In this document: one piece after another, positions 1-64,000 of the stretch | Layout of the letters: the number at the start of each line of letters is the position of its first letter | How positions within the stretch are numbered: position 1 is the first letter of the stretch | NCBI GenBank assembly: GCA_963839305.1 | Contig: CAWIUL010000011.1 | Span: 2,505,561 to 2,569,560, forward strand | Reading direction: 5' to 3' | Length of the DNA: 64,000 nucleotides | Origin: an uncultured delta proteobacterium | GTDB lineage: Bacteria; Myxococcota_A; Polyangia; Polyangiales; Polyangiaceae | Made by a program: the position numbers and the translations under genes | Notes under the pieces: model-generated | What the model saw: only the letters and a program-made list of their open reading frames with translations | Told to the model about the DNA's origin: nothing | The model's database searches: none

Positions 1-3000
1 CACGCGAACCTCCTCGAGTGGACGACGATGGGGCAAGCCGAGCGACTCGGCGGACGCGGCGTCCACCCGCGCCTCATGGGATCGGCCGCGCTCGCGTGCG
101 TGATCCTGGCCGCGGTCGCCGTGGTCGCGCCGCTCTCGTTGCCGCTCGCGGCGCCCGTGCTCGCGCTCTGGATCAGCGCGCCCGCCGTCGCCGCGTACCT
201 ACGCCGGCCAGAGAAGCGCGCGCCCCCCGAGCTCCTTCCAGCGGAGCGCAAGGAGCTGCGCGTCCTCGCGCGGCGCACGTGGCGGTTCTTCGAGACGTTC
301 GTCACCGAGGGCGATCACCACCTCCCGCCCGACAACTTCCAAGAGGATCCGCGTGGCGTCGTCGCCCACCGGACGTCGCCCACGAACATCGGCCTCTACT
401 TGCTCTCGGTCGTGTCGGCGCACGATTTCGGCTTCATCACGGTCGGAGAGCTCGTCGATCGGCTCGACAAGACGCTCGCGACCATCGAGAAGCTCGAGCG
501 ACGCGAGGGGCACATCCTCAACTGGTACGACACGCAGACGCTCGCGCCGCTCGAGCCGCAGTACGTGTCGACGGTCGACAGCGGAAATTTCGCGGCCTAC
601 CTGTGGACGCTGCGCGAGGCGTGCGAGGAGCTCGTGTTCGCGCCCATCGTGAACCGCACGCTCTTCGACGGGGCGGACGACGCGCTCGCCCTCGCGGCGG
701 ACGCGGGCGCGAACGACCTCGTCCGCGCGCTTCGCGCGACGCTCTCGGGGGCACGCAAGCGGATGACGGGAACGCTCGCCGACGTGTCTTGCTTGCGAGA
801 GGCCGAGCAGGCGCTCGCGCGCGGTGCCGCAGATTCGGAGGGCTTGCCCGAGGTCGCGCGCCACTGGCTCGAGCGCGCCGCGACGCTCTTTCGCGCCGCG
901 CTCGCCGAGGTCGAGCGCATCGACGCGAGCCGCGACGGCGTCCCGCGCGCGCGAACCCTCTCGGACGCCGCCGCGGTCGACGACGCTGCAGCCGAGCTCG
1001 TGCGCTCGCTGCGGCATGATCGGCGCGCGCGCCGGCGCCATCGCCGACGGCATGAGCTTTCGTTTCCTCTTCGACGCCGAGCGTGAGCTCTTCGCGATCG
1101 GTTACAACGCGAGCACGGCGCGGCTCGACACGTCGCACTACGATTTGCTCGCCTCCGAAGCGCGCGTCGCGAGCCTGCTCGCGATCGCGAAGGGCGACGC
1201 GCCGCAGGAGCACTGGTTTCGCATGTCGCGCCCGCGCGCGGCCGTCGGGAGCTCGAGCCGCGTTCTCCTCTCGTGGAGCGGCTCGATGTTCGAGTACCTC
1301 ATGCCACTCCTCGTGACCAAGCGCTTCGAGGGCACGCTCCTCGACGAGACGTACGAGTCCGCGGTGCGAAGGCAGAGTCGCTTGGGGAGCCGAGCGCGGC
1401 GTGCCGTGGGGCGTCTCGGAGTCCGCGTTCAACGTGATGGACCTCGCGATGACGTACCAATACCGCGCGTTCGGCGTTCCCGGGCTCGGGCTCAAGGCTG
1501 GGCTCGGTGAGGATCTCGTCATCGCGCCGTACGCGACGGCGCTCGCGGCGCTCGTCGCACCGCGCGAGCGCGGTCGCGAACTTCCGCGCGCTCGAGGCGA
1601 TGGGCGCGCTCGGTCCGTACGGCTTCTACGACGCGATCGACTGCACGACCGGCCACGTTCCGCCGGGGCGCACGAGCGTCGTCGTGAAGACGTACATGGC
1701 GCACCACGAGGGCATGACGCTCGTCGCGCTCGACAATGCGCTCCACGGGATGCCGATGCAGGCGCGCTTTCACCGCGATCTGCGCGTGAAGGCATCGGAG
1801 CTGCTCCTCGAGGAGCGCGTCCCGGTGCGCGCGCCGCTCGTACATCTTCAAGCGTCCGTCCTCCGCACGCCCGTGCTCAGCGAGCCGGAGCTCGACGTCG
1901 TGGAGCACGTGGGCCTCGGCGCGCGGCCGCTCACGCGCATGCACCTCCTCGGTCACGGCGATCTCTCGACGGCCATCACGGTGCTCGGTGAGGGCTTCAC
2001 GACCTGGCGCGACGCGGACGTCATCCGCTTTCGCGAGGACGCGGCGCTCGAGCGCTGGAGGCATCTTCGTCTACCTGCGCGAGCGCTCCGAGAACCGCGT
2101 CTGGTCCGCCGGGTACCAGCCGACGAAGGCCGAGCCGGATTTCTACGACGTCGCGTTCGCGATCGACCACGTCGCAATCTCGCGGCGCGACGGCGACATC
2201 GAGACGTGCATGGAGATCGCCGTCTCGCCAGAGCACCCGGCCGAGGTGCGTCGAGTCACGCTCACGAACCACGGGAGCGAGCCGCGCGAGATCGACGTCA
2301 CGACGTACGCGGAGGCCGTGCTCGCGCCGCGCGCGGCCGACGTCGCGCACCGCGCGTTCGCGAGCATGTTCGTCGAGACCGAGTGGCTGCCCGAGCGCGT
2401 GCACGCTCCTCGCGCGGCGAAGGCCGCGATCGAGCACGGAGCCGCCGCTCTGGGTCGTTCAGGTCCTCTGGGCGGAGCCCGAAGCGTGGTCGTCGCTCGG
2501 CACGCACGAGACCTCGCGCGCGACGTTCATCGGGCGCGGGCGGACGACGCGCGAGCCCGGCTGCGCTCCATCGCCCGCTCGAGCCGTCGAGCGGCGTGGT
2601 CCTCGATCCGGTGCTCGCGATGCGTCGCACGGTGCGCCTCGAGCCGAGCGGCCACGCGCGCTTCGCGCTGACGACGGCGCTCGCGGCGTCGCGCGACGAG
2701 GCGCTCCAGCTCGCTGAGGCGTTCTCGACGCCGCACATCGTCTCGCGCGTGTTCGAGCTCGCCTGGGCCGACGCGCGCGTCGAGCTCAAGCACCTCGGGA
2801 TCAGCGCGGCGCAGTCGCACCGGTTCCAGCGCTTTCTCTCCGCGGTGATCTTTCCGCAGCCCGCGCTCCGCGGCGCGCCCGATCGCACCGCGTTTCACGG
2901 GCGCGGAGTGAGCGGGCTTTGGGCGCACGGGCTCACGAGCGATCTGCCGATGGTCGTGGTGCGCATCGACGATCCCGATTTCGGCGAGCTACTCCGCGAG

Positions 3001-5824
3001 GTGCTCCTCGCGCACGAGTTCTGGCGCCTCAACGGCGTGTCGGTGGACGTCGTCGTGCTCAACGAGGAGCCGCCCGGCTACATGCAGCCGCAGCAGGACG
3101 CGATCCTCGCCGTGGTGCGCTCGACGCCCGCGGCGTCGCATGTCGATCAGCGCGGCGGCGTGCTGCTTCGTCGCGTGCGCGACATGACCCAAGAGGAGCT
3201 CTCGCTCCTGCTCGCGGACGCGCGCGTCGTCTTGAACGCGTCGCGCGGCTCGCTCGCGAGACAGCTCCGGCGCCTGCAAACCGAGTCGCCTGCGCTCCCG
3301 CGCGCGCTCGTGCCCACGCGCAAGCCGCTGAAGAAGCCGATGGGAGCCGCCGCGCCCGAGCTCGTCGTCAGCTGCGACAACGGCTTCGGCGGCTTCGAGA
3401 GCGATGGCCGCACGTACGCCATGACCGTGTCCGCTTCGCGTCTTCCGCCGAAGCCGTGGTCGAACGTGATCGCGAACCCGCACTTCGGAACGCTCGTCAC
3501 CGAGAGCCGGCTCGGGCTTCACCTGGTCCGGCAACAGCCAGCAGCACAGGCTCACGCCGTGGAGCAACGACCCGGTGAGCGATCCCTCCGGCGAGACGTT
3601 CTACGTGCGCGACGACGACGACGGCTCCTCGTGGTCGTTCACGCCGCTTCCGGCCGGCGGCGGCGCGGAGTTCACCGTTCGTCACGGCCAGGGGTGGTCG
3701 TCGTTCGAGCACGAGCGCGGCGACCTCGGCCACGAGATGGTGGTCTTCGTGAATGTGACCGACAGCGTGAAGACCTCGCGTCTTCGCATCACCAACCGCG
3801 GGCGGCGCGCGCGACGGCTCTCGATCTTCGGCGTCGTCGATTGGGTGCTCGGGTCGAGCCGCGAGCAAAGCCGCGTGTCCATCTTCACCGAGTGGGACGC
3901 CGCGGTCCCCGGCCTCCTCGCGCAAAACCCGCTGTCGCTCCACCCCGAGCGCCACGCGTTCTTCGCCGCGAGCAAGCCCGTCGGCAGCTTCAGCGGCGAT
4001 CGCGAGGAGGTCTACGGCGTCGCCGGATCGCGCGAGGAGCCTGCCGCCCTCGGACGCGTGGCGCTCTCGGGTCGCGTCGGCGGCGGCCTCGACCCATGCG
4101 GCGCGCTGCAGGTCCCCGTGACGATCGCGCCCGGCGAGACCGCGGACGTCGCGTTCGTGCTCGGTGAAGGCGACACGCTCGACGCCGCGCGAACGTACGC
4201 GCGCAAGCACCGCGACGCCGCAGTCGTCGAGACGTCGCTCGAGTCCGCGCGGCGCGCTTGGCGGCGCACCCTCGGCGCGCTCGTGGTCCAGACGCCAGAC
4301 CCCACGATCGACGCGCTGGTCAACCACTGGCTCCTCTACCAGGTCACGAGCTGCAGGATCTGGGGGCGCAGCGCGTTCTATCAATCGGGCGGCGCGTACG
4401 GGTTTCGCGATCAAATCCAGGACGTGCTCGCGCTCCTCCACGCGCGGCCGGAGATCGCGCGCGAGCACCTCGTGCGCGCCGCGTCGAGGCAGTTCGTCGA
4501 GGGAGACGTCCAGCACTGGTGGCACCCTGGGACGGGCGAAGGCGTCCGCACGCGCTGCTCCGACGACATGCTCTGGCTCCCCTACGCCGTCGCCGCGTAC
4601 GTGCGCGTGACCGGCGACGCGTCGATCCTCGACGAGCGCATGACGTTCCTCAAGGAGCGCACGCTCACCGCGGACGACGAGGACGTGTTCAGCTCGCCCG
4701 CGATCACGCAGGACAAGGCGACGATGTACGAGCACTGCACGCGCGCGCTCGACGTCCCACGCCTCGGCCATCATGGCCTCCCGAAGATGGGCACCGGCGA
4801 TTGGAACGACGGGATGAACCGCGTCGGTCGCGGCGGCGAGGGCGAGAGCGTTTGGCTCGCGTGGTTCCTCGCGCGCACGGCGCTCGATTTCGCGCCCGTC
4901 GCGGAGGCGCGCGGAGATCGCGAGCGCGTGGCGTGGTGCCGCAAGCTCGCCGACGACCTCGGGCGCGCGGCCGACGCGCACGCCTGGGACGGCGCGTGGT
5001 ACAGGCGAGCGTACTTCGACGACGGCACGCCGCTCGGCTCGAGCGAGAGCTTCGAGTGCACCATCGACGCGATCGCGCAGTCGTGGGCGGTGATCGCGGG
5101 CGTCGGCGATCCCGAGCGCGCGCGGAAGGCGCTCCGCGCGTCCGAGGAGCACCTCGTACGCACCGGCGACGGCCTGATGCGCCTCCTTTGGCCGCCGTTC
5201 GAGTCGTCGTATCCGGAGCCCGGCTACATTCGCGCCTACCCGAAGGGCATTCGCGAGAACGGCGGTCAATACACGCACGGCGTCCTCTGGACCGTCTACG
5301 CGCTCCTGATGCTCGGCGAGGGCGAGCGCGCGTCGCGCCTGTTTTCCCTGCTCAATCCGATCCATCACGGCGCTTCGTCGGATCTCGTCGCGCGGTATCA
5401 GGTCGAGCCATACGTCGTCGCGGCAGACGTCTACGACTCGCCCGGTCACGTCGGCCAGGGCGGATGGACCTGGTACACCGGCGCGGCGGCTTGGATGTAT
5501 CGCACGCTCGTCGAGGGGATGCTCGGCGTGAAGCGCGCGGGCGACTCGCTCACGGTGAGCCCGTGCATCGCCAAGACGTGGAGCGGGTTCGAGGTGACGA
5601 TTCGCGACGGCGACGGCGAGGTGCACGTCGTCGTCGAGAACCCGAACGGCGTCGAGCGCGGCGTCGAGCGAGTCGAGGTCGACGGCCAGCCCGCGCGCGG
5701 CGGCGCGATCACGCTCACCGGCGCGGCGGGGCGTCGCGAGGTCCGCGTCGTCATGGGCGAGCCGCGGGTCGACAAGGGTTCGGCGGTTGGTGAAAGGGAA
5801 GAACACGCGTCACGACGAGCGTGA
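1..5824 (+). pseudogene. Cyclic beta-1,2-glucan synthase (NdvB/ChvB/Cgs-like, GT84 + GH94) C-terminal ~1930 codons. The 5' end lies upstream of the window. Reading frame broken by 7 net +1 frameshifts.
   Basis: Conserved NdvB-type segments (VAHRTSPTNIGLYLLS, VLLSWSGSMFEYLMPLLV, GVPWGVSESAFNVMDLAMTYQYRAFGVPGLG, LLARRRPRSSTEPPLWVVQVLW, ATFIGRGRTTREPG, NPHFGTLVTES / GFTWSGNSQQHRLTPWSNDPVSDPSGETFYVRDDDDG, QSGGAYGFRDQIQDVLAL, MGTGDWNDGMNRVG) occur in successive frames. ORF-track pieces are 28..1086, 824..1510, 1401..1991, 1507..4167, 1988..2671 and 3575..5824. Shifts fall near 1015, 1376, 1560, 2060, 2400, 2570 and 3508, each f to f+1. Stop TGA at 5822..5824. Confidence 0.8.
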
Positions 5825-5825
5825 C

Positions 5826-6860
5826 TCACATGTTCGCAGACCGGAGCCACTCCTTGTGGTGCTCGGTCGTGTCGTAGTGATCGCTCGTCTTGAAGCGCTC
5901 GTATTTCCCAGTCATCGCGGCGCTCCGCGTGCGGCCGAGGAGGTCTTGGACCTGCTCCTTCGTGAGCGGCTGGAAGTGCTCCACCGTCGCGATCGCTTGA
6001 TCGAGCACGCCCATCGAGTCGCAGCCGGTCACGAGCACGCTGCTCGGCAAATTGAGTGCATATTGCAAGCACTCGACCGCGCTCACCGCCTTGCTCTCGA
6101 GGATGTCGCCGGAGCCGATGGCCTTCATGCCGATGACGCCCATGCGCTTGTCGAGCGCGACGGGCAAGACGAGCCTCTCGAAGCTCTTGTAGTGGGCGTC
6201 CATCACGTTGAGCGGCATCTGCACCGTGTCGAACTGGAAGCCGTGCTCGTCGGCGGCCTTGAGCATCGCGAGGTGGATCGCGGGGTCTTTGTGGCCCGTG
6301 AAGCCGATGTAACGGAGCTTGCCGGCCTTCTTCGCGTCGAGGAGCGCCTCGACGCATCCGCCTTCTGCGAAGCACGCGGCCGGATCGCTCATGCGGATGA
6401 CCTCGTGGATCTGCACGAGATCGATCGCGTCGGTCTGAAGGCGCGCGAGGGACTGCTCGAGCTGCTTCTGCGCCGATGCCTTCGTGCGCCCGTCGATCTT
6501 CGTCATCAGGAACGCGCGCTGGCGATAGCCGTCGCGGAGCGCCTTGCCCATGCGCTCCTCGCTCTTGCCCATGTTGTAGTCCCAGCTGTTGTCCATGAAC
6601 GTGACGCCACGATCGATCGCGCTGCGCACGATGCGAACTGCCTCGCCCTCGTCGGGACGCCCGAGGTGAGCTCCACCGATGCCGATGCGCGAGACGCGCT
6701 CGCCCGTCTTGCCTAGGATCGACATGGGCATTGCGTCCTTCGACTGCGCGCCCGTGAGCGTCGGCAGGTCGCCTTCTTTCGGCGCGCCCTTCTGCGACGG
6801 AGTCTCGTGGCACGCGGCGATCGCGACCGTTCCCGCGATGAACTCTCGGCGACTGATCAT
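5826..6860 (-). CDS. Aldo/keto reductase family oxidoreductase with twin-arginine (Tat) signal peptide
   Basis: ATG at 6860 (MISRREFIAGTVAIAA, RR Tat motif). AKR motifs IGIGGAHLG, DNSWDYNMGKSE, RYIGFTGH. The long upstream extension in the ORF track (to 7253) is Arg/Ser-rich junk. Confidence 0.8.
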   Translation of the reverse strand: MISRREFIAGTVAIAACHETPSQKGAPKEGDLPTLTGAQSKDAMPMSILGKTGERVSRIGIGGAHLGRPDEGEAVRIVRSAIDRGVTFMDNSWDYNMGKSEERMGKALRDGYRQRAFLMTKIDGRTKASAQKQLEQSLARLQTDAIDLVQIHEVIRMSDPAACFAEGGCVEALLDAKKAGKLRYIGFTGHKDPAIHLAMLKAADEHGFQFDTVQMPLNVMDAHYKSFERLVLPVALDKRMGVIGMKAIGSGDILESKAVSAVECLQYALNLPSSVLVTGCDSMGVLDQAIATVEHFQPLTKEQVQDLLGRTRSAAMTGKYERFKTSDHYDTTEHHKEWLRSANM

Positions 6861-6915
6861 GGGATCGCCGTTGCATTCGACGTTCCGCGCGCGGCTCGTG
6901 TGTTTCCTCAGAGGG

Positions 6916-8682
6916 TCATGACGAAGGCGCGGCGGCCTCGGCGTGCCCGTCGTCGAGCTCTTCCTCGGGCAGTAGGGGTTCTGCGACGCGACGCTGGAGC
7001 GTATTTTGCGGCATGAAGTGCTCGATCCATTTCGCGAGCGCGGGGTCGGCGGCGAGCTCCGCGTGAAGGCGCGACCACTCTTCGTCGTCCGCGCCGCGGC
7101 CCTCGGTGGCCTCGAGGAGATCGACGAGGAACGCGTCGCGTGACGGGAGCGCCAGGGCGTCGCCGCGCGTGCGCGCGATGGCGAGCGCCGAACCGCGATC
7201 GCCCCGAACGAGCGCGAGCGCGAGGCGAACGCGAAAGTGTGCCGTTCCCGCATGAGCGTACGTGCGCGCGTTCGGCATCGAGCCGATCACGATCGTCGCT
7301 TCATCGAGCCTGCCGAGCGCCGCGAGGCAAAACGCGCGCTCGGCCGTGAGCGCCGGGCTGAGAAGATCGTAGGACATGGCGCGCATCGCGAGCGGTGAGA
7401 GCGTGTAGGCGAGTCCCTCCTCGCACCGCGCGAGCGCGCCCGTGAAGTCTCCGGAGCGCTCGGCGATTCGTGCGAGCACGAGGGCCGCCTCCGCCGAGCG
7501 CCCCTTCGCTTGGCTCTCGAGCGCGGCGAGCGCGCTTCGCTCGCCTCGTAGCGCGCCAAGCGTGGCCTCGCGGCGGACCGTGCGCTGACGTGTGGCGCGC
7601 ATCGTGTTCAGCGCGAGCAGGCCCATGAAGACTACGCAGAAGAACGGTCCTAGCACTTGCCCGGAGAACCAAAACGGATCAGCCGCGTCGACCTCGACAC
7701 GCGGCGTCGCTGCGCTTGGTGGAACAGAAGGGTTCAATACCTGCCAAATCGCGAGGAACATGAGGACGAGCGCGGCCCACAAGACTGCATACTTCCATCG
7801 CGCGCGCGCCGGCTTGATGGCCCTTGGCACCGAAGACAACGGAACTTCCGCGCTCGTGGGCTCGAATGCAGCGACCGACGATTTGTTCGTCGTCGGCGCG
7901 AGCCAGTTCGAGGCATCAGGCTCCGCGGTCTTCGCCGGGTGGCGATAAATCGTTCGCTTTCGCTCCGCCGCGAAGCGAGCGAGGCCCCGCGCGAGCGCGC
8001 GCTCACGGCCGCCGACGTCGTCCATCACCGGCGCGCAACGCTCGAGGATTTCTCGAACCTCGGGTTTGCGATCTTCGTTGGCGGCCACGATGGCGCGCGC
8101 GAGCTCGCCGCAGGCGTACGTCACCGGCGCGGCGTGGCGCACGTCGCAGGCGCGGTCCGCGTCGGCCTTTGCGCCAGCGTCATCGCGCAGGGACGCTCGC
8201 GCGAGCGCGCGGAGCGAAGACAGCCACGTGATCTGCGTGCGTGCGAGATCGCGACCAATCCATCCGAGCGACACGGCCAGTCCGTCCGTCGCGTGCTTCT
8301 CGGCGGCCTTCGCGTCACCAGCGTCCAGCGCGAGCAGCGCGCGGTGGCCTGCGACCGTACGGGCAGCGAGCCGCGAATGCGGTCTCGCGGCTGCGGCGTC
8401 GACGAGCGCCGCGGCGTCCTCGCGCTCGCCGCGGCGGCACGCGTCGAGCGCGTGATTGAGCAGCGACACCTCCAGAACGCTGCGACTCATGATCAGCGAG
8501 CTCCACACGAAGACGCTGGCGACTGCGACCATGGAGATGCCGGCCACCGGCGACAAGAACACCGCCAAAATCGCCGCGAATAAAATCACGCCGGCGGCCC
8601 ATACGATCTGAACGCGTGCGAGCTTGCGCCCCGGATGCGCCTTCGCCGCGTCGAGGACCTCTTGAACCAACCTCGCCTTCAC
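6916..8682 (-). CDS. Hypothetical polytopic membrane protein with TPR-like C-terminal region
   Basis: 588-aa ORF with several hydrophobic segments (VWAAGVILFAAILAVFL, VLWAALVLMFLAIWQVL, FFCVVFMGLLAL) and Ala/Leu-rich helical repeats. The start is uncertain because it lies only 30 nt from the divergent ligD-pol start. Confidence 0.5.
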   Translation of the reverse strand: MKARLVQEVLDAAKAHPGRKLARVQIVWAAGVILFAAILAVFLSPVAGISMVAVASVFVWSSLIMSRSVLEVSLLNHALDACRRGEREDAAALVDAAAARPHSRLAARTVAGHRALLALDAGDAKAAEKHATDGLAVSLGWIGRDLARTQITWLSSLRALARASLRDDAGAKADADRACDVRHAAPVTYACGELARAIVAANEDRKPEVREILERCAPVMDDVGGRERALARGLARFAAERKRTIYRHPAKTAEPDASNWLAPTTNKSSVAAFEPTSAEVPLSSVPRAIKPARARWKYAVLWAALVLMFLAIWQVLNPSVPPSAATPRVEVDAADPFWFSGQVLGPFFCVVFMGLLALNTMRATRQRTVRREATLGALRGERSALAALESQAKGRSAEAALVLARIAERSGDFTGALARCEEGLAYTLSPLAMRAMSYDLLSPALTAERAFCLAALGRLDEATIVIGSMPNARTYAHAGTAHFRVRLALALVRGDRGSALAIARTRGDALALPSRDAFLVDLLEATEGRGADDEEWSRLHAELAADPALAKWIEHFMPQNTLQRRVAEPLLPEEELDDGHAEAAAPSS

Positions 8683-8711
8683 TTGGCCATCATGATGCCA
8701 CGCCGCATAAG

Positions 8712-10016
8712 ATGACGCCCATGGCGGCGACCAAAGCGCCGAAGAAAGAGTCCGAGCGCGAGGTCCTCACGGTCGCGGGGCGCGAGGTCGTCGTCACGAA
8801 CCCGCGGAAGGTCTTCTTCCCCGAGACGAAGCAGACCAAGCTCGACCTCGTGCGCTACTACCTCGCCGTGGCGGACGGCGCGCTGCGCGGCGTCTACGAC
8901 CGGCCGATGGCGCTCAAGCGCTTCGTGAACGGCGCCGCAAGGCCCGCGTTCTTCCAGAAGCGCGCCCCCGAGAAGCACCCGGACTGGATCAAGACCGTGA
9001 CGCTGAGCTTTCCCTCGGGGCGCACGGCGGACGAGATCGTGATCACCGACGCCGCGCAGCTCGCGTGGATCGTGAACCTCGGCTGCATCGATTTGAACCC
9101 GCACCCGACGCGCTCGCGCGATCTCGAGCACCCCGACGAGCTCCGCGTCGATCTCGATCCGCAGCCCGGCATCGAGTGGAAGCCGATCGTGCAGGTCGCG
9201 GGCGTCGTGCGCGAGGTGCTCCACGACCTGAAGTGCGTCGGCTGGCTCAAGACGAGCGGCTCGCGCGGGATCCACGTGTACGTGCGCGTCCAGCCGAAAT
9301 GGAGCTTCAACGACGTGCGGCGCGCGGCGCTCGCGCTCGCGCGCGAGGTCGCGCGGCGCGCGCCGAAGATCGCGACGAGCAAGTGGTGGAAGGAGGAGCG
9401 CCACGGCGTCTTCCTCGACTACAACCAGAACGCGAAGGACCGCACCGTCGCGAGCGCGTACTCGGTGCGGCCGACGAAAGACGCGCGCGTCTCGATGCCG
9501 CTCCGGTGGGAAGAGCTCGCGGACTGCGAGCCCGGCGATTTCACGCTCGCGACGGTGCCCGCGCTCTTCGCGAAGCACGGCGACGCGCACGCCAAGATCG
9601 ACGAATCGCCGTGCTCGCTCGACGCGATCCTCGAGCTCGCCGCGAAGCAAGAGCACGACGAGGGGGACGCGCCTTGGCCGCCGCATTACAAGAAGCAGCC
9701 CGGCGAGAAGTCGCGCGTCCAGCCGTCGAAGTCGAAAACCGCGGCGCGCCGCGCGAAGCACCCGCTCATCGTCATCGCGCAGGCCGCTGAGAAAGACGAC
9801 GCGCTCGCGGGGCTCGAGCGATGGAAGGCGAAGCACCCGAGCGTCGCCGCGAAGCTCGCGGTGGACGACGTCCTCGTCGACGCGATGCGCGGCCGCCACA
9901 AAACGTGGACGCGCATCCGCATCAACTTGCGAAACGTGCCGGAGTCGGAGAGGCCGCCGCAGGAGACGCCGGACCCGGACTACGACGTGCGCGTCGAGTG
10001 GACGGGGCGCTCGTAG
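8712..10016 (+). CDS. Stand-alone LigD polymerase/primase domain (NHEJ primase-polymerase, PolDom) with a ~130-aa Lys-rich C-terminal extension
   Basis: MTPMAATKAPKKE start at 8712 (alternative 8721). LigD-Pol signatures FFQKRAPEKHPDWIKTV, GCIDLNPHP, ELRVDLDP, WLKTSGSRGIHVYVRV, FLDYNQNAKDRTVASAYSVR. Tail KKQPGEKSRVQPSKSKTAARRAKHP follows. Confidence 0.8.
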   Translation: MTPMAATKAPKKESEREVLTVAGREVVVTNPRKVFFPETKQTKLDLVRYYLAVADGALRGVYDRPMALKRFVNGAARPAFFQKRAPEKHPDWIKTVTLSFPSGRTADEIVITDAAQLAWIVNLGCIDLNPHPTRSRDLEHPDELRVDLDPQPGIEWKPIVQVAGVVREVLHDLKCVGWLKTSGSRGIHVYVRVQPKWSFNDVRRAALALAREVARRAPKIATSKWWKEERHGVFLDYNQNAKDRTVASAYSVRPTKDARVSMPLRWEELADCEPGDFTLATVPALFAKHGDAHAKIDESPCSLDAILELAAKQEHDEGDAPWPPHYKKQPGEKSRVQPSKSKTAARRAKHPLIVIAQAAEKDDALAGLERWKAKHPSVAAKLAVDDVLVDAMRGRHKTWTRIRINLRNVPESERPPQETPDPDYDVRVEWTGRS

Positions 10017-10019
10017 CAG

Positions 10020-10424
10020 TCAGCGTGGGCGGAAGAACCAGCGCTGATCGTGGTTGGTCGCTTGCGTGAGCCGCAGCCCGGCGCCGCAGTCCGCGTCCAA
10101 CGAGTCGTACGAAAAATGCTGACCGCGGAGCGTGAACGTCGTCGGCGAGATCCGCGCGGTCTCGAGCATCGCGTGCCCCGACATCGTCCCGCAGTCTGGC
10201 CTCCAGCGTTCGGGATCGCGTTCGCGCTCCAGCGTGAACGTGACGTGCTCCGCGCCGTCGGCGAGCGTGGCGGTCGCGTGACCGAGGTCGACCGTCAGCG
10301 TGATGCCGCTGAGCGTCGTCGGTTCGTTCAAGTCGTCGCTGACGTAATCGCCGTTCTGAAGCGGAACGCGGTGGACGCGCGTGCACGCGCTCGCGAGGAG
10401 GAGCAACGCCAGCGAGGAGCGCAT
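10020..10424 (-). CDS. Small lipoprotein, hypothetical
   Basis: MRSSLALLLLASAC lipobox signal from ATG at 10424. The stop abuts the ligD-pol stop, 3 nt apart and convergent. Confidence 0.5.
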   Translation of the reverse strand: MRSSLALLLLASACTRVHRVPLQNGDYVSDDLNEPTTLSGITLTVDLGHATATLADGAEHVTFTLERERDPERWRPDCGTMSGHAMLETARISPTTFTLRGQHFSYDSLDADCGAGLRLTQATNHDQRWFFRPR

Positions 10425-10544
10425 CAGTGACAAACCGTGGTGTCGTGAATCACGCACGTACCTGCCGTGACGAAGCCGGAATCGGCCGTCGACCCCACGT
10501 CGAAGCAGTCGGCAAACGTGTCGGCACGGTCTCGACGAGCCAAT

Positions 10545-11618
10545 TCAGGCGCCGAAGATCTTGGCGACCTCGTAGGGCGGGGTCACGTCGAGCTGTTCGT
10601 AAGTGCAATCACTCGGGCGCTTGTCGGGGCGCCAGCGCTTGAAGTGCGACGTGTGGCGGAAGCGTCGGCCCTGCATGTGATCGAACGAGACCTCGCAGAC
10701 GCGCTCGACGCGGAGCGGCTCCCACGAGAGATCCTTCTTCGAGTTCCAGCGGCTCTTCATGCCGGGCTTGCGATCGCCCTCCTCGCGCTGCTCGGCGGCC
10801 CAGTCGGCCCACGGGTGATCCTTCACCGCGTTCTCGCGGAGCGGCTCGAGCTCCTTCAAGAGCTCCTTGCGACGCTCGAGGTTGAACGAGGACGTGACGC
10901 CGATGTGTTGGAGGTGACCCTCGGCGTCGAAGAGGCCGAGCAGCAGCGAGCCGACGGCGACGCCCTTCATGTCCTTGTACCAACGGAACCCCGCGACGGC
11001 GCAGTCGACGGTGCGCTCGTGCTTGATCTCGATCATCGTGCGCTTGCCGGGCGAGTAGACGAGGTTTTCGTCCTTCGCGACGACGCCGTCGAGGCCGGCG
11101 CCCTCGAAGCGGTTGAACCAGTCCGTCGCGAGCGCGCGGTCGCGCGTCGCGGGCGTCATGTAGACGGGCGGCACGGCTTTTCCGAGCGACGCCTCGAGCT
11201 TCGCGCGGCGCTCTTTCTGCGGTTTTTGCCGGAGATCCTCTTCGCCGAGAGCGAGCATGTCGAACGCGACGTACGACGCGGGCCACTGCTCGGAGAGCAT
11301 CTTCACGCGCGACGCAGCAGGGTGGATGCGCTGGAGGAGCGCCTCGAACTGGAGCGCACCACCGTGCGCGATGACGACCTCGCCGTCGAGGATGCATCGC
11401 TCCGGCAGGTTCTTCTTGAGCGGCTCGATGAGCTCGGGGAAGTACCTCTGCAGCGGCTTGAGATCGCGGCTCTGGATGACGACGTCGTCGCCGTCGCGAA
11501 ACACGAGCGCGCGAAAACCGTCCCACTTGGGCTCGAAGATGAAATTCGCCCCCTCGGGGATCCCGCTCGTGAGCTTCGCGAGCATGGGCTCGATCGGCGG
11601 CTTGAAAGGCAACGTCAC
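10545..11618 (-). CDS. ATP-dependent DNA ligase (LigD ligase-domain / LigC type)
   Basis: Intact 357-aa ORF. Adenylation motif I is FEPKWDGFR (KxDG). Also DGEVV, the EGAGLDGVVAK motif, and an OB-fold region. Confidence 0.85.
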   Translation of the reverse strand: MTLPFKPPIEPMLAKLTSGIPEGANFIFEPKWDGFRALVFRDGDDVVIQSRDLKPLQRYFPELIEPLKKNLPERCILDGEVVIAHGGALQFEALLQRIHPAASRVKMLSEQWPASYVAFDMLALGEEDLRQKPQKERRAKLEASLGKAVPPVYMTPATRDRALATDWFNRFEGAGLDGVVAKDENLVYSPGKRTMIEIKHERTVDCAVAGFRWYKDMKGVAVGSLLLGLFDAEGHLQHIGVTSSFNLERRKELLKELEPLRENAVKDHPWADWAAEQREEGDRKPGMKSRWNSKKDLSWEPLRVERVCEVSFDHMQGRRFRHTSHFKRWRPDKRPSDCTYEQLDVTPPYEVAKIFGA

Positions 11619-11698
11619 GGGCGAATGTTAACCGATCGTGGTGCTCTCGCGCGGATGTTCAGGCCCGTGTGGAAGGAGCGTTGATGTAATCTGCCGCG

Positions 11699-13106
11699 AT
11701 GCGCTGGCCGTTCGTCGTCTCCGCGCTCGCGTGCGTCGCGTTCGTGCCGCGATGCGACTCCAAGCCCGTCGCGCGCGTGTGCACGATTGCGCGCCCGCAG
11801 GCGGATTTCAGGCTCGCGACCGACGGCACGAATTTCAAAGACAGCCTCGGGCGCGTCGTCTTCCTTCGCGGGGTCGACGCGGGCGGCCGCAGCAAGTTCG
11901 CGCCCTACGTGCCGTTCGACTTCGGGAGCGACTTCGACGGAGCGCTTGCAAAGTACATGGATCGCGCGGCGGGCTGGGGCATCGACGTCATGCGCGTCCC
12001 GTTCACGTGGGCGGCGCTCGAGCCGACGCAGGGCCAAGACGACCCGCAGTGGCTCGCGCGCTACGACGCGATCCTCGACGCCGCGTGGGCGCGCGGCATC
12101 TGGACCGTGGTCGACTTCCACCAAGACATTTACTCCGAGGTCTATTGCGGCGACGGCTTCCCCGGGTGGACCGTGGCGAACCCGCCCGCGCCTCACCACG
12201 ACTGCCCGCAGTGGTCGTTCTCGTATTTCAACGACGCGAACGTGCAGGCCGCGTTCGACGCGTTTTGGGCGAACTCGGGGAACGTCCAGACCGAGTACCT
12301 CGCCGCGTGGGACGTGATGATCGCGCGCTACAAGGACAAGCCCGGCGTGCTCGGCTTCGAGCCGATCAACGAGCCGGACTCTGGAACGCAGCCGGACGAC
12401 ACGTTCTCCGCGTCCATCCTCACGGCGTTCTATCAGACCATGGTGCCGCACATGCGCGGGCTCGCGCCGACGTCGCTCGTGTTCGTCGATCCCACGGGCA
12501 TCGCGGGCGTCAACCTCTCGACGACGTTGCAGCGTCCGCCGGGCGACGGCGTGGTCTTCGCGCCGCACTTCTATCCGCTCGCGCCCACCCCCGAGGCGGT
12601 GCTCGACAACATGCGCAAATGGCAAGCGGTCGGCGCGCAGTGGAACGTCCCGGTGTGGGTCGGCGAGTTCGGCGCGCGCAACGACTTGCCGAGCACGCTC
12701 CCGTTCATGCAAGCGCACTTCGACGCCTTCGACGCGCTCGGCCTGAGCGGCACCGAGTGGGAGTACAGCCAGTCGGCGGAATCTGTGGAACAGCGAGTCC
12801 GATTGGCTCGTCGACGCGAACGGAAACGAGCTCCCCGTCGCGCAGGCGGTCATTCGTCCGTTCGCGCGCGCGGTCGCGGGCTCGTCGATCGCCACCGGCT
12901 TCGACACGGCGACCTCCACGTTCACGCTCGCGTACGCGCCCGCGAGCGGCGTCACCGAGGTTTCGCTCCCCGCGCGCGCGTATCCGAACGGCTACGACGT
13001 CGCGCTCACGGGCGGGTGCTACGACGTGACGACCGCGCCAGGCCAGATGCTCGTCCAGCCCGATCCGGGCGCGGCGAGCGTGTCGCTCACCGTGACGAGC
13101 CGCTAG
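11699..13106 (+). CDS. Secreted glycoside hydrolase family 5 (cellulase / endoglycosylceramidase-like), one +1 frameshift near 12778
   Basis: Signal peptide MRWPFVVSALACVAFV. GH5 motifs VVDFHQDIYSE, GFEPINEP (catalytic acid/base region), VWVGEFG (nucleophile). After ...EWEYSQSAE the protein continues in frame 0 (LWNSESDWLVDANGNELPVAQAVIRPFARAVAGSSIATGFD...) to TAG at 13104..13106. The ORF track runs on in the wrong frame to 13432. Confidence 0.7.
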
Positions 13107-14839
13107 CTCGCGCGCGCCGCGCGGTGCTCCTTGATCGCTTCGACCTTTTGCGCCGTGAGCACGTGCTCCTTGCCGAGCCACGCGCGCCGCGCGATGCCGA
13201 CGCCGTATTTCAGGTGCAAGAGCTCACGCACCGAGTGCGCGTCGGAGTCGATCACGACCGGCACACCAAGCTCACGGGCCATGCGCGCGCCGTTCTCGGG
13301 CACGTCGAGTCGCAAGGGAGAGCTGTTCAATTCGATCGCGACGCCGGTCTTCGCGAGCGCCGCGAGGATCACCTCGAGGTCGAGCTCGCTCGGCTCGCGC
13401 TGGCCGATCTGGCGCCCGAAGGGGTGACCTAGCGCGTCGATCTTGCCCGACTCGATCGCGCGCACGATGCGCTTGGTCATCTCCTCGCGCGGCATGCCGA
13501 GCTTCGAGTGAACGCTGCCGACGACCCAATCGAGCTTGCCGAGCTCGCCCTCGAGATCGAGCGAACCGTCGGCGAGGATGTCGGTCTCGAGCCCCGCGAG
13601 CACTCGGATCTTGCCCTTCATCTTCTCGTCGACCGCGCGAATGCGCTTCACGTGCGCGCGCAGGCGCTCGACCGTGACGCCGTTGGCGATCGTGAGCGAC
13701 GCGGAGTGATCGGTGATGGCGATGTACTTGCGGCCGGCGGCGAGCGCCGCCTTCGCCATCTCTTCGATCGACGCGCGCCCGTCGGTCTCGGTCGTGTGCA
13801 TGTGGAGATCGCCGATGAGGTCCGAGAGCTCGACGAGCTCGGGGAGCGTGCCGTTCTTCGCCGCCTCGATTTCGCCGCGGTTTTCCCGTAGCTCGGGGGC
13901 CATCCACTGGAGGCCGATCGCCTCGTAGACCTCCTCCTCGGTCTGGCCCGCGATCGATTTTTCTTTCTCGTCGAAGACTCCGTACTCGCTCACCTTGAGC
14001 TTCTTCTTCACGGCGATCGTGCGCATCGCCACGTTGTGCTCCTTCGAGCCCGTGAAGTACTGGAGCGCGGCGCCGAACGACGCGCGCGGCACGACGCGCA
14101 GATCGCACTGGATGCCGTTCTTCAGGATGACCGTGGTCTTCGTGTCGCCGCTCGCGAGGATCTCCGAGACCTCGGGGAGCGTCGAGAACGTCGTCATGAT
14201 CTTCGGCGCGTAGTCCGCGTCGGCCGCGACGAGCATGTCGATGTCGCCCACGGTCTCGCGCCGGCGCCGCAGGCTCCCGGCGAACTCGCACTGGAGCACA
14301 CCGGGCACCGCGCGGACCTTCGCGCAGAGGGCCTCTGCGAGCTCGAGCGCCTCGGCCATGAGCCAGCGCTTCGGCGCGGACGCGCGCTTCCTCCACGCGG
14401 CGATCGACGCGATGAGCTTCTCCTCGCGCTTCGCGCCGAAGCGCGGGAGGTCCGCGAGCTTGTGGTCCTTCGCGGCGGCCTCGAGCGCGTCGACGGTCGT
14501 GATGCCGCGCTCCTTCCACACTTGTTGCGCGGTCTTGATGCCGACGCCGGGCAAGTTCATGAGATCCATGAGGCCGGGCGGGAGCTTCGCGCGGTGCTCG
14601 TCGAGATCGGCGAGCTTGCCGGTCTCGATGAGCTCCTTCATGCGCCGGACGACGCCGTCCCCGATGCCGTGGGTCTTGCCGAGCGTGCCCGCCTTCACCT
14701 TCGCCGCGATCGGCTCGCCCATGCCCTCGATCGCGCGCGCCGCGGTGCGGAACGCCCGCACCTTGAACGGCACCTCACCGAGCAGCTCGAGCACGTCGGC
14801 CAGCTCGAGGAACGTGCGCGCGATGGTCTCGTTGTCCAC
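13103..14839 (-). CDS. polX: DNA polymerase X family protein with C-terminal PHP phosphoesterase domain (PolX)
   Basis: Intact 578 aa. N-terminal helix-hairpin-helix (ARTFLELADVLELLGEVPFKVRAFRTAARAIE). Pol-beta-like nucleotidyltransferase motif GSLRRRRETVGDIDMLV. PHP motif IGDLHMHTTETDG. Its stop overlaps the GH5 stop in a palindromic CTAG. Confidence 0.9.
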   Translation of the reverse strand: MDNETIARTFLELADVLELLGEVPFKVRAFRTAARAIEGMGEPIAAKVKAGTLGKTHGIGDGVVRRMKELIETGKLADLDEHRAKLPPGLMDLMNLPGVGIKTAQQVWKERGITTVDALEAAAKDHKLADLPRFGAKREEKLIASIAAWRKRASAPKRWLMAEALELAEALCAKVRAVPGVLQCEFAGSLRRRRETVGDIDMLVAADADYAPKIMTTFSTLPEVSEILASGDTKTTVILKNGIQCDLRVVPRASFGAALQYFTGSKEHNVAMRTIAVKKKLKVSEYGVFDEKEKSIAGQTEEEVYEAIGLQWMAPELRENRGEIEAAKNGTLPELVELSDLIGDLHMHTTETDGRASIEEMAKAALAAGRKYIAITDHSASLTIANGVTVERLRAHVKRIRAVDEKMKGKIRVLAGLETDILADGSLDLEGELGKLDWVVGSVHSKLGMPREEMTKRIVRAIESGKIDALGHPFGRQIGQREPSELDLEVILAALAKTGVAIELNSSPLRLDVPENGARMARELGVPVVIDSDAHSVRELLHLKYGVGIARRAWLGKEHVLTAQKVEAIKEHRAARAS

Positions 14840-14848
14840 GCCGCGATG

Positions 14849-16645
14849 CTAGCACCGACGACGCCGCGCGATGACGAGCCCCGCGAGCGCGAGCGCGAAG
14901 AACGCGCCGTTTCGCGAGGTCTCGCCGGGTGCGCTCACGGAGCACCCATCGCCGTATTTCGGCGTGTTGTACCCGCCGCCGTAACCGCCGCCGTAGCCGC
15001 CGCCATAGCCGCCGTAGCCGCTCGAGCTCGGGTCTTGCTCGCACGTCCCGATGACCACGTCGGCCGTGTTCGACCCGCTCGCGAACGAGCGCACGTTCGA
15101 GTCCGACACGGTCAGGATCTCGCCGTTGTTCTCGAAGGCGCGGCGCGGATGGTTCGGGAGCGAGAGGAACGAGTCGAGCTCGAGCGAGTCGTTCTGCCAC
15201 TTCACGAGCTGCACGCCGCTCCCATTGTCGCCGCAGCCTTGTGGCGACGAGTACGGCACCGCGACGATGCCGTCGTCGAACACGCGGAACGCCTTCTGGA
15301 TGCGATCCTGATCCTCGGGCAGCTCGCCGTTGAGGATCGCGTAGTCCTCGTAGAAATCGTTCGCCGCGAACGCCGCGCGCGCGAGCATCTTCGGCGAGTC
15401 CATGTTGCTCACGTCGAAGAGCGACACGTTGAGGCTGCCGTTCGGGTCGGTGCGGTCGATGCCGAGGCCGATGATGCGATCGCCGTGCGGCTGGAGGTAG
15501 AACATGAAGCCGGGCATCGCGAGCTGGCCGCGCTGCTTCGGGTTCGCGGGGTCGGTGAGATCGATCGCGAAGAGCGGATCGGTCTGGTTGTACGTGATCG
15601 CGTAGGCGCGCGTGTCGTCGAACGCGACCGTGCGAAGCCCCTCTTGCATCGGGAGCTCGAGGGTCGTCTTGCCGAGCGGCACGAACGACTGCGTGCTCGC
15701 GATCTGGAACGTCTCGACGTTGGGCATCGCGACGCCGTTGCCCGTGCGGCCCGCGCCGACCTGCGAGATCACGCGAAACACGCCGTTTCGCTCGTCCATC
15801 TGCCAGCGGCTCAAGACCGCGCCCGCGACCGTGATGCGCGCGCCCTTGCCGAGCTGACCGCCCGGATCGGTGATGTCGAGCACGTCGATGATGCCCTCGG
15901 GCGGCGCCGTCGTGCAGTCGTAGTAGCAGTACGTCGTCGGGTCGACGTCGGCGTGCCCGCCCACGTAGAGCCGCCCGTCTCCGACGAGGATGCTCCGCGT
16001 CCAGTGCGTGCCCCACGCGAGGTTGTAGCTGTCGGGCGCGTTGCTCTGGAAGCTCGCCTGGTCGACCTGATGGATGCTCGCGGCGTCGGTCGCGTCGAAG
16101 CTCGTCACGAGCGTCTGCGGCGGCGGCGAGCAGCCCTGGCACGGCGAGTCCTCGTACGTCGCCACGTAGAGGATGTTTCCGACGAAGCGCGAGTCGGCGA
16201 GCTGCCCGGGCATCGCGACGTCGGCGCGCTGCACGAGCTTGGACGCGTCCGAGATGTCGAGCACGACAATCTGCGCGTTCGCGACCGCCGGCTCATAGTA
16301 GGTCGCTTGGGTCGTCGTGACATTCGTCATCGCGACGAGATCGTTTCCCCGCAGGTACATCTCGAACGGCTCGCCCGGAATCGTCGTTTGCCCGAGGAGC
16401 GTGAGCGTGCCCGCCTTCGAGACGTCGACGACGCTCACCGTGCCGGAGCGCGACATGGCGTAGAGCCGCCCGTCGCGCACTTGGATGATGTCCGCTTCGG
16501 CGATCGCGCGGGCCGCGTCGCCTGGAGCGGGGGTGGCCGCTGGAGGTGCCGCTCCCGAATTCGCGGAGGAAGAAGCGCTGGCGCCGCACCCGGCGGCGCC
16601 GAGCGCGAGGAGGAGACATGAAGTTAAGGCTAAGGAAGACCGCAT
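14849..16645 (-). CDS. Secreted lipoprotein with a predicted beta-propeller-type body, Gly-Tyr repeat and MYXO-CTERM sorting signal
   Basis: ATG at 16645 (MRSSLALTSCLLLALGAAGCG lipobox). C-terminus ...GYGGYGGGYGGGYGGGYNTPKYGDGCSVSAPGETSRNGAFFALALAGLVIARRRRC matches the MYXO-CTERM pattern (GC motif, TM helix, basic tail). Confidence 0.7.
   Translation of the reverse strand: MRSSLALTSCLLLALGAAGCGASASSSANSGAAPPAATPAPGDAARAIAEADIIQVRDGRLYAMSRSGTVSVVDVSKAGTLTLLGQTTIPGEPFEMYLRGNDLVAMTNVTTTQATYYEPAVANAQIVVLDISDASKLVQRADVAMPGQLADSRFVGNILYVATYEDSPCQGCSPPPQTLVTSFDATDAASIHQVDQASFQSNAPDSYNLAWGTHWTRSILVGDGRLYVGGHADVDPTTYCYYDCTTAPPEGIIDVLDITDPGGQLGKGARITVAGAVLSRWQMDERNGVFRVISQVGAGRTGNGVAMPNVETFQIASTQSFVPLGKTTLELPMQEGLRTVAFDDTRAYAITYNQTDPLFAIDLTDPANPKQRGQLAMPGFMFYLQPHGDRIIGLGIDRTDPNGSLNVSLFDVSNMDSPKMLARAAFAANDFYEDYAILNGELPEDQDRIQKAFRVFDDGIVAVPYSSPQGCGDNGSGVQLVKWQNDSLELDSFLSLPNHPRRAFENNGEILTVSDSNVRSFASGSNTADVVIGTCEQDPSSSGYGGYGGGYGGGYGGGYNTPKYGDGCSVSAPGETSRNGAFFALALAGLVIARRRRC
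14969..15020. repeat. Short tandem repeat (12-nt units ccgccgta[ag]ccg) encoding a Gly-Tyr repeat (GYGGYGGGYGGGYGGGY)
   Basis: gtacccgccgccgtaaccgccgccgtagccgccgccatagccgccgtagccgct lies inside the 3' end of the lipoprotein gene on the minus strand. Confidence 0.6.
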
Positions 16646-16738
16646 GCGCGCGAGGCATCGCAAGGTGCGCGCCAGCCGTATTTCAGCTGGTTTTTACGCG
16701 TCCGCGCGGACGAGGTCTGGCATCGCTGTCAGAGTGGC

Positions 16739-17623
16739 ATGTCGCTCGCAAAGCGTTCGCCCATGCACAAGCTCACCAACGGCGAGGTCGAGGTCGTCGT
16801 CTCCACCGAGTTCGGGCCGCGAGTCCTCGAGTACCGTCGGCGCGGGGGAGAGAACGTCTTCGGCGTGCTCGCGAACGTCCCCGGCAAGCCAACGCCGTTT
16901 GGCGAGGAGTGGCACATCCGGGGTGGTCACCGCTTGTGGCACGCGCCCGAAGATGCGGTGCGCACGTACTGGCCCGACAACGACGCCGTGAAGGTGCGCG
17001 GCGGCGAGCGCGAGGCCACGTTCACCCAGCCCATCGAACGAAACACGCTCATCGAAAAAGAAATCTCGATCGAGCTCGGCGCGGGGTCGACCGTGCGGGT
17101 CACGCACCGCATGCGAAACCACGGGGCGTTCGAGGTGAAGCTCGCGCTCTGGGGGCTCTCGGTCATGCGCACGGGCGGGTTCGCGGTGATCGCGCAGCCG
17201 CCGTTCGCGCCGTTTCCGGAGGCGCTCGGCCCGGCGCGCCCGCTCGTCACCTGGTCGTACACGCGCATGAACGACCGCCGCTTCACGTGGGGCGACAGGT
17301 TCGTGCGCGTTCGGCAGGATCCCGCCGTCGGCGCGCCTCAGAAGATCGGCGTTTACGACGTGGTCGGCGCGGTCGGCTACGCGTCGCAGCGCGAGCTCTT
17401 CGTGAAGATGCACGAGCCGCTGCCGGGCGAGCACACGGACTTCGGGTGCAACGTGGAGGTCTTCGTGAACGACACGTTCCTCGAGCTCGAGACGCTCTCG
17501 CCGATGGTGCGCATCGCGCCCGGCGGGCAAGCGCAGCACGTCGAGGTGTGGAACATCTTGCCGCTCGCGGGCGAGGACGACGCGGCCATCGCCGACGCGT
17601 TCACTCACGTTCGAAGGACGTGA
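16739..17623 (+). CDS. Hypothetical protein
   Basis: Intact 294-aa ORF with non-repetitive composition. Convergent 19-nt overlap with the hydrolase gene. Confidence 0.5.
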   Translation: MSLAKRSPMHKLTNGEVEVVVSTEFGPRVLEYRRRGGENVFGVLANVPGKPTPFGEEWHIRGGHRLWHAPEDAVRTYWPDNDAVKVRGGEREATFTQPIERNTLIEKEISIELGAGSTVRVTHRMRNHGAFEVKLALWGLSVMRTGGFAVIAQPPFAPFPEALGPARPLVTWSYTRMNDRRFTWGDRFVRVRQDPAVGAPQKIGVYDVVGAVGYASQRELFVKMHEPLPGEHTDFGCNVEVFVNDTFLELETLSPMVRIAPGGQAQHVEVWNILPLAGEDDAAIADAFTHVRRT

Positions 17624-18303
17624 TCGAGCACGGCGCGCGCGACGTGCGCGGGCGCCTCGGCGGAGACGTCGTGACCGGCGCCGGGGATGATCACGGTGCG
17701 CGAGCGCGGGATACGCTCGAGCTCGCGCTGGGCCGAGCGCGGAATGACGCGATCGCGCTCGCCCGCGACGACCAGCGTGTCGGCGCCTATCCTCTCGAGC
17801 TCGCCGCGCGCGTCGTGACGGAGCGCAGCCGCGAGGAGCAGCGCGAGCGAGCGGCGCGACGTCGGCTGCGCGCGCGTGAGGAGGCGCAGCGCGGGCGCAA
17901 TCGAACGCGAGCGCGTGACGACGATCTTGGGCGCCGTCGACGCGAGCACGAGGCGTGCGACGCGCGCGGGTGAATCGATCGCGAGGCGCGTCGCGACCAT
18001 TCCGCCGAGCGAGATGCCGTAGACGTGAGCGCGCTTCACCGCGAGCGCGTCGAGGACCGCGGTCGCATCGGCGGCCATCGAGCGCGTTGTCGTGTTCCAG
18101 GGCGCGTCGCTCGATCGACCGGTGCCGCGCGCGTCGAACGCGATGACGCGCAGGTGCTCGGCGAGCGCGTCGGCGAACGTGGACCAGAGCGTCATCGCGC
18201 CGCCGAGCGGTCCGATGAGGAGGAGCGGCGGCGCGGCGCCCTCCGGGCCGCGGTCTTCGTACGCGATGCTCCCGCCGTCGCGGAGCGCGACGCGAGGCGT
18301 CAC
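17605..18303 (-). CDS. Alpha/beta hydrolase fold protein
   Basis: GTG start at 18303 (VTPRVALRDGGSIAYEDRGPEGAAPPLLLIGPLGG). Nucleophile elbow GISLGG. The start overlaps the upstream stop (GTGA). The N-terminal 58 codons in the ORF track are Arg-rich junk. Confidence 0.7.
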   Translation of the reverse strand: MTPRVALRDGGSIAYEDRGPEGAAPPLLLIGPLGGAMTLWSTFADALAEHLRVIAFDARGTGRSSDAPWNTTTRSMAADATAVLDALAVKRAHVYGISLGGMVATRLAIDSPARVARLVLASTAPKIVVTRSRSIAPALRLLTRAQPTSRRSLALLLAAALRHDARGELERIGADTLVVAGERDRVIPRSAQRELERIPRSRTVIIPGAGHDVSAEAPAHVARAVLDHVLRT

Positions 18304-19097
18304 CGGCTCGCCTCGCGCGCCATCGACGAGAGCGCCGACTGCATGCGCTCGCGAATTCGCTCGCGCGCGATTGCGGGGTCTTCGCCGTCCGCGACGCGCA
18401 CCGGCGGGAGCACGCGAAGGCTCACGCGAAATGGCAGCGGAAAATAGGGCGTCCACGGCCCGAGCGCGACACCCCACGGGAGCGCGAGCGCGATCGGGAA
18501 ACGTTCCACGCGCGCGAAGCGGTGCAGGCGAAGCGCCCGCGCGATGCGCTCGCCGTCGTCGATGATGAGCGCCGACCGGTGCGCGCCGTGCGCCACGATC
18601 GGGACGATGGGCACGCCCGCGCGCTGCGCGAGGCGAACGAATCCGGTGCGCTCGCCGAGCACGATCTCGTTTCGCCTTCGCGTGTGCCGATACGCCTCGA
18701 GGTCGCCGCCGGGATAGACGAGCACCTTCGCGCCCGATCGCAGCGCACGAAGCGCGGTCTCCGGGTGAGCACGAAGCGCCCCGAACCTTTGGAGCGCGCG
18801 GCCGAAGCTCGTCAGCTGGCGCATCGCGAAGTCGTGCGCGAGCGCGTAGACCGGCGCGCTCGGACCAAACGTCTCCCAGAGCGTGACGAGCAAGCAGAGC
18901 ACGTCGGGCCCCGCGATCCCTCCGTTGTGATTCGAGACGAGGAGCGCGGGCTCGCGCGACACCGCCTCGAGGTGCTCGAGCCCGTCGCGGCGAAGACGCC
19001 AGTAACGCGACGTGATCGTTCGCGCCGCCGGGAGCACGGCGTACACGGCGCGTTCGTCACGTGCGTCGAGGCGATCGGGATCGAACCTACGTGTCAT
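18300..19097 (-). CDS. Lysophospholipid acyltransferase (PlsC/LPLAT superfamily) protein
   Basis: ATG at 19097 (MTRRFDPDRL). Motifs NHNGGIAGPD, VLVYPGGDLEAYR, GVPIVPIVAHG. The start overlaps the stop of the upstream gene (ATGA). Confidence 0.7.
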   Translation of the reverse strand: MTRRFDPDRLDARDERAVYAVLPAARTITSRYWRLRRDGLEHLEAVSREPALLVSNHNGGIAGPDVLCLLVTLWETFGPSAPVYALAHDFAMRQLTSFGRALQRFGALRAHPETALRALRSGAKVLVYPGGDLEAYRHTRRRNEIVLGERTGFVRLAQRAGVPIVPIVAHGAHRSALIIDDGERIARALRLHRFARVERFPIALALPWGVALGPWTPYFPLPFRVSLRVLPPVRVADGEDPAIARERIRERMQSALSSMAREASR

Positions 19098-20347
19098 CGC
19101 GTCACGCAGCGCTGAACGGACCACGACGCGTACGCGAGCGCGAGCGTCGCCGGCTGCAAGCCGAACGACGTGCCGAGGAAGGTCTGTGCGTGCTCGGAGA
19201 GCCCAGGCCCGATCGCGAGGAAAAGCCCTAGCGCGAACGCGGCGACGCTCGTGCGCGCGTCGGTGAAATAGGTCTCGTCGCGCGCGAGCGGCTCGCGGCG
19301 AAGTCGGTGCTGGACGAGCATGAACGCAACGCAGACGAGCCCGGCATCGTAGTGGAACAAGTACGGCGAGAGGCACAGGCTGATCGGGATCACCGCGGCG
19401 AGCGAGAGATCCCAAGCGCGCGAAGCGATCTCGTCGCGACGCGCGGAGATCTTGAGGAGCCAAGCGAACGCGAACAGCGTGAGCGCCGCGCCGACGACCG
19501 TGCCGAGGAGCGGCGAGACCGCGTCGAACGTGTTCGTCCCGAGCCGGAAGAACCCGATCTGCGCCCAAGGGCGCGCCGACGCGCTGCGCGTCCACTCGAA
19601 CATCCGCGCCGAGACGTGCGCGTAGTGCCGCGCGGCCTCGGGAAACACGAGGAAGCTCGCGCCCGACACGAGGCTGCCCACGACCGCGGCCGCGACGACC
19701 GCGCGAAACCGGCGCTGGATCATCAAATACGCGACGAATCCCACGACGATCTGCGGCTTGATCGCGAGGAGGCCGAGCCACACGCCTGCGCTCACGTCGC
19801 GCGAGCGCCGGAGCGACACCACGAAGAGCACGAGCGGCACCGCGAGGAGCGCCGTCATCTGCGCGTACGCGATCGAGTACGCGACCGGCGCGAACCGCAC
19901 GACGAGCCAAAGCTCTTGCGACGGCGCCGCGTCCTTCAGCTCGCGCTCGGCGATCGCGCACGTCACGAGCCACAGCGCGATCGACAGCGCCCAGAAGACG
20001 ACGAGCGCCGCGCCGTACGGCAGCGCCGACAGCGGCGCGAAGAGAAGCGCCACGAGCGGCGGATGCATGAACGGCGTCTCCACCGCGCCCCCGCGAAAAA
20101 TCTCCTCGAGCCGATCGTAGAGGTGCGCGGACTGCCCGAGCCGAGCGAGCTCCCCCGCGTGATAGAACCCGCGAAAATCCCCGCCGACGTCGCCGTCCGC
20201 GAGCGCGTGCGGGTTCGCGACGAACCGCGCGAGCCCGATGACGAAGACCACCGCGAAGAACACGTTCGCCCACCGCGCGTTTCTCCGCACGGTCACGAGG
20301 CGCGCGACACGATCGACGAAGCGCTGCTCGAGGTCGCGGAGTGTCAC
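19094..20347 (-). CDS. Polytopic membrane protein, DUF2029 / GT87-like (polyprenol-phosphate-sugar dependent glycosyltransferase family, PimE/Aft-like)
   Basis: 417 aa with about 9-10 hydrophobic helices. An acidic/aromatic loop (GDVGGDFRGFYHAGELARLG) follows the first TM helix, as in GT87 proteins. Confidence 0.55.
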   Translation of the reverse strand: MTLRDLEQRFVDRVARLVTVRRNARWANVFFAVVFVIGLARFVANPHALADGDVGGDFRGFYHAGELARLGQSAHLYDRLEEIFRGGAVETPFMHPPLVALLFAPLSALPYGAALVVFWALSIALWLVTCAIAERELKDAAPSQELWLVVRFAPVAYSIAYAQMTALLAVPLVLFVVSLRRSRDVSAGVWLGLLAIKPQIVVGFVAYLMIQRRFRAVVAAAVVGSLVSGASFLVFPEAARHYAHVSARMFEWTRSASARPWAQIGFFRLGTNTFDAVSPLLGTVVGAALTLFAFAWLLKISARRDEIASRAWDLSLAAVIPISLCLSPYLFHYDAGLVCVAFMLVQHRLRREPLARDETYFTDARTSVAAFALGLFLAIGPGLSEHAQTFLGTSFGLQPATLALAYASWSVQRCVTR

Positions 20348-20623
20348 GGCCTCGATACGATACGCGAGTTACCGGCTTCCGAATCGACGCCGAGCTGAAT
20401 CGGCCCCGTCGAGCCTCAGCTGCGCAAGACCGACCTCGACGCGGTCGTGACGGACGCGACCGACGGCGGCTCGTTTGCGCGAAGAGGTCGCGCTCGAGTC
20501 CGCGATCGGCGAGGGACGCGCGTGACCTTGGACCTACCCCTCATGGGTGTCGCGGATTGATCCCACTGCCCGCGCGATCACGTCCGTGCGCTACAATGAC
20601 CGCATGCGGTTCGGGGCGGGCAC

Positions 20624-21043
20624 GTGATCCACTGGGGCGTGCGCTTGGCTCTTCTCGCTGTCGCGCTCGGCTGTGGCGGCGAGACGACGAGCGCGCCCGA
20701 TGCTTCGACTGACGCAACGACCGACGCGCACATCACCGACGCCATCAGCTTTGGTGACCTTTCCGTCGCGCCGTCGCCCGACGCGGCGCTCGTCGACGTC
20801 AACGTTCCGCTGGACGACGGCGGCGGTCTCTTCGCATGCGACAATTCCACGTGCGACGGCCGCACGCAGTATTGCGATACGTCATCCGTCGGCCCTCCAG
20901 GACCGGCCTACTGCGCTCCATTGCCCGACGGGTGCGTCCCTGCGAACTGCAATTGCCTCCCGAATGCCAACTGGGGCGCAGGCTGCTCGTGCGAGCACGC
21001 CGCTACGGGCGACGGTTTGATCGCCGGCTGTCAGGCCCCGTAG
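20624..21043 (+). CDS. Small Cys-rich lipoprotein, hypothetical
   Basis: Signal and lipobox VRLALLAVALGCGG. 11 Cys in the mature part (CDNSTCDGRTQYCD...CVPANCNCLPNANWGAGCSCEH). Confidence 0.5.
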   Translation: MIHWGVRLALLAVALGCGGETTSAPDASTDATTDAHITDAISFGDLSVAPSPDAALVDVNVPLDDGGGLFACDNSTCDGRTQYCDTSSVGPPGPAYCAPLPDGCVPANCNCLPNANWGAGCSCEHAATGDGLIAGCQAP

Positions 21044-21049
21044 CTCCCC

Positions 21050-21126
21050 TGGCGCGCCACAGAGGATTCGAACCTCTGACCTACGGCTCCGGAGGCCGTC
21101 GCTCTATCCAGCTGAGCTAGTGGCGC
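21050..21126 (-). tRNA. tRNA-Arg (anticodon CCG)
   Basis: Reverse complement GCGCCAC-TA-GCTCAGCTGGATAGAGC-G-ACGGC-CTCCGGA-GCCGT-AGGTC-AGAGGTTCGAATCCTCT-GTGGCGC-G-CCA. Cloverleaf with a 7-bp acceptor, CCG in loop positions 34-36, TTCGAAT T-loop and encoded CCA. Confidence 0.9.
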
Positions 21127-21179
21127 AGACGCGCGGACGATACCACGGACGCCGAAAAGCAGCCCGATCGGACACGCCT

Positions 21180-22601
21180 TCAGCGGAAGAATAGGCGCGC
21201 GAGCGTGCCCGTGTAGAGGACTCGGCCGCCGTGAGCGGCCATCCCGCGGTCGAGATCGCCGTGGGCCTTGCGCGCGACGAGGACGAGCTTCGCATCCGGG
21301 TAGAGCGATTCCCAACCGGGCTTCGCGAACGAGAACGTGCCCATCGCGCGCGCTTGCGCCGTGTCCAGGAGCTCGAAGCGAACGTCGAACTGCACGCGGC
21401 CGCGGAGCTCTGGCAGGTACCAGAGCGCCCAGTCCGCGAAGTAGTCGCTGATCGCCACGGTCGACTCGGGGTGGTCCGCGGCAGCCTTCGCAAGCACGGG
21501 GAGCACATCGCGCGGGTACTCGCGCTCCAGGCTGTCGTCGCTGATCGCGTACAGGCGCACCGCGAGCGCGAGGAACACGATCGGTCCCAGGTACCGCATC
21601 GCGCTCGCCACGCGCGCGAGCACGCGCCCCTCGCGAATCGCCGAGACCGAGTCGAGCATGCACGGCGCATAGGCCGCGATCGCGAGCCCGAACCACTGGA
21701 GGTGTCGGCTCGCTTGGAGCGGCGCGACCGCGGTGAGCGCGAGCACGAACGTCTCGAACGGCGCCGGACGGCGCTCCTTCTTCCAGTGCACGAAGGCGAG
21801 GAGCGCGACCGTGACGAGCGCGACGGCGAAATACGGAACGTCCGACGGCCAGTTGACGCGGTTCCACTCCTGGATCGGAAGCTCGCGCGCGGGGTCTTGA
21901 AGGCGGCCGATCTCGCGAAAATATCGGGGGAGCGCGAGCGCGTAAGGCGAGCACAATGGCGTCGGCGCCGCGAGCGCCCCGAGCAAGATCCCGCGGCCCG
22001 CGCGCCTTCCATCGCGCGCGCGAAGACCCTCGAGCACGTCGAACGCGCCGCGAAGGCCCACGAACAGCGCGCCCAAGATGACGACGCCGTGGAGATTCGC
22101 CCAGACGCACAATATCGGGATCGTCCAGAACACGCGCAGCGAGGGCCTTCGCGCGTCGGAGCCGAGGAGGACGAGCAGCGCCGCGAAGCCGACCAGCGAG
22201 AACATCTGCGGCCTCAGCGTGAAGAACGTGGCGCCGAGCGCGAAGCCGGCGACGCCGTAGACGAACGTCGCCGCGAGGCTCGCGCCGTTCTTCAGCGCGT
22301 GGCGCGCGCAGATCCCGAACGTCGCGCCCGTGACGAGCCCCTGCATCACGATCGCGAAGCGAAGACCCGCCGCGCGCTCGGCCAAGTAGATGAGGAGCTG
22401 CGCGAGCCACTGCTGATCCGTCCACGTCTTGCCGAGCGTGCCCGCGGTGAGCGCGTCGACGTGCGGGAGCCCATGAAGGGCGATCTCACGCCCGCAGACG
22501 AGCGCGAGCCACACGTCCGTCGAGAGGAAGCGCCACGGCTGAAAGACGATGAACGCGGCGGCGACGCTCGCGACGGACACCCAAGCCCATTTCACGTTCA
22601 C
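21180..22601 (-). CDS. Polytopic membrane protein, paralog A of a tandem pair (possible GT-C-like fold)
   Basis: GTG start near 22601 (VNVKWAWVSVASVAAAFIVF). Aligns along its length with the neighbour (LALVCGR..GLPH..D.L.A.T.GK.W.DQQWL.QL, WANLHG/WANVHA, FVPW..RRERPP.FE). The long 5' extension in the track is junk. Confidence 0.6.
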   Translation of the reverse strand: MNVKWAWVSVASVAAAFIVFQPWRFLSTDVWLALVCGREIALHGLPHVDALTAGTLGKTWTDQQWLAQLLIYLAERAAGLRFAIVMQGLVTGATFGICARHALKNGASLAATFVYGVAGFALGATFFTLRPQMFSLVGFAALLVLLGSDARRPSLRVFWTIPILCVWANLHGVVILGALFVGLRGAFDVLEGLRARDGRRAGRGILLGALAAPTPLCSPYALALPRYFREIGRLQDPARELPIQEWNRVNWPSDVPYFAVALVTVALLAFVHWKKERRPAPFETFVLALTAVAPLQASRHLQWFGLAIAAYAPCMLDSVSAIREGRVLARVASAMRYLGPIVFLALAVRLYAISDDSLEREYPRDVLPVLAKAAADHPESTVAISDYFADWALWYLPELRGRVQFDVRFELLDTAQARAMGTFSFAKPGWESLYPDAKLVLVARKAHGDLDRGMAAHGGRVLYTGTLARLFFR

Positions 22602-22615
22602 GCGAGGCGAGCGTA

Positions 22616-24001
22616 TCACCGCCGCACGAGCAGCGCGTCCGCACCTTCCCAGAGAACCTTCGCGCCCGGCTCCGCGCGTAGACCGCTCGCGAGCGCGGCG
22701 TGATCCTTCTTCGACACGAGCGCGATCGGCGCGTCCGGATAGAGCGCTCGAAAGCCCGGCCGCGCGAAGAGGAATCGCCCGAGATCGCGGGCCTGTTCGC
22801 GATCGAGGAGCTCGAGGCGCGAGTCGAGCTCGACGCGGCCCTCGAGCTCGGGCGCACGCCAGAGGACCCAATCGGCGAGGACGTCCGACGTGATGACGCG
22901 CGCCGCGGGCTCGGCGCCCATCGCGGCGCGGAGCGGCTCGAGCGCGCCGACGGGGTACATCCGCTCGAACCCTCCGCGAGGGATCAGCGCGAGACGAACG
23001 AGCCCCGCGAGGAGCACGACGGGCGCGAGCCGAACGACCCACGCGACCACGCGGATCTCGCGAGCCTGAATCGCCGGAACGCGCGCGAGGAGGAGCGGCG
23101 CGTACGCCGCGACGGCGATCCCGAACCACACCATGTGGCGCGCCGCGCGAAGCCCCGCGATCGCGCACGCGACGAGCACGATCGACTCGAACGCAGGCGG
23201 CCTTTCGCGCCGACGAATCCACGGCACGAAGACGAGACCGAGGACGAGCGCGACGATCCCGAACGTCACGAAGTCGTCCTTCGGCGGTAGCCACTCGATC
23301 ACCGGAAACTCGTGCGACGCTCCGAGGTGCGCGGCGTACGTCCTGAAATACGCGGGCATCTCGAGCGCGTAGGGCGTCGCGAACGGCGCCGCGACCGCGC
23401 CCGCGCAAAGGAGCGCGCCGCGCGCGAACCGCTTCTGCGCGAAATCGAACGCCGCGCGGAGCACGACCAGCCCCGAGCCGATCACGACGGCCGCGTGCAC
23501 GTTCGCCCAGAGCGCCAAGATCGGCCACACGAAATGCACGCGCTTACGAGGCGCGTCGAGATCGTCCCGCAAGAGAACGAGCAGCCCCGCGAACGCCACC
23601 ATCGAGAACGTCTGCGCGCGCAGGATCACGTAGCTCGAGTCGATGAGGATCATCCCGATCGCGCCGAGCAAGATCGCGTTCACCCCAGCGCCGCGTTTGT
23701 CGGCGAACCGCGCCGCGATCGCCGCCGCGGCGCCCACGACGAGCGCGTGCACACAGACGAGCAGCCACGGCCCGCCAAGACGCTCGACCGCCCAGAGCGC
23801 GAGCTGCCCGAGCCACTGCTGATCGACCCACGCCTTCCCCGCCGTCGCCGCCGCGAGCGAATCCCGATGCGGCAGCCCCTCGCGCGCGACGAGCCGCCCG
23901 CAGACGAGCGCCATGTACGCGTCGCTCCCCATGAGCTTGTAAGGCACGGCGAGCTCGGCAGCCCCGACCAACGCCCCCACGGCGAGCCACCGTTTCGTCA
24001 C
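22616..24001 (-). CDS. Polytopic membrane protein, paralog B of tandem pair
   Basis: 461-aa ORF from MTKRWLAVGALVGAAELAV. Roughly 35-40% identical by eye to paralog A, including the C-terminal soluble domain. Confidence 0.6.
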   Translation of the reverse strand: MTKRWLAVGALVGAAELAVPYKLMGSDAYMALVCGRLVAREGLPHRDSLAAATAGKAWVDQQWLGQLALWAVERLGGPWLLVCVHALVVGAAAAIAARFADKRGAGVNAILLGAIGMILIDSSYVILRAQTFSMVAFAGLLVLLRDDLDAPRKRVHFVWPILALWANVHAAVVIGSGLVVLRAAFDFAQKRFARGALLCAGAVAAPFATPYALEMPAYFRTYAAHLGASHEFPVIEWLPPKDDFVTFGIVALVLGLVFVPWIRRRERPPAFESIVLVACAIAGLRAARHMVWFGIAVAAYAPLLLARVPAIQAREIRVVAWVVRLAPVVLLAGLVRLALIPRGGFERMYPVGALEPLRAAMGAEPAARVITSDVLADWVLWRAPELEGRVELDSRLELLDREQARDLGRFLFARPGFRALYPDAPIALVSKKDHAALASGLRAEPGAKVLWEGADALLVRR

Positions 24002-24020
24002 GAAGCCAATTCAACCCCAC

Positions 24021-24062
24021 AAAAGCAAGAACGCCAAAACCTCTTCGGTCTTGGCGTTCTCG
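24021..24062 (-). terminator. Rho-independent terminator downstream of dnaK
   Basis: On the minus strand, GAGAACGCCAA-gaccgaagaggtt-TTGGCGTTCT (10-bp perfect stem) is followed by TTGCTTTTGTG. It lies 20 nt after the dnaK stop. Confidence 0.7.
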
Positions 24063-24081
24063 CGCTCGAAGCTCACGGCTC

Positions 24082-26010
24082 CTACGCGTTCTCCTCGAAC
24101 TCCGCGTCGATGACTTGGCCTTCCTTCTTGCCTTCGCCACCGGCCTTGCCGTCGCCGTTCGGCGGGCCGCCGCCGTCACCGCTCGGAGGCGGCGGAGCGC
24201 CCGGACCACCTTGCTGCGCGCCGTACATGACGCTCGCCATCCGGTGCGCCTCTTTCTCGAGGCGCTCGCTGACGCTCGCCACCTTCTCGTCGTCCTGCTT
24301 CTCGACCGCCTCGCGCCCCTCCTTGATGAGGGCTTCGAGCGACGCGACGTCGGACGCCTGGAGCTTGTCTTTGTGCTCGGTGATCGTCTTTTCGAGCGTG
24401 TAGCAGAGGTTGTCGAGCTTGTTGCGGCGCTCGACCTGCTCGCGGCGCTCCTTGTCTTCCTTCTCGTGCTCGGCCGCTTCCTTCACCATCTTCTGGATCT
24501 CGGCCTCGTTGAGGCCCGAGTTCGCCGTGATCGTGATCTTCTGATCCTTGCCCGTCGCGGTGTCCTTCGCGTGGACCGAGAGGATGCCGTTCGCGTCGAT
24601 GTCGAACGCGACCTCGATCTTCGGCACGCCGCGCGGCGCCGGCATGATCCCCTCGAGGTGGAACTTGCCGAGTGTGCGGTTGTAACGCGCCTCGGTGCGC
24701 TCGCCCTGAAGGACGTGCACCTCGACGCTCGGTTGCGAGTCGGTCGCCGTCGAGAAGATCTCCTTCTTCTGCGACGGGATCGTCGTGTTGCGCGGGATCA
24801 TGACGGTCATGACGCCGCCGAGCGTCTCGACGCCGAGCGAGAGCGGCGTGACGTCGAGGAGGACCATGTCCTTCACGTCGCCGCTGAGGACGCCGGCCTG
24901 GACCGCCGCGCCGACCGCCACGACCTCGTCCGGGTTCACGCCCTGGTGCGGGTCCTTGCCGAAGAACTTCTTCACCGTCTCTTTGACGAGCGGGATGCGC
25001 GTCGAGCCGCCGACGAGGACGACCTCGGCGATGTCCTTCGCGCTCTTCTTCGAGTCCTGCAGAGCCTTCTTCGTCGGCTCCATCGTCCGCTCGATGAGCT
25101 GACCCATCATCTGCTCGAGCTTGCTGCGCGACAGGCGCATGTCGAGGTGGACCGGGCCGCCGGGGCCGACCGTGATGAACGGCAGATTGATGCCGGTCTC
25201 CTGGACGCTCGAGAGCTCGATCTTCGCCTTCTCCGCGGCTTCCTTCAGGCGCTGGAGGGCCATCTTGTCCTTCGCGAGGTCGATGCCCTGGGCCTTCTTG
25301 AACTCCGCGATGAGCCAGTCGATGACGAGGTTGTCGATGTCGTCACCGCCGAGGTGCGTGTCGCCGTTGGTCGAGATGACCTGCACGACGTTGTCGCCGA
25401 CCTCGAGGATCGAGATGTCGAACGTGCCGCCGCCGAAGTCGTAGACCGCGATGATCTCGTCCTTCTTCTTGTCGAGGCCGTACGCGAGCGCGGCCGCGGT
25501 CGGCTCGTTCACGATGCGCTTCACCTCGAGGCCCGCGATGCGGCCGGCGTCTTTCGTCGCCTGGCGCTGCGCGTCGTTGAAGTACGCCGGGACCGTGATG
25601 ACGGCCTCGCTGACCTTCTCGCCGAGGTAGTCCTCAGCGGCCTTCTTGAGCTTCTGGAGCACCTTCGCGCTCACCTCTTGAGGCGACATCGGCTTGCCGC
25701 GGACGTCGAAGGCACAGTCGCCGTTCGACGCGCGCACGACCTTGTAAGGCACGCGCTTGGTCTCTTCGCCGATCTCTTCGAAGCGGCGTCCGATGAAGCG
25801 CTTCGCGGAGTAGATCGTGTTCTCCGGGTTGGTGACAGCCTGGCGCTTGGCGATTTGGCCGACGAGAACCTCACCCTTGTCGTCCCATGCAACGACGCTC
25901 GGCGTGATGCGCGAGCCCTCTTCGTTGACGATGACCTTGGGCTCTCGTCCCTCCATGATCGCCACGACGCTGTTCGTCGTTCCGAGGTCGATGCCGATGA
26001 TCTTGCCCAT
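24082..26010 (-). CDS. dnaK: Molecular chaperone DnaK (Hsp70)
   Basis: [37 protein letters not shown]. 642 aa, intact. Confidence 0.97.
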
Positions 26011-26179
26011 GGTTGTGCCTTGCCCTTGTCCTTGAACGAAAAACTCTTGTGCCGCGCTGCTTGAAGCGCTGCGGTCACGCCGGGAAGCTAATCACCCCAC
26101 TCGTTGCGTCAACAGTCTCGGCACGATTCGTGAATTCACCGCAAATTCGAGGGATTTTCACGGTTTCCGCCATCGGCCG

Positions 26180-26208
26180 TTGCAGCGTCCGAACGCGGTT
26201 GGTAGGAT
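26180..26208 (+). promoter_or_regulatory. Candidate sigma70-type promoter for pcnB (TTGCAG-N17-TAGGAT)
   Basis: -35 at 26180..26185, 17-nt spacer, -10 at 26203..26208. It is followed by a 6-bp inverted repeat TCGCAC-cttg-GTGCGA (26221..26236) just before the ATG. Confidence 0.3.
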
Positions 26209-26242
26209 CAAAAGGACTTTTCGCACCTTGGTGCGACTTTCA

Positions 26243-27466
26243 ATGGCAAGGCAGAAGGACAACCTGCCGGCCCCTCCGGAGCTCCCCTCGTTCCGTGTGG
26301 AGCCGAGCGATGACGAACGAGAGCTCCGGACCAAGAGCGTCGCCGAAAGGCACGCTCAAACCGGTCTCGTCCGCCATGACGCATTCCTCGAAGAAGCGTC
26401 GATCGATCCCGACGCGGCGAAGGTCGTGCGTCGCCTCGAGCGCCACGGCTTCCAGGCGTACCTCGTCGGCGGTTGCATCCGCGATCTCCTCCTCGGCGGG
26501 CGGCCCAAGGACTTCGACATCGCGACGAGCGCCCGCCCCGAGGACGTCCGCGCGCTCTTCCGCAACTGCCGCGTCATCGGCCGCCGCTTCCGCCTCGCCC
26601 ACGTGCTCTTCGGCGGCGGCAAGGTGATCGAGGTCGCGACCTTCCGGAAGAACCCGCAGGAGCTCGAAGAAGAAGAAGCAGACCTCCTCATCCGGAGCGA
26701 CAACGTCTTCGGCGAGGCGCACGAGGACGCGATCCGCCGCGACTTCACGATCAACGCGCTCTTCTACGATCTCGAGCGCCGCCAGGTGCTCGACTGGTGC
26801 GGCGGCATGGAGGACATCGCCAAGCGGACGATCCGCACGATCGGCGAGCCCTCGGTGCGCTTCCGCGAAGACCCGGTGCGCATCCTCCGCGCGATCAAGT
26901 TCGCCGCGCGCCTCGATCTCGGCATCGAGCACAACGTCTACGACGCGATGATCTCGCACCGAGACGATCTCGCGCGCGCCGCGCGTCCGCGCGTCTTCGA
27001 GGAGGTCCTGCGCCTGCTCCGCCACGGCTGCGCGCACCGCGCGATGTGGATCATGTGGGAGTCGGGCGTCATGGCCGTGCTCATGCCGGAGCTCGCCGCG
27101 TTCCTCGACGACGAAGAGTCGCACCCCGAGGCCGTCTCGCGCTTCTGGCGCCAGCTCGACGCGCTCGATCGCACCACGCACGCGCGCGGCCCCATCGACG
27201 ACGTCGTCCTCATGACGACGCTCTTCTACGAGCCGATCCAGGAAGCCATGGCCGACTCGCGCGACCGCATGCGCGCCGCGTCGGACTTCCTCGTGCCGAT
27301 CTCCGAGCGCATCGCGCTCCCGCGTCGCATCCAAGACGGCATGCGCCGCATCCTCGCGCTCGTGCCGCGCCTCCGCGCGGGTCGCACGCCTCGCGCGGGC
27401 CGCAACGGCGAGATCATGACGCTCGCCTCGCGCGTCCTGGAGCTCACGCGGCCGATGGATGCCTGA
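26243..27466 (+). CDS. pcnB: Poly(A) polymerase I / tRNA nucleotidyltransferase family (PcnB-like)
   Basis: Start MARQKDNLPAPPE. Motifs GGCIRDLLLGGRPKDFDIAT, RRDFTINALFYD, PcnB-type RILRAIKFAARL. Confidence 0.8.
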   Translation: MARQKDNLPAPPELPSFRVEPSDDERELRTKSVAERHAQTGLVRHDAFLEEASIDPDAAKVVRRLERHGFQAYLVGGCIRDLLLGGRPKDFDIATSARPEDVRALFRNCRVIGRRFRLAHVLFGGGKVIEVATFRKNPQELEEEEADLLIRSDNVFGEAHEDAIRRDFTINALFYDLERRQVLDWCGGMEDIAKRTIRTIGEPSVRFREDPVRILRAIKFAARLDLGIEHNVYDAMISHRDDLARAARPRVFEEVLRLLRHGCAHRAMWIMWESGVMAVLMPELAAFLDDEESHPEAVSRFWRQLDALDRTTHARGPIDDVVLMTTLFYEPIQEAMADSRDRMRAASDFLVPISERIALPRRIQDGMRRILALVPRLRAGRTPRAGRNGEIMTLASRVLELTRPMDA

Positions 27467-29222
27467 GACCGATCGCGCGCCGCCGACCATCGATTCAGCG
27501 GCGGCGGCGGCGCATGTCGTAGCGGCCGTATCCGTTCCCGAGATCGCGTCCTCGTGGTCTCTCGGCGCGCTCCGCCGTGCGCTCCGTTGGGCGCTCTCCA
27601 AGCCAAGCGCCGGCGAGCGCGTGGACTGGCTGCGACGTGCTGCCGAGCGACGCCTCACCACCACGGACGTGCGCGCGACGTCGTGGTCCGCGGTGCTCGA
27701 TGACGTCGGACGTGGCGACGCTGCGGCTCGCGCGGCGGCGCTCGCGGCCGCCGCGGTCGATTTCTACGACGAGCTCGAGCGGCCCGACTGCCCGGCACGC
27801 CTTCGAGAGCAATGCGCGACCATCTTCGGGACCACGCTCGTTCCACGCGCCGAGGCCTACGAGAAGCGCCACGGCGCGAGCGCTCACGTCCTCGTCGGCG
27901 CCGCAGGCGCGCTCTGGGTGGTCGCGGTGCGAGACGACGCGGGCAACGCTCGTCACCCGGACGACCTCGCCGAAGATTTTCGCGCGTGCCTCTCGCACGA
28001 GGGCTCGGAGGATCACGTGCTCCGCGTCACGAGCCTCCGGCGGAGCGAGTCCGCGCCGCTCTGGACCAAGCTCGAAGCGGACGCCGAGTCCGCGGCTGCG
28101 CTGAGCGGCGCGCTCTTTTCGGTCTTCTTCGACGCCAGCGCGCCCACGTCGGTCGACGCGTGCGGCGCGCTCGCCCAAGCGGCGGCGCCGAGCAATCGCT
28201 GTCACTGGCACGCCCTTCAAATCGTCGCGTTTCGAAACGCGCGCGTCGCGCTCGTCGGCAACTTCACCGCCGGGGTCGAGGGCGAGGCCGCGTTCGAGCT
28301 GTGCAAGCGACTCTTGGCCGGAATGTCGGCGCGGCGCGAGCGCCGCAAGACCACCGCGCGACCGCCCGCGCGCCTCGAGTGGAAGCTCGACGACGAGACG
28401 CGGGCAGCGCTCGCGTCGACCCGCGATCGCGGCGTCGTCGACGCGGGCGGATTCGTCCGCGTGCCCGGCTTCGGCCACGCGCGCTGGAAGGAGCTCGACG
28501 TCTCACCCGAGGGCGCCACGGTCCTCGCGCTGCGCCTCGCGCTCGCGCGCGCCGGCGCGAAGCTCGACGCCATCGACTGCATGGTGAACATCGCGCACTT
28601 CGAGGAAGGGATCGCCACGCGCCTCAACACGGCCACCGCCGACGCGATGACATTCGTCGAGCTCGCGGACTCCTCGCCCGAGTCGGCGGAGTGCGCCGAG
28701 GCCGTCCGTGCCGCGCTCGACGCGCACCGCGCGCTCGTCCGTGAAGCGAAGCAGTTGTCCAGCGCCGAGCAGATGCTCCACTTCGCGATCCAGCGCCTAC
28801 GGCGCCTCGGCGCCCTCACGCGGCTCGTCGTCCGCCTCGCGGTCATTTGGGTCCTTTGGAGCGTCGTTCGCGTCGCCGACGATCCGCAACGGCGTCCGTG
28901 GGTCGCGCTCGACTCGAGCGTTCGTCACGTGCGTGGCGTCGCTGCGATTGGCCGTTTCGGGCTCTTCGCGCCGCCTCACACGCTCTGGGTTCACCACATG
29001 ATCGGCGAAGACGAGACGCGCCTCGTGATCCAGTCGAGCCGCGAGCAGCTCGTGAGCGCAAAGAAGCTCCAAAAGCTGATGCCCGCTGCGTTCGAGTCGA
29101 TCGCCGTCGCGGCCGCAAGACGAGCGAGCGCCTCACGCAGCGCGAGCCCCGCGCCCGTCGCGCCCGTCATCGCGGTCGGCCGCTTGAGAGGTTTGCTCAG
29201 TGCGGTCGCGGGCGCATCGTGA
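27459..29222 (+). CDS. Hypothetical protein (587 aa)
   Basis: Intact ORF, translationally coupled to pcnB (ATG 27459 overlaps TGA 27464..27466). No family confidently recognised. Confidence 0.5.
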   Translation: MPETDRAPPTIDSAAAAAHVVAAVSVPEIASSWSLGALRRALRWALSKPSAGERVDWLRRAAERRLTTTDVRATSWSAVLDDVGRGDAAARAAALAAAAVDFYDELERPDCPARLREQCATIFGTTLVPRAEAYEKRHGASAHVLVGAAGALWVVAVRDDAGNARHPDDLAEDFRACLSHEGSEDHVLRVTSLRRSESAPLWTKLEADAESAAALSGALFSVFFDASAPTSVDACGALAQAAAPSNRCHWHALQIVAFRNARVALVGNFTAGVEGEAAFELCKRLLAGMSARRERRKTTARPPARLEWKLDDETRAALASTRDRGVVDAGGFVRVPGFGHARWKELDVSPEGATVLALRLALARAGAKLDAIDCMVNIAHFEEGIATRLNTATADAMTFVELADSSPESAECAEAVRAALDAHRALVREAKQLSSAEQMLHFAIQRLRRLGALTRLVVRLAVIWVLWSVVRVADDPQRRPWVALDSSVRHVRGVAAIGRFGLFAPPHTLWVHHMIGEDETRLVIQSSREQLVSAKKLQKLMPAAFESIAVAAARRASASRSASPAPVAPVIAVGRLRGLLSAVAGAS

Positions 29223-29550
29223 CCTGCTGAAGAATGTGCAAGCACGCGTTCGCTTCACGCCCGGTCACGACTCCGTCCGAGGTCACGCTCGAAGTGCAAT
29301 CTCGCACGCGCAAGATCGCGAGGTCGAGGTTCGCGCGCGAGTCGTCCGAGAGGCGCGATGTGTTCTTGTGCGCCAAATCGACGTACCAGTTCACGAGCTT
29401 TCGGAAGTTGTCCGACGACATGGGAAACACGAGCGGCGGAGGCTTCGTCTCCGGCATGGCCGGGTGAGGAGTCGCCGCGTGCTGGCTGTACGCAGCTCCA
29501 GCGAACGTGACCGCCGCGAGCGCGGTCGCAAGCACGAGGCGCGCTTTCAT
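29197..29550 (-). CDS. Small secreted hypothetical protein
   Basis: Signal peptide MKARLVLATALAAVTFAGAAYS, 117 aa. Its start overlaps the upstream stop by 4 nt. Confidence 0.45.
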   Translation of the reverse strand: MKARLVLATALAAVTFAGAAYSQHAATPHPAMPETKPPPLVFPMSSDNFRKLVNWYVDLAHKNTSRLSDDSRANLDLAILRVRDCTSSVTSDGVVTGREANACLHILQQVTMRPRPH

Positions 29551-30539
29551 TCGGGCTTGCTCACGCTCGGAGCGTTGTCCGACGCGCCCATCTCACCGAC
29601 GACGATTTGACACCCTTTGTCGGCAGCGTGGAGCGACACCATCGCCTGATACCCGTCCTTCATGTACCAGCGCCCGAGCTCGTGCTCCTGATCGCGGTAG
29701 GGGTTATCGACGATGATCCACCCGCGCTTGTCCATCTCTTGATCGTATTGCTTCAGCGCGACCTCGGGTGCGTCGCTCGACTGATAAATACGTGCGGCAT
29801 AGGGAGCGCCCATCGCGAGCGCGGTGAAGCGTCGCTCCGAGTGCGCCGGACGCGGAAGGACCGCCGGATCGGACCCAGGCGCGTCACCCGGTCGATCGGA
29901 GACGATCTCGCGCAGGTTGAACTTACCCTCGGTCCACACGGTCTGAACGAGCGTGTTGCCGCTCTTCGCGCGCGACACGTGGACGTATCGCATGTTGCCG
30001 AGGTCGCTGATGTCGCCGGTCTGCCCGAACGTGCGAATGGCGTCGAGGAACGGGGTCGTCTGCTTGCCGTCGCGCGTGAAGCACATGACCATCCCGTCGT
30101 GCCTGGCCTCGTCGTCCTTGCGCATCACGCCGAGCTTGTTCAACCCCGCCTTGCTCGCGCCGGGAATCGGGCGGCCCTTCACGTTGGCGAGGTCGCGCCA
30201 CTGGGTGTCCGAGAACGCCGTGTCGCGGTTGCAAAACGCCTCGAAGCGATCGAGCACGGCCGAGGGCGAATCGGTCGTCGACGAGTTCGCGATGTAGATC
30301 GGCTGGTTGTTGATGTTGACCGCGTTGACGTTCGTGAGGAGATCGGCGACGTCGGCCAAGTCGCGTCCCATCTTGAGGCTCTCGTCCTTCGCGTTCGCGT
30401 AGGCGCTACGTACGGTCAGCGCCCCCAACCCGAGCGAGACGAAGGTGCCATACGCGACGACGCGGGACACACCCATCCATCGCTTGAGCGAGGCGCTCTT
30501 CCCACGACGACGACCGAGCAACCACATCTGAAAAAGCAT
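29547..30539 (-). CDS. Hypothetical membrane-anchored protein (first gene after the Tad pseudopilin block)
   Basis: ATG at 30539 preceded by GAGGAG. N-terminal TM segment VVAYGTFVSLGLGALTV. The upstream ORF-track extension is Arg/Thr-rich junk. Confidence 0.5.
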   Translation of the reverse strand: MLFQMWLLGRRRGKSASLKRWMGVSRVVAYGTFVSLGLGALTVRSAYANAKDESLKMGRDLADVADLLTNVNAVNINNQPIYIANSSTTDSPSAVLDRFEAFCNRDTAFSDTQWRDLANVKGRPIPGASKAGLNKLGVMRKDDEARHDGMVMCFTRDGKQTTPFLDAIRTFGQTGDISDLGNMRYVHVSRAKSGNTLVQTVWTEGKFNLREIVSDRPGDAPGSDPAVLPRPAHSERRFTALAMGAPYAARIYQSSDAPEVALKQYDQEMDKRGWIIVDNPYRDQEHELGRWYMKDGYQAMVSLHAADKGCQIVVGEMGASDNAPSVSKPE

Positions 30540-30549
30540 GGCCCTCTCC

Positions 30550-31026
30550 TCACAAGAACGATTTGATGCCCTGCCAGAGATACGAAAAGATGTTCTTTCC
30601 GTACTTGCGATTGTTGCACATCGTCCAGCCCTCGGTGTGCACCGTCTTCGGAGCGTCGTTGCTGAACTTCTGCGTGGGTTTGTAGTTCCACGTGCGGTCG
30701 GCCTTGCCGTGGCTGATGCCCCAGCTCGAGCTCGCGCCGTTCTGCGAGTCGCCGTCGGAGTTCGCGCCCGCGCCGTTGTTCGCCTCGCTCGGAACGTCGT
30801 AGTTGCCGGCGCTCTCGGACGACCCCTGCGGATCGCAGTTGTTCGACGCGTTGTTCCACGTCTGATAGCGCGCATCCATGAAGCTCTTGTACTTCGCCTC
30901 GTAGACACCACCGAGGTACACGGTCATCATCATCATCATCGCGAAGATTGGCGCGAGGATGCCGGCCTCGACCATCGCGACTCCACGCGACGATCGACGA
31001 GCCAAATATTTCATCGTGATGGTCAT
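30550..31026 (-). CDS. TadE-like Flp pilus assembly protein (pseudopilin)
   Basis: N-terminus MTITMKYLARRSSRGVAMVEAGILAPIFAMMMMM matches the TadE/TadG N-terminal domain (RG-AAVE-FAL-hydrophobic). Confidence 0.7.
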   Translation of the reverse strand: MTITMKYLARRSSRGVAMVEAGILAPIFAMMMMMTVYLGGVYEAKYKSFMDARYQTWNNASNNCDPQGSSESAGNYDVPSEANNGAGANSDGDSQNGASSSWGISHGKADRTWNYKPTQKFSNDAPKTVHTEGWTMCNNRKYGKNIFSYLWQGIKSFL

Positions 31027-31033
31027 CGGTGCC

Positions 31034-32678
31034 TCAGTGGATGACTTCGGGTAGCACCGAAGCCGGGTTGATCATGCCGCCCACTTGCCCGCCCACGAAG
31101 TCCTTCGTGGCCGAGTAGGCACCGTCGAGGTACGCGTTCGCTTGGAACGGACCGAGCGCCTTTTCGAATCGTCTGGAACAGACCGAGGTTCTGCACCCAC
31201 TTCTTCGCCATACTGTCGAAGCTGTCGTTGATGCTCGTGTTCCACGCCCAGTTGAGGAGGTCCTTGCCCCACGAGATGCCGTGGACGCGGCGGAGGCGCG
31301 TTCGCCAGTTCATGTTGTACGCGGCGTAGTTCTCCTCCGCGGAGCCGTTGCACTTCTCCTCGTTGGTCCACGCCTCGTCGCAGTCGTAATAGAACTCGGC
31401 CTGCGCCATGTAGACCTTGAAGCCGCCGCTGAGGATGTTGCTCAGCGAGAGGCCGCCGTCCGAGTTCTTCGACGCGTCCCACTTCATGCCCGCGACGGCG
31501 ACCTTGTTCTCGGCCTGCTCCGGACGGTTGCCGCCGTACGAGATGCCCCAGACCTGCATCCAGTCGTTGCCGTTCTCGGCGTAGCCAACGACCTCTTTCG
31601 GGCCCCACTTCGGATTTCCCGAGCCGTCCTTCGCTTGCCAGATCGAATCGCTGCCGTTCTTCACGTCGTACTTCGAGTAGTCCGGGCTCGGACCGCCCAA
31701 TTGCGCAACGTGCCAAGCGTCCGCCACGAGGCTATCCATCGGAGAGAAGAGGCCCTTCGACTCCTCGTTCGGATTGCAGTACGCGTCTTCCATCTTGTCG
31801 GCGATCGCGTTCGTCAACCACTTGATGAGCGTGCCGATGACGGGGATGTTGTCGAGGAAGCCCGTGACGCCGCCGATGACGGTCTTCGCCGCTTGGTAGC
31901 AGAGGCGACCCATGTCCCTCGTCTCGACGGGGAGGCCGAGGCGCGTGTCGCGACCGGTGTACGGCTTCTGACGATCTTCGTTGGACCACTCCTTCACCGG
32001 CGCGGGCATCTTGCTCGCGGGGAAGAGCGTGGCGCTCAAACCGAGGCCGTAGCGGTGCGCGCTCCAATCCTCGTAGCGATATCCGATGAGCACGCCGAGC
32101 GCGGCTCCGGCCCAAGGCGCCGCCTCCGCAACGAGCTTCTGCGAGTCGGACAAGAGAGGCAGCGTCTTGCCCATCATCTTGTCGTAGACGTCGAGCGCCT
32201 TGCCGAGCCCGTCGTGAAGGGGCTGCATGATCGTCGCGCCCTCTTCGAAGTCGATCGAGATGAGGATCTCGCCGATTCCCGATTCGGAGAGGAGCGCGCC
32301 AACGATGTCCTTGGCGCCGTCGTGACAGTCGACGGAGTCGAAGATATCCCAGGTGAGCGGGCAGTCGCTGTCGCCGTGACGCCCAGTGACGATGAGACCC
32401 AAATCGAGAATGTTGTAGAGGAACGCCATCGCGAGATACGCGGCGACGATGAGCAACATGACGATGTTGATGAAGGCGATGAAGTTCATCCCCTTCGCCT
32501 GAACGGCGGCGGACGTGTAGGTGATCGCGTCGGTCGCTTCTTGCGAGCGATCACGCCAAATCATGGCGTCGCCCAGACCGATCAGCATCCACATCCAGCC
32601 GATCATCATGCAGGCGAAGAAAATCCCCAGCACCATGATGGCGCCACGGTTGTCACGAAGTTGGCGTGTGAGAACCAT
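31034..32678 (-). CDS. TadG-like Flp pilus assembly protein, one +1 frameshift near 31160
   Basis: N-terminus RDNRGAIMVLGIFFACMMIGWMWMLIGLGD (TadG-like). The last ~45 codons read correctly in the adjacent frame (...IRKALGPFQANAYLDGAYSATKDFVGGQVGGMINPASVLPEVIH, stop TGA at 31034..31036) if one A is removed from the cgaAAAAgg run. The track ORF ends at 31023 in the wrong frame. Confidence 0.65.
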
Positions 32679-32684
32679 GTGCGC

Positions 32685-33176
32685 TTACTCCAACTTGTAT
32701 TCGGCGCCCTGGTGAGGGAACTGCGCCGTGACTTGGAACTCTTTCGTGCCCGCCGGACAGACGACGTTGCGCGCGAGGGGGATGTTGCACGTGTACGTGG
32801 CGTCGATGGTGACGGTGTCGGTCCCGCCGTTCGCGTCGCCCGCGTGCTTGCACTCCGGCTCGGTGATCTTGATCTCGTTGCCCCCGAGATCGCCACCGAA
32901 CGGTTTCATCGCCATGTGCGCGGCGGTTTTGACGTCTTCCTCTTTTCCGTCGACACCGTTTTCGAAGCCCGGCTCGGGCTCGATGATGACGGAGCACGCG
33001 CGGACGCTCACGGTCGCAGCGTGCAGAACGGCAAGACGCGAAATCTCGAGTCGGCCCAATTGGACCAACACGAGGAACATCGCGCAGATGGGCATGAAGG
33101 CAATCGCAAATTCGGCTAGCACCGCTCCGCGGATGTTCCGTCTGAGCGTTTCACCGTGCCTTCTTTTATTGCCCAT
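32685..33176 (-). CDS. TadE-like Flp pilus assembly protein (pseudopilin)
   Basis: ATG at 33176 (MGNKRRHGETLRRNIRGAVLAEFAIAFMPICAMFLVLVQLG), overlapping the cpaA stop (TAATG). Confidence 0.7.
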   Translation of the reverse strand: MGNKRRHGETLRRNIRGAVLAEFAIAFMPICAMFLVLVQLGRLEISRLAVLHAATVSVRACSVIIEPEPGFENGVDGKEEDVKTAAHMAMKPFGGDLGGNEIKITEPECKHAGDANGGTDTVTIDATYTCNIPLARNVVCPAGTKEFQVTAQFPHQGAEYKLE

Positions 33177-33718
33177 TAGCGCCTCCAGTGCAGATAGGCC
33201 GTAAGTGAAGTTCCCAAGAAGATGGCCGGACCGAAGCGAAACCATGTGAGAAGCGCCGGCTCGACCGGACGCCTCTTCCTCTTTGGTAGCAGCGGATTCA
33301 GGCCGAGCAACGCAGTGTTCTTCAACGTCCGAAAAAGCTTGCCCTCGTAAGCGAGAAACGCCGGAGCGATGAGGCCTGCAGCAAAGAAGGAATACATCTC
33401 TGCTTCGAGCCCGAGGCGCGGTTGCAACAACGCGCCAATTCCCGCGAGCAACTTCAGATCGCCTCCGCCAATCGCGTCCTGCCGATAAAGAATGGCGGGC
33501 ACGAAGGAACACAGAGCGGCACCGAGGAGGGAACTGCCTCCTTCCGTCACGACCGCGTCGTGCCCTGTCCTATGATTCACGAGCGCCAGCGCGATGTGCG
33601 CGACTGGCGCGAGGAGCAGGGAACCGAGGGTCAACCAGTTCGGGATCTCTCCAGTTCGGAAGTCCGTGGCGGCAGCGATCGCAGCGATGATCGCTGCCGC
33701 CGCGAGGAAGTAGATCAT
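33176..33718 (-). CDS. cpaA: Flp prepilin peptidase (CpaA/TadV, A24 aspartic peptidase)
   Basis: MIYFLAAAAIIAAIAAATDFRTGEIPNWLT with the first catalytic Asp in the TDFRTGEIPN context, and a second Asp region GGGDLKLLAG. 180 aa, all TM. Confidence 0.8.
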   Translation of the reverse strand: MIYFLAAAAIIAAIAAATDFRTGEIPNWLTLGSLLLAPVAHIALALVNHRTGHDAVVTEGGSSLLGAALCSFVPAILYRQDAIGGGDLKLLAGIGALLQPRLGLEAEMYSFFAAGLIAPAFLAYEGKLFRTLKNTALLGLNPLLPKRKRRPVEPALLTWFRFGPAIFLGTSLTAYLHWRR

Positions 33719-33760
33719 CCTTCCTCTTTTATCACGCGGAGAGAGACCGAACGCTTCAAA

Positions 33761-33940
33761 TCACTGGAATTGCTGGGCAGCCGACGTACCCGCCGTGCTG
33801 ACGCTCTTACCGACGCTCTTGTAGACGACCGCCGCGATGACGAGGATCAGGAAGAGGAGGATGGCGTACTCGACCATCGTCGCGCCCTTCTTGTCCTGAA
33901 TGAGCTTCGAAAACTTGCTGGACTTGATCATCTTGTTCAT
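33761..33940 (-). CDS. flp: Flp family type IVb pilin (59 aa, not in the ORF track)
   Basis: Translated by hand: MNKMIKSSKFSKLIQDKKG|ATMVEYAILLFLILVIAAVVYKSVGKSVSTAGTSAAQQFQ. Classic Flp motif G/xxxxEY plus hydrophobic helix. AGGAGAG Shine-Dalgarno 7 nt upstream. Confidence 0.8.
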   Translation of the reverse strand: MNKMIKSSKFSKLIQDKKGATMVEYAILLFLILVIAAVVYKSVGKSVSTAGTSAAQQFQ

Positions 33941-33955
33941 CGGGTCTCTCCTATT

Positions 33956-34165
33956 TCACGGTGTGCTGCTCAAAATCGATGATCGCGTGGTCTTGTAATA
34001 CTCGTACATCTGACGACCGCCCGCGATGAGGATTGGCGCTGTCGGCACCATGACGAACAGCAGAAGGAACGCGTATTCGACTTGGACAGCGCCGCGAGTG
34101 CGACGCTTCTTTGCGCCCTTCATCTCCATCCTCCTGCCTTCACCCTTATCCACGGTTCGTGCCAT
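33956..34165 (-). CDS. flp: Flp family type IVb pilin, second tandem copy
   Basis: ...KKRRTRG|AVQVEYAFLLLFVMVPTAPILIAGG. Start alternatives are ATG 34165 (GGGAG upstream), 34129 or 34123 (AGGAGG upstream). Confidence 0.7.
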   Translation of the reverse strand: MARTVDKGEGRRMEMKGAKKRRTRGAVQVEYAFLLLFVMVPTAPILIAGGRQMYEYYKTTRSSILSSTP

Positions 34166-34313
34166 GGTCGTGCTCCCTCTCGATCACGCGAAGTAGCTGA
34201 AAACGCGCGAGACGACTTCAGCGCACATCGTGTGCACCTGGATCATCCATGCATCACCATGGATCTGCGTTGATCCGGAGGCCCTCGGCGCGTGTGTAGG
34301 ATGTTGGTTCATT

Positions 34314-36346
<2,033 letters not shown>

Positions 36347-36399
36347 GGGCTCACCGTTCCGCGGCTGGCGCCGCGATGGGTCCGGTATAGTGCGATGCG

Positions 36400-36996
36400 A
36401 TGACCGAGAACGCGAGCGAAGATCCGGTGCGCGCGACGCGGCGCACGCTGCTCGACGGCGTCGGCGCGGAGGTCGCCGCGAGCTTTCCCGGGATCACGCG
36501 GCTCGGCGGGCAGATCGTGGCGGCTTTGTATCTGTCCGACGGTCCGCAATCGATGGACGCGCTGAGCGAGATGCTCGGTCGATCGAAGAGCAACATCTTC
36601 TCGAACCTGCGCGCGCTCGAGGCCGCGGGCATCGTCGAGAAGACGCGCACGCGCGGCTCGCGCCACGACGTCTTCGCGCTGCGCGGTCACTACCCCGACG
36701 TGATCATCGGCGCGTACCTCGCGAAGCTTCGCCGCGTCATCGTCGACAAGCAGGAGCTCTCGTCGCGCGCGATGGAGATGCTCGGCAACGCGCACGGCGC
36801 CGAGGCGGACGCGCTACGCAAGCGCATCGACGCGCTCGGCAAGAAATACGAGCGATTCGGGATCGTGTTCGAGGAGCTCATGCCCGCGACCGACGGGCCG
36901 ATCGATCTCGACGCGCTCCTGTCGCACGTGCCGACGCAAGCTCCTCAAGGCCATCGGCGCGCTGACTCGGCGCGCGCTCACGCTCGGTGGCGCTAA
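36400..36996 (+). CDS. MarR/GbsR-like winged-helix transcriptional regulator
   Basis: [47 protein letters not shown] is a wHTH recognition pattern. Confidence 0.55.
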
Positions 36997-38084
36997 GCGG
37001 CGGTGATCTCGACGCGCAGGAGCTTGCGACCCATGAAGAGGTAGTCGCCGTGCGCGAGCTCGCGCTCTTCCTTGATGCGCAGGTACGTGCCGTTGCGGCT
37101 GTTGAGATCGGTGAGCGTCAGCTTGCCGCCCGACTCCTCGATCTTGCAGTGCGACGCGCTCATGTAGAGGTCGTTCGGGAAATTCAGGTCCCCGCCCTCG
37201 CGCCCGATTTGCAGCGTCGGCGTGCGCGCGAGCACTTCCATCCCCATGCCGCCACCCTGGAGGATTTGCGTGATGCGGAAGAGGAACTGGTGCTTCGGAG
37301 ACGTGTAGAAGTACGTGCCGTCGGCTGACGGGCCGTCGCCGATCTTCGGCGGAGCGTCGACCTGGAAGAGCTGCTCACCCGCGAGGACGTGATCGCCGGG
37401 CTCGATGTCGACCGCGCCGCGCACGCGGAGGTACACGCCGTTGAGCGAGCCCTCGTCACGCACGACGAGCTTGTTGTTTCGGTAGAAGAGGTTCGCGTGC
37501 TTCGGCGAGACGAACGGATCGTCCGGGAACACGAGCTGGCCGTTGCGGCCGACGATGTGCTGCTCCGCGTTCAGTTGGTACGAGAGGCCCTCGACGCCCT
37601 CGCCGCGGATGAGGATCAACTTCGCCTTGCCCGGGATCTGGAGCTGCCCGAAGAACTGCGTGCGCGCGTTCAAGATCTCGGGTGGAACCGCGGCGCCGCA
37701 ACGCCCGCAGAATTTGTGCCCCAGGGGCACCTGCGTCGAGCACGAGCGGCAAAGGTAGTTCTTCGCTTGTTCCATCAGCTCCTCCGGAGACAGGTCCGAT
37801 GCGGCTGGCGACGATACCGGAGGCTGCCCCGAAATCGCAATCGGCCCTTCACGTGGAGTCAGACGCCGCGGTTGGAGCGGTTGTTCGAACAAACCCATCG
37901 GGTTCTGCGGCGGCGGGGTGCCGATCGCTGGCCGGGGCTCGTCGGAGCGACGCGACTGAGGGACCGCCTTCTCGGCCTTGTCTTTGAACAAGGCGAGCTC
38001 GTTTCCGCACGCCGGGCAAATGCTCGTGCGAATCGGGCTGTACGTGTCGCAGCGGCCGCAGACGACGCCGATCTCGAGGTTCAT
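36993..38084 (-). CDS. Double zinc-ribbon plus tandem FHA domain protein
   Basis: CGRCDTYSPIRTSICPACG and CRSCSTQVPLGHKFCGRCG Zn-ribbons. Two FHA cores (HIVGRNGQLVFPDD...SPKHANL and LQIGREGGDLNFPNDLYMSASHCKI). Confidence 0.7.
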   Translation of the reverse strand: MNLEIGVVCGRCDTYSPIRTSICPACGNELALFKDKAEKAVPQSRRSDEPRPAIGTPPPQNPMGLFEQPLQPRRLTPREGPIAISGQPPVSSPAASDLSPEELMEQAKNYLCRSCSTQVPLGHKFCGRCGAAVPPEILNARTQFFGQLQIPGKAKLILIRGEGVEGLSYQLNAEQHIVGRNGQLVFPDDPFVSPKHANLFYRNNKLVVRDEGSLNGVYLRVRGAVDIEPGDHVLAGEQLFQVDAPPKIGDGPSADGTYFYTSPKHQFLFRITQILQGGGMGMEVLARTPTLQIGREGGDLNFPNDLYMSASHCKIEESGGKLTLTDLNSRNGTYLRIKEERELAHGDYLFMGRKLLRVEITAA

Positions 38085-38109
38085 GAACGTCGGAAGATTA
38101 CCACCTCGC

Positions 38110-39378
38110 TCACGCGGCGGGGACTTCGATCGAGACCTCGGCGCCGACCACCTTGCCGGCCTTCTCGACGTTGCGAATGCTCGCGCTTCCGCCGTGAGCC
38201 TCGACGACGCGCCGCACGATGGCGAGGCCGAGGCCCGTGGATTGGTGGCCCTTGGCGTGCGAGCGGGCGCCGTCGCCCCGCACGAACGGATCGAAGGCTT
38301 TTGCGAGGATGTCGGGCGGTAGACCCGCGCCCTCGTCGCGCACGGCGACGAGCGCTCGATCCCCGCGCGGCTCGACCGTGACGCGAATGTCGCCGGAGCC
38401 CGCGTGGTGGCGCGCGTTGTCGATGACGTTCGCGACGGCGCGCTCGAAGAGCTGCGGGTCGACGGCCGCGACGACGCTCTCGTCGCCAGAGACGATGATG
38501 CGCGCGCCCTCGGTGTCCGTGAACCGCTGACGGAGGAACGCGACGAGCGGCGTGGGCTGCTTGTGGAGATCGGACAGGCCCGCGCGCGTGATCGAGAGAA
38601 GATCGCCGAGGATCTGATCGATCTCGCCGATCGAGCGCTCCACCTTCTCGATCGCGGGGGCGGTCGCGCCCTGATCGCGCGCGAGCTCGAGGGCGACGCG
38701 CGCGCGACCGAGGGGCGATCGGAGCTCGTGGCTCACGGCCGCGAGGAGATCGCGTTGATCGCGCACCATGCGCTCGACGCGTGTCGCCATCGTGTCGAAG
38801 GCCTTCGCGACCTCGCGCACCTCGGGGCTCGCGTGCGGATCATCGCCGGCGCGCGTCGCGAGCTCTCCCTTGCCGAAGCGGTGCGCGGCCTCCGCGACGT
38901 GCTCGAGCGGACGCACGACGAGCGCCGAGATCGATCGCGCCGCGATCGCGAGGACGATGAGCGCGACGCACAGAAAGACCACCATCCGGAGCGCGCGCCC
39001 GGGCGGCATCTCGGCGGGAAACTCGAGCGCGCCGACGACGCGCCCATCGCGCACGATCGGGATGAAGCACTCGCGGTTGTCGAAGACGAGGCTCGTGCGG
39101 TGCGCGCGGACGTTCTGCGGGAGCGCGTCCACGTCGCGCCGCAGCTTGAGGTCCGTGCCCGTCGCGGTGCGCGTTCGCTCGATCGACGCCTGGACCGCTG
39201 CGGGATCGTCCCACTCCGCGGTGATCTCGGCGCCGAGCGCGCGCGACATCGTCCGGAGCGGGCCCGAGTCGACCTCCGACCGAAGGAGCATCCACGCCGT
39301 GGAGCTCGCCGCCATGCCCGCGACGATCGCCGCGATGAGCCAAGCGAACAGGCGCGTGCGAAGGCCCAACCGATTCAC
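38110..39378 (-). CDS. Sensor histidine kinase (periplasmic sensor, HAMP, HisKA, HATPase_c)
   Basis: H-box AAVSHELRSPL, N-box NVIDNARHH, G-boxes DEGAGLP and GLGLAIV. Two TM segments. Confidence 0.85.
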   Translation of the reverse strand: MNRLGLRTRLFAWLIAAIVAGMAASSTAWMLLRSEVDSGPLRTMSRALGAEITAEWDDPAAVQASIERTRTATGTDLKLRRDVDALPQNVRAHRTSLVFDNRECFIPIVRDGRVVGALEFPAEMPPGRALRMVVFLCVALIVLAIAARSISALVVRPLEHVAEAAHRFGKGELATRAGDDPHASPEVREVAKAFDTMATRVERMVRDQRDLLAAVSHELRSPLGRARVALELARDQGATAPAIEKVERSIGEIDQILGDLLSITRAGLSDLHKQPTPLVAFLRQRFTDTEGARIIVSGDESVVAAVDPQLFERAVANVIDNARHHAGSGDIRVTVEPRGDRALVAVRDEGAGLPPDILAKAFDPFVRGDGARSHAKGHQSTGLGLAIVRRVVEAHGGSASIRNVEKAGKVVGAEVSIEVPAA

Positions 39379-40076
39379 GACGGTCTCACGAGCACGTAGC
39401 CGACGCCGCGCACCGTGCGGATGCGCTTCGGATCGCGCGCGTCGTCCTGGAGCTTGCTTCGGAGGTGGCTGATGTGGACGTCGAGCGAGCGATCGACGCT
39501 CGGGTCGTACGCGCCGAAATCGAGCGCGTTCGCGAGCTCGCTTCGCTTGACGATGTTGCCCGCGCGGCGCGCGAGCTCGACGAGCAGGCGAAACTCGAAC
39601 GACGTGAGCGCGAGATCGCTCGTGCGCCCGACCGAGACCTTCTGCGCGGGGACGTCGATGACGAGATCGCCCACCACGATGCGCGAGGCGATCTCGCCGG
39701 ACGGAGGATTCGGCGCCGCCTTGGCGCGCCTCAGGACGGCGCGAAGGCGCGAGAGCAGCTCGCGCGGGTTGAAGGGCTTCGGCACGTAGTCGTCGGCGCC
39801 GAGGTCGAGCCCAGCGATGCGGTCCGTGTCGTCGCCGCGCGCCGTGAGCATGATGACGGGCACGTCGCTCGCGGCGCGGATGTGTTTACAAACTGCGAAC
39901 CCGTCCTCGCCGGGCAACATCACGTCGAGGAGGACAGCGTCGAAAGTGGCCTCGGCGAGCCGCTCGAGCCCTACCTTGCCGTCCCGTGCGACTTCCAGCT
40001 CCACTTCGTGTCCGGCGAAGTACTCTCGGAGTAGCTCCGCGAGCTCGGCGTCGTCGTCGACCAAGAGAATACGCAT
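39375..40076 (-). CDS. OmpR-family response regulator
   Basis: MRILLVDDD...LLDVMLPGEDG receiver domain. C-terminal winged helix (SFEFRLLVELARRAGNIVKRSEL..VRGVGYVL). 4-nt overlap with the kinase. Confidence 0.9.
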   Translation of the reverse strand: MRILLVDDDAELAELLREYFAGHEVELEVARDGKVGLERLAEATFDAVLLDVMLPGEDGFAVCKHIRAASDVPVIMLTARGDDTDRIAGLDLGADDYVPKPFNPRELLSRLRAVLRRAKAAPNPPSGEIASRIVVGDLVIDVPAQKVSVGRTSDLALTSFEFRLLVELARRAGNIVKRSELANALDFGAYDPSVDRSLDVHISHLRSKLQDDARDPKRIRTVRGVGYVLVRPS

Positions 40077-40120
40077 GACGACAAAAATGTACCTTTCCGA
40101 GCTGAGACGGGGGCCTCCCG

Positions 40121-41278
40121 ATGAAAAGTAATGTAAAGGCCGGGCTGGTGGACACGGATCTCGCGAGGTTGCGCGCTCGAGTGCTCGCGGCGCTCGGGCT
40201 CGGCGGAGCGCTCGTCGCGTGCAAGAGCTCGCCCGACGAGGGGCTCGTCATGGCGCCCATGGCGGAGTCGGCGCCCTCCGGGCTGGCGTTGGTCGTGGAC
40301 GCTGCCGCCGAGGCCTCGACCGCGCACCGACCGATGACGGAGCCGCATGCTCCCAGCGGGCAATCGTGCACGCGCGACGTCCACTGCGTCGACGCGCTCG
40401 CGCAGGCTCCGTCGTTTCCCTACGCCCAGCCTTACGAGAGATGCGATCCGTCGCCGCTCGGCGAGACCGGCCACTTCAGCGCCAACGAGACGAGCCAGCA
40501 CCGTAAGGACGACCCGAACACGTGCTGCTACGTGAGCTACGACGCGTGCGCGCGCCACGCGCAGATCCGACGGCCCAACGTGGTCATACGCGGGCGGCCG
40601 CTCCGCGACGTGCTCGGCGACGCGGTCCTCGCCGAGTCGATCCCCTCGAAGGGCTGGGGGCGCGCGGCGGAAGGCGCGCCGAACCCTGGCGAGGTCGCGT
40701 TCTGGCTCGAGAGCGCCACGGCCGAGCACGCTTCGGTCGCGGAGTTCGCGCGGATCTCGCTCGCGCTCCTCGCGCTCGGCGCCCCAGCGGAGCTCGTCGC
40801 CGACGTGCACCGCGCGGCGCTCGACGAGGTCGATCACGCGTCGAGGTGCTTCTCGATCGCGTCGCGCTTCGCGGGGCGCGATCTCGGACCGGGTCCGCTC
40901 GACGTGTCGCGCGCGCTGGCGACTGCGAGCGCGTCGCTCGAGGAGCTCGTCGAGCACACCGTGCGCGACGGGTGCATCGGCGAGGGCGCGGCGGCGATCG
41001 AGCTCCAGACGATCGCGCGCGAATACGCCGGCGAGCCCTTCGCGCAAGACGTGGCGAAAATGGGCGACGACGAGGCGAGGCACGCCGAGCTCGCTTGGAG
41101 GATCGTCGCGTTCGCGTTCGCCAAGGACGAGAGCGCGACGCTTCGCGCGGCCTTCGCCGGTCTCGCTCCGAAGAACGCCCTCGAGGCGCGCGTCTGCGAA
41201 GAGCTCGTGCGCCCGCTCCTCAACGAGCTCGTGACGCGGAGACCGCCGCGCGAAGGTGATTCCGCGCGCGGAGCGTGA
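40121..41278 (+). CDS. Lipoprotein with C-terminal ferritin-like (diiron-type) domain
   Basis: Lipobox GALVAC. Paired E..H motifs (ESATAEHASVAEF, DEVDHASR, DDEARHAELAWR). Confidence 0.5.
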   Translation: MKSNVKAGLVDTDLARLRARVLAALGLGGALVACKSSPDEGLVMAPMAESAPSGLALVVDAAAEASTAHRPMTEPHAPSGQSCTRDVHCVDALAQAPSFPYAQPYERCDPSPLGETGHFSANETSQHRKDDPNTCCYVSYDACARHAQIRRPNVVIRGRPLRDVLGDAVLAESIPSKGWGRAAEGAPNPGEVAFWLESATAEHASVAEFARISLALLALGAPAELVADVHRAALDEVDHASRCFSIASRFAGRDLGPGPLDVSRALATASASLEELVEHTVRDGCIGEGAAAIELQTIAREYAGEPFAQDVAKMGDDEARHAELAWRIVAFAFAKDESATLRAAFAGLAPKNALEARVCEELVRPLLNELVTRRPPREGDSARGA

Positions 41279-42173
41279 GCGGCCCGTCGGGGTGAAGGCG
41301 GAGCCACTCCTCGAACGCGCGCGCCGAGTCGTCGAATTTCGCGGCGCGGTAGAGTGCGACGCCGCGCGCGTACGACTCCGGGTACGACGCGTCGAGCCGT
41401 GAGAGCTTCTCGATCTTGTCGAGGCGCCACTGCTCGATCGCGATCTGCTCGCCGGCGTCGAGGGCGTCGCAGTCGGCCTTCGTGCGCGCGTTCTTGCGCG
41501 CGGCCGCTATCGTCTCTCGCGCGCCCTCGGAGGGGTGCGGGTAGAGGAGATAAAACGTGTAGAGCGCACGCAATTCGTCGAGCGTGGGCTGGAACGCCGG
41601 TTTGTCCTCGAAGCGCGCGACCGCGTTCCATTTCAGCTTGAACGCGACGCGGAGCTCGCGGTCGCCGAGCGCGAGGGCGCTGCCCGTGACGTAGCCCGAA
41701 ATCGTCATGCGGCGGATGAACGCGCCGCCCACCGCCGCGAGCTCTTCGCTCTCCTTGCCGGTCTTGCGCCACGCGCGCACTTCGTCGAGGAATCGAACGA
41801 GCTGCGCGGCTCGCAGGTCGAGCAGCGCCTCTTCGCCGCCCTTCTCGAGCGCGAGGCGCCGCGCGTCGTCGACGCTCGCGCGGAGCTCGGGCCACGGCGC
41901 CCGGGGCGGGTCCTTCCACTCCGTGGTGTTGAACGCGCGCACCGCGTCGCCGAGGGCGCGCACCTCCGCGGGCAAGCCTGTGGCCGCGTGGGCCGCGCGC
42001 GCGTCGTCGGCGCGCTCGGTCGTGACGAGACGCCTCATGTCGAGGTCGGGGAGCGGCACGTCCGCCGGCGCTGCGTCGTGCGGAAAGAGGAGCGCGGCGA
42101 GGATTACACCGATGAGCGCGGGGATCAGCGCGAGCAGGCGCCCGTCGTTCTTCTTCTCCACGACATCCATCAT
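41220..42173 (-). CDS. Hypothetical membrane-anchored protein
   Basis: MMDVVEKKNDGRLLALIPALIGVILAALLF N-terminal anchor. Helical soluble domain. Confidence 0.45.
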   Translation of the reverse strand: MMDVVEKKNDGRLLALIPALIGVILAALLFPHDAAPADVPLPDLDMRRLVTTERADDARAAHAATGLPAEVRALGDAVRAFNTTEWKDPPRAPWPELRASVDDARRLALEKGGEEALLDLRAAQLVRFLDEVRAWRKTGKESEELAAVGGAFIRRMTISGYVTGSALALGDRELRVAFKLKWNAVARFEDKPAFQPTLDELRALYTFYLLYPHPSEGARETIAAARKNARTKADCDALDAGEQIAIEQWRLDKIEKLSRLDASYPESYARGVALYRAAKFDDSARAFEEWLRLHPDGPLTLRARNHLRAAVSASRAR

Positions 42174-42211
42174 CTCGCGTCCCGCGCACGGTTGCGAACG
42201 ATTCTCGTTCC

Positions 42212-42547
42212 GTGTACCCATGCGCTGTGGATCTGCGGCGACATCATCGCGTTCCGTTCACCGAGCCCGTGGTCTTTTCGCGCAAGGGCGCGAGCGAAAA
42301 CCTCGCCGGTCAGAGCACCGACATCTCGCTCGGCGGCATGTACATCGAGACGAAGACGCCCGAGCCCTTCGGCGCCGACGTCGTGGTGCACGTGCACGTC
42401 CCCGGCGAGCCCTCCGCCTTCACGCTCCCCGCGAAGGTGCGATGGACGAGCAACGACGGCATGGGGCTTCAGTTCGGCCTGCTCGGCGCGCGCGAGACGC
42501 ACGCGATCACCGAGCTCATCGCCCAGCACGAAGACGACACCGAATAG
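42212..42547 (+). CDS. PilZ domain protein
   Basis: RRHHRVPF ... DISLGGMYI match the PilZ RxxxR / DxSxxG c-di-GMP binding motifs. Confidence 0.65.
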   Translation: MYPCAVDLRRHHRVPFTEPVVFSRKGASENLAGQSTDISLGGMYIETKTPEPFGADVVVHVHVPGEPSAFTLPAKVRWTSNDGMGLQFGLLGARETHAITELIAQHEDDTE

Positions 42548-42562
42548 AGTCGCGCGCGCGGC

Positions 42563-43750
42563 TCAGCGGATGTCGATCGGCACGGTGAACGTGCCGGCCG
42601 AGAGCTTCGAGCGCCGGTAGATCACGTTCGCCGCGCAGTCGCGCGCCTCGGGGAAGAGCGGCGGATCGAAGCGTGCAATCTGCACGGTTCCGCTGTCGTC
42701 GACTTGGAGCAACAGCGACGTCGCGAACGGCGCGACCGGGTCCTTGCCGCACTGCGCGATCGCGTTCGCGATCTCCGTGGGAGACGTCAGGTACGCGGCC
42801 GGCGGCGGCGCGACGAGCGTGATCTGCTGCTGCGAGGACTTCTGCGATTGCGTCGTCACGACGTGCTGCGAAGAGGACGACGTGTCGTTCGACGCGAGCT
42901 GAACGGGCGGCGGCGCGACGAACGAGGTCTCTTGATCCGCGCGCGGCGCGGGCGTCACGCGCTCCGCGGGGCGCACGGCGCTCGGCGTGTGGTCGACGCG
43001 CATCGACGCGACGTCGCGCGCGTCGAGCTCCACGTGGGCGGGCGCCGTCACGAGCGAGCCGATCGTCGAGCCTCGACGCGGCGGCGCGCCAATCGACACG
43101 ACGCCCTCGGTGAGGTCGACCGTGATCTTGTCTCCGTCGCGCGCGACGCGGAGGTGCGTGCCGTGAACGGCGACGCGGACCGTGGCGCCCGAGGACGCCG
43201 TCACGTCGATCGCGAAGGCCTCGCCCGACGGCACCGGCGTGACCTGCGCTTCGGCCGAGCCCTTCTCGAGCGAGAGCACGAGCGGCGACGCGGCGTGCTC
43301 GACGTCGAGCACCGAACCTCGTTGCGCGGCCCAACGAACCTTGCCGGGAGCTTCGAAGTACGCGACGTGATCGACCACGTCGATGCGGTCGCCGCGCCCG
43401 AGCTGCGTGCCGGGTTGAGCTTGCGCGGCGTTCGCGCCGATGGACACATCGCCGAACGAGACGACGCCGGCCGACGACGCGCGACCACCGTGCGTGTCGA
43501 CGCTCTCTTTGGCTGGATGCACGAAGAGGAGCGCTGCCGCGGCCGCCGCGAGCGTGACCGCCGAGGCGATCCACACGACGCGTCCTCCGCGCTCGCTCTC
43601 TTCGTCAGCTTCGCTCGAGAGCGACCGAGGCTCCTGCTCGATGCGCGCGAAGAGCTTCTCGTCGACCGACTTCCAGTCAATCTCGGGAGCTTTCTCTTTC
43701 TTGGTGTCGCGGACGAGGTCGTCGAGGCCTCGAGGATCGGGGCGGTTCAA
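42563..43750 (-). CDS. Putative anti-sigma factor (single-pass membrane, FecR-like periplasmic region)
   Basis: Overlaps the ECF sigma stop by 4 nt. TM segment VVWIASAVTLAAAAAALLFV. Extended beta-rich periplasmic domain. Confidence 0.55.
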   Translation of the reverse strand: MNRPDPRGLDDLVRDTKKEKAPEIDWKSVDEKLFARIEQEPRSLSSEADEESERGGRVVWIASAVTLAAAAAALLFVHPAKESVDTHGGRASSAGVVSFGDVSIGANAAQAQPGTQLGRGDRIDVVDHVAYFEAPGKVRWAAQRGSVLDVEHAASPLVLSLEKGSAEAQVTPVPSGEAFAIDVTASSGATVRVAVHGTHLRVARDGDKITVDLTEGVVSIGAPPRRGSTIGSLVTAPAHVELDARDVASMRVDHTPSAVRPAERVTPAPRADQETSFVAPPPVQLASNDTSSSSQHVVTTQSQKSSQQQITLVAPPPAAYLTSPTEIANAIAQCGKDPVAPFATSLLLQVDDSGTVQIARFDPPLFPEARDCAANVIYRRSKLSAGTFTVPIDIR

Positions 43751-44343
43751 GGCTCACCTCCGTCGTTCCTGGAGAACGTACCGCGAACGGCAGCGAGGGA
43801 GGGCTCGTTCGCGATGAGCGCCTCGAGCTCACGCCGCGCGTAGAAGAGGCGCGTGCGAACCGTGAGGACGGGCGCGCCGACAATCGTCGCGATCTCCTGC
43901 GGGGAGATCCCCTCGATCTCGTGGAGGATGAAGACCGTGCGCTTCTTCTCGGCGAGCTTCTCGAGGAGCGTGGCGAACGCGCGGACGCGTGCCCGGCGCT
44001 CGGCGTCTTCGTCGGGGAGGACGCTGTCGCTGTCGGGGGTGTGCTCGGGCGGGAGCTCCTCGGCGTACGTCGGGCGGCTCCGGGCGGCGCGGCGGTGCAT
44101 GAGCACCACGTTCACGCCGACGCGGTGGATCCACGTGCTGAACTTCGCCTGGCCGCGGAAGTCTTTGAGGCTACGGAACACCTGGACGAAGACTTCTTGC
44201 ACGACGTCTTCCACGTCAGCCGAGCCGTTGAGCATGCGGTAGACGAGGCGCGCCACGTCGCCGCGGTGGCGCTGGTAGAGGGCGCGAAATGCAGCCGTGT
44301 CTCCCTTGGCCGCGCGGGCGATGAGCTCGGCCTCGTCGCTCAT
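43747..44343 (-). CDS. ECF-subfamily RNA polymerase sigma-70 factor
   Basis: Region 2 is VQEVFVQVFRSLKDFRGQAKFSTWIHRVGVNVVL. Region 4 is ISPQEIATIVGAPVLTVRTRLFYARREL. Start is ATG 44343 (MSDEAELIARAAKGD) or GTG 44439. Confidence 0.85.
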   Translation of the reverse strand: MSDEAELIARAAKGDTAAFRALYQRHRGDVARLVYRMLNGSADVEDVVQEVFVQVFRSLKDFRGQAKFSTWIHRVGVNVVLMHRRAARSRPTYAEELPPEHTPDSDSVLPDEDAERRARVRAFATLLEKLAEKKRTVFILHEIEGISPQEIATIVGAPVLTVRTRLFYARRELEALIANEPSLAAVRGTFSRNDGGEP

Positions 44344-44442
44344 TTGACGAAGGCGGTCGTCGTTGCGGGCAAACGGAAGGGCAGGCGCGGCACTCACTGA
44401 GCCATTTCGATGCTTCGGCTCGGGGGTGCGTTCAGGCACGCA

Positions 44443-44835
44443 TCAAAATAGCGCTTTGAGGTCCGTTTTCTCGGCTTTTTTCGCTTCGAGGAGGTGGTTC
44501 ACTGCTCGGAGGATGCGGGTCTTGGTGGGACCGCTGATGGTCTTGCCGAAGAGGGCCGCGTGTAGCGCGCGCGGCGTCACGCCACGGCCGCTGCGGGGCT
44601 TTCGCTCCTCTTTCGGGCCGGCCTCGCCCTCGCCGCCCTTGGCGCGACGGCGGTTGAGCTTGATTTGCCGGTCTTCGGGCCGGAGCTGCTCGAGCGTGTG
44701 AGAAGCGCTGACCACGCGGCGCGGGTCGATCTTCTTCGACGTGAGGAAGGTCGCGAGCTTGCTCGTGCCCTTCTCCGCGGCGGCGGGCTTCTTCTTCGGC
44801 GTGGTCTTCTTCGCGGGCTCTTTTTTCGCGGCCAT
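44443..44835 (-). CDS. Small basic Lys/Ala/Pro-rich protein (130 aa), hypothetical
   Basis: MAAKKEPAKKTTPKKKPAAAEKGTSKLATF... N-terminal histone-H1-like tail and a conserved-looking C-terminal half. ATG at 44835. Confidence 0.45.
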   Translation of the reverse strand: MAAKKEPAKKTTPKKKPAAAEKGTSKLATFLTSKKIDPRRVVSASHTLEQLRPEDRQIKLNRRRAKGGEGEAGPKEERKPRSGRGVTPRALHAALFGKTISGPTKTRILRAVNHLLEAKKAEKTDLKALF

Positions 44836-44939
44836 GGGGGCGCGGAAGCTAGGCCCGCGGAGAGCCCTCGCGCAAGTGATTTTTGGCCCTGGGCCGGCCC
44901 ATTGGGCCGATGGGCCAGGGGCGATCGGCGCGAATCTCG

Positions 44940-47321
44940 ATGAAATCGCTCGGCACGCGGCGTGCGCTCCGGCCGCGCGTGGACCTGGTTTTGCTCTTCG
45001 GTTGCGCGGTGCTCGTCGGGAGCGCGGCGGTGGTCGCTTGGGCGCCAGCGCTCGCGCTCGCCGCGGGGACGGTCGCGCTCTGGCGCTTTCGCGGGTGGCC
45101 GACGGCGTTCGTCGTCCTCGGCTTCGCGGTCGGCGCCACCCGCGCGTGGTCCGCGGTCGACACGTTCGAACGCGCGCGGGCGAGCGCGCTCCCAGCGGTG
45201 AACGGCGTGTCGCGCTTCGACGTGCGCGGGGTCGTCGCCTCGTCGCCCGTCGTCCTTCACGGCGCCGCCCGGTTCGACGTCGACGTATCCGAGCCCACGG
45301 TTCTGAGAACGACGCTCTACGGCGGACCACGCGGAGCCGCGCGTGGAGACGAGGTCGTCGGCGTCGTCCAGATCGGGCCGCCGGATCGGTTCGTCGACCC
45401 CGAGATCGGCGACGCGCGCGTGCGCGAGACGAGGCGCGGCGTGCTCCGTACGGGGAGCGCCGTCGACCTCGCGATCGTGCGGCGCGCGAGGGGACCGCGC
45501 GCGTGGATCGATCACGCGCGCGAGAAGGTTCGCGCGCGCATCGAGGCGACTTTTCCGGAGACCACGGCGCCGCTCGCGCGCGCGCTCGTCCTCGGCGAGA
45601 CCGACCTCGACACACGAGACGACGACGCGTTTCGCGCGAGCGGGCTCGCGCACCTCCTCGCGGTCTCGGGGATGCACCTCGTGCTCGTCGTGCTCGGGGC
45701 GGTGGCCGCGGCGCGCGCGGTGCTCGTGCGGATCACGCCGCTCTCGGAGCGCGTCGACGTGGGCCGCGTGGCGGCGGCGCTCGCGATCCCGTTTTGTTGG
45801 GCCTATTCCGATTTCGCGGGCGGAAGCGGCTCCGCCGTGCGCGCGTCGTGGATGCTCACGGCGGCTCTCGCGGCGCGCGCTCTCTCTCGACGCACCACGG
45901 CCTCGCGGACGCTCGCGCTCTCGCTCCTCGGCGCGCTCGCGTTCGATCCGCTCGCGCTCTTCGACGTCTCGTTCATGCTCTCCGCGTGCGCGACCGCGGG
46001 GCTCGTGGCGTTCTCGCGGCCGCTCGGCGAGGCGATGACCGCGCGTCTCCCGCGATTGGGCGCGCCGCTGAAGCAGCTCGCGGTCACGATCGCAGCGACC
46101 ATCCCGTGCGCGCCGGTGCTCGCGACGTTCGCGCCGCAGCTGCCGATGGGCTCGGCGGCCGCGAACCTGCTCGCCGTGCCGCTCGGAGAGACCGCGGCGT
46201 TGCCGCTCTGTCTCCTCCACGCGCTGCTTTCGCCGATTCCTCCGGCGGAGCGCGGTTGCGCGATCGCCGCGTCGGGCGCGCTCGCGCTCGTCCGCACGAT
46301 CGCGCGGACGTTCGCGGACATGCACGCGCTCCAGCTCCCGGTGCCCGCGCCGAGCCCCTGGCAGCTCGCGACGATCGCGTTCGGCTTTGCCGCGACGGTG
46401 TGGGCTCCGCGAGCGCGATCGGTGCTCGTGCCTGTCGCGCTCGCGGCGACCGTGCTGCTCGAAGCTCCTGTGCGCGTGCACGGCGCCCCACGCGCGGAGC
46501 TTCGCGCGACGTTCATCGACGTCGGACAGGGCGACGCGTCTCTCGTGGATCTGCCGGACGGGAGCGCGATGCTCATCGACGGCGGCGGCATCGTCGGCAG
46601 CCCCCTCGACGTCGGGCGACGCGTCATCGCGCCGCTCCTCCGCGCGCGGCGGCGCGATCGACTCGCGGTCGTCGTGCTCACGCATCCGCACCCGGACCAC
46701 TTCGGCGGCCTCGACGCGGGCCTCGAGGGCGTGCGCGTCGATCAGCTCTGGGACACGGGGCAAGGCGAGCGCGAGGGTGTCGGCGGCGGCTACTCGAAGG
46801 TGCTCGAGCGCGCACGCTTGCATGATACACGTATCGTTCGACCTCCCGAGGCCTGCGGCGCGCGTGTCGTCGGCGGCGTACGCGTCGAGGTGCTCGCGCC
46901 GTGCCCCACGGCTTCGGCGGACCGGCCCCCCAACGACAACTCCTTCGTCTTGCGCATGACGTACGGTCGCCGCTCGCTCCTCTTCGCGGGCGACGCCGAG
47001 CGCGAGGAGGAAGCCGAGCTGATCCGCCGTTACGGCGCGGCGCTCCACGCCGACGTCCTCAAGGTCGGTCATCACGGCAGCAAGACCTCGAGCTCGCCCG
47101 CGTTCGTCGCGGCGGTCGCGCCCGAGATCGCCGTCATTTCGTGCGGCATTCGCAACCGCTACGGACACCCCTTTCCCTCGACGCTCGCGACGTTCGCCGC
47201 CGCCGGCGTGCGTGTTCACCGCACCGATCGCGCCGGCGCCGTCGTCGTCACGACCGACGGCGAGCGCCTCACGGTCGATGACGCGTCGCGGGCGGTTGAC
47301 GACGCGCCCGAAGGGCCGTAA
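44940..47321 (+). CDS. comEC: DNA internalisation competence protein ComEC/Rec2 with metallo-beta-lactamase domain
   Basis: Competence-domain membrane region with LAHLLAVSGMHL. MBL motifs ATFIDVGQGDASLV, LTHPHPDHFGGL, VLKVGHHGSKTSS. ATG at 44940 (MKSLGTRRALRPRVDLVLLFG). Confidence 0.85.
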   Translation: MKSLGTRRALRPRVDLVLLFGCAVLVGSAAVVAWAPALALAAGTVALWRFRGWPTAFVVLGFAVGATRAWSAVDTFERARASALPAVNGVSRFDVRGVVASSPVVLHGAARFDVDVSEPTVLRTTLYGGPRGAARGDEVVGVVQIGPPDRFVDPEIGDARVRETRRGVLRTGSAVDLAIVRRARGPRAWIDHAREKVRARIEATFPETTAPLARALVLGETDLDTRDDDAFRASGLAHLLAVSGMHLVLVVLGAVAAARAVLVRITPLSERVDVGRVAAALAIPFCWAYSDFAGGSGSAVRASWMLTAALAARALSRRTTASRTLALSLLGALAFDPLALFDVSFMLSACATAGLVAFSRPLGEAMTARLPRLGAPLKQLAVTIAATIPCAPVLATFAPQLPMGSAAANLLAVPLGETAALPLCLLHALLSPIPPAERGCAIAASGALALVRTIARTFADMHALQLPVPAPSPWQLATIAFGFAATVWAPRARSVLVPVALAATVLLEAPVRVHGAPRAELRATFIDVGQGDASLVDLPDGSAMLIDGGGIVGSPLDVGRRVIAPLLRARRRDRLAVVVLTHPHPDHFGGLDAGLEGVRVDQLWDTGQGEREGVGGGYSKVLERARLHDTRIVRPPEACGARVVGGVRVEVLAPCPTASADRPPNDNSFVLRMTYGRRSLLFAGDAEREEEAELIRRYGAALHADVLKVGHHGSKTSSSPAFVAAVAPEIAVISCGIRNRYGHPFPSTLATFAAAGVRVHRTDRAGAVVVTTDGERLTVDDASRAVDDAPEGP

Positions 47322-47333
47322 TCGCGTGGTCCC

Positions 47334-47858
47334 ATGACCGAGCGCATCGCAACCATGCTGAGCCGCGAAGACATCCACAAGCGGGTCACCGAGCTCGGCG
47401 CGCAAATCACGAAGGACTACAAAGACGGTTCGCTCGTGCTCGTCTGCGTGCTCAAGGGCAGCTTCGTCTTCGCCGCGGATCTCGCGCGCGCGATCGACCT
47501 CCCGCTCCGCATCGACTTCCTCGGCGTCCGTTCGTACGGCGAGGGCACCGAGACGAGCGGCGTCGTGCAGATCACGCAAGACCTCTCGCGGCCGATCGAG
47601 CACGAGGACGTCATCATCGTCGAGGACATCGTCGACACGGGCCTCACGATCGCGCACCTCATGGATCTCCTCCGCACGCGCAACCCGCGCAGCGTGAAGG
47701 TGTGCTCGCTGCTCCACAAACCGGTGCGCGCGCGCGTGGAGGTGAAGGTCGACTACCTGGGCTTCACGATCGAAGACAAATTCGTCGTCGGCTACGGGCT
47801 CGACTTCGCCGAGAAGCACCGCAACCTGCCGTTCATCGGCGTCGTGGAGCGCGGCTGA
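47334..47858 (+). CDS. hpt: Hypoxanthine phosphoribosyltransferase
   Basis: [17 protein letters not shown] and the PRPP-binding motif [12 protein letters not shown]. Confidence 0.9.
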
Positions 47859-48166
47859 TGTCCAAGCGTCTCGCTTACCTCGAGAAGATCACGAGCGAGG
47901 GCTCCGCGGATCCGTTCGCGTGGTACGGCCTCGCGCTCGAATACAAAACCCTCGGGCGCGTGGACGACGCGCTCCGCACGTTCGAGGCGCTCCGCGCGAA
48001 GAACCCGGACTACGTGCCGATGTTCCTGATGTGCGGACAAATGCTCGCGGACGCTGGCAAACCCGGCGCGCGCGACTGGCTCGAGGCGGGCATCGCCGTG
48101 GCGACGCAGAAGCGCGACTCGCACGCGCTCGGCGAGCTCGAGAGCGCGCTCGAAGCGCTCTCGTGA
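47858..48166 (+). CDS. Small TPR-like protein
   Basis: The ATG overlaps the hpt TGA (TGATG). YGLALEYKTLGRVDDALRTFEALRAKNPDYVPMFLMCGQMLADAG is TPR-like. Confidence 0.45.
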   Translation: MSKRLAYLEKITSEGSADPFAWYGLALEYKTLGRVDDALRTFEALRAKNPDYVPMFLMCGQMLADAGKPGARDWLEAGIAVATQKRDSHALGELESALEALS

Positions 48167-49380
48167 TTCACGACGCGGCTCATTTCCTTGTCGTAGAACT
48201 TCGCGCCAGCGAGCGCGTCGGGCAGGTACGTCTCGTCGGGCACGACGTTTCCTTCGTAGTCGTGCGGGTACTTGTAGTCCTTGCCGTAGCCCTCTTCCTT
48301 CATGAGCTTCGTCGGCGCGTTTCGAAGCTTGAGCGGGACGGGGAGCGCGCCGTGCTCGTCGATCGCCGCCTTCGCGCGCTGCCACGCGTTCTTCACGGCG
48401 TTCGATTTCGGCGCGTTCGCCAGATAGAGCGCCGCGTGCGTCAGCGGGTAGAGCCCCTCCGGCATGCCGAGGCGCCGATAGGCCTGATCGGCGGCGTTCG
48501 CGACGACGAGCGCGTTCGAGTCCGCATCGCCGACGTCCTCGCTCGCGAAGATGATCATGCGCCGCATGACGAAGAGCGGGTCGTCTCCCGCTTCGAGCAT
48601 GCGCATCATCCAGTAGACCGCGGCGTCGGGATCGGAGCCGCGCATCGATTTGATGAACGCGCTGACGACGTTGTAGTGCTCGTCGCCGGTCTTGTCGTAG
48701 AGGAGCGGCGCGTGCGTGTGCGCCTCGGTGACCGCCGTGAGGTCGATGCGGCTGGCCCCGCGAGAGTGCGCGTGCTCGGCGACCATCTCGAGCGTCGTGA
48801 GCGCGCGGCGCGCGTCGCCTCGCGCGTCCTTCGCGATCGCGGCGAGCGCGTCATCGTCGCCCTCGAGGTGCATCGCGCCGAGCCCGCGCGATTCGTCCGT
48901 GAGCGCGCGACGCAAGAGCGCGACGAGGTTCTCGTCGCCGAGCGGGTCGAGGCGGAAGACCTTGCAGCGCGACAGGAGCGCCGCGTTCACGGCGAAAGAC
49001 GGGTTCTCCGTGGTCGCGCCGACGAGCACGATCGTGCCCATCTCGACGTGCGGAAGAAAAGCGTCCTGCTGCGCCTTGTTGAACCGGTGAATCTCGTCGA
49101 CGAAGACGATCGTGCGCTGGCCGCGGTCCGCGCGGCGACGGCGAGCCTCTTCGACGATCTGGCGGAGCTCGGCCAGGCTCCCGAGCACCGCGCTGAACTG
49201 CACGAGCTCGGCCTTCGTCTGACCCGCGATGACGCGCCCGAGCGACGTCTTGCCCGACCCGGGCGGTCCCCAGAGCACGAGCGACGGGACGCGGTCCTCG
49301 CGAATCGCGCGGAGCAAGAAGCGACCGGAGCCGAGCAGGTGACCCTGACCGACGTACTCTTCGATCGTGCTCGGGCGCAT
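48010..49380 (-). CDS. rarA: Replication-associated recombination protein A (RarA/MgsA AAA+ ATPase). The 3' end is uncertain.
   Basis: ARMRP-type N-terminus (ADRMRPSTIEEYVGQGHLLG). Walker A GPPGSGKTSL, Walker B IVFVDEIHRFN, sensor motifs. Start is ATG 49380 or GTG 49470. After ...AGAKFYD the in-frame tail is low-complexity and runs 157 nt antisense into the TPR gene, so the true C-terminus is probably mis-framed. Confidence 0.75.
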   Translation of the reverse strand: MRPSTIEEYVGQGHLLGSGRFLLRAIREDRVPSLVLWGPPGSGKTSLGRVIAGQTKAELVQFSAVLGSLAELRQIVEEARRRRADRGQRTIVFVDEIHRFNKAQQDAFLPHVEMGTIVLVGATTENPSFAVNAALLSRCKVFRLDPLGDENLVALLRRALTDESRGLGAMHLEGDDDALAAIAKDARGDARRALTTLEMVAEHAHSRGASRIDLTAVTEAHTHAPLLYDKTGDEHYNVVSAFIKSMRGSDPDAAVYWMMRMLEAGDDPLFVMRRMIIFASEDVGDADSNALVVANAADQAYRRLGMPEGLYPLTHAALYLANAPKSNAVKNAWQRAKAAIDEHGALPVPLKLRNAPTKLMKEEGYGKDYKYPHDYEGNVVPDETYLPDALAGAKFYDKEMSRVVNHESASSALSSSPSACESRFCVATAMPASSQSRAPGLPASASICPHIRNIGT

Positions 49381-49530
49381 GCGATCGGCGAGCGGAGGCT
49401 TCCCCGGCAAGCGGCCCGAGCGCACCGCGTGCGAAAAGAGCGTGTTTTCGTCGGTCCGGTTCGTCGCCACCGCGGGCAGTATAAGTCGGCGGATCCTCAA
49501 CGGGCTGGCGAAACGGGGCGCGTCGCCGTA

Positions 49531-50436
49531 ATGCTTGTCACCTCTGCGATGGTCGGGCCGAGACTCTTGTTTTCGATCGCGTGCATCGGCACGGTCGCGT
49601 CGTGCGGCGGGAGCGAGAAGCCGCCCGCGACGCCCGACGGCCCTCGCGGCACGAGCATCGAGATCGCCGACCTCGAAGTGAACGGCGACGGCAGCGATCG
49701 ATTCACGGCGTGCCCGCCCCCGGGCGACTTCGGGCAGGAGTGGTACCCGAACATTCCGGATTGGACGCCGCCGACGAGCTCGGCGCAGACGGATGACGCT
49801 GGCGCTCCATCCGCTTCCACCGAACAGCTCGGTCGCACGCCGACGGAGCGCGCGATCGAGGACACGCGGTCCGCGTTTCGGAGCTGCTACCACCGCGGGC
49901 TCGTGCACGATCCGACGCAGTACGGACACGTCGCGATCGTGCTCCGCGTCGGGGCTGCCGGCCGCGTCCTCAAGACCGAGGCGTGGGGCGCGTGCGAGAT
50001 CCAGCACGACGTCATCCAGTGCATGCGCGACGTCGCGAAGGCGTACCGCTTCGATCCGCCCGCGAGCGGAAAGGACACGATCATCATCCCGGTCGTGTTC
50101 CAACCGCGCGCGGGTCGCGGCGCGATGTCGACCGAGAACGACGCGTACACCGCCCAGGCTTACGTCACCCTCGAGAGCATGCGGCCGGAGCTCCACGAGT
50201 GCGAGGCGCGGGCGAGGCGCGAGGGCAAGGACGTCGAGGCCTGGGGCGTCTTCGACATGTCGCTCGACAAGACCGGCGCGGTCACGAGCGCGAACATCGA
50301 CCCGTACCACGGCGACCAGGAGCTCCTCGGCTGCGCCGCCGAGGTGATGCAGAAGATGAAGCTTCCACCGCCCGAAGGGGGCAAAGGGAAGGTCCTCGCG
50401 CGGATCACGTTCAACCCGCGCGCCGGAACCCGATAG
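49531..50436 (+). CDS. Lipoprotein, hypothetical
   Basis: MLVTSAMVGPRLLFSIACIGTVASCGG lipobox. 301 aa. Divergent from rarA. Confidence 0.5.
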   Translation: MLVTSAMVGPRLLFSIACIGTVASCGGSEKPPATPDGPRGTSIEIADLEVNGDGSDRFTACPPPGDFGQEWYPNIPDWTPPTSSAQTDDAGAPSASTEQLGRTPTERAIEDTRSAFRSCYHRGLVHDPTQYGHVAIVLRVGAAGRVLKTEAWGACEIQHDVIQCMRDVAKAYRFDPPASGKDTIIIPVVFQPRAGRGAMSTENDAYTAQAYVTLESMRPELHECEARARREGKDVEAWGVFDMSLDKTGAVTSANIDPYHGDQELLGCAAEVMQKMKLPPPEGGKGKVLARITFNPRAGTR

Positions 50437-50445
50437 TATCGGATC

Positions 50446-52326
50446 GTGGAACGTCCGCGCGCGCTCGTCATTCCGTTCGGCGTTCCCGATGGGGGCAAGG
50501 GGCTCGGGCTCGGGCTCGCGTCACTCGTGCACTCGTTCGCGCGGGTCGACGACGGCGACGTCGCGCTCGCGCAGATCCGCTCGCATGGAAGCGACGGAGG
50601 CGTCACCGGTCTCGTCGAGGCGTTCGTGACGGGCGCGCAGTGGCGCGCGATGCCGGGCTCGGAGGACACGCCACCGCAGGTTCTCGTGGTGTTCACGGGA
50701 GCGTTCGAGCCGCCGCGCGACGGGCGCGGCGCGTTCTCCGTGCTCGCGTTCGACGCGAAGACGGGCGAGCCGCGCGCGAAGTTCGAGGCCGTGCTCGATC
50801 CGGATGGCGCGGGCCGCTCGATCGTCGACGCGCTCCAGTCGCTCTGCGCGCGCGTCGGCGGGGACGCGTCCGGGCTCAAGGGCATCGCGGCGCTCGGGTG
50901 GGACGCGCTCGAGAGCTTGCTCCTCGCAGAGACGTGGCGCGTTCGCGCGCTGAGCGGCGCGGAGCCGACGGGCGTCGTCGCGGCGCTCGCGCACCTCGGG
51001 CGCTCGGTGAGCGAGGCGCGTGACGCGACGTTTCCGGCGGAGCGGCTCGCTACGATGGCGCTCGAGCTCGCGCGCGACACCGCCGACACGCGGAGCGTCG
51101 AGGCCGCGCTGCGGACGCTCGTCGCGGCGAGCGTGGACGCTCCGGAGAACGCGTCGCTCGAAGCCGCCGCGGGCGCGCTCTGCTTGCGGCTCGGGCGCGC
51201 CACGGAGGCCATCGAGCACGGTGAGCGCGCGATCGAGCGCGACACCGCACGCGCGTTCTCGCACGCGCTGCTCGCGGAGGCCAAGCGCGCGAGCGGGGAC
51301 ATGGCTGGCGCGCAGCGGGCGATCGTTGCGGCCTCCGCGATCGACGAGAACGATCCGCACGTTCGAAACGAGCGCGCCGTGCTCGCGGTCGCGTCGGGCG
51401 ACGCGCTCGGCGCGCAAGCCGAGTGGCAAAAGCTCCTCACGTCGCACCCGATGCACGTCGCCGCGTTCGCGAACCTCGCGTCGCTCGCGCTCGAACGTGG
51501 CGACGCGCCGCTCGCGCAGCTCGTCGTCGATCACGCGCTCGCGGTGCGCGCGAACGCGCCCGTCGACATGCTGCGGCGCGCGGTCCAGGTCGCGCTCCAC
51601 GTCGAGCCGCAGAGCGTCGCGCGCGGCTCGCGGCTCGCGTCGATGTGTCGCGCCGTGATCGATCGCGAGCCGAACGACGCGGTGGCGACGCTGCTCCTCG
51701 CGCGCTCGCTCGCGGAGATGGGCGAGCGAGACGCGGCGTTCGAGAAGCTCGCGAGCCTCGAGCACGCGGCCAAGAACACGCTCGTCGCCGCGGAGGCCGC
51801 GCGCGCGAGGCTCCAGATCGCCGAGCCGCTCGCGGCCGCCTCGATCGACGCCACGATGCGCGCCGCGACGGAGCCCGGCGTTCAAGATCTCGACGCGGTC
51901 GCGGCGCGCGCGCGCCGGCTCGGCGAAGAGCACGACAGCTGGGTCGCGCACCTCGCGGCGGCGATGGCCGAGCGGAGGTTGGGGCGCCACACGCGCGCTC
52001 GCGTCGACGCGCTTCGAGCGCTCGCACTCGCGCCGAGCGCGCCCGCGGCGCACCTCGAGATGGCGGTGCTCATGCTCGCGACGAAGGACCCCGCCGGCGC
52101 AGCGGCGCACGCGAAGCGCGCGACCGAGCTCGATCCTGCCGCGGCGCGCGCGCACGCGGTCCTCGCCGAGGCCCTCTACGAGACGGGCGCGCAGGACGAG
52201 GCGATCGTCGCGATCGAACGGGCGCACGCGCTCGCGCCGGACGACGCACACATCGCCTCGGCGCGCGCGCGCATCAGCACCGCGAAGAAGCGCGCGAGCT
52301 GGGTCGAACGACTATTGAAGCGCTAG
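50446..52326 (+). CDS. TPR repeat protein (626 aa)
   Basis: Ala/Leu-rich 34-residue repeats through the C-terminal 450 aa (..ALLAEAKRASGDMAGAQRAIVAASAID.. and similar). Confidence 0.55.
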   Translation: MERPRALVIPFGVPDGGKGLGLGLASLVHSFARVDDGDVALAQIRSHGSDGGVTGLVEAFVTGAQWRAMPGSEDTPPQVLVVFTGAFEPPRDGRGAFSVLAFDAKTGEPRAKFEAVLDPDGAGRSIVDALQSLCARVGGDASGLKGIAALGWDALESLLLAETWRVRALSGAEPTGVVAALAHLGRSVSEARDATFPAERLATMALELARDTADTRSVEAALRTLVAASVDAPENASLEAAAGALCLRLGRATEAIEHGERAIERDTARAFSHALLAEAKRASGDMAGAQRAIVAASAIDENDPHVRNERAVLAVASGDALGAQAEWQKLLTSHPMHVAAFANLASLALERGDAPLAQLVVDHALAVRANAPVDMLRRAVQVALHVEPQSVARGSRLASMCRAVIDREPNDAVATLLLARSLAEMGERDAAFEKLASLEHAAKNTLVAAEAARARLQIAEPLAAASIDATMRAATEPGVQDLDAVAARARRLGEEHDSWVAHLAAAMAERRLGRHTRARVDALRALALAPSAPAAHLEMAVLMLATKDPAGAAAHAKRATELDPAAARAHAVLAEALYETGAQDEAIVAIERAHALAPDDAHIASARARISTAKKRASWVERLLKR

Positions 52327-53007
52327 CGCTCGCCGAAAATCGCCGTGCCCACGCGCACGATGGTCGCACCGCTCGCGATGGCAACCTCGTAGTCGTGCGT
52401 CATCCCCATCGAGAGCTCCGGGAGGCGCGTCGGGCCTCCGAGGCGCGAGCGGAGCGCCGCGAGCTCGTCGAACACCCGCTTCGCGACGTCTAGGTCCTCC
52501 GCGTCGAGCGGCGGCATCGTCATGAGGCCGCGAAGGCGCAGGCGCGCGTCGCGCTCTATCGCGTCGAGCAGCTCGGGGAGCTCCTTCGGAGCGACGCCGT
52601 GCTTGGTCGCCTCCTCGCTCAGCTTGACCTCGACGAGCACGGAGAGCGGCGCGCGGCCGGCGCTCTCCGCGCGCTTTCCGAGCTCCGCGGCGAGATCGCG
52701 CGAGTGCACCGCGTGGACGAGGTGCGCCACGCGCGCGACGTATTTCGCCTTGTTGCTCTGCAGGTGGCCGATGAAGTGCCACTCGAGATCCTTCGAAATC
52801 GGAGAGCGCCTTCGCCTTCTCGTCGAGCTCCTGCGCGTAGCTCTCGCCGAACGCGCGCTGACCCGCGGCGTACGCCTCGCGGATCGCGCCCTCGCTCTTC
52901 GTCTTCGACACGGCGACGAGCTTCACGCTCGACGGAGCGCGCCCCGCAGCCTCGGCTGCAGCGGCGATGCGCGCGCGCACGCCCTCGAGCGCCGCGGCGA
53001 TCGTCAC
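52323..53007 (-). CDS. yggS: YggS-family pyridoxal-phosphate homeostasis protein, one +1 frameshift near 52790
   Basis: The N-terminal half (GTG 53007) has LVAVSKTKSEGAIREAYAAGQRAFGE. After ...ALSDFE the true frame continues DLEWHFIGHLQSNKAKYVARVAHLVHAVHS (the 52323..52730 ORF). An extra G in gaaGGatctc breaks it. Confidence 0.75.
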
Positions 53008-53798
53008 GCGCCCCTGCGCTTCTTGGCGTGGACCACCATCACGTCGCTCCGCGTGTCGAACGGGCCGCGCGAGAAGTCCCCGTAGACGTGCTCGATCTCG
53101 AAGCCGTTGTAGTGAAGGAGCGCCTCCCACTCCTGCGGAAAGAACTGCCGGTGAGCGAGCGGGACCATGAAGGCGTCGCGTGGCGCGCGCTCGGGCGTCA
53201 TCTCCATCGTGACGAACAAGATCTGTCGCGCGCGGTCGTAGTCGAAGCGCTCCTGATAACGAACGACGCCCGCGCTCGGATGGCGAAAGCGCGGCGCGCG
53301 GTGGGGCACGTTCGGATCGCGCGCGAGGTCTTCGGGCACGGGCACCGAGAGATCCATCACGAAGCGTCCGCCCGGCGCGAGGTGCCCGCGGACGCGCGCG
53401 AGGAAGCGCTCGACGTCGGGCCGCGTGTAGAGGTGAAGGAGCACGTTGAACGGCGCCGTCACGAGCGAGAAGCGCCGACGTAGATCGAGCCGTCGCATGT
53501 CGCCGAAGCGCGCCTCGACGCGACGACGAACCTCTTCGGGCTCGTCCGCGAGGCGACGCGCGAGATCGCGCAGCATGGGCCGCGAGTGATCGACGCCGAC
53601 GACCGAGCCTCCCTCACGCGCGATGGGGATCGCGACGCGACCGTTGCCGACGCCGTACTCGAGCACGGGCCCGCGGGCGCGGCGCGCGACGTCGACGTAA
53701 TAGACGACGTCGGCCGTGCGGCGCGCGTAGGTCTGCGCGTAGTACGCGGGGTCTTCGAAATGTGCGAGCGCGCCAGCGCGCAGCTCGTGGTCGACCAT
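53004..53798 (-). CDS. Class I SAM-dependent methyltransferase
   Basis: Motif I is VLEYGVGNGRVAIPIA. Motif post-I is VVGVDHS. Confidence 0.65.
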   Translation of the reverse strand: MVDHELRAGALAHFEDPAYYAQTYARRTADVVYYVDVARRARGPVLEYGVGNGRVAIPIAREGGSVVGVDHSRPMLRDLARRLADEPEEVRRRVEARFGDMRRLDLRRRFSLVTAPFNVLLHLYTRPDVERFLARVRGHLAPGGRFVMDLSVPVPEDLARDPNVPHRAPRFRHPSAGVVRYQERFDYDRARQILFVTMEMTPERAPRDAFMVPLAHRQFFPQEWEALLHYNGFEIEHVYGDFSRGPFDTRSDVMVVHAKKRRGA

Positions 53799-53810
53799 TT
53801 CGCGAGCGGC

Positions 53811-54053
53811 TTACATCAGCCCGAGGCTGTGCTGCTTATCGATCCACTCGGAGACCGCGTCGTTGCTCGGGCGGTCGTAGTGGACGTGACCGGCGGCGAT
53901 TTCGCGCAGCGCGGTGACGGCCGCTTTGTTCTTCGAGTGAACGAGCGCCACGCCACCCTTCATGAGCTGGCGGGTGCGGTGAGCGGCAAGGATAACGAGG
54001 GCGAAGCGGTTCTCTTCGCGCTCGAGGCAGTCTTCGACGGTGACACGTGCCAT
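53811..54053 (-). CDS. rpoZ: DNA-directed RNA polymerase subunit omega
   Basis: ATG at 54053. [30 protein letters not shown] matches the RpoZ signature. Confidence 0.85.
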
Positions 54054-54066
54054 GGGGTCGGACCGT

Positions 54067-55032
54067 TTAGCATCCGCGCCGGGTGACCGCAAGGCGGCGA
54101 CGTTTTCGGCCGATCAGGGCCAAGAAGACGAGGGCGGCAGGAACGTAGCTCGAGCGCGTGGTTCCAGCCGAGGAGCAACCGGAAGTTTGCGGGTAGGAGT
54201 CGGGGCCGCCGTCGGGCGCCGGGTTTTCGACCGCTCCGTCGGCGACGTGGGCCGAGGCCTCGGCCGAGGCGTCTTTTGTGCTCGTTCCCGCGTCTTTTGG
54301 CGGGGTTCCGGCGTCGGGCGCGGTCTGGGTGCACGTCGCGCCTTTCGCAAACCCGCCGACGGGCGACTTCACGAGGCGCTTCTCCGTGTCGGGTCCGTAG
54401 GAGCCGTCTTCGGCGATTGGGTCGTTGGGATTGTTCTCGTTCCAGAGCTTCTGGAAGGCGAGCACCGAGAGCGAGCGGAGGTCGATGCCGCCCGCGACGT
54501 AGTCGAAGTGGACGGGATCCGACGAGCCGAGCCACTTCCACCCGTGCGCGGTGAAGTACGAGTCCCACCCGGCGTTGTCCTCGACGTCGACGGCGAGGCC
54601 CGACTCGTGGTTGCTGTTTCCGGGCGAGGCCGCGAGGCCGATGCCGCACCGCCCCTGGAGGTACCACTCGTAGAGGAGGTACTGCTGCGGGAGCGTGCGG
54701 AGCGCGGAGTTGATCGTGAGCGTCGTGCCGCGCGCGGCGACGGTCTTCGCGAGCGCGCTCGCGGCGGGCGTCTGCAGATACGGAAAGACCGCGGACCCGA
54801 TCGACGTGTTCTTGATCGTCGCGATCGACGTGAGCGTACCTGGCTTGAGGCAATCGATTTCGTCGACGAGCTGCTGCGAGAGCCCCTTGACCGACGTCGT
54901 CGTGCAGCTCTGCGAGACCGCGACGGACACGGGGTCGGTCGCGGAGAGCTCCGCCTCGGACGACTCGGCGGCTTCGGGAGGAGCGGAGCACGCGAGCGCG
55001 AGGAGCGGAACGAGGGCGAGGACGCGGCGCAC
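54067..55032 (-). CDS. Peptidase M15 (D-Ala-D-Ala carboxypeptidase/VanY-like) lipoprotein with MYXO-CTERM sorting signal
   Basis: GTG at 55032 gives [15 protein letters not shown]. Zn-binding core [12 protein letters not shown]-terminus [29 protein letters not shown]. Confidence 0.7.
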
Positions 55033-55115
55033 GCGAGGCAATGTGCACGCGCCGTGCCCGCAGAAAACAGCTGGAAATGTCGCGCGACCTCGCGCGCTCT
55101 CGCGAGGGCTCGCGA

Positions 55116-55736
55116 TCAGGTCGCGTCGAGATCGTCGAGGTGCGCGATGTCGTTGTACGTGACGAGGTGCGATTTTCCAGTCTCGACGTCGAATCGCAGC
55201 GTCGTGAGCGCGGTGTTGTGCATTCCGGCGAGCGGCGAAATCCAGGACGGCGGGAGGCCGAGCGTCACGCAGACCGCGCTCCGCAGCGCGGCGCCGTGCG
55301 AGACGACGAGCAGGCGACGATCCACGCGCTCGCGCGCGATCCGCTCGAGCGCCGCGCTGACGCGATTCGCGAGCGCGACGTACGTCTCGCCGCCGCCGCG
55401 CGGCACGTCGAGCCCCGTGTGCCACGCCGCCCACTCCTCGGGGAAGCGCCGCGCGACCTCGTCGTACGCGAGCCCCGTCCACGCGCCCACGTCGACCTCG
55501 CGCAGCGTGCGATCGAGCTCGAGGCGCGCTCCGCTCGCACGCGCGACGATTTCCGCGGTTTCGCGCGCACGCGTGAGGTCTGATGAGACGATGAGATCGA
55601 GGCGCTCCGCGAGACGCGCGCCGAGCCGCTCGGCCTGCGCGCGCCCGCGCGCGTTGAGGCTCCCGCCGCCCTGCCCTTGAAAGACCTTCTGCGCGTTGTC
55701 GTCGGTCTCGCCGTGCCGTGCGAGGAGAAGAAGCAT
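55116..55736 (-). CDS. Histidine phosphatase family protein (phosphoglycerate-mutase-like)
   Basis: LLARHGETDDN (catalytic RHG) and LVVSHGAALR. Confidence 0.8.
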   Translation of the reverse strand: MLLLLARHGETDDNAQKVFQGQGGGSLNARGRAQAERLGARLAERLDLIVSSDLTRARETAEIVARASGARLELDRTLREVDVGAWTGLAYDEVARRFPEEWAAWHTGLDVPRGGGETYVALANRVSAALERIARERVDRRLLVVSHGAALRSAVCVTLGLPPSWISPLAGMHNTALTTLRFDVETGKSHLVTYNDIAHLDDLDAT

Positions 55737-55792
55737 GATGGGCGCGTCAGGCTACCGCCTGCCTCGCGCGTCCGCTATTCCATCACTGCATC

Positions 55793-55879
55793 GGAGGAGT
55801 GGCCGAGTGGTCTATGGCACCGGTTTTGAAAACCGGCGAGGGTGCAAGCCCTCCAAGAGTTCGAATCTCTTCTCCTCCG
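55793..55879 (+). tRNA. tRNA-Ser (anticodon TGA), type II with long variable arm
   Basis: GGAGGAG-TG-GCCGAGTGGTCTATGGC-A-CCGGT-TTTGAAA-ACCGG-CGAGGGTGCAAGCCCTCCAAG-AGTTCGAATCTCTT-CTCCTCC-G. The 3' CCA is not encoded (ccc follows). Confidence 0.85.
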
Positions 55880-55905
55880 CCCCACAACTGCACGAGCGCT
55901 GGGAC

Positions 55906-56229
55906 ATGATGGTTGCAGTTGCAACCATGTCGATCGGATTGGGAATGTTCCGGCGCGACGGGCGTTGTTCGGCCGTGGCCCAGCCATCCGTGTCCTCGTA
56001 CGAACCGGAGGTCCTCGACGTGATCCGTGAGGTCGAGCTCGAGTCGCTGCGTGTCGCGCTCCAAACCATCCCGCTCGACGACCCCGACTACGGCACGGCG
56101 TCCCGCGCGCTGATGTACCTCTCATCGTTTCGCGAAGGGGGCGCCGCCGAGGTCGCGGGCCAGTTGCGAAGCATCCTCCGCGCCATTGGCCTCACCGTCC
56201 CGATTTGCCTCCAGGGGAAGCTGCAATGA
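55906..56229 (+). CDS. Small hypothetical protein (107 aa) translationally coupled to the OmpA-like gene
   Basis: MMVAVATMSIGLGMF... to LQGKLQ. The stop overlaps the next ATG (ATGA at 56226..56229). The ORF-track version (55696 start) overlaps the tRNA and is over-extended. Confidence 0.4.
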   Translation: MMVAVATMSIGLGMFRRDGRCSAVAQPSVSSYEPEVLDVIREVELESLRVALQTIPLDDPDYGTASRALMYLSSFREGGAAEVAGQLRSILRAIGLTVPICLQGKLQ

Positions 56230-56751
56230 ACCCGCGCAAAACACTGGGTCTCGATCGTGCTCGCCATCCCGCTCGCGGCGTGTGGCGCCAACAAACCCGC
56301 CGCGACACCGACGGTCGTCACCACGTCGACCGCGAATCACACGAGCACGCGCGATCCCGTCGGGAGCAACCTCACCGTCACCGACGACATCTTTCGCCTC
56401 TGTCATCTGGACGCCGCGAGCGAGGTCGACGCGGCGCCCAAGTTCGCATTCGACGCGACGATGCTCACGCGCGCGGACGCGCAGGTCCTCGACCGGGTCG
56501 CCGCGTGCCTCACCACGGGGCCGCTCGCGAACCGGCACGTGATGCTCACGGGGCGCGCGGACCCACGCGGGACCGAGGAGTACAACATGTCGCTCGGGGC
56601 GAAGCGCGCGCACGCCGTCGCTAGCTATCTCGAGCAACACAAAGTGCCGGGCGCCGACGTCGACGAGACCTCTCGCGGAGCGCTCGACTCGAGCGGCACC
56701 GACGAGCCCACGTGGGCGAAGGATCGACGCGTCGACATCGCCCTCAGGTGA
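56226..56751 (+). CDS. OmpA/Pal-like peptidoglycan-binding lipoprotein, one +1 frameshift near 56240
   Basis: ATG 56226 MNPRK is then out of frame. Removing one A from cgcAAAAcac restores MNPRKHWVSIVLAIPLAACG (lipobox). The C-terminal OmpA_C domain has LTGRADPRGTEEYNMSLGAKRAHAVASYL...RRVDIAL. Confidence 0.7.
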
Positions 56752-56757
56752 CCCCGG

Positions 56758-57114
56758 TCACGGGCGAAGCGCGCGGATCGGCGCGTGGTCGAGCGCGCGG
56801 TCCTTCACGACGAGCGTCGTCACGGGCGCGCGGCTCTCTTGCTGCAAGATGATGTCGTGGCCGATGCAGAGGCCCATCTGCACGACGAGATCGACGCGCG
56901 CCTCGGCGAGCAGCTTGGCCTGCGCGACCGGGTTGCAGATCGCGGCGAAGCGCTCGGGGTGCGCTTTTTCGAGCCCGATCTCGTCTGACAGTAATGGCAG
57001 CCATATCGACCGCAGCGTTGCGACGTCGGCTCTGCGTGTTGGAGCGCGATGTGAGCGAAGGTTCGAGTGCGAAGGACGAATCTTCGCGGCGCCACGTTGG
57101 CTCGAAACATGCAT
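56758..57114 (-). pseudogene. DUF1847-family fragment (C-terminal ~85 aa only)
   Basis: RSIWLPLLSDEIGLEKAHPERFAAICNPVAQAKLLAEARVDLVVQMGLCIGHDIILQQESRAPVTTLVVKDRALDHAP matches the conserved C-terminal half (..CNPIAQA...GLCVGHD...KAPVTTLVVKDR). The Cys-rich N-terminal domain is missing, and the upstream sequence is occupied by the divergent gene. Confidence 0.45.
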
Positions 57115-57556
57115 GCCGCATGCTCTGAAGCGCCTTCGACGCGAGACCGACGAGCTCTACACCGCCGACCAACCCGCCGCGGACGACTTCGAGACGCTGC
57201 GCGGCGAGGGCTTCGAGGTCGTCGTGAACATCTCCACGCCCACCGCGCGAAACTTCGTGCACGACGAGCCTGCGCGCGTGCTCGCGACCGGGATGACGTA
57301 CGTGCACGCGCCAGTGGACTGCTCGCGACTGACGCCGGACCACTACGCGATGGTCAGCGGGGTGCTGCGCTCGTTCAGCGGCAAGAAGGTGCTGCTCCAC
57401 TGCGCTGGCAACGTGAAGGCGTCGGCGTTCGCGCACCTCTTCCGCGTGAAGGAGCTCGGAGAGCCAGCCACGGAGCTACGCGCCGAGCTCCGAGACAACG
57501 ACTGGCACGAGGCGAAGTGGTACGCGTACTTCGACGCGATGGGCGTGCAGGGGTGA
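57113..57556 (+). CDS. DUF442/rhodanese-phosphatase-like small protein
   Basis: MPHALKRL... to MGVQG. Contains a Cys-X5-Lys motif (LLHCAGNVKAS), not the usual CX5R. Confidence 0.4.
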   Translation: MPHALKRLRRETDELYTADQPAADDFETLRGEGFEVVVNISTPTARNFVHDEPARVLATGMTYVHAPVDCSRLTPDHYAMVSGVLRSFSGKKVLLHCAGNVKASAFAHLFRVKELGEPATELRAELRDNDWHEAKWYAYFDAMGVQG

Positions 57557-57558
57557 GG

Positions 57559-57975
57559 TCAGGCGAAGCGCTGCATCACCGGCGCAGGGATCTGCCCGAG
57601 GTGATAGCCGACGACCTTGCCGCCGCGGATCTCGACGGTGCTCGGCGTCGCCATCACGCCGAGCGCGCGCGCGAGATCGGTCTCGCGGAAGACGTCAATC
57701 GCGAAGACGGCGTCGTTGTGCTCGGCGAGGGCCCGCACGCGCGGCGTGATCGCGCGACACGCGCCGCACTGGGGGCTGAAGAAGTAGACGAGGGCGTGGT
57801 CCGCCGCGGCGATTTGCTGCCCGACCTGGCCCGGGAGCGCGGGGAGAGGCTTGCCCTCCATCGCACGCGCGCGGCGCAGCAACGCGAGCTGCATCCCGAC
57901 GACGATGACGACGAAGACCACCACGACGATACCGACGACCGAGAGTCCGCTCATGCCGGTGGGAGCCAGCTGCAC
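57559..57975 (-). CDS. Membrane-anchored thioredoxin-family protein
   Basis: N-terminal TM helix GIVVVVFVVIVVG. CxxC active site FFSPQCGACRAI. Confidence 0.7.
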   Translation of the reverse strand: MQLAPTGMSGLSVVGIVVVVFVVIVVGMQLALLRRARAMEGKPLPALPGQVGQQIAAADHALVYFFSPQCGACRAITPRVRALAEHNDAVFAIDVFRETDLARALGVMATPSTVEIRGGKVVGYHLGQIPAPVMQRFA

Positions 57976-58004
57976 GGCGCGCGGATTCGACCTACGGTGA
58001 CCCC

Positions 58005-59024
58005 ATGACGATCCCCGAAGACGTGCGCGCGGCCGTGCTCGCGCAGGCCCAAGGCGCGATGGCCCTCGACCTCGCGTTCATCGGCGTCAGCTCAGGCGTG
58101 CTCGTGGCGCTCTCGCGCGCTCCGGCGACGTCCGACGGCCTCGCACGCGAGCTGTCGCTCGACGCCGCCTACGTCGCGCGCTACGCGGACGCGGCGTACG
58201 CGTTCGGGCTGCTCGAGGCGGGAGACGGCGGCTTCTCGCTCACGGAGCTCGGACGAGCGTTCCTCCCCGACACGCCCGGCACGCTCATGCCGCTCGCGGT
58301 CGGCGCCGTGCTCGGCGCGCACATGGCGGAGCGCGCGGCGGGCCTCATGCGCACGGGCGAGCGCCCGGGCGAGAGCGTGCTCGCCGAGCGCGCGACCATC
58401 CTCCCGTGGTTCGGGCCGATGCTCGAGGCGACGTTCGCGCCCGTGTTCGAGCGCGAGGTCCTCTCGCGCGTCCCCGCCTTCGCCGAGGTCGCCGCGCGGG
58501 GCGGCCTCGCGGTCGATCTCGGCTGCGGCAACGGCTGGTACCTGCGCGCGCTCGCGCGGCGCTTCCCCGGGCTGCGTGGCGTCGGGCTCGACGGCTTCGA
58601 GGAGAACGTGCGACAGGCCGCGGCGCTCGCGCTCGCGCAGGGGCTCGGCGATCGGCTCGCGTTCCAGCAGGGCGACATCTACGACTTCACGGTGCGCGAG
58701 CCCGTCGATCTCGTCGCGATGAGCCGCGCGCTCCACCACGTTTGGGATCAGAAGGAGCGCGTCTTGTCGACGCTGCGCGACGTGCTGCGACCCGGCGGCT
58801 TCGCCGTCATCTGGGAGCCCGCGTGGCCCGAACGACGCGAGGCGCTGCGCGATCCGCGCCGCCGCCCGATGGCGTTCCAGAACCTCGGCGAGCACGTGCA
58901 GGGCAACCACTTCTTGCGCCCCGACGAGATCGAGGCCGCGTTCCGCGCCGTCGGCATGAAGGCGTCGACCTACGCGTTCGCAGACGGCGCCGAGGCCGTC
59001 GTCGTCGCCGAGAAGCCGCGCTGA
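58005..59024 (+). CDS. Class I SAM-dependent O-methyltransferase (N-terminal dimerisation/wHTH domain)
   Basis: AVDLGCGNGWY motif I. DLVAMSRALHHV. 339 aa. Confidence 0.65.
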   Translation: MTIPEDVRAAVLAQAQGAMALDLAFIGVSSGVLVALSRAPATSDGLARELSLDAAYVARYADAAYAFGLLEAGDGGFSLTELGRAFLPDTPGTLMPLAVGAVLGAHMAERAAGLMRTGERPGESVLAERATILPWFGPMLEATFAPVFEREVLSRVPAFAEVAARGGLAVDLGCGNGWYLRALARRFPGLRGVGLDGFEENVRQAAALALAQGLGDRLAFQQGDIYDFTVREPVDLVAMSRALHHVWDQKERVLSTLRDVLRPGGFAVIWEPAWPERREALRDPRRRPMAFQNLGEHVQGNHFLRPDEIEAAFRAVGMKASTYAFADGAEAVVVAEKPR

Positions 59025-59704
59025 GCGTCGGGCCCCGTGAGGCGCCCGTCCTCCATGTGGAAGGTCGCGTCGAACACGTCCAGCGCGCGCGTGTCGTGCG
59101 TCACGACGAGGACCGCCGTGCCCTGCTCGTGCGCGACGCGACGCAAGAGCTCCATCACCGCGCGGCCTCGCTCGCGATCGAGCGCCGCGGTCGGCTCGTC
59201 CGCCAAGACCAACGACGGCCCGTTCGCGAGCGCGCGCGCGATCGCCACGCGCTGCTGCTCGCCGCCGGACATCGTGTTCGGATACGAGCCCGCGCGGTGC
59301 CCCACGCCGAGGTAGCCGAGGAGCTCGTCGGCGCGCGCGCGCGGCTCGTAGCGCCTGCCGATCTCGCAGGCGATCTCCACGTTCCGTCGAGCGTCGAGGA
59401 ACGGGATGAGGTTCGGCTTCTGAAACACGAACCCGATGTGCGAGCGGCGCAGCGCGGGAACGTCGGCCACGGGTAGCCCGTCGGTGACCACGCGCGCGCC
59501 ACTCATGTAGACGTCGCCGCCGTCGGCCGGCGTGACGAGGCCGAGCACCTTGATGAGGGTGGACTTCCCGGCGCCGCTTGGCCCGAGCAGTGCCACGACT
59601 TGCCCACGGCGAAGCTCGAGGCTCGCGTCCCGCAGCGCCCACACCTCGGTGTCGCCCGCGCCGTAGCGCTTCTGCAGGTGCTCCGCTTTCAGCGCGACGT
59701 CCAT
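58970..59704 (-). CDS. ABC transporter ATP-binding protein (MacB/LolD-type)
   Basis: Walker A GPSGAGKST. Signature MSGGEQQRVAIARAL. Walker B LVLADEPTAALD. H-loop VTHD. Confidence 0.9.
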   Translation of the reverse strand: MDVALKAEHLQKRYGAGDTEVWALRDASLELRRGQVVALLGPSGAGKSTLIKVLGLVTPADGGDVYMSGARVVTDGLPVADVPALRRSHIGFVFQKPNLIPFLDARRNVEIACEIGRRYEPRARADELLGYLGVGHRAGSYPNTMSGGEQQRVAIARALANGPSLVLADEPTAALDRERGRAVMELLRRVAHEQGTAVLVVTHDTRALDVFDATFHMEDGRLTGPDAQRGFSATTTASAPSANA

Positions 59705-59705
59705 C

Positions 59706-60917
59706 TCACCCCTCCAAGACCGGCCCGGGGTCGACGCGAAGCGCGCGCACGATACCGGCGACGCTCGCGAGCGTGCTCACGACGAACAGCAGCGCGCCGA
59801 CGCCGTAGATCGCGCCGTCGGTGAGCACGACGCGCCTCGGGAAATGAGGGAACGCCTGGCTGCCGATGAGCAGCGCCACGGCGTAGCCGAGCGCCGCCAT
59901 CGCCCACGCCTGCTGGAGCACGAGCCCTGCGACGCGAGGCCACTCGGCGCCGACGAGCTTCAGGACGGCGATGTCGTGCGCGCGCTCGATCGTGAGGTTG
60001 TAGAGCACCGCCGCGAAGAAGAGCGACGACGAGACGACCAAGATGATCGCGAAGACGCCGAGCTGCATGCGCGCTTTGGCGACCATCCCTTGGAGGACGA
60101 GGGCGTCCTCTTCGCCGCGCGACCAGACGCTCACGTCGGGCCACGCGGACAGCGTTCGCCGCACCTCCTCGGCGCGGTACGGCGCCGCCTCGACGCGCAC
60201 GGCGTGGATCGACGGCGTCGCGAGCGCGGGTACGCTCCACCTCGGGTCCGCGAGGAGCTCCTCGAGCGCTGGCTGCGCGCGCCCCAAATCGGTGACGCGA
60301 AGGCGCGCGAGGCGTCGCTCGCGCTCGGCGACGAGCGCGTCGGACGAGTCGTCGGCGAGGATGCGCTGCGAGTCGGACAGCGTACTCACCACGACCGGAT
60401 CTCCTCCCGACGCGAGCAGCTGGCGGGTGAGCCCGACGACGCGATAGTCGTCGCGTCCGAGGCGCACCACCTCGCCCACGGGAAGCCCGAGCGACGCGTC
60501 CGCGACGAGCTCGCCGTGAGCCTGGAGCAGCGTGCGCCCTTGCACGACGTCGAGGCGCTCGCCGCGATCGTCCGGGAACGGGAGCCCGATGAGCGCGAAG
60601 CGCAGCTGCGTGCCATGGTGATCGCGCTGGAGCACCTGCGTCGTGAACGCGCGCGCCGCGCTGACGCCGGGCACCGCGGCGACGCGCGACTCGAGCGTCG
60701 GATCGAGCCGCGACGGATCGGCGAACGGCCCGCGCGTGTCGCGCTGCACCACCCACAGGTCCGCGTGCGTGCGCTCGAGGAGCACCGTGCCGTCGTCGAC
60801 GAGCCCCTGGTAGATGCCCGCCATCGCGAGCACCACCGTGAAGAGGAGGCCGACCACCGCGCTCGTCGCCACGAATCGGCCTTTGTGGTGCAACACGTCG
60901 TGCAGCGCGAGGTTCAT
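59706..60917 (-). CDS. ABC transporter permease (FtsX/MacB-type)
   Basis: N-terminal TM helix, large periplasmic domain, then a C-terminal three-TM FtsX-like region. 403 aa. Its start overlaps the HlyD stop. Confidence 0.8.
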   Translation of the reverse strand: MNLALHDVLHHKGRFVATSAVVGLLFTVVLAMAGIYQGLVDDGTVLLERTHADLWVVQRDTRGPFADPSRLDPTLESRVAAVPGVSAARAFTTQVLQRDHHGTQLRFALIGLPFPDDRGERLDVVQGRTLLQAHGELVADASLGLPVGEVVRLGRDDYRVVGLTRQLLASGGDPVVVSTLSDSQRILADDSSDALVAERERRLARLRVTDLGRAQPALEELLADPRWSVPALATPSIHAVRVEAAPYRAEEVRRTLSAWPDVSVWSRGEEDALVLQGMVAKARMQLGVFAIILVVSSSLFFAAVLYNLTIERAHDIAVLKLVGAEWPRVAGLVLQQAWAMAALGYAVALLIGSQAFPHFPRRVVLTDGAIYGVGALLFVVSTLASVAGIVRALRVDPGPVLEG

Positions 60918-62095
60918 GGCGACGCCCGCCAGCGGCGGCCTTCCGCGAGGACCGCGCCGGGCACTGGCGAGTCGAGCACGGTGTCGCCGGCGCGTAGGCC
61001 GCTCGCGATCTCCAAAAGCTCACGCCCGATCAAGCCCACCTTCACGTCGGCGCGCGACACTCGCCCATCGCGATCGACGAGCGCGTAGTCGCCGCGCGCG
61101 TCGCGTCGAAGGAACGCGACCGGCACGCGCGGCACGCGCGGGCGCCGCTCCAGCTCGATCCACACGTCGGCGCGCTGGCCCATCGCGATCGGGCTCGGCG
61201 GCTTCGCGAGGAGCACGTCGACGAGGACCTCGTGGGTCTGCCGATCCACCTCGCGCCCCACTCGATCCACGGTGCCGCGCAAAGGCTCGCCCGACGCCCC
61301 GAGCAGCGTCACCTGCGCGGGTAGCCCCTCGCGGAGCCCGGGCAGCATCGACTCGTCGATCGCCGCGCGCGCCCAGAGCCGATCGACCGCCACCACGCGA
61401 AGCACGGTCGTGCCCACGACGACCGTGTCACCCGGATCCTTGAAGCGACGAACGACGACGCCGTCGAACGGGCTCACCAACACGGCGCGCGTCGCCGTGG
61501 CGCTCTTCGACTCCGTCGCGCTGCTCGCGACCGCGATCTCCTTCTGCGCCTCGCCTTGCGTCGCGAGCACGCGATCGAGATCCGCCTTCGCGAGCGCCAG
61601 CTGCTGCTCCGCGAGATCGAGATCGCGCGGGCTCACGCTGTTCGAGGCGGCGAGCGTGCGCATGCGCTTCGCCTCCTGCTCGGCGAACACGAGCGACGCC
61701 TGGGCCTTGCGCTCCTCGGCGTCGAGCCGCGCCAGCGCCGCCTTCGCGAGCGGCACGCCCGACGACGCCACGCGCACGTCCGCGACGAGCTGCTCGGGGG
61801 CGAGCCGCGCGACGACCTGGCCGAGCTTGACGCTGTCGCCCTCGTCGACGAGCACGTCGGTCAGCCGCCCCACCAAGTCGAACCCGAGCTCCACCTCGCG
61901 ACGACTCTCAATCGTCGCGCGCCCGTACACCTCGTGGACGACGTCCCCCTCCGCGACGACGAAGCTGCGCGCGGGGACGGGCGCGAGCACCTTGAAGCGG
62001 AGCACGACCGCCGCGATCACCACCAGCGGCGCCACCTTCAAGACGCGCAGCAGCTGCGTCTTTCGTCGTGACGCGGCGGACACCTCGATGGCCAT
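60914..62095 (-). CDS. HlyD-family periplasmic adaptor subunit
   Basis: ATG at 62095 (MAIEVSAASRRKTQLL). Coiled-coil hairpin (LAKAALARLDAEERKAQASLVFAEQEAKRM...LAEQQLALAKADLDRV) flanked by beta-barrel segments. Confidence 0.8.
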   Translation of the reverse strand: MAIEVSAASRRKTQLLRVLKVAPLVVIAAVVLRFKVLAPVPARSFVVAEGDVVHEVYGRATIESRREVELGFDLVGRLTDVLVDEGDSVKLGQVVARLAPEQLVADVRVASSGVPLAKAALARLDAEERKAQASLVFAEQEAKRMRTLAASNSVSPRDLDLAEQQLALAKADLDRVLATQGEAQKEIAVASSATESKSATATRAVLVSPFDGVVVRRFKDPGDTVVVGTTVLRVVAVDRLWARAAIDESMLPGLREGLPAQVTLLGASGEPLRGTVDRVGREVDRQTHEVLVDVLLAKPPSPIAMGQRADVWIELERRPRVPRVPVAFLRRDARGDYALVDRDGRVSRADVKVGLIGRELLEIASGLRAGDTVLDSPVPGAVLAEGRRWRASP

Positions 62096-62174
62096 CGCCG
62101 GTAGGAGCCATTTCGTCCGCGTTGGGGTTCGACGCGCGCGCACCCTTTCGAAAACGTGCTGGCTCACACGAGGT

Positions 62175-62957
62175 GTGCGTGCGCGCTCCGCTCCGCTCTT
62201 TTGGCTCGTCGCGACGCTCGCGCCGACCCTCGCCTTGTTCGCGATCACCGCCGCGAAGGGGTGGCCGGGGATGCCAATCGACTGCTCCGACTCGTGCTTC
62301 TGCGAGGCTGTGCGCCCGGGTTGGTTGAGGCAACCGGCCAACACGCTGTCGAACCTCGTCCCCATCGGGCTCGCGTTCGTCGCGGCCATCGCCGCCGCGC
62401 GCCGTCCCGCCGCGTCATCGGCAGGCGCGGCGTTCGCGCGCGCGTTCCCCGTCGCGCTTGCGCTGCAGGGAGTCGGCTCGATGTTCTATCACGCGTCGCT
62501 CGTCGAATGGGGCGGCAGCCTCGACTCGATCAGCATGTTCCTCGTGATGGGCTTGTTCCTCTCCGTGAACGTCGCGCGGCTTCGAGGCACGGGCGGCGCG
62601 ACGCTGCTGAAGACGTGGGTCGCGACCGCGTCCGCCGGGATCCTCATCGCGCGCGTCGAGGGCCGCGCGATCCCGCTCGTGATGTTCGCGATGCTCATCA
62701 CCAACCTCGGCTTCGAGATCGCGATGAGCCGCAGGCGACCGATGTCCGAGCGTTGGCTGCGTGCCGGACTCGGGGTGTTCGTCGCGGCCAACGTCGTCTG
62801 GGCATTCTCGGTCGCACCTGGGACGGCGTTCTGCGCTCCCACGTCGTGGCTCCAAGGGCACGCGGTGTGGCATGCGGGCGCGGGCGTCGCGGTCTTCTTG
62901 CTCGGCGTCCACTTCGCGCGCGCCCTCGACCCGGTACCGCGACGGTTCACAGTTTGA
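62175..62957 (+). CDS. Ceramidase-like (alkaline ceramidase/CREST family) polytopic membrane protein
   Basis: GTG 62175 (alternative ATG 62089 would overlap the HlyD start). PIDCSDSCFCEAVRPGWLRQPANTLSNL, MFYHASLVEWGGSLDSISMF and GHAVWHAGAGVAVFLLG resemble the His/Asp Zn-coordinating TM motifs of alkaline ceramidases. Confidence 0.45.
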   Translation: MRARSAPLFWLVATLAPTLALFAITAAKGWPGMPIDCSDSCFCEAVRPGWLRQPANTLSNLVPIGLAFVAAIAAARRPAASSAGAAFARAFPVALALQGVGSMFYHASLVEWGGSLDSISMFLVMGLFLSVNVARLRGTGGATLLKTWVATASAGILIARVEGRAIPLVMFAMLITNLGFEIAMSRRRPMSERWLRAGLGVFVAANVVWAFSVAPGTAFCAPTSWLQGHAVWHAGAGVAVFLLGVHFARALDPVPRRFTV

Positions 62958-62962
62958 ACTGC

Positions 62963-63586
62963 TCAGCGCGGCGCGCGCGCCACGCCGCGGATGCTCGCGC
63001 GCACGAAAGGGAGCGCCTTGCGCATGCTCTCGCGCTTCTCTTGCTCGACCTCGAAGCCCGCGTCGCGGATGGCCTTGCCGGTGCGCCGCGTGAGGTGACA
63101 GTTGCCGCTCACGAGGAGCCACGCCGGCTCGAGGCGTCGCTGCCACGCGAGTCGATCGGGGCGATCCTCGGCCGCGACGTGCTCGAGGAAGAGCAGGCGG
63201 CCACCGGGGCGAAGGACGCGGCGGATGTCGGCGAGGCTGTCGGCGAGATTGGGGACGGAGCAGAGGACGAGCGTCGAGACCACGGTGTCGAAGCTCGCGG
63301 CGTCGAACGGCAGGCGGCCGGCCTCGCCTTCGCTCACCTCGCCGCGCGGGAGATCGTCCCGCGCGATCTTCCGCGACAGGCGCGCGCGCATGTGAGGGTC
63401 GGGCTCGCTGAGCACGAGGCGCGTCACGCCGCTGCCATAGAACGGCAAGTTGGCGCCCGTGCCGGCGCCGACCTCGAGGACCTCGCCCGTCGCGTTTGCG
63501 AGGAGCGCGGCGCGCCAATCGGAGAGGCATGCGCGCTCGGAGCTGCGCATGAACGGATCGTAGAGCGTCGAGAAGAGCCAGGACAT
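62963..63586 (-). CDS. Class I SAM-dependent methyltransferase (Methyltransf_11-like)
   Basis: VLEVGAGTGANL motif I. RPGGRLLFLEH. Confidence 0.7.
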   Translation of the reverse strand: MSWLFSTLYDPFMRSSERACLSDWRAALLANATGEVLEVGAGTGANLPFYGSGVTRLVLSEPDPHMRARLSRKIARDDLPRGEVSEGEAGRLPFDAASFDTVVSTLVLCSVPNLADSLADIRRVLRPGGRLLFLEHVAAEDRPDRLAWQRRLEPAWLLVSGNCHLTRRTGKAIRDAGFEVEQEKRESMRKALPFVRASIRGVARAPR

Positions 63587-63611
63587 GTGAGGTTCGAAGA
63601 TTACCCGCGAC

Positions 63612-64000
63612 TCAGGCGTGAGCGGCTACTTGTCGCTCTCGTCGCCAGAAGAGGCTCAGGATGAAGCACGCGCTCGCGACGAGGACGACGAGAGGACCAG
63701 GCTCGCGGTGAAGGACGTGCGCGGCATACGTGCCGGTCGTCGTCGCGATGACGGAGACGACGACAGCAATGCCAAGCATTCCGCTGAGGCTCAATGCGAG
63801 GCGTTTCGCCGTCGCAGCCGGGATGATCGCGAGCGACCCGATGAGCAGCACGCCGAGGTAGCGCAGTCCGAGGCCGATGGTGAGCGCGAACACGAGCAGG
63901 AAAGCAAGGTTGAGGCGCGATACGTCGATGCCCGACGTTCGCGCGATCTCCGGCGACACGAGGAGCAAGACGAGGCGGTGCCTCGCGCGCAAGACGAATC
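63612..64000 (-). CDS. Metal ABC transporter permease (ABC-3/ZnuB-MntB family), C-terminal part. The 5' end lies beyond the window.
   Basis: ...LLVFALTIGLGLRYLGVLLIGSLAIIPAATAKRLA... matches ABC-3 permease TM helices. The ORF runs off the window end. Confidence 0.65.
   Translation of the reverse strand, partial: FVLRARHRLVLLLVSPEIARTSGIDVSRLNLAFLLVFALTIGLGLRYLGVLLIGSLAIIPAATAKRLALSLSGMLGIAVVVSVIATTTGTYAAHVLHREPGPLVVLVASACFILSLFWRRERQVAAHA

Follow-up and report, generated by a model that had tools for sequence, protein, structure and literature searches.

The locus considered here raises a simple question: are the genes whose reading frames are broken in it dead in the organism, or has the assembled sequence acquired bases that the organism does not carry? 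The window, meaning the whole 64-kb stretch of DNA that was analysed, has a GC content of 60-73% (69% overall) and holds about 55-60 genes, in which third codon positions are strongly biased towards GC as in a high-GC bacterium. The best homologues of its proteins come from Polyangiaceae/Polyangia metagenome bins. All predicted proteins of the window lie on a single contig of 3,654,228 bp (NCBI and ENA) and carry no protein names, a pattern typical of unannotated long-read metagenome-assembled genomes such as those met in a scan of genome collections. An unannotated contig of 3.65 Mb thus suggests that the source is probably a long-read assembly, and likely a metagenome-assembled genome. The window encodes a LigD primase-polymerase, an ATP-dependent ligase and a PolX-PHP polymerase; the best LigD matches in the genome-collection scan are 59-71% identical, and one locus from the same scan (L005) has a gene order partly in common with the window. 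A metagenome scan with the NdvB-like gene returned relatives at no more than 72% identity.

Number and direction of the frame breaks

A codon-usage model trained on long open reading frames was used for a seven-state Viterbi segmentation of the window. In the left-to-right reading an insertion adds one to the frame index, whichever the strand. The NdvB-like gene passes through frames 0, 1, 2, 0, 1, 2, 0 and 1, the GH5 gene moves from 1 to 2, and further +1 steps occur in the TadG-like gene, in YyaL (twice) and in yggS. In all, 14 frame breaks are present in seven genes and every one is a net +1: seven in the NdvB-like gene, two in YyaL and one each in GH5, the TadG-like gene, yggS, the OmpA-like lipoprotein gene and rarA. 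The first-pass annotation had listed 13 breaks in six genes, all +1, and each of them is found again in the sequence; the fourteenth, in rarA, was absent from its list. The observation is therefore confirmed and had been slightly understated. Its estimate of about 2e-4 for the chance of 13 breaks in one direction agrees with a two-sided binomial value of 2.4e-4, and for 14 insertions out of 14 the corresponding probability is 1.2e-4 against a 50:50 expectation.

Single skipped bases were placed with a frameshift-tolerant protein-to-DNA aligner written for this analysis. Wherever homologues permit the residues to be counted, each break proves to be a single added base, not the loss of two. The Viterbi path, the Pfam domains that cover nearly all other genes and an inspection of gene ends yield no -1 event; this search has limited sensitivity for short compensated pairs and for events near gene ends. 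Pfam domains are complete in single frames for nearly all remaining genes, and in the exceptions, such as an aldo-keto reductase and a VanY-like gene, the coding signal runs unbroken in one frame to the stop. The other same-strand frame changes in the Viterbi path are ordinary gene boundaries, with a stop and a nearby start that often overlap as ATGA or GTGA.

Several candidates were rejected. The minus-strand region 17605-20347, considered as a YyaL gene with two -1 shifts, resolves by translation and Pfam into three separate intact genes for an alpha/beta hydrolase, an acyltransferase and a GT87 protein. At the minus-strand junction 22616-22623, which resembled a -1 shift, the stop of one gene overlaps the start of another as GTGA. 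Near 35456-35498 in YyaL two homologues suggested a +1 event paired with a -1 event; the pair disappears once frameshifts are penalized more heavily, and other homologues agree with the sequence read in frame. Stretches of low coding signal were likewise set aside as breaks: the tail of the VanY-like gene is in frame and resembles a MYXO-CTERM sorting signal, and both 7532-8395, within the open reading frame 6916..8682, and the tails at 29110-29300 are in frame and plausible.

Table 1. Broken genes of the window and the placement of the extra base in each (contexts in the sense of the gene; extra base in brackets).
Feature	Position	Strand	Remarks
NdvB-like cyclic beta-1,2-glucan synthase gene	1..5824	+	5' end cut by window start; eight frame segments, seven extra bases
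NdvB-like extra base 1	1013..1015	+	CTGCGG[C]ATG; deletion of G1013, G1014 or C1015 equal in score
NdvB-like extra base 2	1375..1377	+	CAG[A]GTC; outside homopolymer
NdvB-like extra base 3	1565..1566	+	CCGCGC[G]AGC; outside homopolymer
NdvB-like extra base 4	2053..2053	+	CTCGAG[C]GCT; outside homopolymer
NdvB-like extra base 5	2398..2399	+	GAGCGC[G]TGC; outside homopolymer
NdvB-like extra base 6	2555..2558	+	CGCGAG[C]CCG
NdvB-like extra base 7	3504..3508	+	ACCGAG[A]GCCGGC
GH5 glycoside hydrolase (endoglycoceramidase-like) gene	11699..13106	+	One extra base
GH5 extra base	12775..12790	+	Somewhere within GCGGAATCTGTGG
TadG-like gene, Tad/Flp pilus cluster	31034..32678	-	Last 43 codons shifted
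TadG-like extra base	31159..31168	-	ATT[C]GAAAAGG, A4 run included
YyaL (DUF255 thioredoxin-domain protein) gene	34314..36346	-	Two extra bases about 90 nt apart
YyaL extra base a	35761..35770	-	TCGCGC[G]CGATTC; frameshift-aware alignment, 10 homologues
YyaL extra base b	35667..35689	-	Best placement 35688-35689; frameshift-aware alignment, 10 homologues
rarA (replication-associated recombination protein A)	48180..49500	-	Assigned by Pfam; one extra base just 5' of stop
rarA extra base	48183..48189	-	GACAAG[G]AAATGA; best placement 48186-48187
yggS (PLP homeostasis protein) gene	52323..53007	-	One extra base
yggS extra base	52788..52796	-	TTCGAAGGATCTC
OmpA-family (Pal-like) lipoprotein gene	56226..56751	+	OmpA domain; start and first five codons in another frame
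OmpA-like extra A	56238..56241	+	A4 run, CGCAAAACAC

The broken genes

The NdvB-like gene, with Pfam GH94 and glucoamylase domains, is identified as a GH94-type cyclic beta-1,2-glucan synthase by glucoamylase, GH94 supersandwich and GH94 catalytic domains in that order; such a protein has about 2800 aa, and its N-terminal part lies outside the window. The repaired protein of 1932 aa is 71-72% identical to intact homologues of 2811-2832 aa, in alignments that span 99-100% of its length. Against three of these (P0001-3, 71-72%) the skipped bases fall at 1015, 1376, 1566, 2053, 2399, 2556 and 3505-3508, and no alignment gap opens at any junction, which identifies each as a gain of one base as opposed to a loss of two. 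A tblastn search with intact homologues confirms the pieces, the stretch 2053-2556 included. The fourth, fifth and sixth extra bases sum to one codon, whereby the original frame is regained and stays open; the open reading frame 1507..4167 conceals about 500 nt, or some 170 residues, that are out of frame.

In the GH5 gene the Cellulase domain lies in frame +1 and the GH5_C domain in frame +2, and the repaired protein aligns across the junction to residues 43-462 of the endoglycoceramidase 5CCU. All six TadG-like homologues tested end in ...P..IH*, an ending that the window regains in the next frame at the same stop. YyaL is identified by the Pfam domain Thioredox_DsbH and by its homologues. 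In yggS, positions 71-218 of the Ala_racemase_N profile fall in the downstream frame; the repaired protein aligns to residues 4-229 of E. coli YggS (1W8G), and this full-length alignment, with the AVSKTK lysine motif and the EWHFIG.LQSNK motif, identifies it as YggS/PLPBP.

The break in rarA affects the end of the gene. Relatives at 84-97% identity end in FYDKKK* or FYEKK*, and the window reads TTC TAC GAC AAG GAA ATG AGC, with the TGA out of frame by one base; the extra base has thus removed the stop. The open reading frame thereby gains 58 codons, reaching 48010 within the convergent TPR gene, and the overlapping tail of about 150 nt has the composition of a shadow frame. On the contig of the relative, rarA and the convergent TPR gene are 1 nt apart. 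At the opposite end of a gene, one A fewer in CGCAAAACAC puts the ATG of the OmpA-like gene, with its plausible ribosome-binding site, in phase with the OmpA frame. The repaired N-terminus, MNPRKHWVSIVLAIPLAAC, is a standard lipoprotein signal in which the lipobox LAAC is restored. Placed by signal-peptide logic and not by a homologue, this break is the least secure of the 13 listed earlier.

Context and spacing of the extra bases

Short homopolymers had been named in the first-pass annotation as the setting of several breaks, a remark that needs correction. Among the 11 sites where homologues permit single-base repairs to be scored, seven are best repaired by removing a base outside any run. 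Homopolymers are confined to the A4 runs in the TadG-like and OmpA-like genes and to GG pairs at yggS, rarA and the first NdvB-like site, and the extra bases outside homopolymers typically stand in CGCG-like contexts. The window contains 88 A/T runs of at least four bases, 267 G/C runs of at least four and 34 G/C runs of at least five; two of the A/T runs are struck and none of the 267 G/C runs. A concentration in homopolymers, which would be expected of a consensus artefact, is thus not seen. Once multiple tests are corrected for, the surroundings of the 14 sites show no significant enrichment of any k-mer or methylation-like motif. Their spacing is very uneven, with seven of the 14 inside 2.5 kb (P = 5.5e-5 under a uniform model).

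These properties bear on programmed +1 recoding, in which frameshifting ribosomes or slippage during transcription would carry expression of the genes across the shifts. Every shift does call for the same +1 correction, and in the +1 frameshifting of prfB (release factor 2) such a correction likewise restores the protein. The window differs from prfB in that its shifts are unconserved, no slippery sequence or other motif is common to the sites, and one gene has many sites. No aligned homologue is shifted, whether for the NdvB-like gene (three at 71-72% identity and one at 93%), the TadG-like gene (six), YyaL (ten) or rarA (eight). The A runs, at three to four bases, fall short of the poly-A tracts on which slippage is known, and we know of no system with seven recoding sites in one gene. 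Recoding of the broken genes is effectively excluded.

A particular form of consensus error may be considered here, in which both alleles of a single-nucleotide variant between two co-assembled strains would be retained side by side and so add one base; extra bases would then be commonest in strain-variable stretches. Such an event would account for the exclusive occurrence of insertions, for contexts outside homopolymers (GAG[A]GCC, CAG[A]GTC, CGC[G]) and for the clustering. Read by eye, the extra base and its neighbour would give synonymous or conservative codons at most sites, and a population 93-97% identical exists in at least one soil metagenome. The synonymous pattern is however expected by chance in about two thirds of cases, as the skipped base is set at codon boundaries by construction, and the A4-run sites of the TadG-like and OmpA-like genes resemble ordinary homopolymer over-calls. 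As a sub-case of an artefact, the retention of both alleles is quite unlikely to be the specific explanation.

Probable intactness of the broken genes

Close relatives bear on whether these genes are dead. Relatives 83-97% identical read unbroken through the three sites that they cover, namely NdvB-like 3505, the TadG-like gene and rarA; those at 93% and 97% come from the short-read JGI metagenome sample 3300075153 and the one at 83% from another JGI sample. In the first of them (P0243, 93% identical, 903/969 residues without gaps) TE|AGSG is continuous across the seventh NdvB-like site. The second (P0395, 97% identical, 420/434), from the same sample, has the rarA stop codon, and the third (P0122, 83% identical) has an intact TadG-like gene. 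No gaps separate the window from the 93% relative in the NdvB-like gene or from the 97% relative in rarA.

The broken genes themselves lack other signs of decay: they show no in-frame stops, no larger lesions and no relaxed constraint, and codon usage stays typical of coding sequence in every shifted segment. Constraint was measured in the NdvB-like gene. Its repaired frames contain no in-frame stop, and the repaired protein keeps 388 of the 390 residues that are at least 97% invariant across 113 full-length homologues. The losses amount to 0/46 before the first shift, 1/180 in the stretch hit seven times and 1/162 after it, while intact homologues, each left out in turn, miss 0-11 such residues.

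The alternative is that the lineage has fixed real one-base insertions that inactivated seven genes, which would then be recent pseudogenes. The NdvB-like gene and YyaL would be hit repeatedly since dead genes keep gathering mutations, and the clustering (seven breaks in one gene, two in another) does have this multi-hit look; frameshift pseudogenes also have disrupted frames and several lesions per gene. The sites moreover lie mostly outside homopolymers and typical errors of high-GC long-read assemblies are deletions, so that the best-described technical signatures are unmatched (PMC8574707, PMC12007338). The window nevertheless differs from frameshift pseudogenes in showing no relaxed constraint, stops, larger deletions or mixed directions. 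Pseudogenes in bacteria tend to decay by deletion, and most spontaneous mutations are of other kinds than single-base indels; here a mixture of insertions, deletions and larger lesions is not seen, only one-base insertions, 14 out of 14. The seven-hit NdvB-like gene loses invariant residues no more than functional homologues do and has no larger deletions or gaps against the 93% relative. That 2.5 kb should take up seven insertions, yet no more than about one excess replacement at its 180 invariant positions, would mean an indel-to-substitution ratio far above normal. A gene dead for long enough to gather seven independent insertions should lose conserved residues and show deletions, neither of which is seen, and this is the main argument for an artefact. 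The uniform direction of the breaks and the fraction of genes affected point the same way: seven broken genes among about 55-60, the conserved yggS and rarA among them, is unusual for a free-living, large-genome organism of the Polyangia type. Genuine recent pseudogenes are accordingly unlikely.

A related possibility is that the insertions are real and so recent that substitutions have yet to accumulate. In such a burst single bases would have been inserted, always as +1 and for the most part outside homopolymers, and about one gene in eight inactivated. A repair or polymerase activity prone to insertion might be the cause, and the LigD, ligase and PolX-PHP proteins encoded in the window could be considered in this respect. 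Such a burst is very unlikely.

The reading preferred here, with a probability of roughly 0.8, is that consensus errors in the assembly, and not mutations in the organism, account for the 14 extra bases. The pieces of the open reading frames, interrupted by single-base indels, jointly match full-length homologues. In the cell the seven genes most likely remain whole, and protein predictions that split or truncate them would be wrong. The first-pass annotation had come to a similar view, and its suggestion that the genes are probably intact stands with the uniform direction, the absence of relaxed constraint and the intact relatives.

Origin of the probable artefact

The mechanism that it proposed, insertion-biased error in an unpolished long-read assembly, fares less well. 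The unannotated 3.65-Mb contig is consistent with it; the mostly non-homopolymer contexts, the clustering and the published errors, which are mainly deletions, are not. In PacBio-only assemblies of high-GC genomes the residual errors are G/C deletions in homopolymers, and multiple errors can land in one gene of a long-read assembly (PMC8574707). Indels of Nanopore assemblies are mostly false deletions (PMC12007338). The 14 insertions out of 14 do not match the direction of either published profile.

Indel errors of long-read-only assemblies, as addressed by the IDEEL test, proovframe, Kastor and ARAMIS, are otherwise a close parallel: single-base indels split or truncate conserved open reading frames, several may occur per gene, and removal of one base restores the full-length alignment to homologues. 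The effect is stronger at low coverage, and below about 40-fold coverage long-read-only assemblies retain gene-breaking indels (PMC9262707). Large catalogues of Nanopore metagenome-assembled genomes have received a single polishing round, with the long reads themselves (PMC12313526). The window differs in having insertions only, mostly outside homopolymers, in a 69% GC sequence and at a very uneven density.

Position, direction and single-base nature of the breaks, the lack of any other decay and the intactness of close relatives can be read off the sequences; that the cause is technical, and which step brought in the extra bases, is inferred. Single spurious bases may have survived, or been added, during consensus building or polishing in places, and would be densest in one 2.5-kb stretch of the NdvB-like gene, where locally low coverage or a mixture of strains could be responsible. 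The clustering, the non-homopolymer contexts and the contrary published profiles together call for a local cause. Candidates are low coverage, a stretch that depends on few reads, over-insertion by the polisher, or two strain alleles set side by side.

Consequences for annotation

Biologically the locus is ordinary, and its value is that of a flag for annotation quality. If the extra bases are artefacts, calls of pseudogenes or 'fragments' for this genome would be wrong. The insertion-only, mostly non-homopolymer signature merits reporting to the builders of the assembly because it is unlike the error profiles for which polishing tools are tuned. Two cases show how such errors may escape notice. 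Since the insertions at 2053, 2399 and 2556 sum to one codon, a gene caller can return one long open reading frame that hides the out-of-frame stretch. In rarA, an error near the stop can append a false tail of 58 residues that a scan for frame changes passes over. A public protein collection already contains broken pieces from the window as separate entries, among them a TadG-like protein of 551 aa whose tail would be false, YyaL as proteins of 443 and 234 aa, a 135-aa piece of YggS and a 164-aa piece of the OmpA-like lipoprotein.

Concealed frameshifts and stored products

The open reading frame at 1507-4167 on the forward strand (886 aa) remains open across the NdvB-like insertions at 2053, 2399 and 2556, since together these add three bases and thereby leave it unbroken. 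A gene caller working on this frame could output a protein with about 170 wrong central residues in which the break would be invisible. Frameshifted products of this contig are already present as separate entries in a public protein collection (P0121 and P0515-P0518), where one entry is a TadG-like protein carrying a false tail, two are the halves of YyaL, and the other two are truncated versions of YggS and the OmpA-like protein.

A short-read metagenome, JGI sample 3300075153, holds a population with 93-97% protein identity to the organism of the window, represented by contigs of 3332 and 4014 bp. The C-terminal part of the NdvB-like gene and rarA are both intact in this population, and the genes flanking rarA are arranged as in the window.

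Genomic setting of the affected genes

The GH5 gene lies amid genes for a LigD protein, a ligase and a PolX polymerase (8616-14839), which look like an end-joining repair cluster. The three also stay together in L005, a locus on one 7-Mb MAG contig ('uncultured delta proteobacterium'), at about 69% identity. The TadG-like gene is a member of a Tad/Flp-type pilus cluster, and on a contig from a JGI metagenome relative Flp and a prepilin peptidase are found upstream of the TadG-like gene. Pfam searches matched zero domains in the TadG-like family.

Features of the window
Feature	Position	Strand	Score against tRNA model (bits)
588-aa ORF	6916-8682	-	
LigD primase-polymerase domain protein	8616-10016	+	
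ATP-dependent DNA ligase	10467-11618	-	
PolX-PHP polymerase	13103-14839	-	
tRNA-Arg(CCG)	21050-21126	-	67
Tad/Flp-type pilus cluster	29197-33960	-	
TadE-like protein, Tad/Flp cluster	30550-31026	-	
TadE-like ORF, second of Tad/Flp cluster	32688-33059	-	
Small Flp-like ORF, Tad/Flp cluster	~33789-33944	-	
VanY-like peptidase	54067-55000	-	
tRNA-Ser(TGA)	55792-55882	+	58.6

Other features

Both RNA genes of the window score well against the tRNA model and therefore no indel is evident in either. An ORF at 55696-56229, upstream of the OmpA-like gene, overlaps tRNA-Ser and is not a gene.

The 588-aa ORF matched nothing in Pfam. Its product has the look of a membrane protein carrying TPR-like repeats, and the gene may be specific to the lineage or a recent acquisition; the middle of the ORF (7532-8395), where the codon-usage signal is weak, keeps a single frame throughout. 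Judged from its sequence, the C-terminal end of the VanY-like peptidase appears to resemble a MYXO-CTERM-type sorting signal, a tail that would account for the weak coding signal at the 3′ end of the gene.

Follow-up and report, generated by a model that had tools for sequence, protein, structure and literature searches.

Cyclic beta-1,2-glucan is a polysaccharide important in osmoadaptation and host interaction. The window considered here, a 64-kb stretch of DNA, begins inside a gene for a putative cyclic glucan synthase (cgs) whose reading frame, in the sequence as given, changes seven times. The question this raises is whether the gene is truly broken or is intact and poorly represented in the assembly. 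A preliminary description had left two alternatives, a genuine decaying pseudogene or a region of unusually low quality; the latter fits all of the sequence-only evidence, and decay is not supported by it. The locus is very probably an intact cgs gene with consensus insertion errors, and the apparent pseudogene is most likely an artefact of the assembly.

The gene and its domains

The gene at 1..5824 on the plus strand is Cgs/NdvB-like, as first described, and on this Pfam, homologs and PDB alignments agree. The Pfam domains within it are PF10091, two copies of PF06165, and PF17167 (E = 5e-117). Once its frame is corrected, as set out below, the encoded protein finds thousands of homologs in a protein search. 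The best of these, mostly from Polyangiaceae/Myxococcota MAGs, are 2811-2832 aa long, match at 72-73% identity with 99-100% query coverage, carry PF10091, PF06165 and PF17167, and go by the source names cyclic beta-1,2-glucan synthetase or 'glucoamylase family protein'. In the PDB the matches are two cryo-EM structures, 8rf0 and 8rf9, both of A. tumefaciens Cgs, and one crystal structure, 8wy1, of the cyclization domain from T. italicus.

In the known layout of Cgs (PMC10901819), an N-terminal domain and GT84 are followed by a six-helix transmembrane domain, the cyclization (CY) domain (residues 979-1535) and a GH94-like glucan phosphorylase (GP) half. The 5′ ~870-900 codons, corresponding to the N-terminal domain, GT84 and most transmembrane helices, precede the first base of the window. 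What falls in the window is the end of the transmembrane region, its last hydrophobic stretch being visible in the first ~60 codons, together with the CY domain and the entire GP half. The features, with reading frames F1 to F3 as given, are:

200..1875, plus strand: cyclization (CY, GH189) domain, in continuous alignment to 8wy1 and 8rf0/8rf9; its bounds are approximate, with limits from PMC10901819
1145-1165, plus strand, F2: LLASEAR, with a conserved CY catalytic E (role from PMC10834661)
1283-1306, plus strand, F2: SMFEYLMP, with a conserved CY catalytic E (role from PMC10834661)
1410-1430, plus strand, F3: GVSESAF, with a conserved CY catalytic E (role from PMC10834661)
1696-1716, plus strand, F1: MAHHEGM, with the conserved CY HH (role from PMC10834661)
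1876..5821, plus strand: GH94-like glucan phosphorylase (GP) half, from Pfam, PDB alignment and motif mapping
~2054-2677, plus strand: first supersandwich domain of the GP half, split over three frames
~3506-4166, plus strand: second supersandwich domain of the GP half
~4259-5528, plus strand: GH94 catalytic domain of the GP half, with GDWNDGMN at 4796-4819

The same order of a GH189-type CY domain followed by a GH94-type GP half, in continuous alignment, is found in A. tumefaciens Cgs. The GDWNDG catalytic motif is kept, its second D aligning with 8rf0 residue 2528, the catalytic acid D2528 (PMC10901819), and the full-length homologs of 2811-2832 aa have the same Pfam set. Unlike the A. tumefaciens enzyme, the window gene comes from a Myxococcota/Polyangiaceae-like lineage rather than an alphaproteobacterial one, is read without its N-terminal GT84 half and, as given, has seven +1 frame breaks. 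The alignment to TiCGSCy, the founding member of GH189 from Thermoanaerobacter italicus (8wy1; PMC10834661), is gapless over 259 residues (E = 5e-85). The catalytic residues of TiCGS are E1356, E1400, E1442 and H1536/H1537 (PMC10834661), and the counterparts of all of them are conserved in the window CY domain; unlike those of TiCGSCy, they are spread over three reading frames because of the second and third frame changes (J2 and J3 below). The catalytic Glu pair and conserved HH that mark a CY domain are thus present only after frame correction. In the corrected protein all catalytic residues of both the CY and GP (GH94 phosphorylase) domains are retained, and the ORF listing bears out that the GH94 half, 3575..5824, is one clean ORF of 749 codons. 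By these alignments the gene adds an ordinary new member to the Cgs family and extends it to a Polyangiaceae-like lineage; its 72-73% identity to the nearest known members is unremarkable.

Seven changes of frame

Since the window is very GC-rich (~70% G+C), and long ORFs in all six frames are uninformative, the coding frame was determined in three independent ways. In a GC3 frame plot over 1..5824 the position of highest GC cycles 0>1>2>0>1>2>0>1. A frameshift-aware protein-to-DNA alignment against the best genomic homolog, from a Polyangiaceae MAG (L001), contains seven '+1 nt skipped' events and no others. A codon-usage Viterbi analysis, trained on the other genes of the window, places +1 shifts at 1013, 1368, 1558, 2060, 2436, 2533 and 3509. 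All three methods agree with the original count of exactly seven, and with the original view that the frame changes are insertions, as all seven are in the same direction with one extra base each. In the Pfam results a single GH94_b-supersand domain is divided among frames 2, 3 and 1, and ordinary tblastn forced through frame 1 gives arginine-rich nonsense at ~2050-2590.

The positions of the junctions were refined by comparing each with the 13 best homologs. From one junction to the next the frame runs F1>F2>F3>F1>F2>F3>F1>F2, with changes at ~1015, 1376, 1565, 2053, 2399, 2559 and 3508, the inserted base being ambiguous within 1-6 nt at most sites:

1012..1015, plus strand: J1 (F1>F2), one extra base, either C1015 or a G of CGG; homologs read LRMIGARA across
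1374..1378, plus strand: J2 (F2>F3), one extra base, placed in CAGAGTC rather than in the GGGG run that follows
1563..1567, plus strand: J3 (F3>F1), one extra C or G in CCGCGCGAG
2053, plus strand: J4 (F1>F2), an extra C between GAG and GCT; the GAG encodes an E conserved in 13/13 homologs inspected
2397..2402, plus strand: J5 (F2>F3), one extra G or C in GAGCGCGTGC, best at ~2399, which restores PERC(T/A)LLA
2557..2561, plus strand: J6 (F3>F1), one extra C or G in GAGCCCGGCT, with the longest homopolymer of the seven sites (3 nt)
3507..3509, plus strand: J7 (F1>F2), one extra C or G in AGCCGGC; the frame is clean from there to the stop codon
1084..1086, plus strand: first stop codon if the sequence as given is translated from the window start in F1

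At J2 the homolog pattern Q-[VIM]-[AED]-[WYH]-G is restored only by removal at 1374..1378. When the seven bases are removed, a single 1938-codon ORF with zero stops results. Against the 13 best homologs it has no gap at any of the seven junctions, and no residue is lost or gained.

Homopolymer slippage, weighed as a possible cause, was rejected: runs at the sites reach 3 nt at most, and the pattern seen in homologs rules out the G4 run close to J2. Slippage in nature would be biased towards homopolymers and, with no site in one longer than 3 nt, is a poor explanation. A k-mer enrichment test at the cgs sites found nothing enriched. The motif GAGCGC, shared by J3-J5, is not significant, as 52% of random site sets do as well, and TCGA and GATC occur too often in this genome to be meaningful as site motifs.

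These features of the sites bear on whether the extra bases might be real and bypassed in expression, by +1 ribosomal frameshifting, transcriptional slippage or RNA editing, with full-length enzyme being made. The uniform direction, and the perfect conservation of each downstream segment in its own frame, are what such programmed recoding would give. However, the seven sites have no slippery or stalling motif in common, no zero-frame codon at the shift sites is rare or a stop, and transcription would have no homopolymer on which to slip. With seven inefficient steps in succession the yield would be negligible, and the intact orthologs are without such sites. Recoding here has a probability close to nil.

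The seven junctions are alike in type, context and conservation of their flanks. It is very unlikely that one or two of the insertions are real and recently inactivating while the others are consensus errors. Such a mixture would make the clustering discussed below slightly easier to explain, but no site stands out in any of these three respects, and two processes would be required where one suffices.

Constraint on the corrected gene

An inactive gene would be expected to differ from its relatives in more than its frame, and alignment to intact orthologs for nonsense or missense decay beyond the frameshifts, a check proposed at the outset, found none. The corrected protein was aligned with 56 full-length homologs, in which 335 columns are identical in all homologs. 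It differs at 1 of the 335, an R>Q change at corrected residue 1817, where the gene has no frameshifts; in the frameshift zone 0 of 144 invariant columns are changed. When each of the 56 intact homologs is left out in turn and treated in the same way, the mean number of invariant columns changed is 1.7, the median 1 and the maximum 9. The corrected gene has no nonsense codons, no deletions and no indels longer than 1 nt, and GC3 is near 0.9 in every frame segment. Compared with an outgroup set, the window Cgs has an identity of 0.669 and its sister clade one of 0.655, with the same picture segment by segment, and by this measure the lineage shows no acceleration. The relative-rate test was, however, set aside as a way of detecting decay, being too insensitive to exclude ~25 extra replacements; the count of invariant columns was judged more informative.

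How much could have been seen can be estimated. In bacteria there are ~5 base substitutions per indel event (regression in PMC4978911), so that seven real indels should bring at least 30 substitutions, ~4 of them at invariant positions. The contrast between ~4 expected and 0 seen in the zone gives a likelihood ratio of only ~30, a moderate test, and tests of this kind are insensitive to very recent events.

The spectrum of the lesions provides a second line of evidence. In high-GC Burkholderia, pseudogenes and mutation-accumulation lines have an insertion:deletion ratio of ~0.76-0.94 and many indels longer than 1 nt (PMC6054270). With insertions slightly rarer than deletions in the natural spectrum, seven single-base insertions out of seven are improbable (P ~0.004 or less at p = 0.45 per event). 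The pseudogenes of Burkholderia leaf-nodule symbionts (PMC6054270) resemble the window gene in having several frame-disrupting indels within one gene. They are unlike it in that deletions outnumber insertions, many indels exceed 1 nt and substitutions accompany them, whereas cgs has 1-nt insertions only and no excess of substitutions.

Genuine decay is disfavoured by these results, the changes at 1/335 invariant columns overall and 0/144 in the zone going with the lack of any nonsense codon, deletion or homolog gap. What would be left is a very young pseudogene, in which all seven insertions are real and synthesis of cyclic beta-1,2-glucan has been lost. Its product would end at 1084, inside the CY domain and ahead of its catalytic glutamates; truncations of A. 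tumefaciens Cgs without the C-terminal half are inactive (PMC10901819). The extra bases are after all present in the sequence as given, where translation stops at 1084, and their ~14-fold density in cgs relative to the rest of the window is not predicted by a uniform error process. Against this, relaxed constraint is otherwise unseen (1/335, 0/144, zero nonsense codons, deletions or multi-base indels, GC3 of 0.9), and +1 insertions in seven of seven cases, outside homopolymers, are contrary to bacterial indel spectra (PMC6054270). Seven independent insertions would have to have been fixed before any detectable substitution, and the identical lesions in unrelated conserved genes of the window, YggS included, would need a separate explanation. 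A young pseudogene is accordingly an unlikely reading, though the least improbable of the rivals to consensus error.

Insertions across the window and their probable origin

The locus is syntenic with that of an intact homolog (P0003, from L081), the shared genes being Cgs, an aldo-keto reductase, a 579-aa gene, a LigD primase-polymerase, a ligase, GH5 and PolX; the genes neighbouring cgs are 75-86% identical to their L081 counterparts. Two further L081 genes, for a DLH-type hydrolase and an M28 peptidase, have no match in window positions 1-16000. [The stop codon of cgs (5822-5824, plus strand) and that of the convergent aldo-keto reductase gene (5826-5828, minus strand) are nearly back to back, leaving no space for a terminator between the two genes.] No same-species sequence was found, the best match being 73% in the protein search and, among the matches listed, 58% in a scan of genomic contigs; nor is an identical DnaK protein on record. 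A pattern scan of metagenomes for J7, with the extra base allowed to be present or absent, gave no sequence match.

Outside cgs six disruptions had been claimed; four are verified by homology (~12782, 35762, 35674 and 52795) and a fifth (~31170) is probable. The conserved block and the affected genes are:

5826-14839: block conserved with L081 downstream of cgs, with the aldo-keto reductase, a 579-aa protein of unknown function, the LigD-type primase-polymerase, an ATP-dependent DNA ligase, GH5 and PolX
11699-13106, plus strand: GH5 cellulase (PF00150 + PF18564), shift from frame 2 to 3 at ~12782, with the Pfam domains in different frames
31034-32636, minus strand: 533-aa gene, probable +1 insertion at ~31170 near the 3′ end
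34436-36346, minus strand: DUF255/YyaL-type thioredoxin-domain gene, +1 insertions at ~35762 and ~35674
52323-53010, minus strand: YggS (PLP homeostasis), one +1 insertion at ~52795; the corrected protein is a full-length match to TIGR00044

The GH5 ortholog in L081 is intact, with 469 aa and 70% identity on both sides of the ~12782 shift. The two insertions in the DUF255/YyaL gene, a second case of clustering, are only 88 nt apart, and its corrected protein aligns continuously to PDB 7tkv through three frames. The 533-aa gene has no Pfam or NCBIfam match, and a +1 insertion at ~31170 is probable from the much more protein-like C-terminus that the other frame gives after that point. That gene lies in a stretch (29000-35000) where G+C is 0.58-0.65, versus ~0.70 elsewhere, and which may be a horizontally acquired segment. 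The codon-usage Viterbi analysis finds zero frame changes in dnaK, polX, comEC, the TPR gene and the two ~460-aa paralogs, as the preliminary description had it. Of the Viterbi calls, 28 in total, those within ~12 nt of gene ends, and all −1 calls, were rejected as overlaps of adjacent genes or gene-end effects; the overlaps concerned, 4-nt overlaps among them, are acyltransferase/hydrolase, HlyD/FtsX, sigma/anti-sigma, HPRT/TPR and methyltransferase/YggS.

At three of the five insertion sites outside cgs (~12779, 31166 and 35758) there is a GAATC/GATTC from which removal of one base leaves GATC (k-mer permutation test, family-wise p ~0.01). A methylated GATC motif that is systematically miscalled could account for those sites, but the pattern is not common to the cgs sites.

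The window thus has 11-12 disruptions in 64 kb, all of them single-base insertions, with no deletions. The seven of cgs lie within 2.5 kb (1015-3508), versus ~1 per 10 kb elsewhere, and the local excess first remarked on is real: 7 of 12 events fall in 9% of the window (Poisson P = 1.4e-4), an excess of ~14-fold by density. Clustering at this level (P ~1e-4) calls for an extra local cause beyond uniform error, and points to a local patch of poor consensus, for instance one of low depth or failed polishing. The GC content of the frameshifted stretch is not exceptional. An effect of the contig end fits badly, since the first 1012 nt are without a frameshift.

The type of lesion, a single-base insertion outside homopolymers, is common to cgs, GH5, DUF255/YyaL and YggS, which are unrelated conserved genes. 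At ~1 broken gene per 10 kb outside cgs, a 10-Mb genome would have ~1000 broken genes; this is not credible for a free-living myxobacterium-like organism and is typical of an indel-rich consensus. That the extra bases in cgs and elsewhere are real, in a lineage that tolerates or bypasses frequent +1 insertions outside homopolymers in proteins under purifying selection, whether by recoding in the RNA or on the ribosome or following a recent burst of mutation specific to insertions, is highly improbable. Indel-rich draft assemblies from single-molecule long reads, in which consensus errors produce frameshifted 'pseudogenes', have in common with the window that disruptions are single-base, of one type, distributed among unrelated conserved genes and clustered locally, and that ORFs colinear with orthologs are restored once the extra bases are removed. 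They differ in that the window sites are outside homopolymers and every event is an insertion.

Raw errors of single-molecule long reads are mostly random insertions. We infer that such errors, with low local coverage or incomplete polishing, are the cause here, and that the extra bases are missing from the real DNA. The seven breaks would then be single-base consensus insertion errors in a 2.5-kb patch of poor assembly or polishing, and the same error process would have produced the isolated +1 insertions in other genes of the window. The organism would carry an intact cgs, under selection, for a membrane enzyme of ~2800 residues, in which the GT84 domain is predicted to polymerise UDP-glucose to beta-1,2-glucan, the GH94 phosphorylase domain to trim glucan length and the GH189 cyclization domain to close the ring.

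The result is mainly a caution that the assembly needs polishing before any pseudogene is called from it. Given ~1 +1 insertion per 10 kb outside cgs, many other 'pseudogenes' of the same assembly are probably artefacts too. An annotator who accepted the sequence as it stands would call the locus a pseudogene and record the organism as being without cyclic beta-1,2-glucan.

Follow-up and report, generated by a model that had tools for sequence, protein, structure and literature searches.

Membrane glycosyltransferases of the GT-C_A class (ArnT, STT3-PglB-AglB, DPY19, PMT, and AftA-AftB) combine an N-terminal polytopic module with a soluble C-terminal domain; acidic residues of their first extracytoplasmic loop are conserved. 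PimE, a GT87 enzyme of the Corynebacteriales PIM/LM/LAM pathway, acts on glycolipids or lipoglycans, with D58 and Y62 as its catalytic residues (PMC12041525). Three-component extracytoplasmic glycosylation systems (PMC11127046) consist of a GtrA-type flippase, a GtrB-type polyprenyl-phosphate GT2 enzyme, and a GT-C transferase. The locus described here lies in a window of 64,000 nucleotides from an uncultured member of the Polyangiaceae, a diderm Myxococcota host, and the three minus-strand genes, tRNA-Arg, tandem paralogs, and dnaK listed in the initial annotation were all found in place.

On the minus strand, dnaK (24082-26010, recognised from its translation) is followed by a terminator-like hairpin of 17 pairs and a T-run (24025-24063), which ends 23 bp before the start codon of parB (22616-24001). 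The tandem paralog parA (21180-22601) begins with a GTG at 22601, read from the sequence, 14 bp past the parB stop. A tRNA-Arg(CCG) gene (21050-21126, minus strand; ARAGORN, Rfam tRNA 67 bits) and a small plus-strand ORF (20624-21043) separate the paralogs from the GT87 gene (19094-20347, minus strand, 417 aa) by ~830 bp in total. The paralogs had been placed immediately upstream of the three remaining genes; in the sense of an operon they are not, as the tRNA and the opposite-strand gene intervene. The ORF encodes a putative lipoprotein whose N-terminus resembles a lipobox (LAVALG|C) and whose C-terminus is rich in Cys, without a match in Pfam or NCBIfam. It is missing at the equivalent position in relatives, and in a relative of at least 90% identity a SnoaL-like gene occupies its slot; the slot is variable and the gene stands outside the conserved set.

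The proteins of parA and parB share 43% identity (E 3e-99). Neither matched Pfam or NCBIfam, and their family profile did not match PDB sequences, in agreement with the earlier view that they belong to no described sequence family. The GT-C-like topology proposed for them was supported by an AlphaFold2 model (pLDDT 90.5), for which the best 14 Foldseek matches were all GT-C proteins (TMq 0.46-0.61, probability at least 0.98). On this evidence, parA and parB are members of a large unannotated GT-C-fold family resembling ArnT, STT3, and DPY19. Searches recovered 27,381 representatives of 50% clusters when E<=1e-3 was allowed, and 3,711 with the limit at E<=1e-30; the family is commonest in Thermoleophilia (Actinomycetota), and every named member is a "hypothetical protein". 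We read the parB model as 11 TM helices with the N-terminus inside and a periplasmic C-terminal soluble domain; a crude hydropathy scan revealed 8 strongly hydrophobic segments. The conserved acidic residues of the family include some in the first extracytoplasmic loop, as in the GT-C_A enzymes. In contrast to these enzymes, the paralogs show no detectable sequence relationship to ArnT, STT3, DPY19, PMT, or AftA-AftB (7-14% identity in structural alignments), are smaller than most at ~460 aa, and carry motifs of their own (W-x-D-Q-Q-W-L, W-A-N-x-H-G, D-W, and D-x-R).

The GT87 protein matched PF09594 with 94 bits (cutoff 25). Direct phmmer searching did not match it to PimE; a profile of its orthologs together with Thermoleophilia GT87s, to which it has ~20% identity, matched PimE 9dm5 with E 3.2e-17. 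The invariant D57 and Y62 align with the catalytic D58 and Y62 of PimE, K197 lies near the position of PimE K195, and an aromatic-His motif lies near W319/H321-322. This alignment shows D57, the equivalent of D58, as the putative catalytic Asp. The enzyme differs from PimE in its diderm host and in its conserved partners, which are the new GT-C family rather than known LM/LAM enzymes.

Gene order in relatives links these three genes. Three Polyangiaceae loci (L081, L082, and L084) have the order dnaK-parB-parA-GT87-tRNA-Arg, the P0181 contig has dnaK-paralog-GT87, and L087 and L088 have parA-GT87-tRNA-Arg. The parA and GT87 genes overlap by 4 bp in L081, L082, L084, and the P0181 contig; the parA orthologs preceding GT87 share 68-70% identity with the window parA, and the GT87 orthologs following parA share 66-69% with the window GT87. 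The tRNA-Arg(CCG) lies directly after GT87 in L081, L082, L084, L087, and L088, whereas in the window it lies between parA and GT87, which marks a rearrangement. The parA orthologs are thus directly coupled to GT87 in relatives, and the paralogs have in GT87 a conserved partner that is displaced in this genome. In every locus of the Polyangiaceae type dnaK is conserved as an anchor upstream of the GT-C genes; a family gene comes directly after it in L001-L003, L081-L084, and the P0181 contig. Among 77 non-Polyangiaceae loci, mostly from the single class Thermoleophilia and not phylogenetically independent in their adjacency counts, a full-length GT87 was present within 4 kb of a family member in 44 and within 300 bp in 25, with recurrent tight linkage to 1-3 GT87 genes. 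No GT87 was adjacent to the family gene in L002, L083, and the other 33 of the 77 loci, and the partnership is frequent rather than obligatory.

The acyltransferase gene (18300-19097, minus strand, 265 aa) encodes a PlsC-fold, LPLAT/DGAT2-like protein, soluble or peripheral, which matched PF01553 (49.2 bits, cutoff 23) and DAGAT PF03982 (E 1.3e-7). Its AlphaFold2 model (pLDDT 82) retrieved PlsC 5kym as the top Foldseek match (E 1e-5), followed by PatA 5f2z (E 1.7e-4) and GPAT, and its relatives are annotated as 1-acyl-sn-glycerol-3-phosphate acyltransferase or lysophospholipid acyltransferase family proteins. It departs from PlsC in scoring 18.4 bits against the TIGR00530 cutoff of 102.95, in placing its invariant His in N-H-N-G-G-x-x-G-P-D rather than the canonical H-x4-D, in having no TM segment detected, and in always being paired with an alpha/beta hydrolase. 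The hydrolase (17605-18303, minus strand, 232 aa), an alpha/beta-fold serine hydrolase (Abhydrolase_1, E 2.8e-28), carries GxSxG at residues 96-100; its best NCBIfam matches (PcaD-type enol-lactonase and esterases) were all far under their cutoffs, and the crude hydropathy scan gave no strongly hydrophobic segment for it either. The plus-strand gene at 16739-17623, a TTE1925-type mutarotase-like gene (NF052227, E 2.6e-64, below its cutoff), converges on the hydrolase gene with a 19 bp overlap; it converges on the pair likewise in L083 and the P0170 contig and is a conserved neighbour.

The hydrolase directly follows the acyltransferase in 6/6 contexts, with the 4-bp overlap seen in relatives as in the window. 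GT87 precedes the acyltransferase in one of the six, the window itself, and not in the closest acyltransferase relative (93% identity). Read from the other side, seven related contexts allow the gene downstream of GT87 to be read, and in none of them is it the acyltransferase; the junction is missing even in the relative that shares a parB cluster of at least 90% identity with the window. The three-gene block of the initial annotation, for which such an outcome had been named as refuting, is therefore not conserved. More than 1,800 acyltransferase homologs were found. Of their 90%-identity clusters, >120 lie at >=62% identity, whereas parB has about 14 at >=48%. At least tenfold wider in distribution than the close relatives of the paralogs, the pair appears to occur in many genomes that lack the GT-C set. 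The acyltransferase and hydrolase are an independently conserved, widespread Polyangiaceae gene pair. We consider it probable that two separate conserved units, the three GT-C glycosyltransferases and the independent acyltransferase-hydrolase pair, were joined in this lineage; of the single five-gene module proposed before, the linkage of paralogs and GT87 is supported and the membership of the pair is not.

A role of the paralogs and GT87 as protein glycosyltransferases (OST/PMT/DPY19-like) for secreted or envelope proteins appears unlikely. It draws on Thermoleophilia, where about half of the loci have the family gene and GT87 bordering a tad pilus locus (CpaB/E/F, TadB/C/E), and Tad/Flp pilus components could be the target. 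The Polyangiaceae family genes, in the window and the relatives examined, have no neighbouring tad locus, and the WWDYG-type OST motif is absent from the family. ArnT, which acts on a lipid, and AftA/AftB, which act on polysaccharides, scored alike against the paralogs; the GT-C fold is itself uninformative on the acceptor. To our knowledge, every characterised GT87 enzyme, PimE among them, uses glycolipid or lipoglycan acceptors, which also speaks against protein targets.

The PIM/LM-like logic of the initial annotation would place all five proteins in one acylated envelope glycolipid or lipoglycan pathway, the acyltransferase acylating a lipid anchor or sugar, the hydrolase trimming or remodelling, and the GT-C enzymes extending in the periplasm. 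The ATGA overlap of acyltransferase and GT87 (19097..19094, minus-strand reading) and the GTGA overlap of hydrolase and acyltransferase (18303..18300, likewise) are exact and make a three-gene operon probable here. Yet at least five further same-strand gene pairs of the window overlap by 4 bp, so the overlaps are a sign of an operon and not of the "obligatory" co-translation read from them. The pair lies 3-8 kb from the GT-C genes in L083, the P0181 contig, and probably L084, a proximity accounted for by a conserved chromosomal backbone (LigD, ligase, GH5, PolX ... dnaK, CCA-adding enzyme). In the closest relative, the acyltransferase gene adjoins a sugar cluster of GT4, epimerase, and radical-SAM genes. 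The likeness to the PIM acyltransferase PatA is at superfamily-fold level, with PlsC scoring better, and the scanned ORFs of the window included no PimA/PimB-type, PatA-family, or inositol genes. With the relatives' gene order and the abundance of the acyltransferase also against it, this pathway, which depends on a lineage-specific GT87-acyltransferase junction within a syntenic backbone, is improbable.

ArnT-like modification of lipid A or LPS core by the paralogs, in which one sugar would be added, independently of GT87, to serve envelope charge or resistance to antimicrobial peptides, is very improbable: no ArnT/PMT_2 Pfam or NCBIfam signal appeared in 20 family members tested, the ORFs scanned contained no arnABCD-type genes, the family is commonest in Thermoleophilia, which lack LPS, and its tandem duplication and linkage with 1-3 GT87 genes suggest multi-step glycan assembly. 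Despite their polytopic topology and lack of a recognised enzyme family, the paralogs can hardly be transporters or non-enzymatic scaffolds, the kind of unrelated family the initial annotation had allowed for, since Foldseek transporter matches reached a TM-score of ~0.1 and probability <=0.12, the invariant acidic and polar residues cluster in loops on the predicted periplasmic face (AlphaFold2 helices, our reading), and one family member is fused to GtrA and encoded next to a GT2.

In that member, P0038 (loci L090-L092), a GtrA/DPMS_TM domain (E 4e-24) forms the N-terminal part; it is flanked by a second family paralog and a 265-aa GT2 whose best NCBIfam matches are dolichyl-, undecaprenyl-, and polyprenyl-phosphate sugar synthases. 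With a GtrA domain fused to GT-C and an adjacent GT2, its locus resembles the three-component systems (PMC11127046), and it supports a lipid-linked sugar as the putative donor. Unlike those systems, the window and the Polyangiaceae relatives examined have no adjacent GtrA/GtrB-like gene, and neither GtrA nor a polyprenyl-phosphate sugar synthase was among the window ORFs scanned; the donor-producing genes, if they exist, would lie elsewhere in the genome.

Under the two-unit reading, the acyltransferase, cytoplasmic or peripheral, and the hydrolase would act independently of the glycosyltransferases, probably in lipid acyl-chain remodelling (de-acylation and re-acylation). In this genome GT87 appears to have been relocated across the tRNA-Arg, abutting the acyltransferase through the ATGA overlap, and GT87, acyltransferase, and hydrolase are probably co-transcribed; the coupling is recent and no conserved design. 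The literature search turned up no published account of the GT-C/GT87 set in Myxococcota; the initial annotation had called acylated glycolipid or lipoglycan biosynthesis uncharacterised in this phylum. By analogy with characterised GT-C enzymes, we infer that parB, parA, and GT87, downstream of dnaK, would each use a polyprenyl-phosphate-sugar as donor on the periplasmic side of the inner membrane, with a conserved Asp of the first periplasmic loop (D57 in GT87; candidates D27, D47, or D60 in the paralogs) as catalytic base, and pass the sugar to an envelope acceptor. The three most likely act sequentially, building or decorating one membrane-anchored or secreted glycan. All characterised GT87 enzymes known to us are polyprenyl-phosphate-mannose-dependent mannosyltransferases, and our best guess for the product is therefore a mannose-containing glycolipid or lipoglycan-type polymer. 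The parA, parB, and GT87 genes form a genuine set, so far uncharacterised, of three GT-C enzymes predicted to glycosylate in the periplasm.

Genes in the region, which has approximately 70% G+C content, were selected on the basis of codon-position G+C together with homology. Spurious long ORFs were abundant on both strands. Antisense ORFs of 360–860 aa over real genes, typical of DNA with 70% G+C, were rejected, as was a 464-aa ORF at 21031–22425 on the minus strand, which reads straight through the tRNA-Arg gene. On the minus strand, dnaK (24082–26010) is followed by two tandem membrane protein genes, parB (22616–24001) and parA (21180–22601, with a GTG start 14 bp past the parB stop), and by tRNA-Arg(CCG) (21050–21126), which was the sole match of the Rfam scan. 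A small gene for a putative Cys-rich lipoprotein (20624–21043) lies on the plus strand, beyond which the minus strand carries a membrane glycosyltransferase gene (GT87, 19094–20347), an acyltransferase gene (18300–19097) and an alpha/beta hydrolase gene (17605–18303). The plus-strand mutarotase-like gene (16739–17623) is convergent with the hydrolase gene, and the two share a 19-bp 3' overlap (17605–17623); the same convergent overlap of hydrolase and TTE1925-type mutarotase-like genes was seen in the Polyangiaceae locus L083 (19988–20006) and on the contig of the search-derived protein P0170. On the plus strand beyond dnaK, a gene at 27459–29222 overlaps the end of the CCA-adding/PolyA_pol gene; its 587-aa product contains the choline/carnitine O-acyltransferase domain (PF00755, E 7e-31), which is probably uncommon in bacteria.

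The initial annotation had assigned the three minus-strand genes beyond the lipoprotein gene to a GT87 glycosyltransferase, an acyltransferase and a hydrolase, and Pfam upheld these assignments. GT87 reached 94.0 bits against PF09594 (cutoff 25; E 1.5e-26) with the full 237-position profile covered, the acyltransferase reached 49.2 bits against PF01553 (cutoff 23) and also matched DAGAT (PF03982), and the hydrolase matched Abhydrolase_1 at E 2.8e-28. The ATGA and GTGA overlaps linking the three genes were exactly as first described; their reading as a special coupling could not be sustained, as at least five further same-strand gene pairs in the window have 4-bp overlaps. Such overlaps are evidence for an operon and nothing unusual. 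The three genes have their own upstream intergenic region (20348–20623) and are probably co-transcribed in the window organism. A strong terminator-like hairpin (24025–24063, minus strand; 17-bp stem plus T-run) directly follows dnaK and ends 23 bp ahead of the parB start codon, so that expression of parB and parA would need read-through or an internal promoter of their own. No promoter was matched in a scan of the sigma-70 type only, which matches few sites even in shuffled sequence.

The parA and parB proteins gave no Pfam or NCBIfam match, and the family profile retrieved no PDB sequence at E ≤ 10. Twenty family members scanned singly showed no consistent Pfam match even at E ≤ 5; among ten other family proteins, seven were without a Pfam match and three matched unrelated or fused domains only. 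The two proteins thus stand, as proposed, as real tandem homologs (43% identical, E 3e-99) of no recognisable sequence family. A crude hydropathy scan found parB to be polytopic with eight strongly hydrophobic segments, and both proteins have the GT-C architecture of an N-terminal TM module, juxtamembrane helices and a variable C-terminal module or soluble domain. The guess of a GT-C-like topology proved right when the AF2 fold was compared with known structures. The top 14 Foldseek matches were STT3, ArnT, DPY19, AftA, AglB and PglB (TMq 0.46–0.61), and comparison with known GT-C enzymes scored 15.6 for DPY19, 15.1 for STT3B, 14.2 for ALG12, 13.6 for both Pmt4 and AglB, 13.4 for PglB, 12.3 for AftB and 9.5 for PimE. 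A transporter identity, which the initial annotation had raised against its own proposal, was rejected on fold, transporters appearing in Foldseek only at TM of about 0.1. The paralogs are not divergent GT87s either, as their profile, compared with that of GT87 by hhalign, gave a probability of 1%.

The AF2 helices and charged loops fit a predicted topology of 11 TM segments, N-in, with a C-terminal periplasmic alpha/beta domain. The segment from TM1 to TM2 contains the invariant D47 together with D27 and D60, each at least 90% conserved; these are candidates for the catalytic acidic residue of the first extracytoplasmic loop, as in ArnT, PglB or PimE. The conserved residues of the family comprise D27, D47, D60-Q-Q-W, W165xN167xH169, P210-Y211, E236-W237, R288, D377-W378 and D393xR395, all of which would lie on the periplasmic side in the modelled topology, as expected of a GT-C active site.

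A word-indexed search yielded just 21 relatives of the family; when 1.84 billion cluster representatives were searched exhaustively by profile, 27,381 clusters at 50% identity matched at E ≤ 1e-3, of which 3,711 reached E ≤ 1e-30. The names given by the sources were all "hypothetical protein", bar one GtrA-fusion label. In a collection of species-representative genomes, at least 517 loci encode family relatives. The best 80 of these comprised three Polyangiaceae/"delta proteobacterium" MAGs, one member of Gemmatimonadales, and otherwise Actinomycetota, mostly Thermoleophilia (Gaiellales and Solirubrobacterales). In 13 of the 80, the family gene is duplicated in tandem, as it is in the window.

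Two members have additional domains. P0028 (570 aa) has RTX calcium-binding nonapeptide repeats at its C-terminus (PF00353, E 6.7e-15), which is unusual for a GT-C protein, and P0038 (612 aa), a distant member, carries an N-terminal GtrA/DPMS_TM domain (E 4e-24). In the contigs L090–L092, P0038 is flanked by a 265-aa GT2 and a second family paralog of 518 aa (cassette at 2845–7066 in L090, likewise in L091 and L092), the GT2 gene being convergent and overlapping. The best NCBIfam matches of this GT2, all below cutoff, were Dol-P-hexose, Und-P-Ara4FN and polyprenyl-P-GalNAc synthases. The arrangement corresponds to the classical three-component system of flippase, polyprenyl-P-sugar synthase and GT-C transferase (compare PMC11127046). 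The family as such thus has support for this logic, but the window locus does not show the arrangement; no adjacent GtrB-like polyprenyl-P GT2 or GtrA flippase was detected in the surroundings of the window genes or in the relatives L081–L084. The GtrA fusion and the GT2 neighbour are the best, if indirect, evidence that the family may use lipid-phosphate-linked sugars.

Neither GT87 nor the acyltransferase retrieved a PDB sequence by phmmer, and GT87 was later matched by profile. The profile built from Polyangiaceae orthologs and Thermoleophilia GT87s matched the PimE structure 9dm5 (E 3.2e-17), its D-F-R...Y segment aligning on D58...Y62 of PimE. The catalytic base of PimE is D58, which sits at the tip of its first juxtamembrane helix and is hydrogen-bonded to Y62; the substitutions D58A/N and Y62A abolish activity (PMC12041525). 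D57 of the window GT87 was invariant in 18 of 18 sequences and Y62 is present. K197 is at most one alignment column away from the conserved Lys that coordinates phosphate in PimE (K195). In the region of PimE W319 and H321/H322, the window protein reads S-P-Y-L-F-H-Y and the Thermoleophilia GT87s S-P-x-V-W-x-H-Y; the window protein thus has an aromatic residue and a His there, but one residue out of register, so that these and K197 are tentative counterparts. The PF09594 score, the PimE profile match and D57/Y62 together make GT87 membership solid, and from the family the donor would be polyprenyl-P-mannose.

Gene order was compared in Polyangiaceae relatives gathered at 62–65% parB identity. 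L081, L082 and L084 shared the order dnaK – parB – parA – GT87 – tRNA-Arg(CCG), with a 4-bp overlap of parA and GT87 and with GT87 proteins 66–69% identical to that of the window. The order parA – GT87 – tRNA-Arg was also found in the metagenome contigs L087 and L088. A scan of metagenomes with GT87 itself returned three loci only. On the 99.8-kb contig of the family member P0181, dnaK is followed by one paralog and GT87 with a 4-bp overlap, and then by LysR, SDR, DUF4202, acyltransferase, hydrolase and PolX. In L083, dnaK – parB – parA is followed by a divergent third paralog, which is encoded on the opposite strand and replaces GT87, and about 6 kb further by SDR – DUF4202 – acyltransferase – hydrolase – mutarotase. 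This third paralog (12772–14211, minus strand; 479 aa) shows about 28–33% identity. P0290 clusters with parB at ≥90% identity, and its contig shows parB – parA, a gap, an opposite-strand SnoaL gene and GT87, after which comes an unrelated 559-aa protein and not the acyltransferase. Upstream of the closest relative of the acyltransferase, which comes from the same sample and is 93% identical, lies a divergent epimerase/radical-SAM/GT4 cluster, and downstream lie, as in the window, the hydrolase, mutarotase-like and beta-propeller genes; in L086 the acyltransferase and hydrolase are paired and GT87 is missing from the surrounding 8 kb. A parA ortholog directly preceded GT87 in all six readable contexts at the 62–69% identity level, and the hydrolase followed the acyltransferase in 6/6. 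Two further observations were made in these loci. In L081, L083 and L084, at about 1900–4400, an unusually long Lgt fusion of about 800–840 aa with a PEMT-like region is encoded ahead of the CCA-adding enzyme and dnaK, near an ABC ATPase and a membrane protein that contains PAP2. In L003, a more distant "delta proteobacterium" MAG, a GT87-like ORF at 8889–9974 (HMM E 2.8e-10; 31% identical to the window GT87 over 111 aa, on a frameshifted contig) lies between dnaK and a single paralog, in reversed order relative to the other relatives.

The window neighbourhood lies on the same syntenic backbone as the P0181 contig, which runs from LigD Prim-Pol, ATP-dependent ligase, GH5, PolX, beta-propeller and mutarotase genes through the hydrolase and acyltransferase to the GT-C genes, dnaK and the CCA-adding enzyme. 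The first part of this backbone is a DNA-repair cluster in the window (8616–14839), consisting of the LigD primase-polymerase (8616–10016), an ATP-dependent DNA ligase (10545–11618) and PolX with a PHP domain (13103–14839), with a GH5 cellulase gene (11699–13432) interleaved. The cargo between tRNA-Arg and the acyltransferase varied: L081 has MarR and RND-pump genes, L082 has ferritin-like, DsbA and LysR genes, L083 has MFS and LysR genes, and L084 has an RND pump. In the window lineage, GT87 lies beyond tRNA-Arg and a variable small opposite-strand gene, a step common to the ≥90%-identity relative, and in the window, though not in that relative, GT87 directly abuts the acyltransferase. A search for tRNA-fragment direct repeats or scars around tRNA-Arg yielded GC-rich chance repeats only.

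The pairing of the family with GT87 recurred outside Polyangiaceae. A tblastn search of 80 genome loci with the window GT87 found nothing and alone would wrongly suggest no linkage; ORF clustering and HMM search revealed neighbouring GT87s that are divergent. Clustering of neighbouring ORFs gave one cluster at a median 8.5 bp from the family gene, which was GT87 (PF09594, E 9.5e-16) with only about 20% identity to the window protein. By HMM, full-length GT87 was present in 44 of the 77 non-Polyangiaceae loci among the best 80 of at least 517, in each case no more than 4 kb from the family gene; because of the phylogenetic clustering of these loci, the counts do not represent independent events. 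In 25 loci, GT87 lay within 300 bp of the family gene (15 convergent, 9 same strand, 1 divergent), and two to three GT87 copies per locus were frequent. Even so, that the pairing recurs in two phyla and in different gene orders speaks for a functional link between the family and GT87. In roughly half of the Thermoleophilia loci, among L004–L080, the family gene and one to three GT87 genes border a tad/Flp pilus locus on one side (TadE, CpaB, CpaE, CpaF, TadB/C and prepilin-peptidase-like genes; for example L005 13224–19837, L045 2482–8406 and L016 13186–16953). This adjacency could be either plain synteny or a hint of pilus/envelope protein glycosylation.

The acyltransferase-hydrolase pair has a different distribution. 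Acyltransferase homologs exceeded 1,800, with more than 120 90%-identity clusters at ≥62% identity, against about 14 clusters at ≥48% identity for parB, so that the pair seems to occur in many genomes that lack the GT-C set. The best Foldseek match of the acyltransferase model (pLDDT 82) was PlsC 5kym (E 9.6e-6, TM 0.53–0.57), followed by PatA and GPAT; the modelled likeness to PatA is at superfamily level. Unlike PlsC, the protein scored 18.4 bits against TIGR00530 (AGP_acyltrn; cutoff 102.95), and instead of the canonical H-x4-D it has an invariant N56-H57-N58-G-G-x-x-G63-P64-D65 with H-x7-D spacing. It belongs to the LPLAT superfamily, though not demonstrably to PlsC itself. Its R-x-G-F-x-R-x-A-x-x-x-G-x-P-I-V-P segment may resemble the DGAT2/MGAT motif, which would fit the PF03982 match. 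The hydrolase has a GxSxG nucleophile elbow, and its NCBIfam matches were generic and below cutoff (PcaD-like lactonases and esterases). A crude hydropathy scan detected no TM segments in either protein. The pair may form a lipid/ester acyl-remodelling unit.

The five genes had been proposed to form an acylated glycolipid pathway with PIM/LM-like logic. In this particular organism, where GT87, acyltransferase and hydrolase are probably co-transcribed, such a pathway could still operate; however, the three-gene block is not conserved, the acyltransferase following GT87 in none of the seven related contexts with a readable downstream gene and GT87 preceding it in the window only. Pfam scanning of 29 window ORFs detected no cytoplasmic GT-B mannosyltransferase (PimA/PimB'), PatA-family (PF03279) acyltransferase or phosphatidylinositol genes. 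The pathway lacks comparative support, and the start/stop overlap with the acyltransferase and hydrolase genes in one genome cannot be taken as evidence that an acylated-glycolipid pathway is conserved. What is conserved as a functional unit is parB/parA together with GT87. A literature search on GT87/DUF2029 or GT-C enzymes in myxobacteria found nothing relevant.

Most likely, the three GT-C enzymes parB, parA and GT87 would make sequential periplasmic glycosyl transfers from polyprenyl-phosphate sugars to an envelope acceptor, which may be a glycolipid/lipoglycan, a protein or LPS; the fold does not tell which. A mannose-containing glycolipid or glycan would be the favoured product because of the GT87 partnership and the multiple GT87 copies in Thermoleophilia. 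A bolder reading appears rather unlikely as a whole, namely that parA/parB found a new GT-C family (a candidate CAZy family with thousands of members) of obligate GT87 partners building an unknown polyprenyl-phosphate-mannose-dependent envelope glycoconjugate. If it held, the product in this diderm lineage of Polyangiaceae could be a lipoglycan resembling lipomannan, perhaps acquired from the actinomycetotal class Thermoleophilia, where the pair beside tad loci might glycosylate pilus/envelope components. The locus itself combines a new sequence family, which falls within a well-known superfamily of enzymes, with an ordinary gene pair of lipid metabolism, and is no new type of system. GT-C enzymes make major glycoconjugates of the envelope, among them LPS modifications, N-/O-glycoproteins, arabinogalactan and LAM, and new families usually mean new glycans. 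The pairing with GT87 in two phyla makes parB, parA and GT87 a concrete, testable set for an unknown periplasmic glycosylation product, relevant to both myxobacteria and Thermoleophilia and of moderate interest to glycobiologists.

Follow-up and report, generated by a model that had tools for sequence, protein, structure and literature searches.

An eight-gene Flp prepilin operon conserved without adjacent machinery in Polyangiaceae, a putative satellite of a Kil-type pilus

The window analysed here, a 64-kb stretch of DNA from a Polyangiaceae genome, carries eight tightly packed genes on its minus strand (29197-34165), and every ORF is intact. These genes encode two Flp prepilins, an A24 prepilin peptidase, a 551-aa prepilin between two TadE-like ones, and two further proteins, p330 and p117. 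From upstream to downstream, the features are:

34130-34313, minus strand: presumed promoter region, non-coding, from the YyaL stop to the first pilin gene
33956-34129, minus strand (longest ORF reaches 34165): FlpA, divergent Flp prepilin, 57 aa (MEMKGAKKRRTRG/AVQVEYAFLL...SSTP)
33761-33940, minus strand: FlpB, canonical Flp prepilin, 59 aa (...DKKG/ATMVEYAILL...), assigned by Flp_Fap, motif, and orthologues
33176-33718, minus strand: short A24 prepilin peptidase (CpaA/TadV/FppA/KilA type), 180 aa, PF01478
32685-33176, minus strand: TadE-like minor prepilin 1, 163 aa (...NIRG/AVLAEFAIAF...), start overlapping the peptidase stop by 1 nt
31023-32678, minus strand: minor-pilin-like protein in the KilN/TadG position, 551 aa (...DNRG/AIMVLGIFFAC...), no Glu at +5
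30550-31026, minus strand: TadE-like minor prepilin 2, 158 aa (...SSRG/VAMVEAGILAP...), 4-nt overlap with the upstream gene
29547-30539, minus strand: p330, conserved secreted or periplasmic alpha/beta protein, 330 aa, with an N-terminal signal/anchor (...RSAYA/NAKDE)
29197-29550, minus strand: p117, small secreted protein, 117 aa, two conserved Cys, 4-nt overlap with p330

We found that this eight-gene block is a real, conserved operon and not a set of chance ORFs. Genes overlap by 1-4 nt and have good RBSs, and dozens of related loci with the same genes were recovered by tblastn, which places the module far beyond chance. The preliminary description of this DNA had proposed a block of Tad/Flp pilin, peptidase, and pseudopilin genes that lacks motor, platform, and secretin; all eight of its genes were confirmed in place, as were its flanks (YyaL on one side and pcnB-side genes on the other). 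The YyaL gene adjoining the module is frameshifted. In the upstream region, matches to the sigma-70 consensus were not above chance, and a promoter/terminator scan gave nothing above shuffled expectation. GC content dips over the module (0.61 vs. 0.69) while GC3 stays at 0.84. A horizontal-transfer island was considered for this dip and rejected, based on the steady GC3, an equal dip in every homologous locus, and the syntenically conserved site.

Tad systems are the only ones known to use Flp pilins. Both small genes encode products with the features of Flp prepilins, namely, a length of 50-80 aa, a basic leader, a G/XXXXEY site, and one hydrophobic helix. Both window proteins score under the Pfam gathering threshold. 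For FlpB, in which the leader ends in KKG followed by ATMVEY, the score against Flp_Fap is 22.2 bits (cutoff 32.2), and 35 of 39 orthologues match this family (PF04964; best 7e-07) with invariant G, E, and Y. The FlpA orthologues (54-71 aa, most 55-61, in 48 loci) have invariant E18, Y19, and C-terminal Pro, and five of the 48 match Flp_Fap. The FlpA and FlpB profiles are related to each other (hhalign probability 96.9%, E 1.6e-10), and each represents a separate conserved family, which bears out the earlier claim of two distinct pilins. FlpA probably begins with the ATG at position 34129 and is then 57 aa long, in place of the 69-aa ORF at 33956-34165 that had been assumed at first; this choice agrees with the 55-61 aa orthologues and with an AGGAGG ahead of the start region. 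Thus, of the two traits first ascribed to this pilin, the Pro-containing helix stands as a family feature with a conserved C-terminal P-x-P, and the long basic leader came in part from the over-extended ORF.

The peptidase matches PF01478 with 55.5 bits (cutoff 26.5), and its catalytic Asp pair (D19 and GGGD86) is conserved across all orthologues. It is a short A24 aspartic enzyme without a methyltransferase domain. The two TadE-like prepilins score 20.5 and 20.9 bits against PF07811, respectively, both just below the cutoff of 22.9. Both have a conserved G/xxxxE motif, their families match each other with an hhalign probability of 93.7%, and a weak TadE match was found for a TadE-like orthologue in a related locus (L005). 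Together with the 551-aa protein, they form an adjacent small-large-small trio (163, 551, and 158 aa), each with an RG/A or RG/V site.

The 551-aa protein has no Pfam or NCBIfam match, either as a single sequence or as a family alignment, and neither its sequence nor its fold showed a detectable relation to TadG, KilN, or a pilin of known structure. Its hhalign probability against TadE is only 17%. The TadG N-terminal domain "Tad" (PF13400) is absent from the window protein, and of the 57 members of its family, just one reaches E 0.0096. The initial label "TadG-like" therefore failed the Pfam test and draws on position, the RG/AIMV N-terminus, and analogy.

The two downstream genes had been described as encoding unknown secreted or membrane proteins. 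These genes are real, and both are conserved as full parts of the module. Neither p330 nor p117, both previously unstudied, belongs to a Pfam or NCBIfam family, alone or as a group by family alignments, and the p330 profile found nothing meaningful among PDB sequences. Orthologues of p117 are 27-40% identical and occupy the equivalent position in the orphan-clade loci, and p330 is also kept in full loci that are linked to machinery. Both proteins accompany the tip pilins with or without adjacent machinery and are candidate tip chaperones, assembly factors, or cargo.

Across the 64 kb, T2SSE, T2SSF, Secretin, RcpC, and TadZ were not found by Pfam in the ORFs scanned, which included ~30 further candidate ORFs for the longer genes; others were assessed by synteny with the related locus L001 or by eye. 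The scanned ORFs of the flanks, at least 29 kb on each side of the module, gave no ATPase, platform, secretin, or CpaB gene. Among homologous loci, 42 of 78 (Polyangiaceae/Labilithrix) have the module directly upstream of machinery, which is always of the Kil-type Tad and never of another type. For example, in L005, the eight-gene module is followed by RcpC, a 443-aa secretin, an FHA-T2SSE, two T2SSF genes, an FHA-like protein, and a TPR protein. The same linkage was seen when searching from the ATPase side: a profile of 25 FHA-CpaF orthologues gave more than 120 near-equal matches, and the full-locus architecture was confirmed for three matches from other MAGs.

The gene order ancestral to this lineage is flp-flp-A24-tadE-large-tadE-p330-(p117), then rcpC, secretin, ATPase, and tadBC. 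An origin by deletion of rcp/tadZABCD between cpaA and tadE was rejected, since those genes stand downstream of the whole module. The window accordingly holds an intact 5' half with no internal deletion, and not a compacted canonical tad locus with its middle missing.

In an NJ tree, the window falls in a separate clade of at least 12 MAGs, in which the members are without machinery or lie on contigs too short to tell. The module site in most members (12 or more loci) is FHA-MarR-YyaL / module / PcnB-DnaK. Proteins of this clade share 34-86% identity (42-57% for the KilN-like protein), and such strong divergence with intact genes at a shared site implies prolonged purifying selection. These findings bear on the view that the block is a relic in decay, namely, the 5' half of a Tad/Kil locus that was once complete, has lost its machinery half, and no longer makes a pilus. 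The contiguous ancestral arrangement, the frameshifts in the adjacent YyaL, and the failure to find machinery would all fit such decay. Against it are eight intact ORFs with overlapping or coupled starts, the retained cleavage motifs and catalytic Asp, and an intact module at the same site in 12 or more MAGs despite their divergence, which together make decay very improbable.

Four MAGs outside this clade each encode both a full locus and a module without machinery. Within it, no second, machinery-linked module was found in the ~12 MAGs among the 80 loci listed; in this clade, either no partner machine exists or it does not have a module of this family to itself. Each MAG has one or two machinery-less modules (two in DASXHD01, L003 and L014), and L009 has two large-pilin genes in tandem. 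At 50% identity, the family represented here falls into more than 1,500 clusters, and the members for which source names were seen are all unnamed or "hypothetical".

Canonical loci have the order flp-tadV-rcpCAB-tadZABCDEFG in Aggregatibacter and pilA-cpaA-F in Caulobacter. The window operon shares with them the G/XXXXEY Flp prepilins, the short A24 peptidase, and, probably, the TadE/TadF-like pseudopilins. It differs in that the minor pilins directly follow the peptidase, TadZ/CpaE is missing, and the machinery is absent from the locus. Unlike canonical TadG, the large protein lacks both PF13400 and a vWA domain. The T2SS tip complex GspK-GspI-GspJ belongs to another filament class, and no significant sequence or fold similarity to it was found.

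A closer parallel is provided by Myxococcus. The Kil pilus of this genus kills prey and, in M. xanthus, has interchangeable Tip clusters (Herrou 2025, PMC12075869). In M. xanthus, stand-alone kilL-kilN-kilM clusters (tip1-3) occur, one with a 59-aa Flp adapter; the Tips are matured by the short peptidase KilA, and the KilL/N/M heterotrimer primes the pilus and is required for prey killing (PMC12075869). The large Tip pilin combines an N-terminal alpha1 helix with a beta domain and a distal domain that contains two long helices, and it has no PDB homologue (PMC12075869). The window operon resembles tip3 (kilO plus kilL/kilN/kilM) in being apart from machinery and in its small-large-small trio with the large member in the middle. 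Further likenesses are the Flp of ~59 aa alongside (57 and 59 aa in the window), the predicted dependence on a short A24 peptidase, and a large pilin that may likewise have long helices and a beta scaffold and for which no homologue of solved structure was detected. As with the tip clusters, several paralogous modules per genome occur among the relatives of the window module. For the 551-aa protein, KilN from the Tip clusters of Myxococcus is a better comparison than TadG.

There are also differences. The window operon has its own peptidase, whereas M. xanthus kilA is counted among the kil clusters and is absent from the stand-alone tip clusters. It has two Flp genes, compared with none or one in the tip clusters. 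Unlike those clusters, it includes p330 and p117 and occurs in the class Polyangia. For the machine itself, hallmarks of Kil are an FHA-fused CpaF ATPase, a short secretin (without N0), a split locus, and extra FHA proteins (Seef 2021, PMC8460266). Related loci, though not the window, show the FHA-fused CpaF, short secretin, CpaB/RcpC, two platform proteins, and extra FHA. Unlike M. xanthus Kil, which is split into two clusters (PMC8460266), the complete system of Polyangiaceae is usually one contiguous locus with a second, FHA-less T2SSE ATPase.

Taken together, the block is probably a satellite fibre/tip operon that serves a Kil-type (Tad-like, type IVc) pilus in Polyangiaceae. By analogy with the four dual-locus MAGs and with the stand-alone tip clusters of M. 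xanthus (PMC12075869), its machine would be encoded elsewhere in the genome. The other suggestion made at the outset, a self-sufficient minimal cassette, found no support. As a satellite operon, it would have its five prepilins cut after the conserved Gly by its own A24 peptidase. The three minor pilins may then form a tip or priming complex with the large protein on top, and a role as first subunit would fit the lack of Glu5. Of the two Flps, the divergent FlpA is the more probable candidate for coupling this tip to the filament, and the canonical FlpB would polymerise beneath. Assembly would use the FHA-CpaF ATPase, TadB/C platform, CpaB, and short secretin from another locus. Through such a module, the machine may acquire an alternative filament with its tip, similar to the interchangeable Tip clusters of M. 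xanthus, and perhaps a role in prey contact.

We consider it quite improbable that the operon instead uses another type IV filament machine (T4aP- or T2SS-like ATPase, platform, and secretin) or forms a short pseudopilus in the periplasm for the export of p330 and p117. Modules with neighbouring machinery are always beside a Kil-type Tad, Flp pilins are Tad-specific, and the presence of p330 in full loci as well means that it is not special to orphans. This alternative would account for the failure to find Tad machinery in the 64 kb or a machinery-linked sister module in the window-clade MAGs, and for two secreted proteins that are always co-encoded. Prepilin peptidases and assembly systems are also known to be promiscuous (PMC12075869).

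A further possibility is that the window holds the genome's single pilin set in an ordinary split Tad locus, with a machinery locus free of pilins and a function in adhesion, not prey contact. This differs from the satellite reading only in the number of modules per machine and in biological role, and the two are largely compatible. In our scan, modules without machinery were all that the window-clade MAGs yielded, with no full locus among them, and M. xanthus Kil is itself in two clusters (PMC8460266). By contrast, the two modules in DASXHD01 and the tandem large-pilin genes in L009 argue for diversification, and we regard a single split set as on the whole unlikely.

If the satellite reading is correct, swappable pilus ends would be a general and older trait of myxobacterial Kil-type Tad machines, not a peculiarity of Myxococcus. 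The text of the published Tip survey gives Tip1-4 as almost exclusively found in Myxococcales, and its HMM entries for Labilithrix luteola, Minicystis, and Sandaracinus read NA for KilA, KilP, Tip1 (KilL/M/N), and Tip2-KilM (PMC12075869). L. luteola carries a member of the module family (L061). We tentatively propose, as less than an even chance, that Polyangia have an unrecognised class of Kil/Tad tip modules missed by the published Tip HMMs. One Polyangiaceae clade would then have fixed a self-contained satellite operon for a whole alternative filament, with a canonical Flp, a divergent Flp kinked by Pro, a peptidase of its own, and a capping trio that is Glu5-less, plus a new obligatory p330 family with PA1624/DcrB/Eag-like folds. 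On the satellite reading, annotation of Polyangia should treat a flp-flp-A24-tadE-X-tadE-Y block without an ATPase as a conserved functional unit and not as a broken locus. If the alternative-filament proposal is true, "interchangeable tips" would become "interchangeable fibres", and Tad assembly would gain an unknown component.

The pilin module is an eight-gene operon on the minus strand (29197-34165), drawn from GC3-guided ORF calling and the ORF listing. Junctions between these co-directional genes are overlapping or very short, with overlaps of 1 nt between the peptidase and TadE-like 1 genes, 4 nt between the 551-aa protein and TadE-like 2 genes, and 4 nt between p330 and p117. Shine-Dalgarno sequences are located upstream of genes 1-3. 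In transcription order, the genes are as follows.

33956-34129, minus strand: FlpA, Flp prepilin (first)
33761-33940, minus strand: FlpB, Flp prepilin (second)
33176-33718, minus strand: A24 peptidase (third)
32685-33176, minus strand: TadE-like 1, minor prepilin (fourth)
31023-32678, minus strand: 551-aa large minor-pilin-like protein (fifth)
30550-31026, minus strand: TadE-like 2, minor prepilin (sixth)
29547-30539, minus strand: p330, secreted protein (seventh)
29197-29550, minus strand: p117, secreted protein (eighth)

The G+C content of the window is ~69-70%. That of the module is lower (0.61 vs 0.69), yet its GC3 is high (0.84) and the same dip was found in all homologous loci; the dip therefore reflects protein composition, and recent transfer is ruled out as its cause.

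The A24 peptidase is unambiguously predicted by its PF01478 score of 55.5 bits (cutoff 26.5), and both catalytic aspartates are kept in all orthologues. FlpB has a cleavage site of the classic type (KKG/ATMVEY) and scored 22.2 bits on Flp_Fap, under the gathering score of 32.2; this family was matched by 35 of the 39 FlpB orthologues. FlpA itself has no Pfam match. Its family is conserved (54-71 aa, most 55-61 aa), with an Arg-rich leader ending in RG, AVxVEY, a helix Pro, and a conserved C-terminal P-x-P, and 5 of 48 members matched Flp_Fap. The FlpA and FlpB profiles matched each other with 96.9% probability (E 1.6e-10). Both Flp pilins named in the preliminary description are present; FlpA, which had been taken as a 69-aa ORF, is most likely a 57-aa protein with its start at 34129.

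Both TadE-like proteins carry RG/xxxxE and just missed the PF07811 threshold of 22.9 bits (20.5 and 20.9 bits for TadE-like 1 and 2, respectively), and their families are mutually related (hhalign, 93.7% probability). The N-terminus of the 551-aa protein is DNRG/AIMVLG, with Gly just before the predicted cleavage site (-1) and no Glu five residues past it (+5); the other four prepilins keep this Glu. GspK, the capping pseudopilin of type II secretion systems (T2SS), also lacks Glu at +5 and shows the same asymmetry. The 551-aa protein had been called TadG-like, and this label is not supported by sequence: it has no family in Pfam or NCBIfam, and PF13400 ("Tad") was touched by only one of 57 relatives (E 0.0096). 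Judged by sequence, the module is predicted to contain the Flps and peptidase of the Tad gene set, borderline TadE proteins, and no TadG. Of the two proteins closing the operon, p330 carries a signal or anchor sequence and has a predicted model with pLDDT 80, and none of 52 members of its family matched Pfam; p117 is small and secreted, and two of its cysteines are conserved.

Machinery genes were sought by Pfam scans of the window that took in ~30 further candidate ORFs, and where gaps were poorly resolved the scans included alternative frames; some ORFs that were smaller or could already be recognised were assigned by eye or by synteny with L001, a related locus. Among the ORFs scanned in the 64-kb window, none was a T2SSE, T2SSF, Secretin, RcpC, or ParA/TadZ-type gene. 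The surrounding genes have housekeeping or unrelated functions (GH94, LigD/ligase/PolX, GH5, DnaK, PcnB, acyltransferase, YyaL, MarR, an FHA protein, a two-component pair, ECF sigma/FecR, ComEC, MgsA, and a MacB-type ABC system). Because the scans found none and the neighbours are of this kind, the absence of machinery is confirmed over 29 kb or more to either side. The eight genes are real, and the core of the preliminary description, a pilin/pseudopilin module without machinery, is borne out over this range, in which some small ORFs were placed by synteny or by eye.

Several neighbouring genes deserve mention. Frameshifts near 35650 and 35775 divide the YyaL/Thioredox_DsbH gene beside the module (34314-36346, minus strand) among three or more reading frames; its L001 counterpart is one uninterrupted gene of 703 aa, and that in another locus, L084, is likewise fragmented. 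This broken frame may be either a long-read assembly error or a pseudogene. The GH94 gene (cellobiose/cyclic-glucan phosphorylase-like, plus strand, 1453-5824) lies in two overlapping frames (1453-4167 and 3575-5824), which suggests another frameshift. Between PcnB and the module, a carnitine/choline acyltransferase-like gene (27459-29222, plus strand) has a convergent 26-nt overlap with the p117 3' end, and no tblastn match was found at the same position in syntenic relatives. An NHEJ-type repair cluster (8616-14839) encodes a LigD primase-polymerase domain protein (8616-10016), an ATP-dependent DNA ligase (10545-11618), and PolX with a PHP domain (13103-14839). A ComEC-type competence channel protein (44883-47321; Competence and metallo-beta-lactamase domains) has no connection with the pilin module, and its surroundings contain no further competence pilus genes.

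The 551-aa protein has ~138 relatives in a word-indexed search, none informatively named and the few source-labelled ones from Polyangiaceae MAGs, and 1,557 representatives at 50% identity in an exhaustive profile search. Scanning species-representative genomes, we found 78 distinct loci from Polyangiaceae, Polyangiales, Labilithrix, and unclassified "Myxococcales" or Deltaproteobacteria/Proteobacteria MAGs; the cultured source is Labilithrix luteola DSM 27648, whose locus (L061) is a full one. All eight module genes recur on a 9.9-Mb Polyangiaceae chromosome, OZ245328 (L005/L031), and immediately after them come RcpC, a 443-aa secretin, an FHA-T2SSE ATPase, two T2SSF genes, an FHA-like 291-aa protein, a TPR protein, and a second T2SSE, in this order. 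Based on tblastn of the L005 module and machinery genes against all loci, 42 have the module with at least three machinery genes, two are truncated just past the first machinery gene, 22 have at least four module genes and no machinery (several on short contigs), and 12 are fragments. A search begun from ATPase orthologues led to the same contiguous architecture. Since the linked machinery has an FHA-fused CpaF and a short secretin, which are signatures of the Myxococcus Kil system (PMC8460266), the module is assigned to the Kil-type Tad systems. The second, FHA-less T2SSE ATPase (391 aa) follows the TPR gene in complete Polyangiaceae loci (L005, 20849-21473; L085, L087, and L088, 15194-16369), whereas the M. 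xanthus Kil system is described with a single ATPase.

In a neighbour-joining tree of the large proteins, the window falls in a clade with L001, L003, and L008-L018. Members are 42-57% identical to the window protein, compared with only 26-36% for machinery-linked large proteins, and each either lacks machinery or comes from a contig not long enough to show it. Most share one chromosomal slot, flanked by RR-HK-FHA-MarR-YyaL and, at the opposite end, by PcnB-DnaK. By these comparisons, the window copy is placed in a distinct, conserved machinery-less lineage. It could be read as a decaying remnant of a former complete locus; however, all module ORFs are intact, and motifs and catalytic residues are kept at such divergence, which argues against decay.

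Gene content varies within the family: one MAG has, at another site, a second module copy (L003) that lacks the peptidase, and in L009 the large-pilin gene is present as a tandem pair (P0011 and P0012, which share a 78-kb contig). A subgroup of the clade (L009, L011, L015, and L017) has the rearranged order flpB-A24-flpA-tadE1-tadE2-p330-large pilin. The zinc-ribbon/FHA protein, MarR regulator, and histidine kinase/response regulator pair (window 36993-40076) are syntenic with the module in most clade members, including L001, L008, L010, L014, and L018. Given how many FHA proteins Kil systems contain, a regulatory link is possible, but common descent could by itself account for the synteny.

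In four MAGs that fall outside the subclade of the window (CAZHHD01, JABFRG01, CALFEQ01, and DAORJJ01), one full locus and one machinery-less module occur together on separate contigs, which is indirect evidence for a machine elsewhere. No machinery-linked module from the ~12 window-clade MAGs is among the loci listed, and any machine that this clade may have is probably encoded on its own, in the manner of a split system. The best explanation, and a rather likely one, is that the module is a satellite operon supplying fibre and tip parts to a Kil-type Tad machine whose genes lie elsewhere.

The Kil pilus of M. xanthus provides an experimentally supported precedent for such satellites: it has four paralogous kilL-kilN-kilM "Tip" clusters, three of them stand-alone, in which the large middle gene product KilN has an exposed variable distal domain without a PDB homologue, the 59-aa Flp KilO of the tip3 cluster is a tip-specific adapter, and the short peptidase KilA matures Tips 2-4 (PMC12075869). 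The trio, Flps, and peptidase of the window map onto this scheme. According to the authors, Tip1-4 occur almost exclusively in Myxococcales; they also mention a "fifth Tip", recognised by structure in certain Myxococcales, which may correspond to the window family (PMC12075869). In the part of their HMM survey considered here, KilB/C/F/G/H are detected in Labilithrix, Minicystis, and Sandaracinus, with NA in the KilA, KilP, Tip1, and Tip2-KilM columns (PMC12075869). A 2023 survey, which did not cover minor pilins, found Tad/Kil machinery in these genera and in Chondromyces (PMC10196010). Membership of the window module in the published Tip families is not supported by that part of the HMM survey, although architecture and context match. 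Unlike the M. xanthus Tips, the module is found in the class Polyangia, includes a peptidase gene of its own, and encodes two Flps from different families together with the co-conserved p330 and p117. The two most useful leads are the large-pilin family, which has no annotation, and the p330 accessory family.
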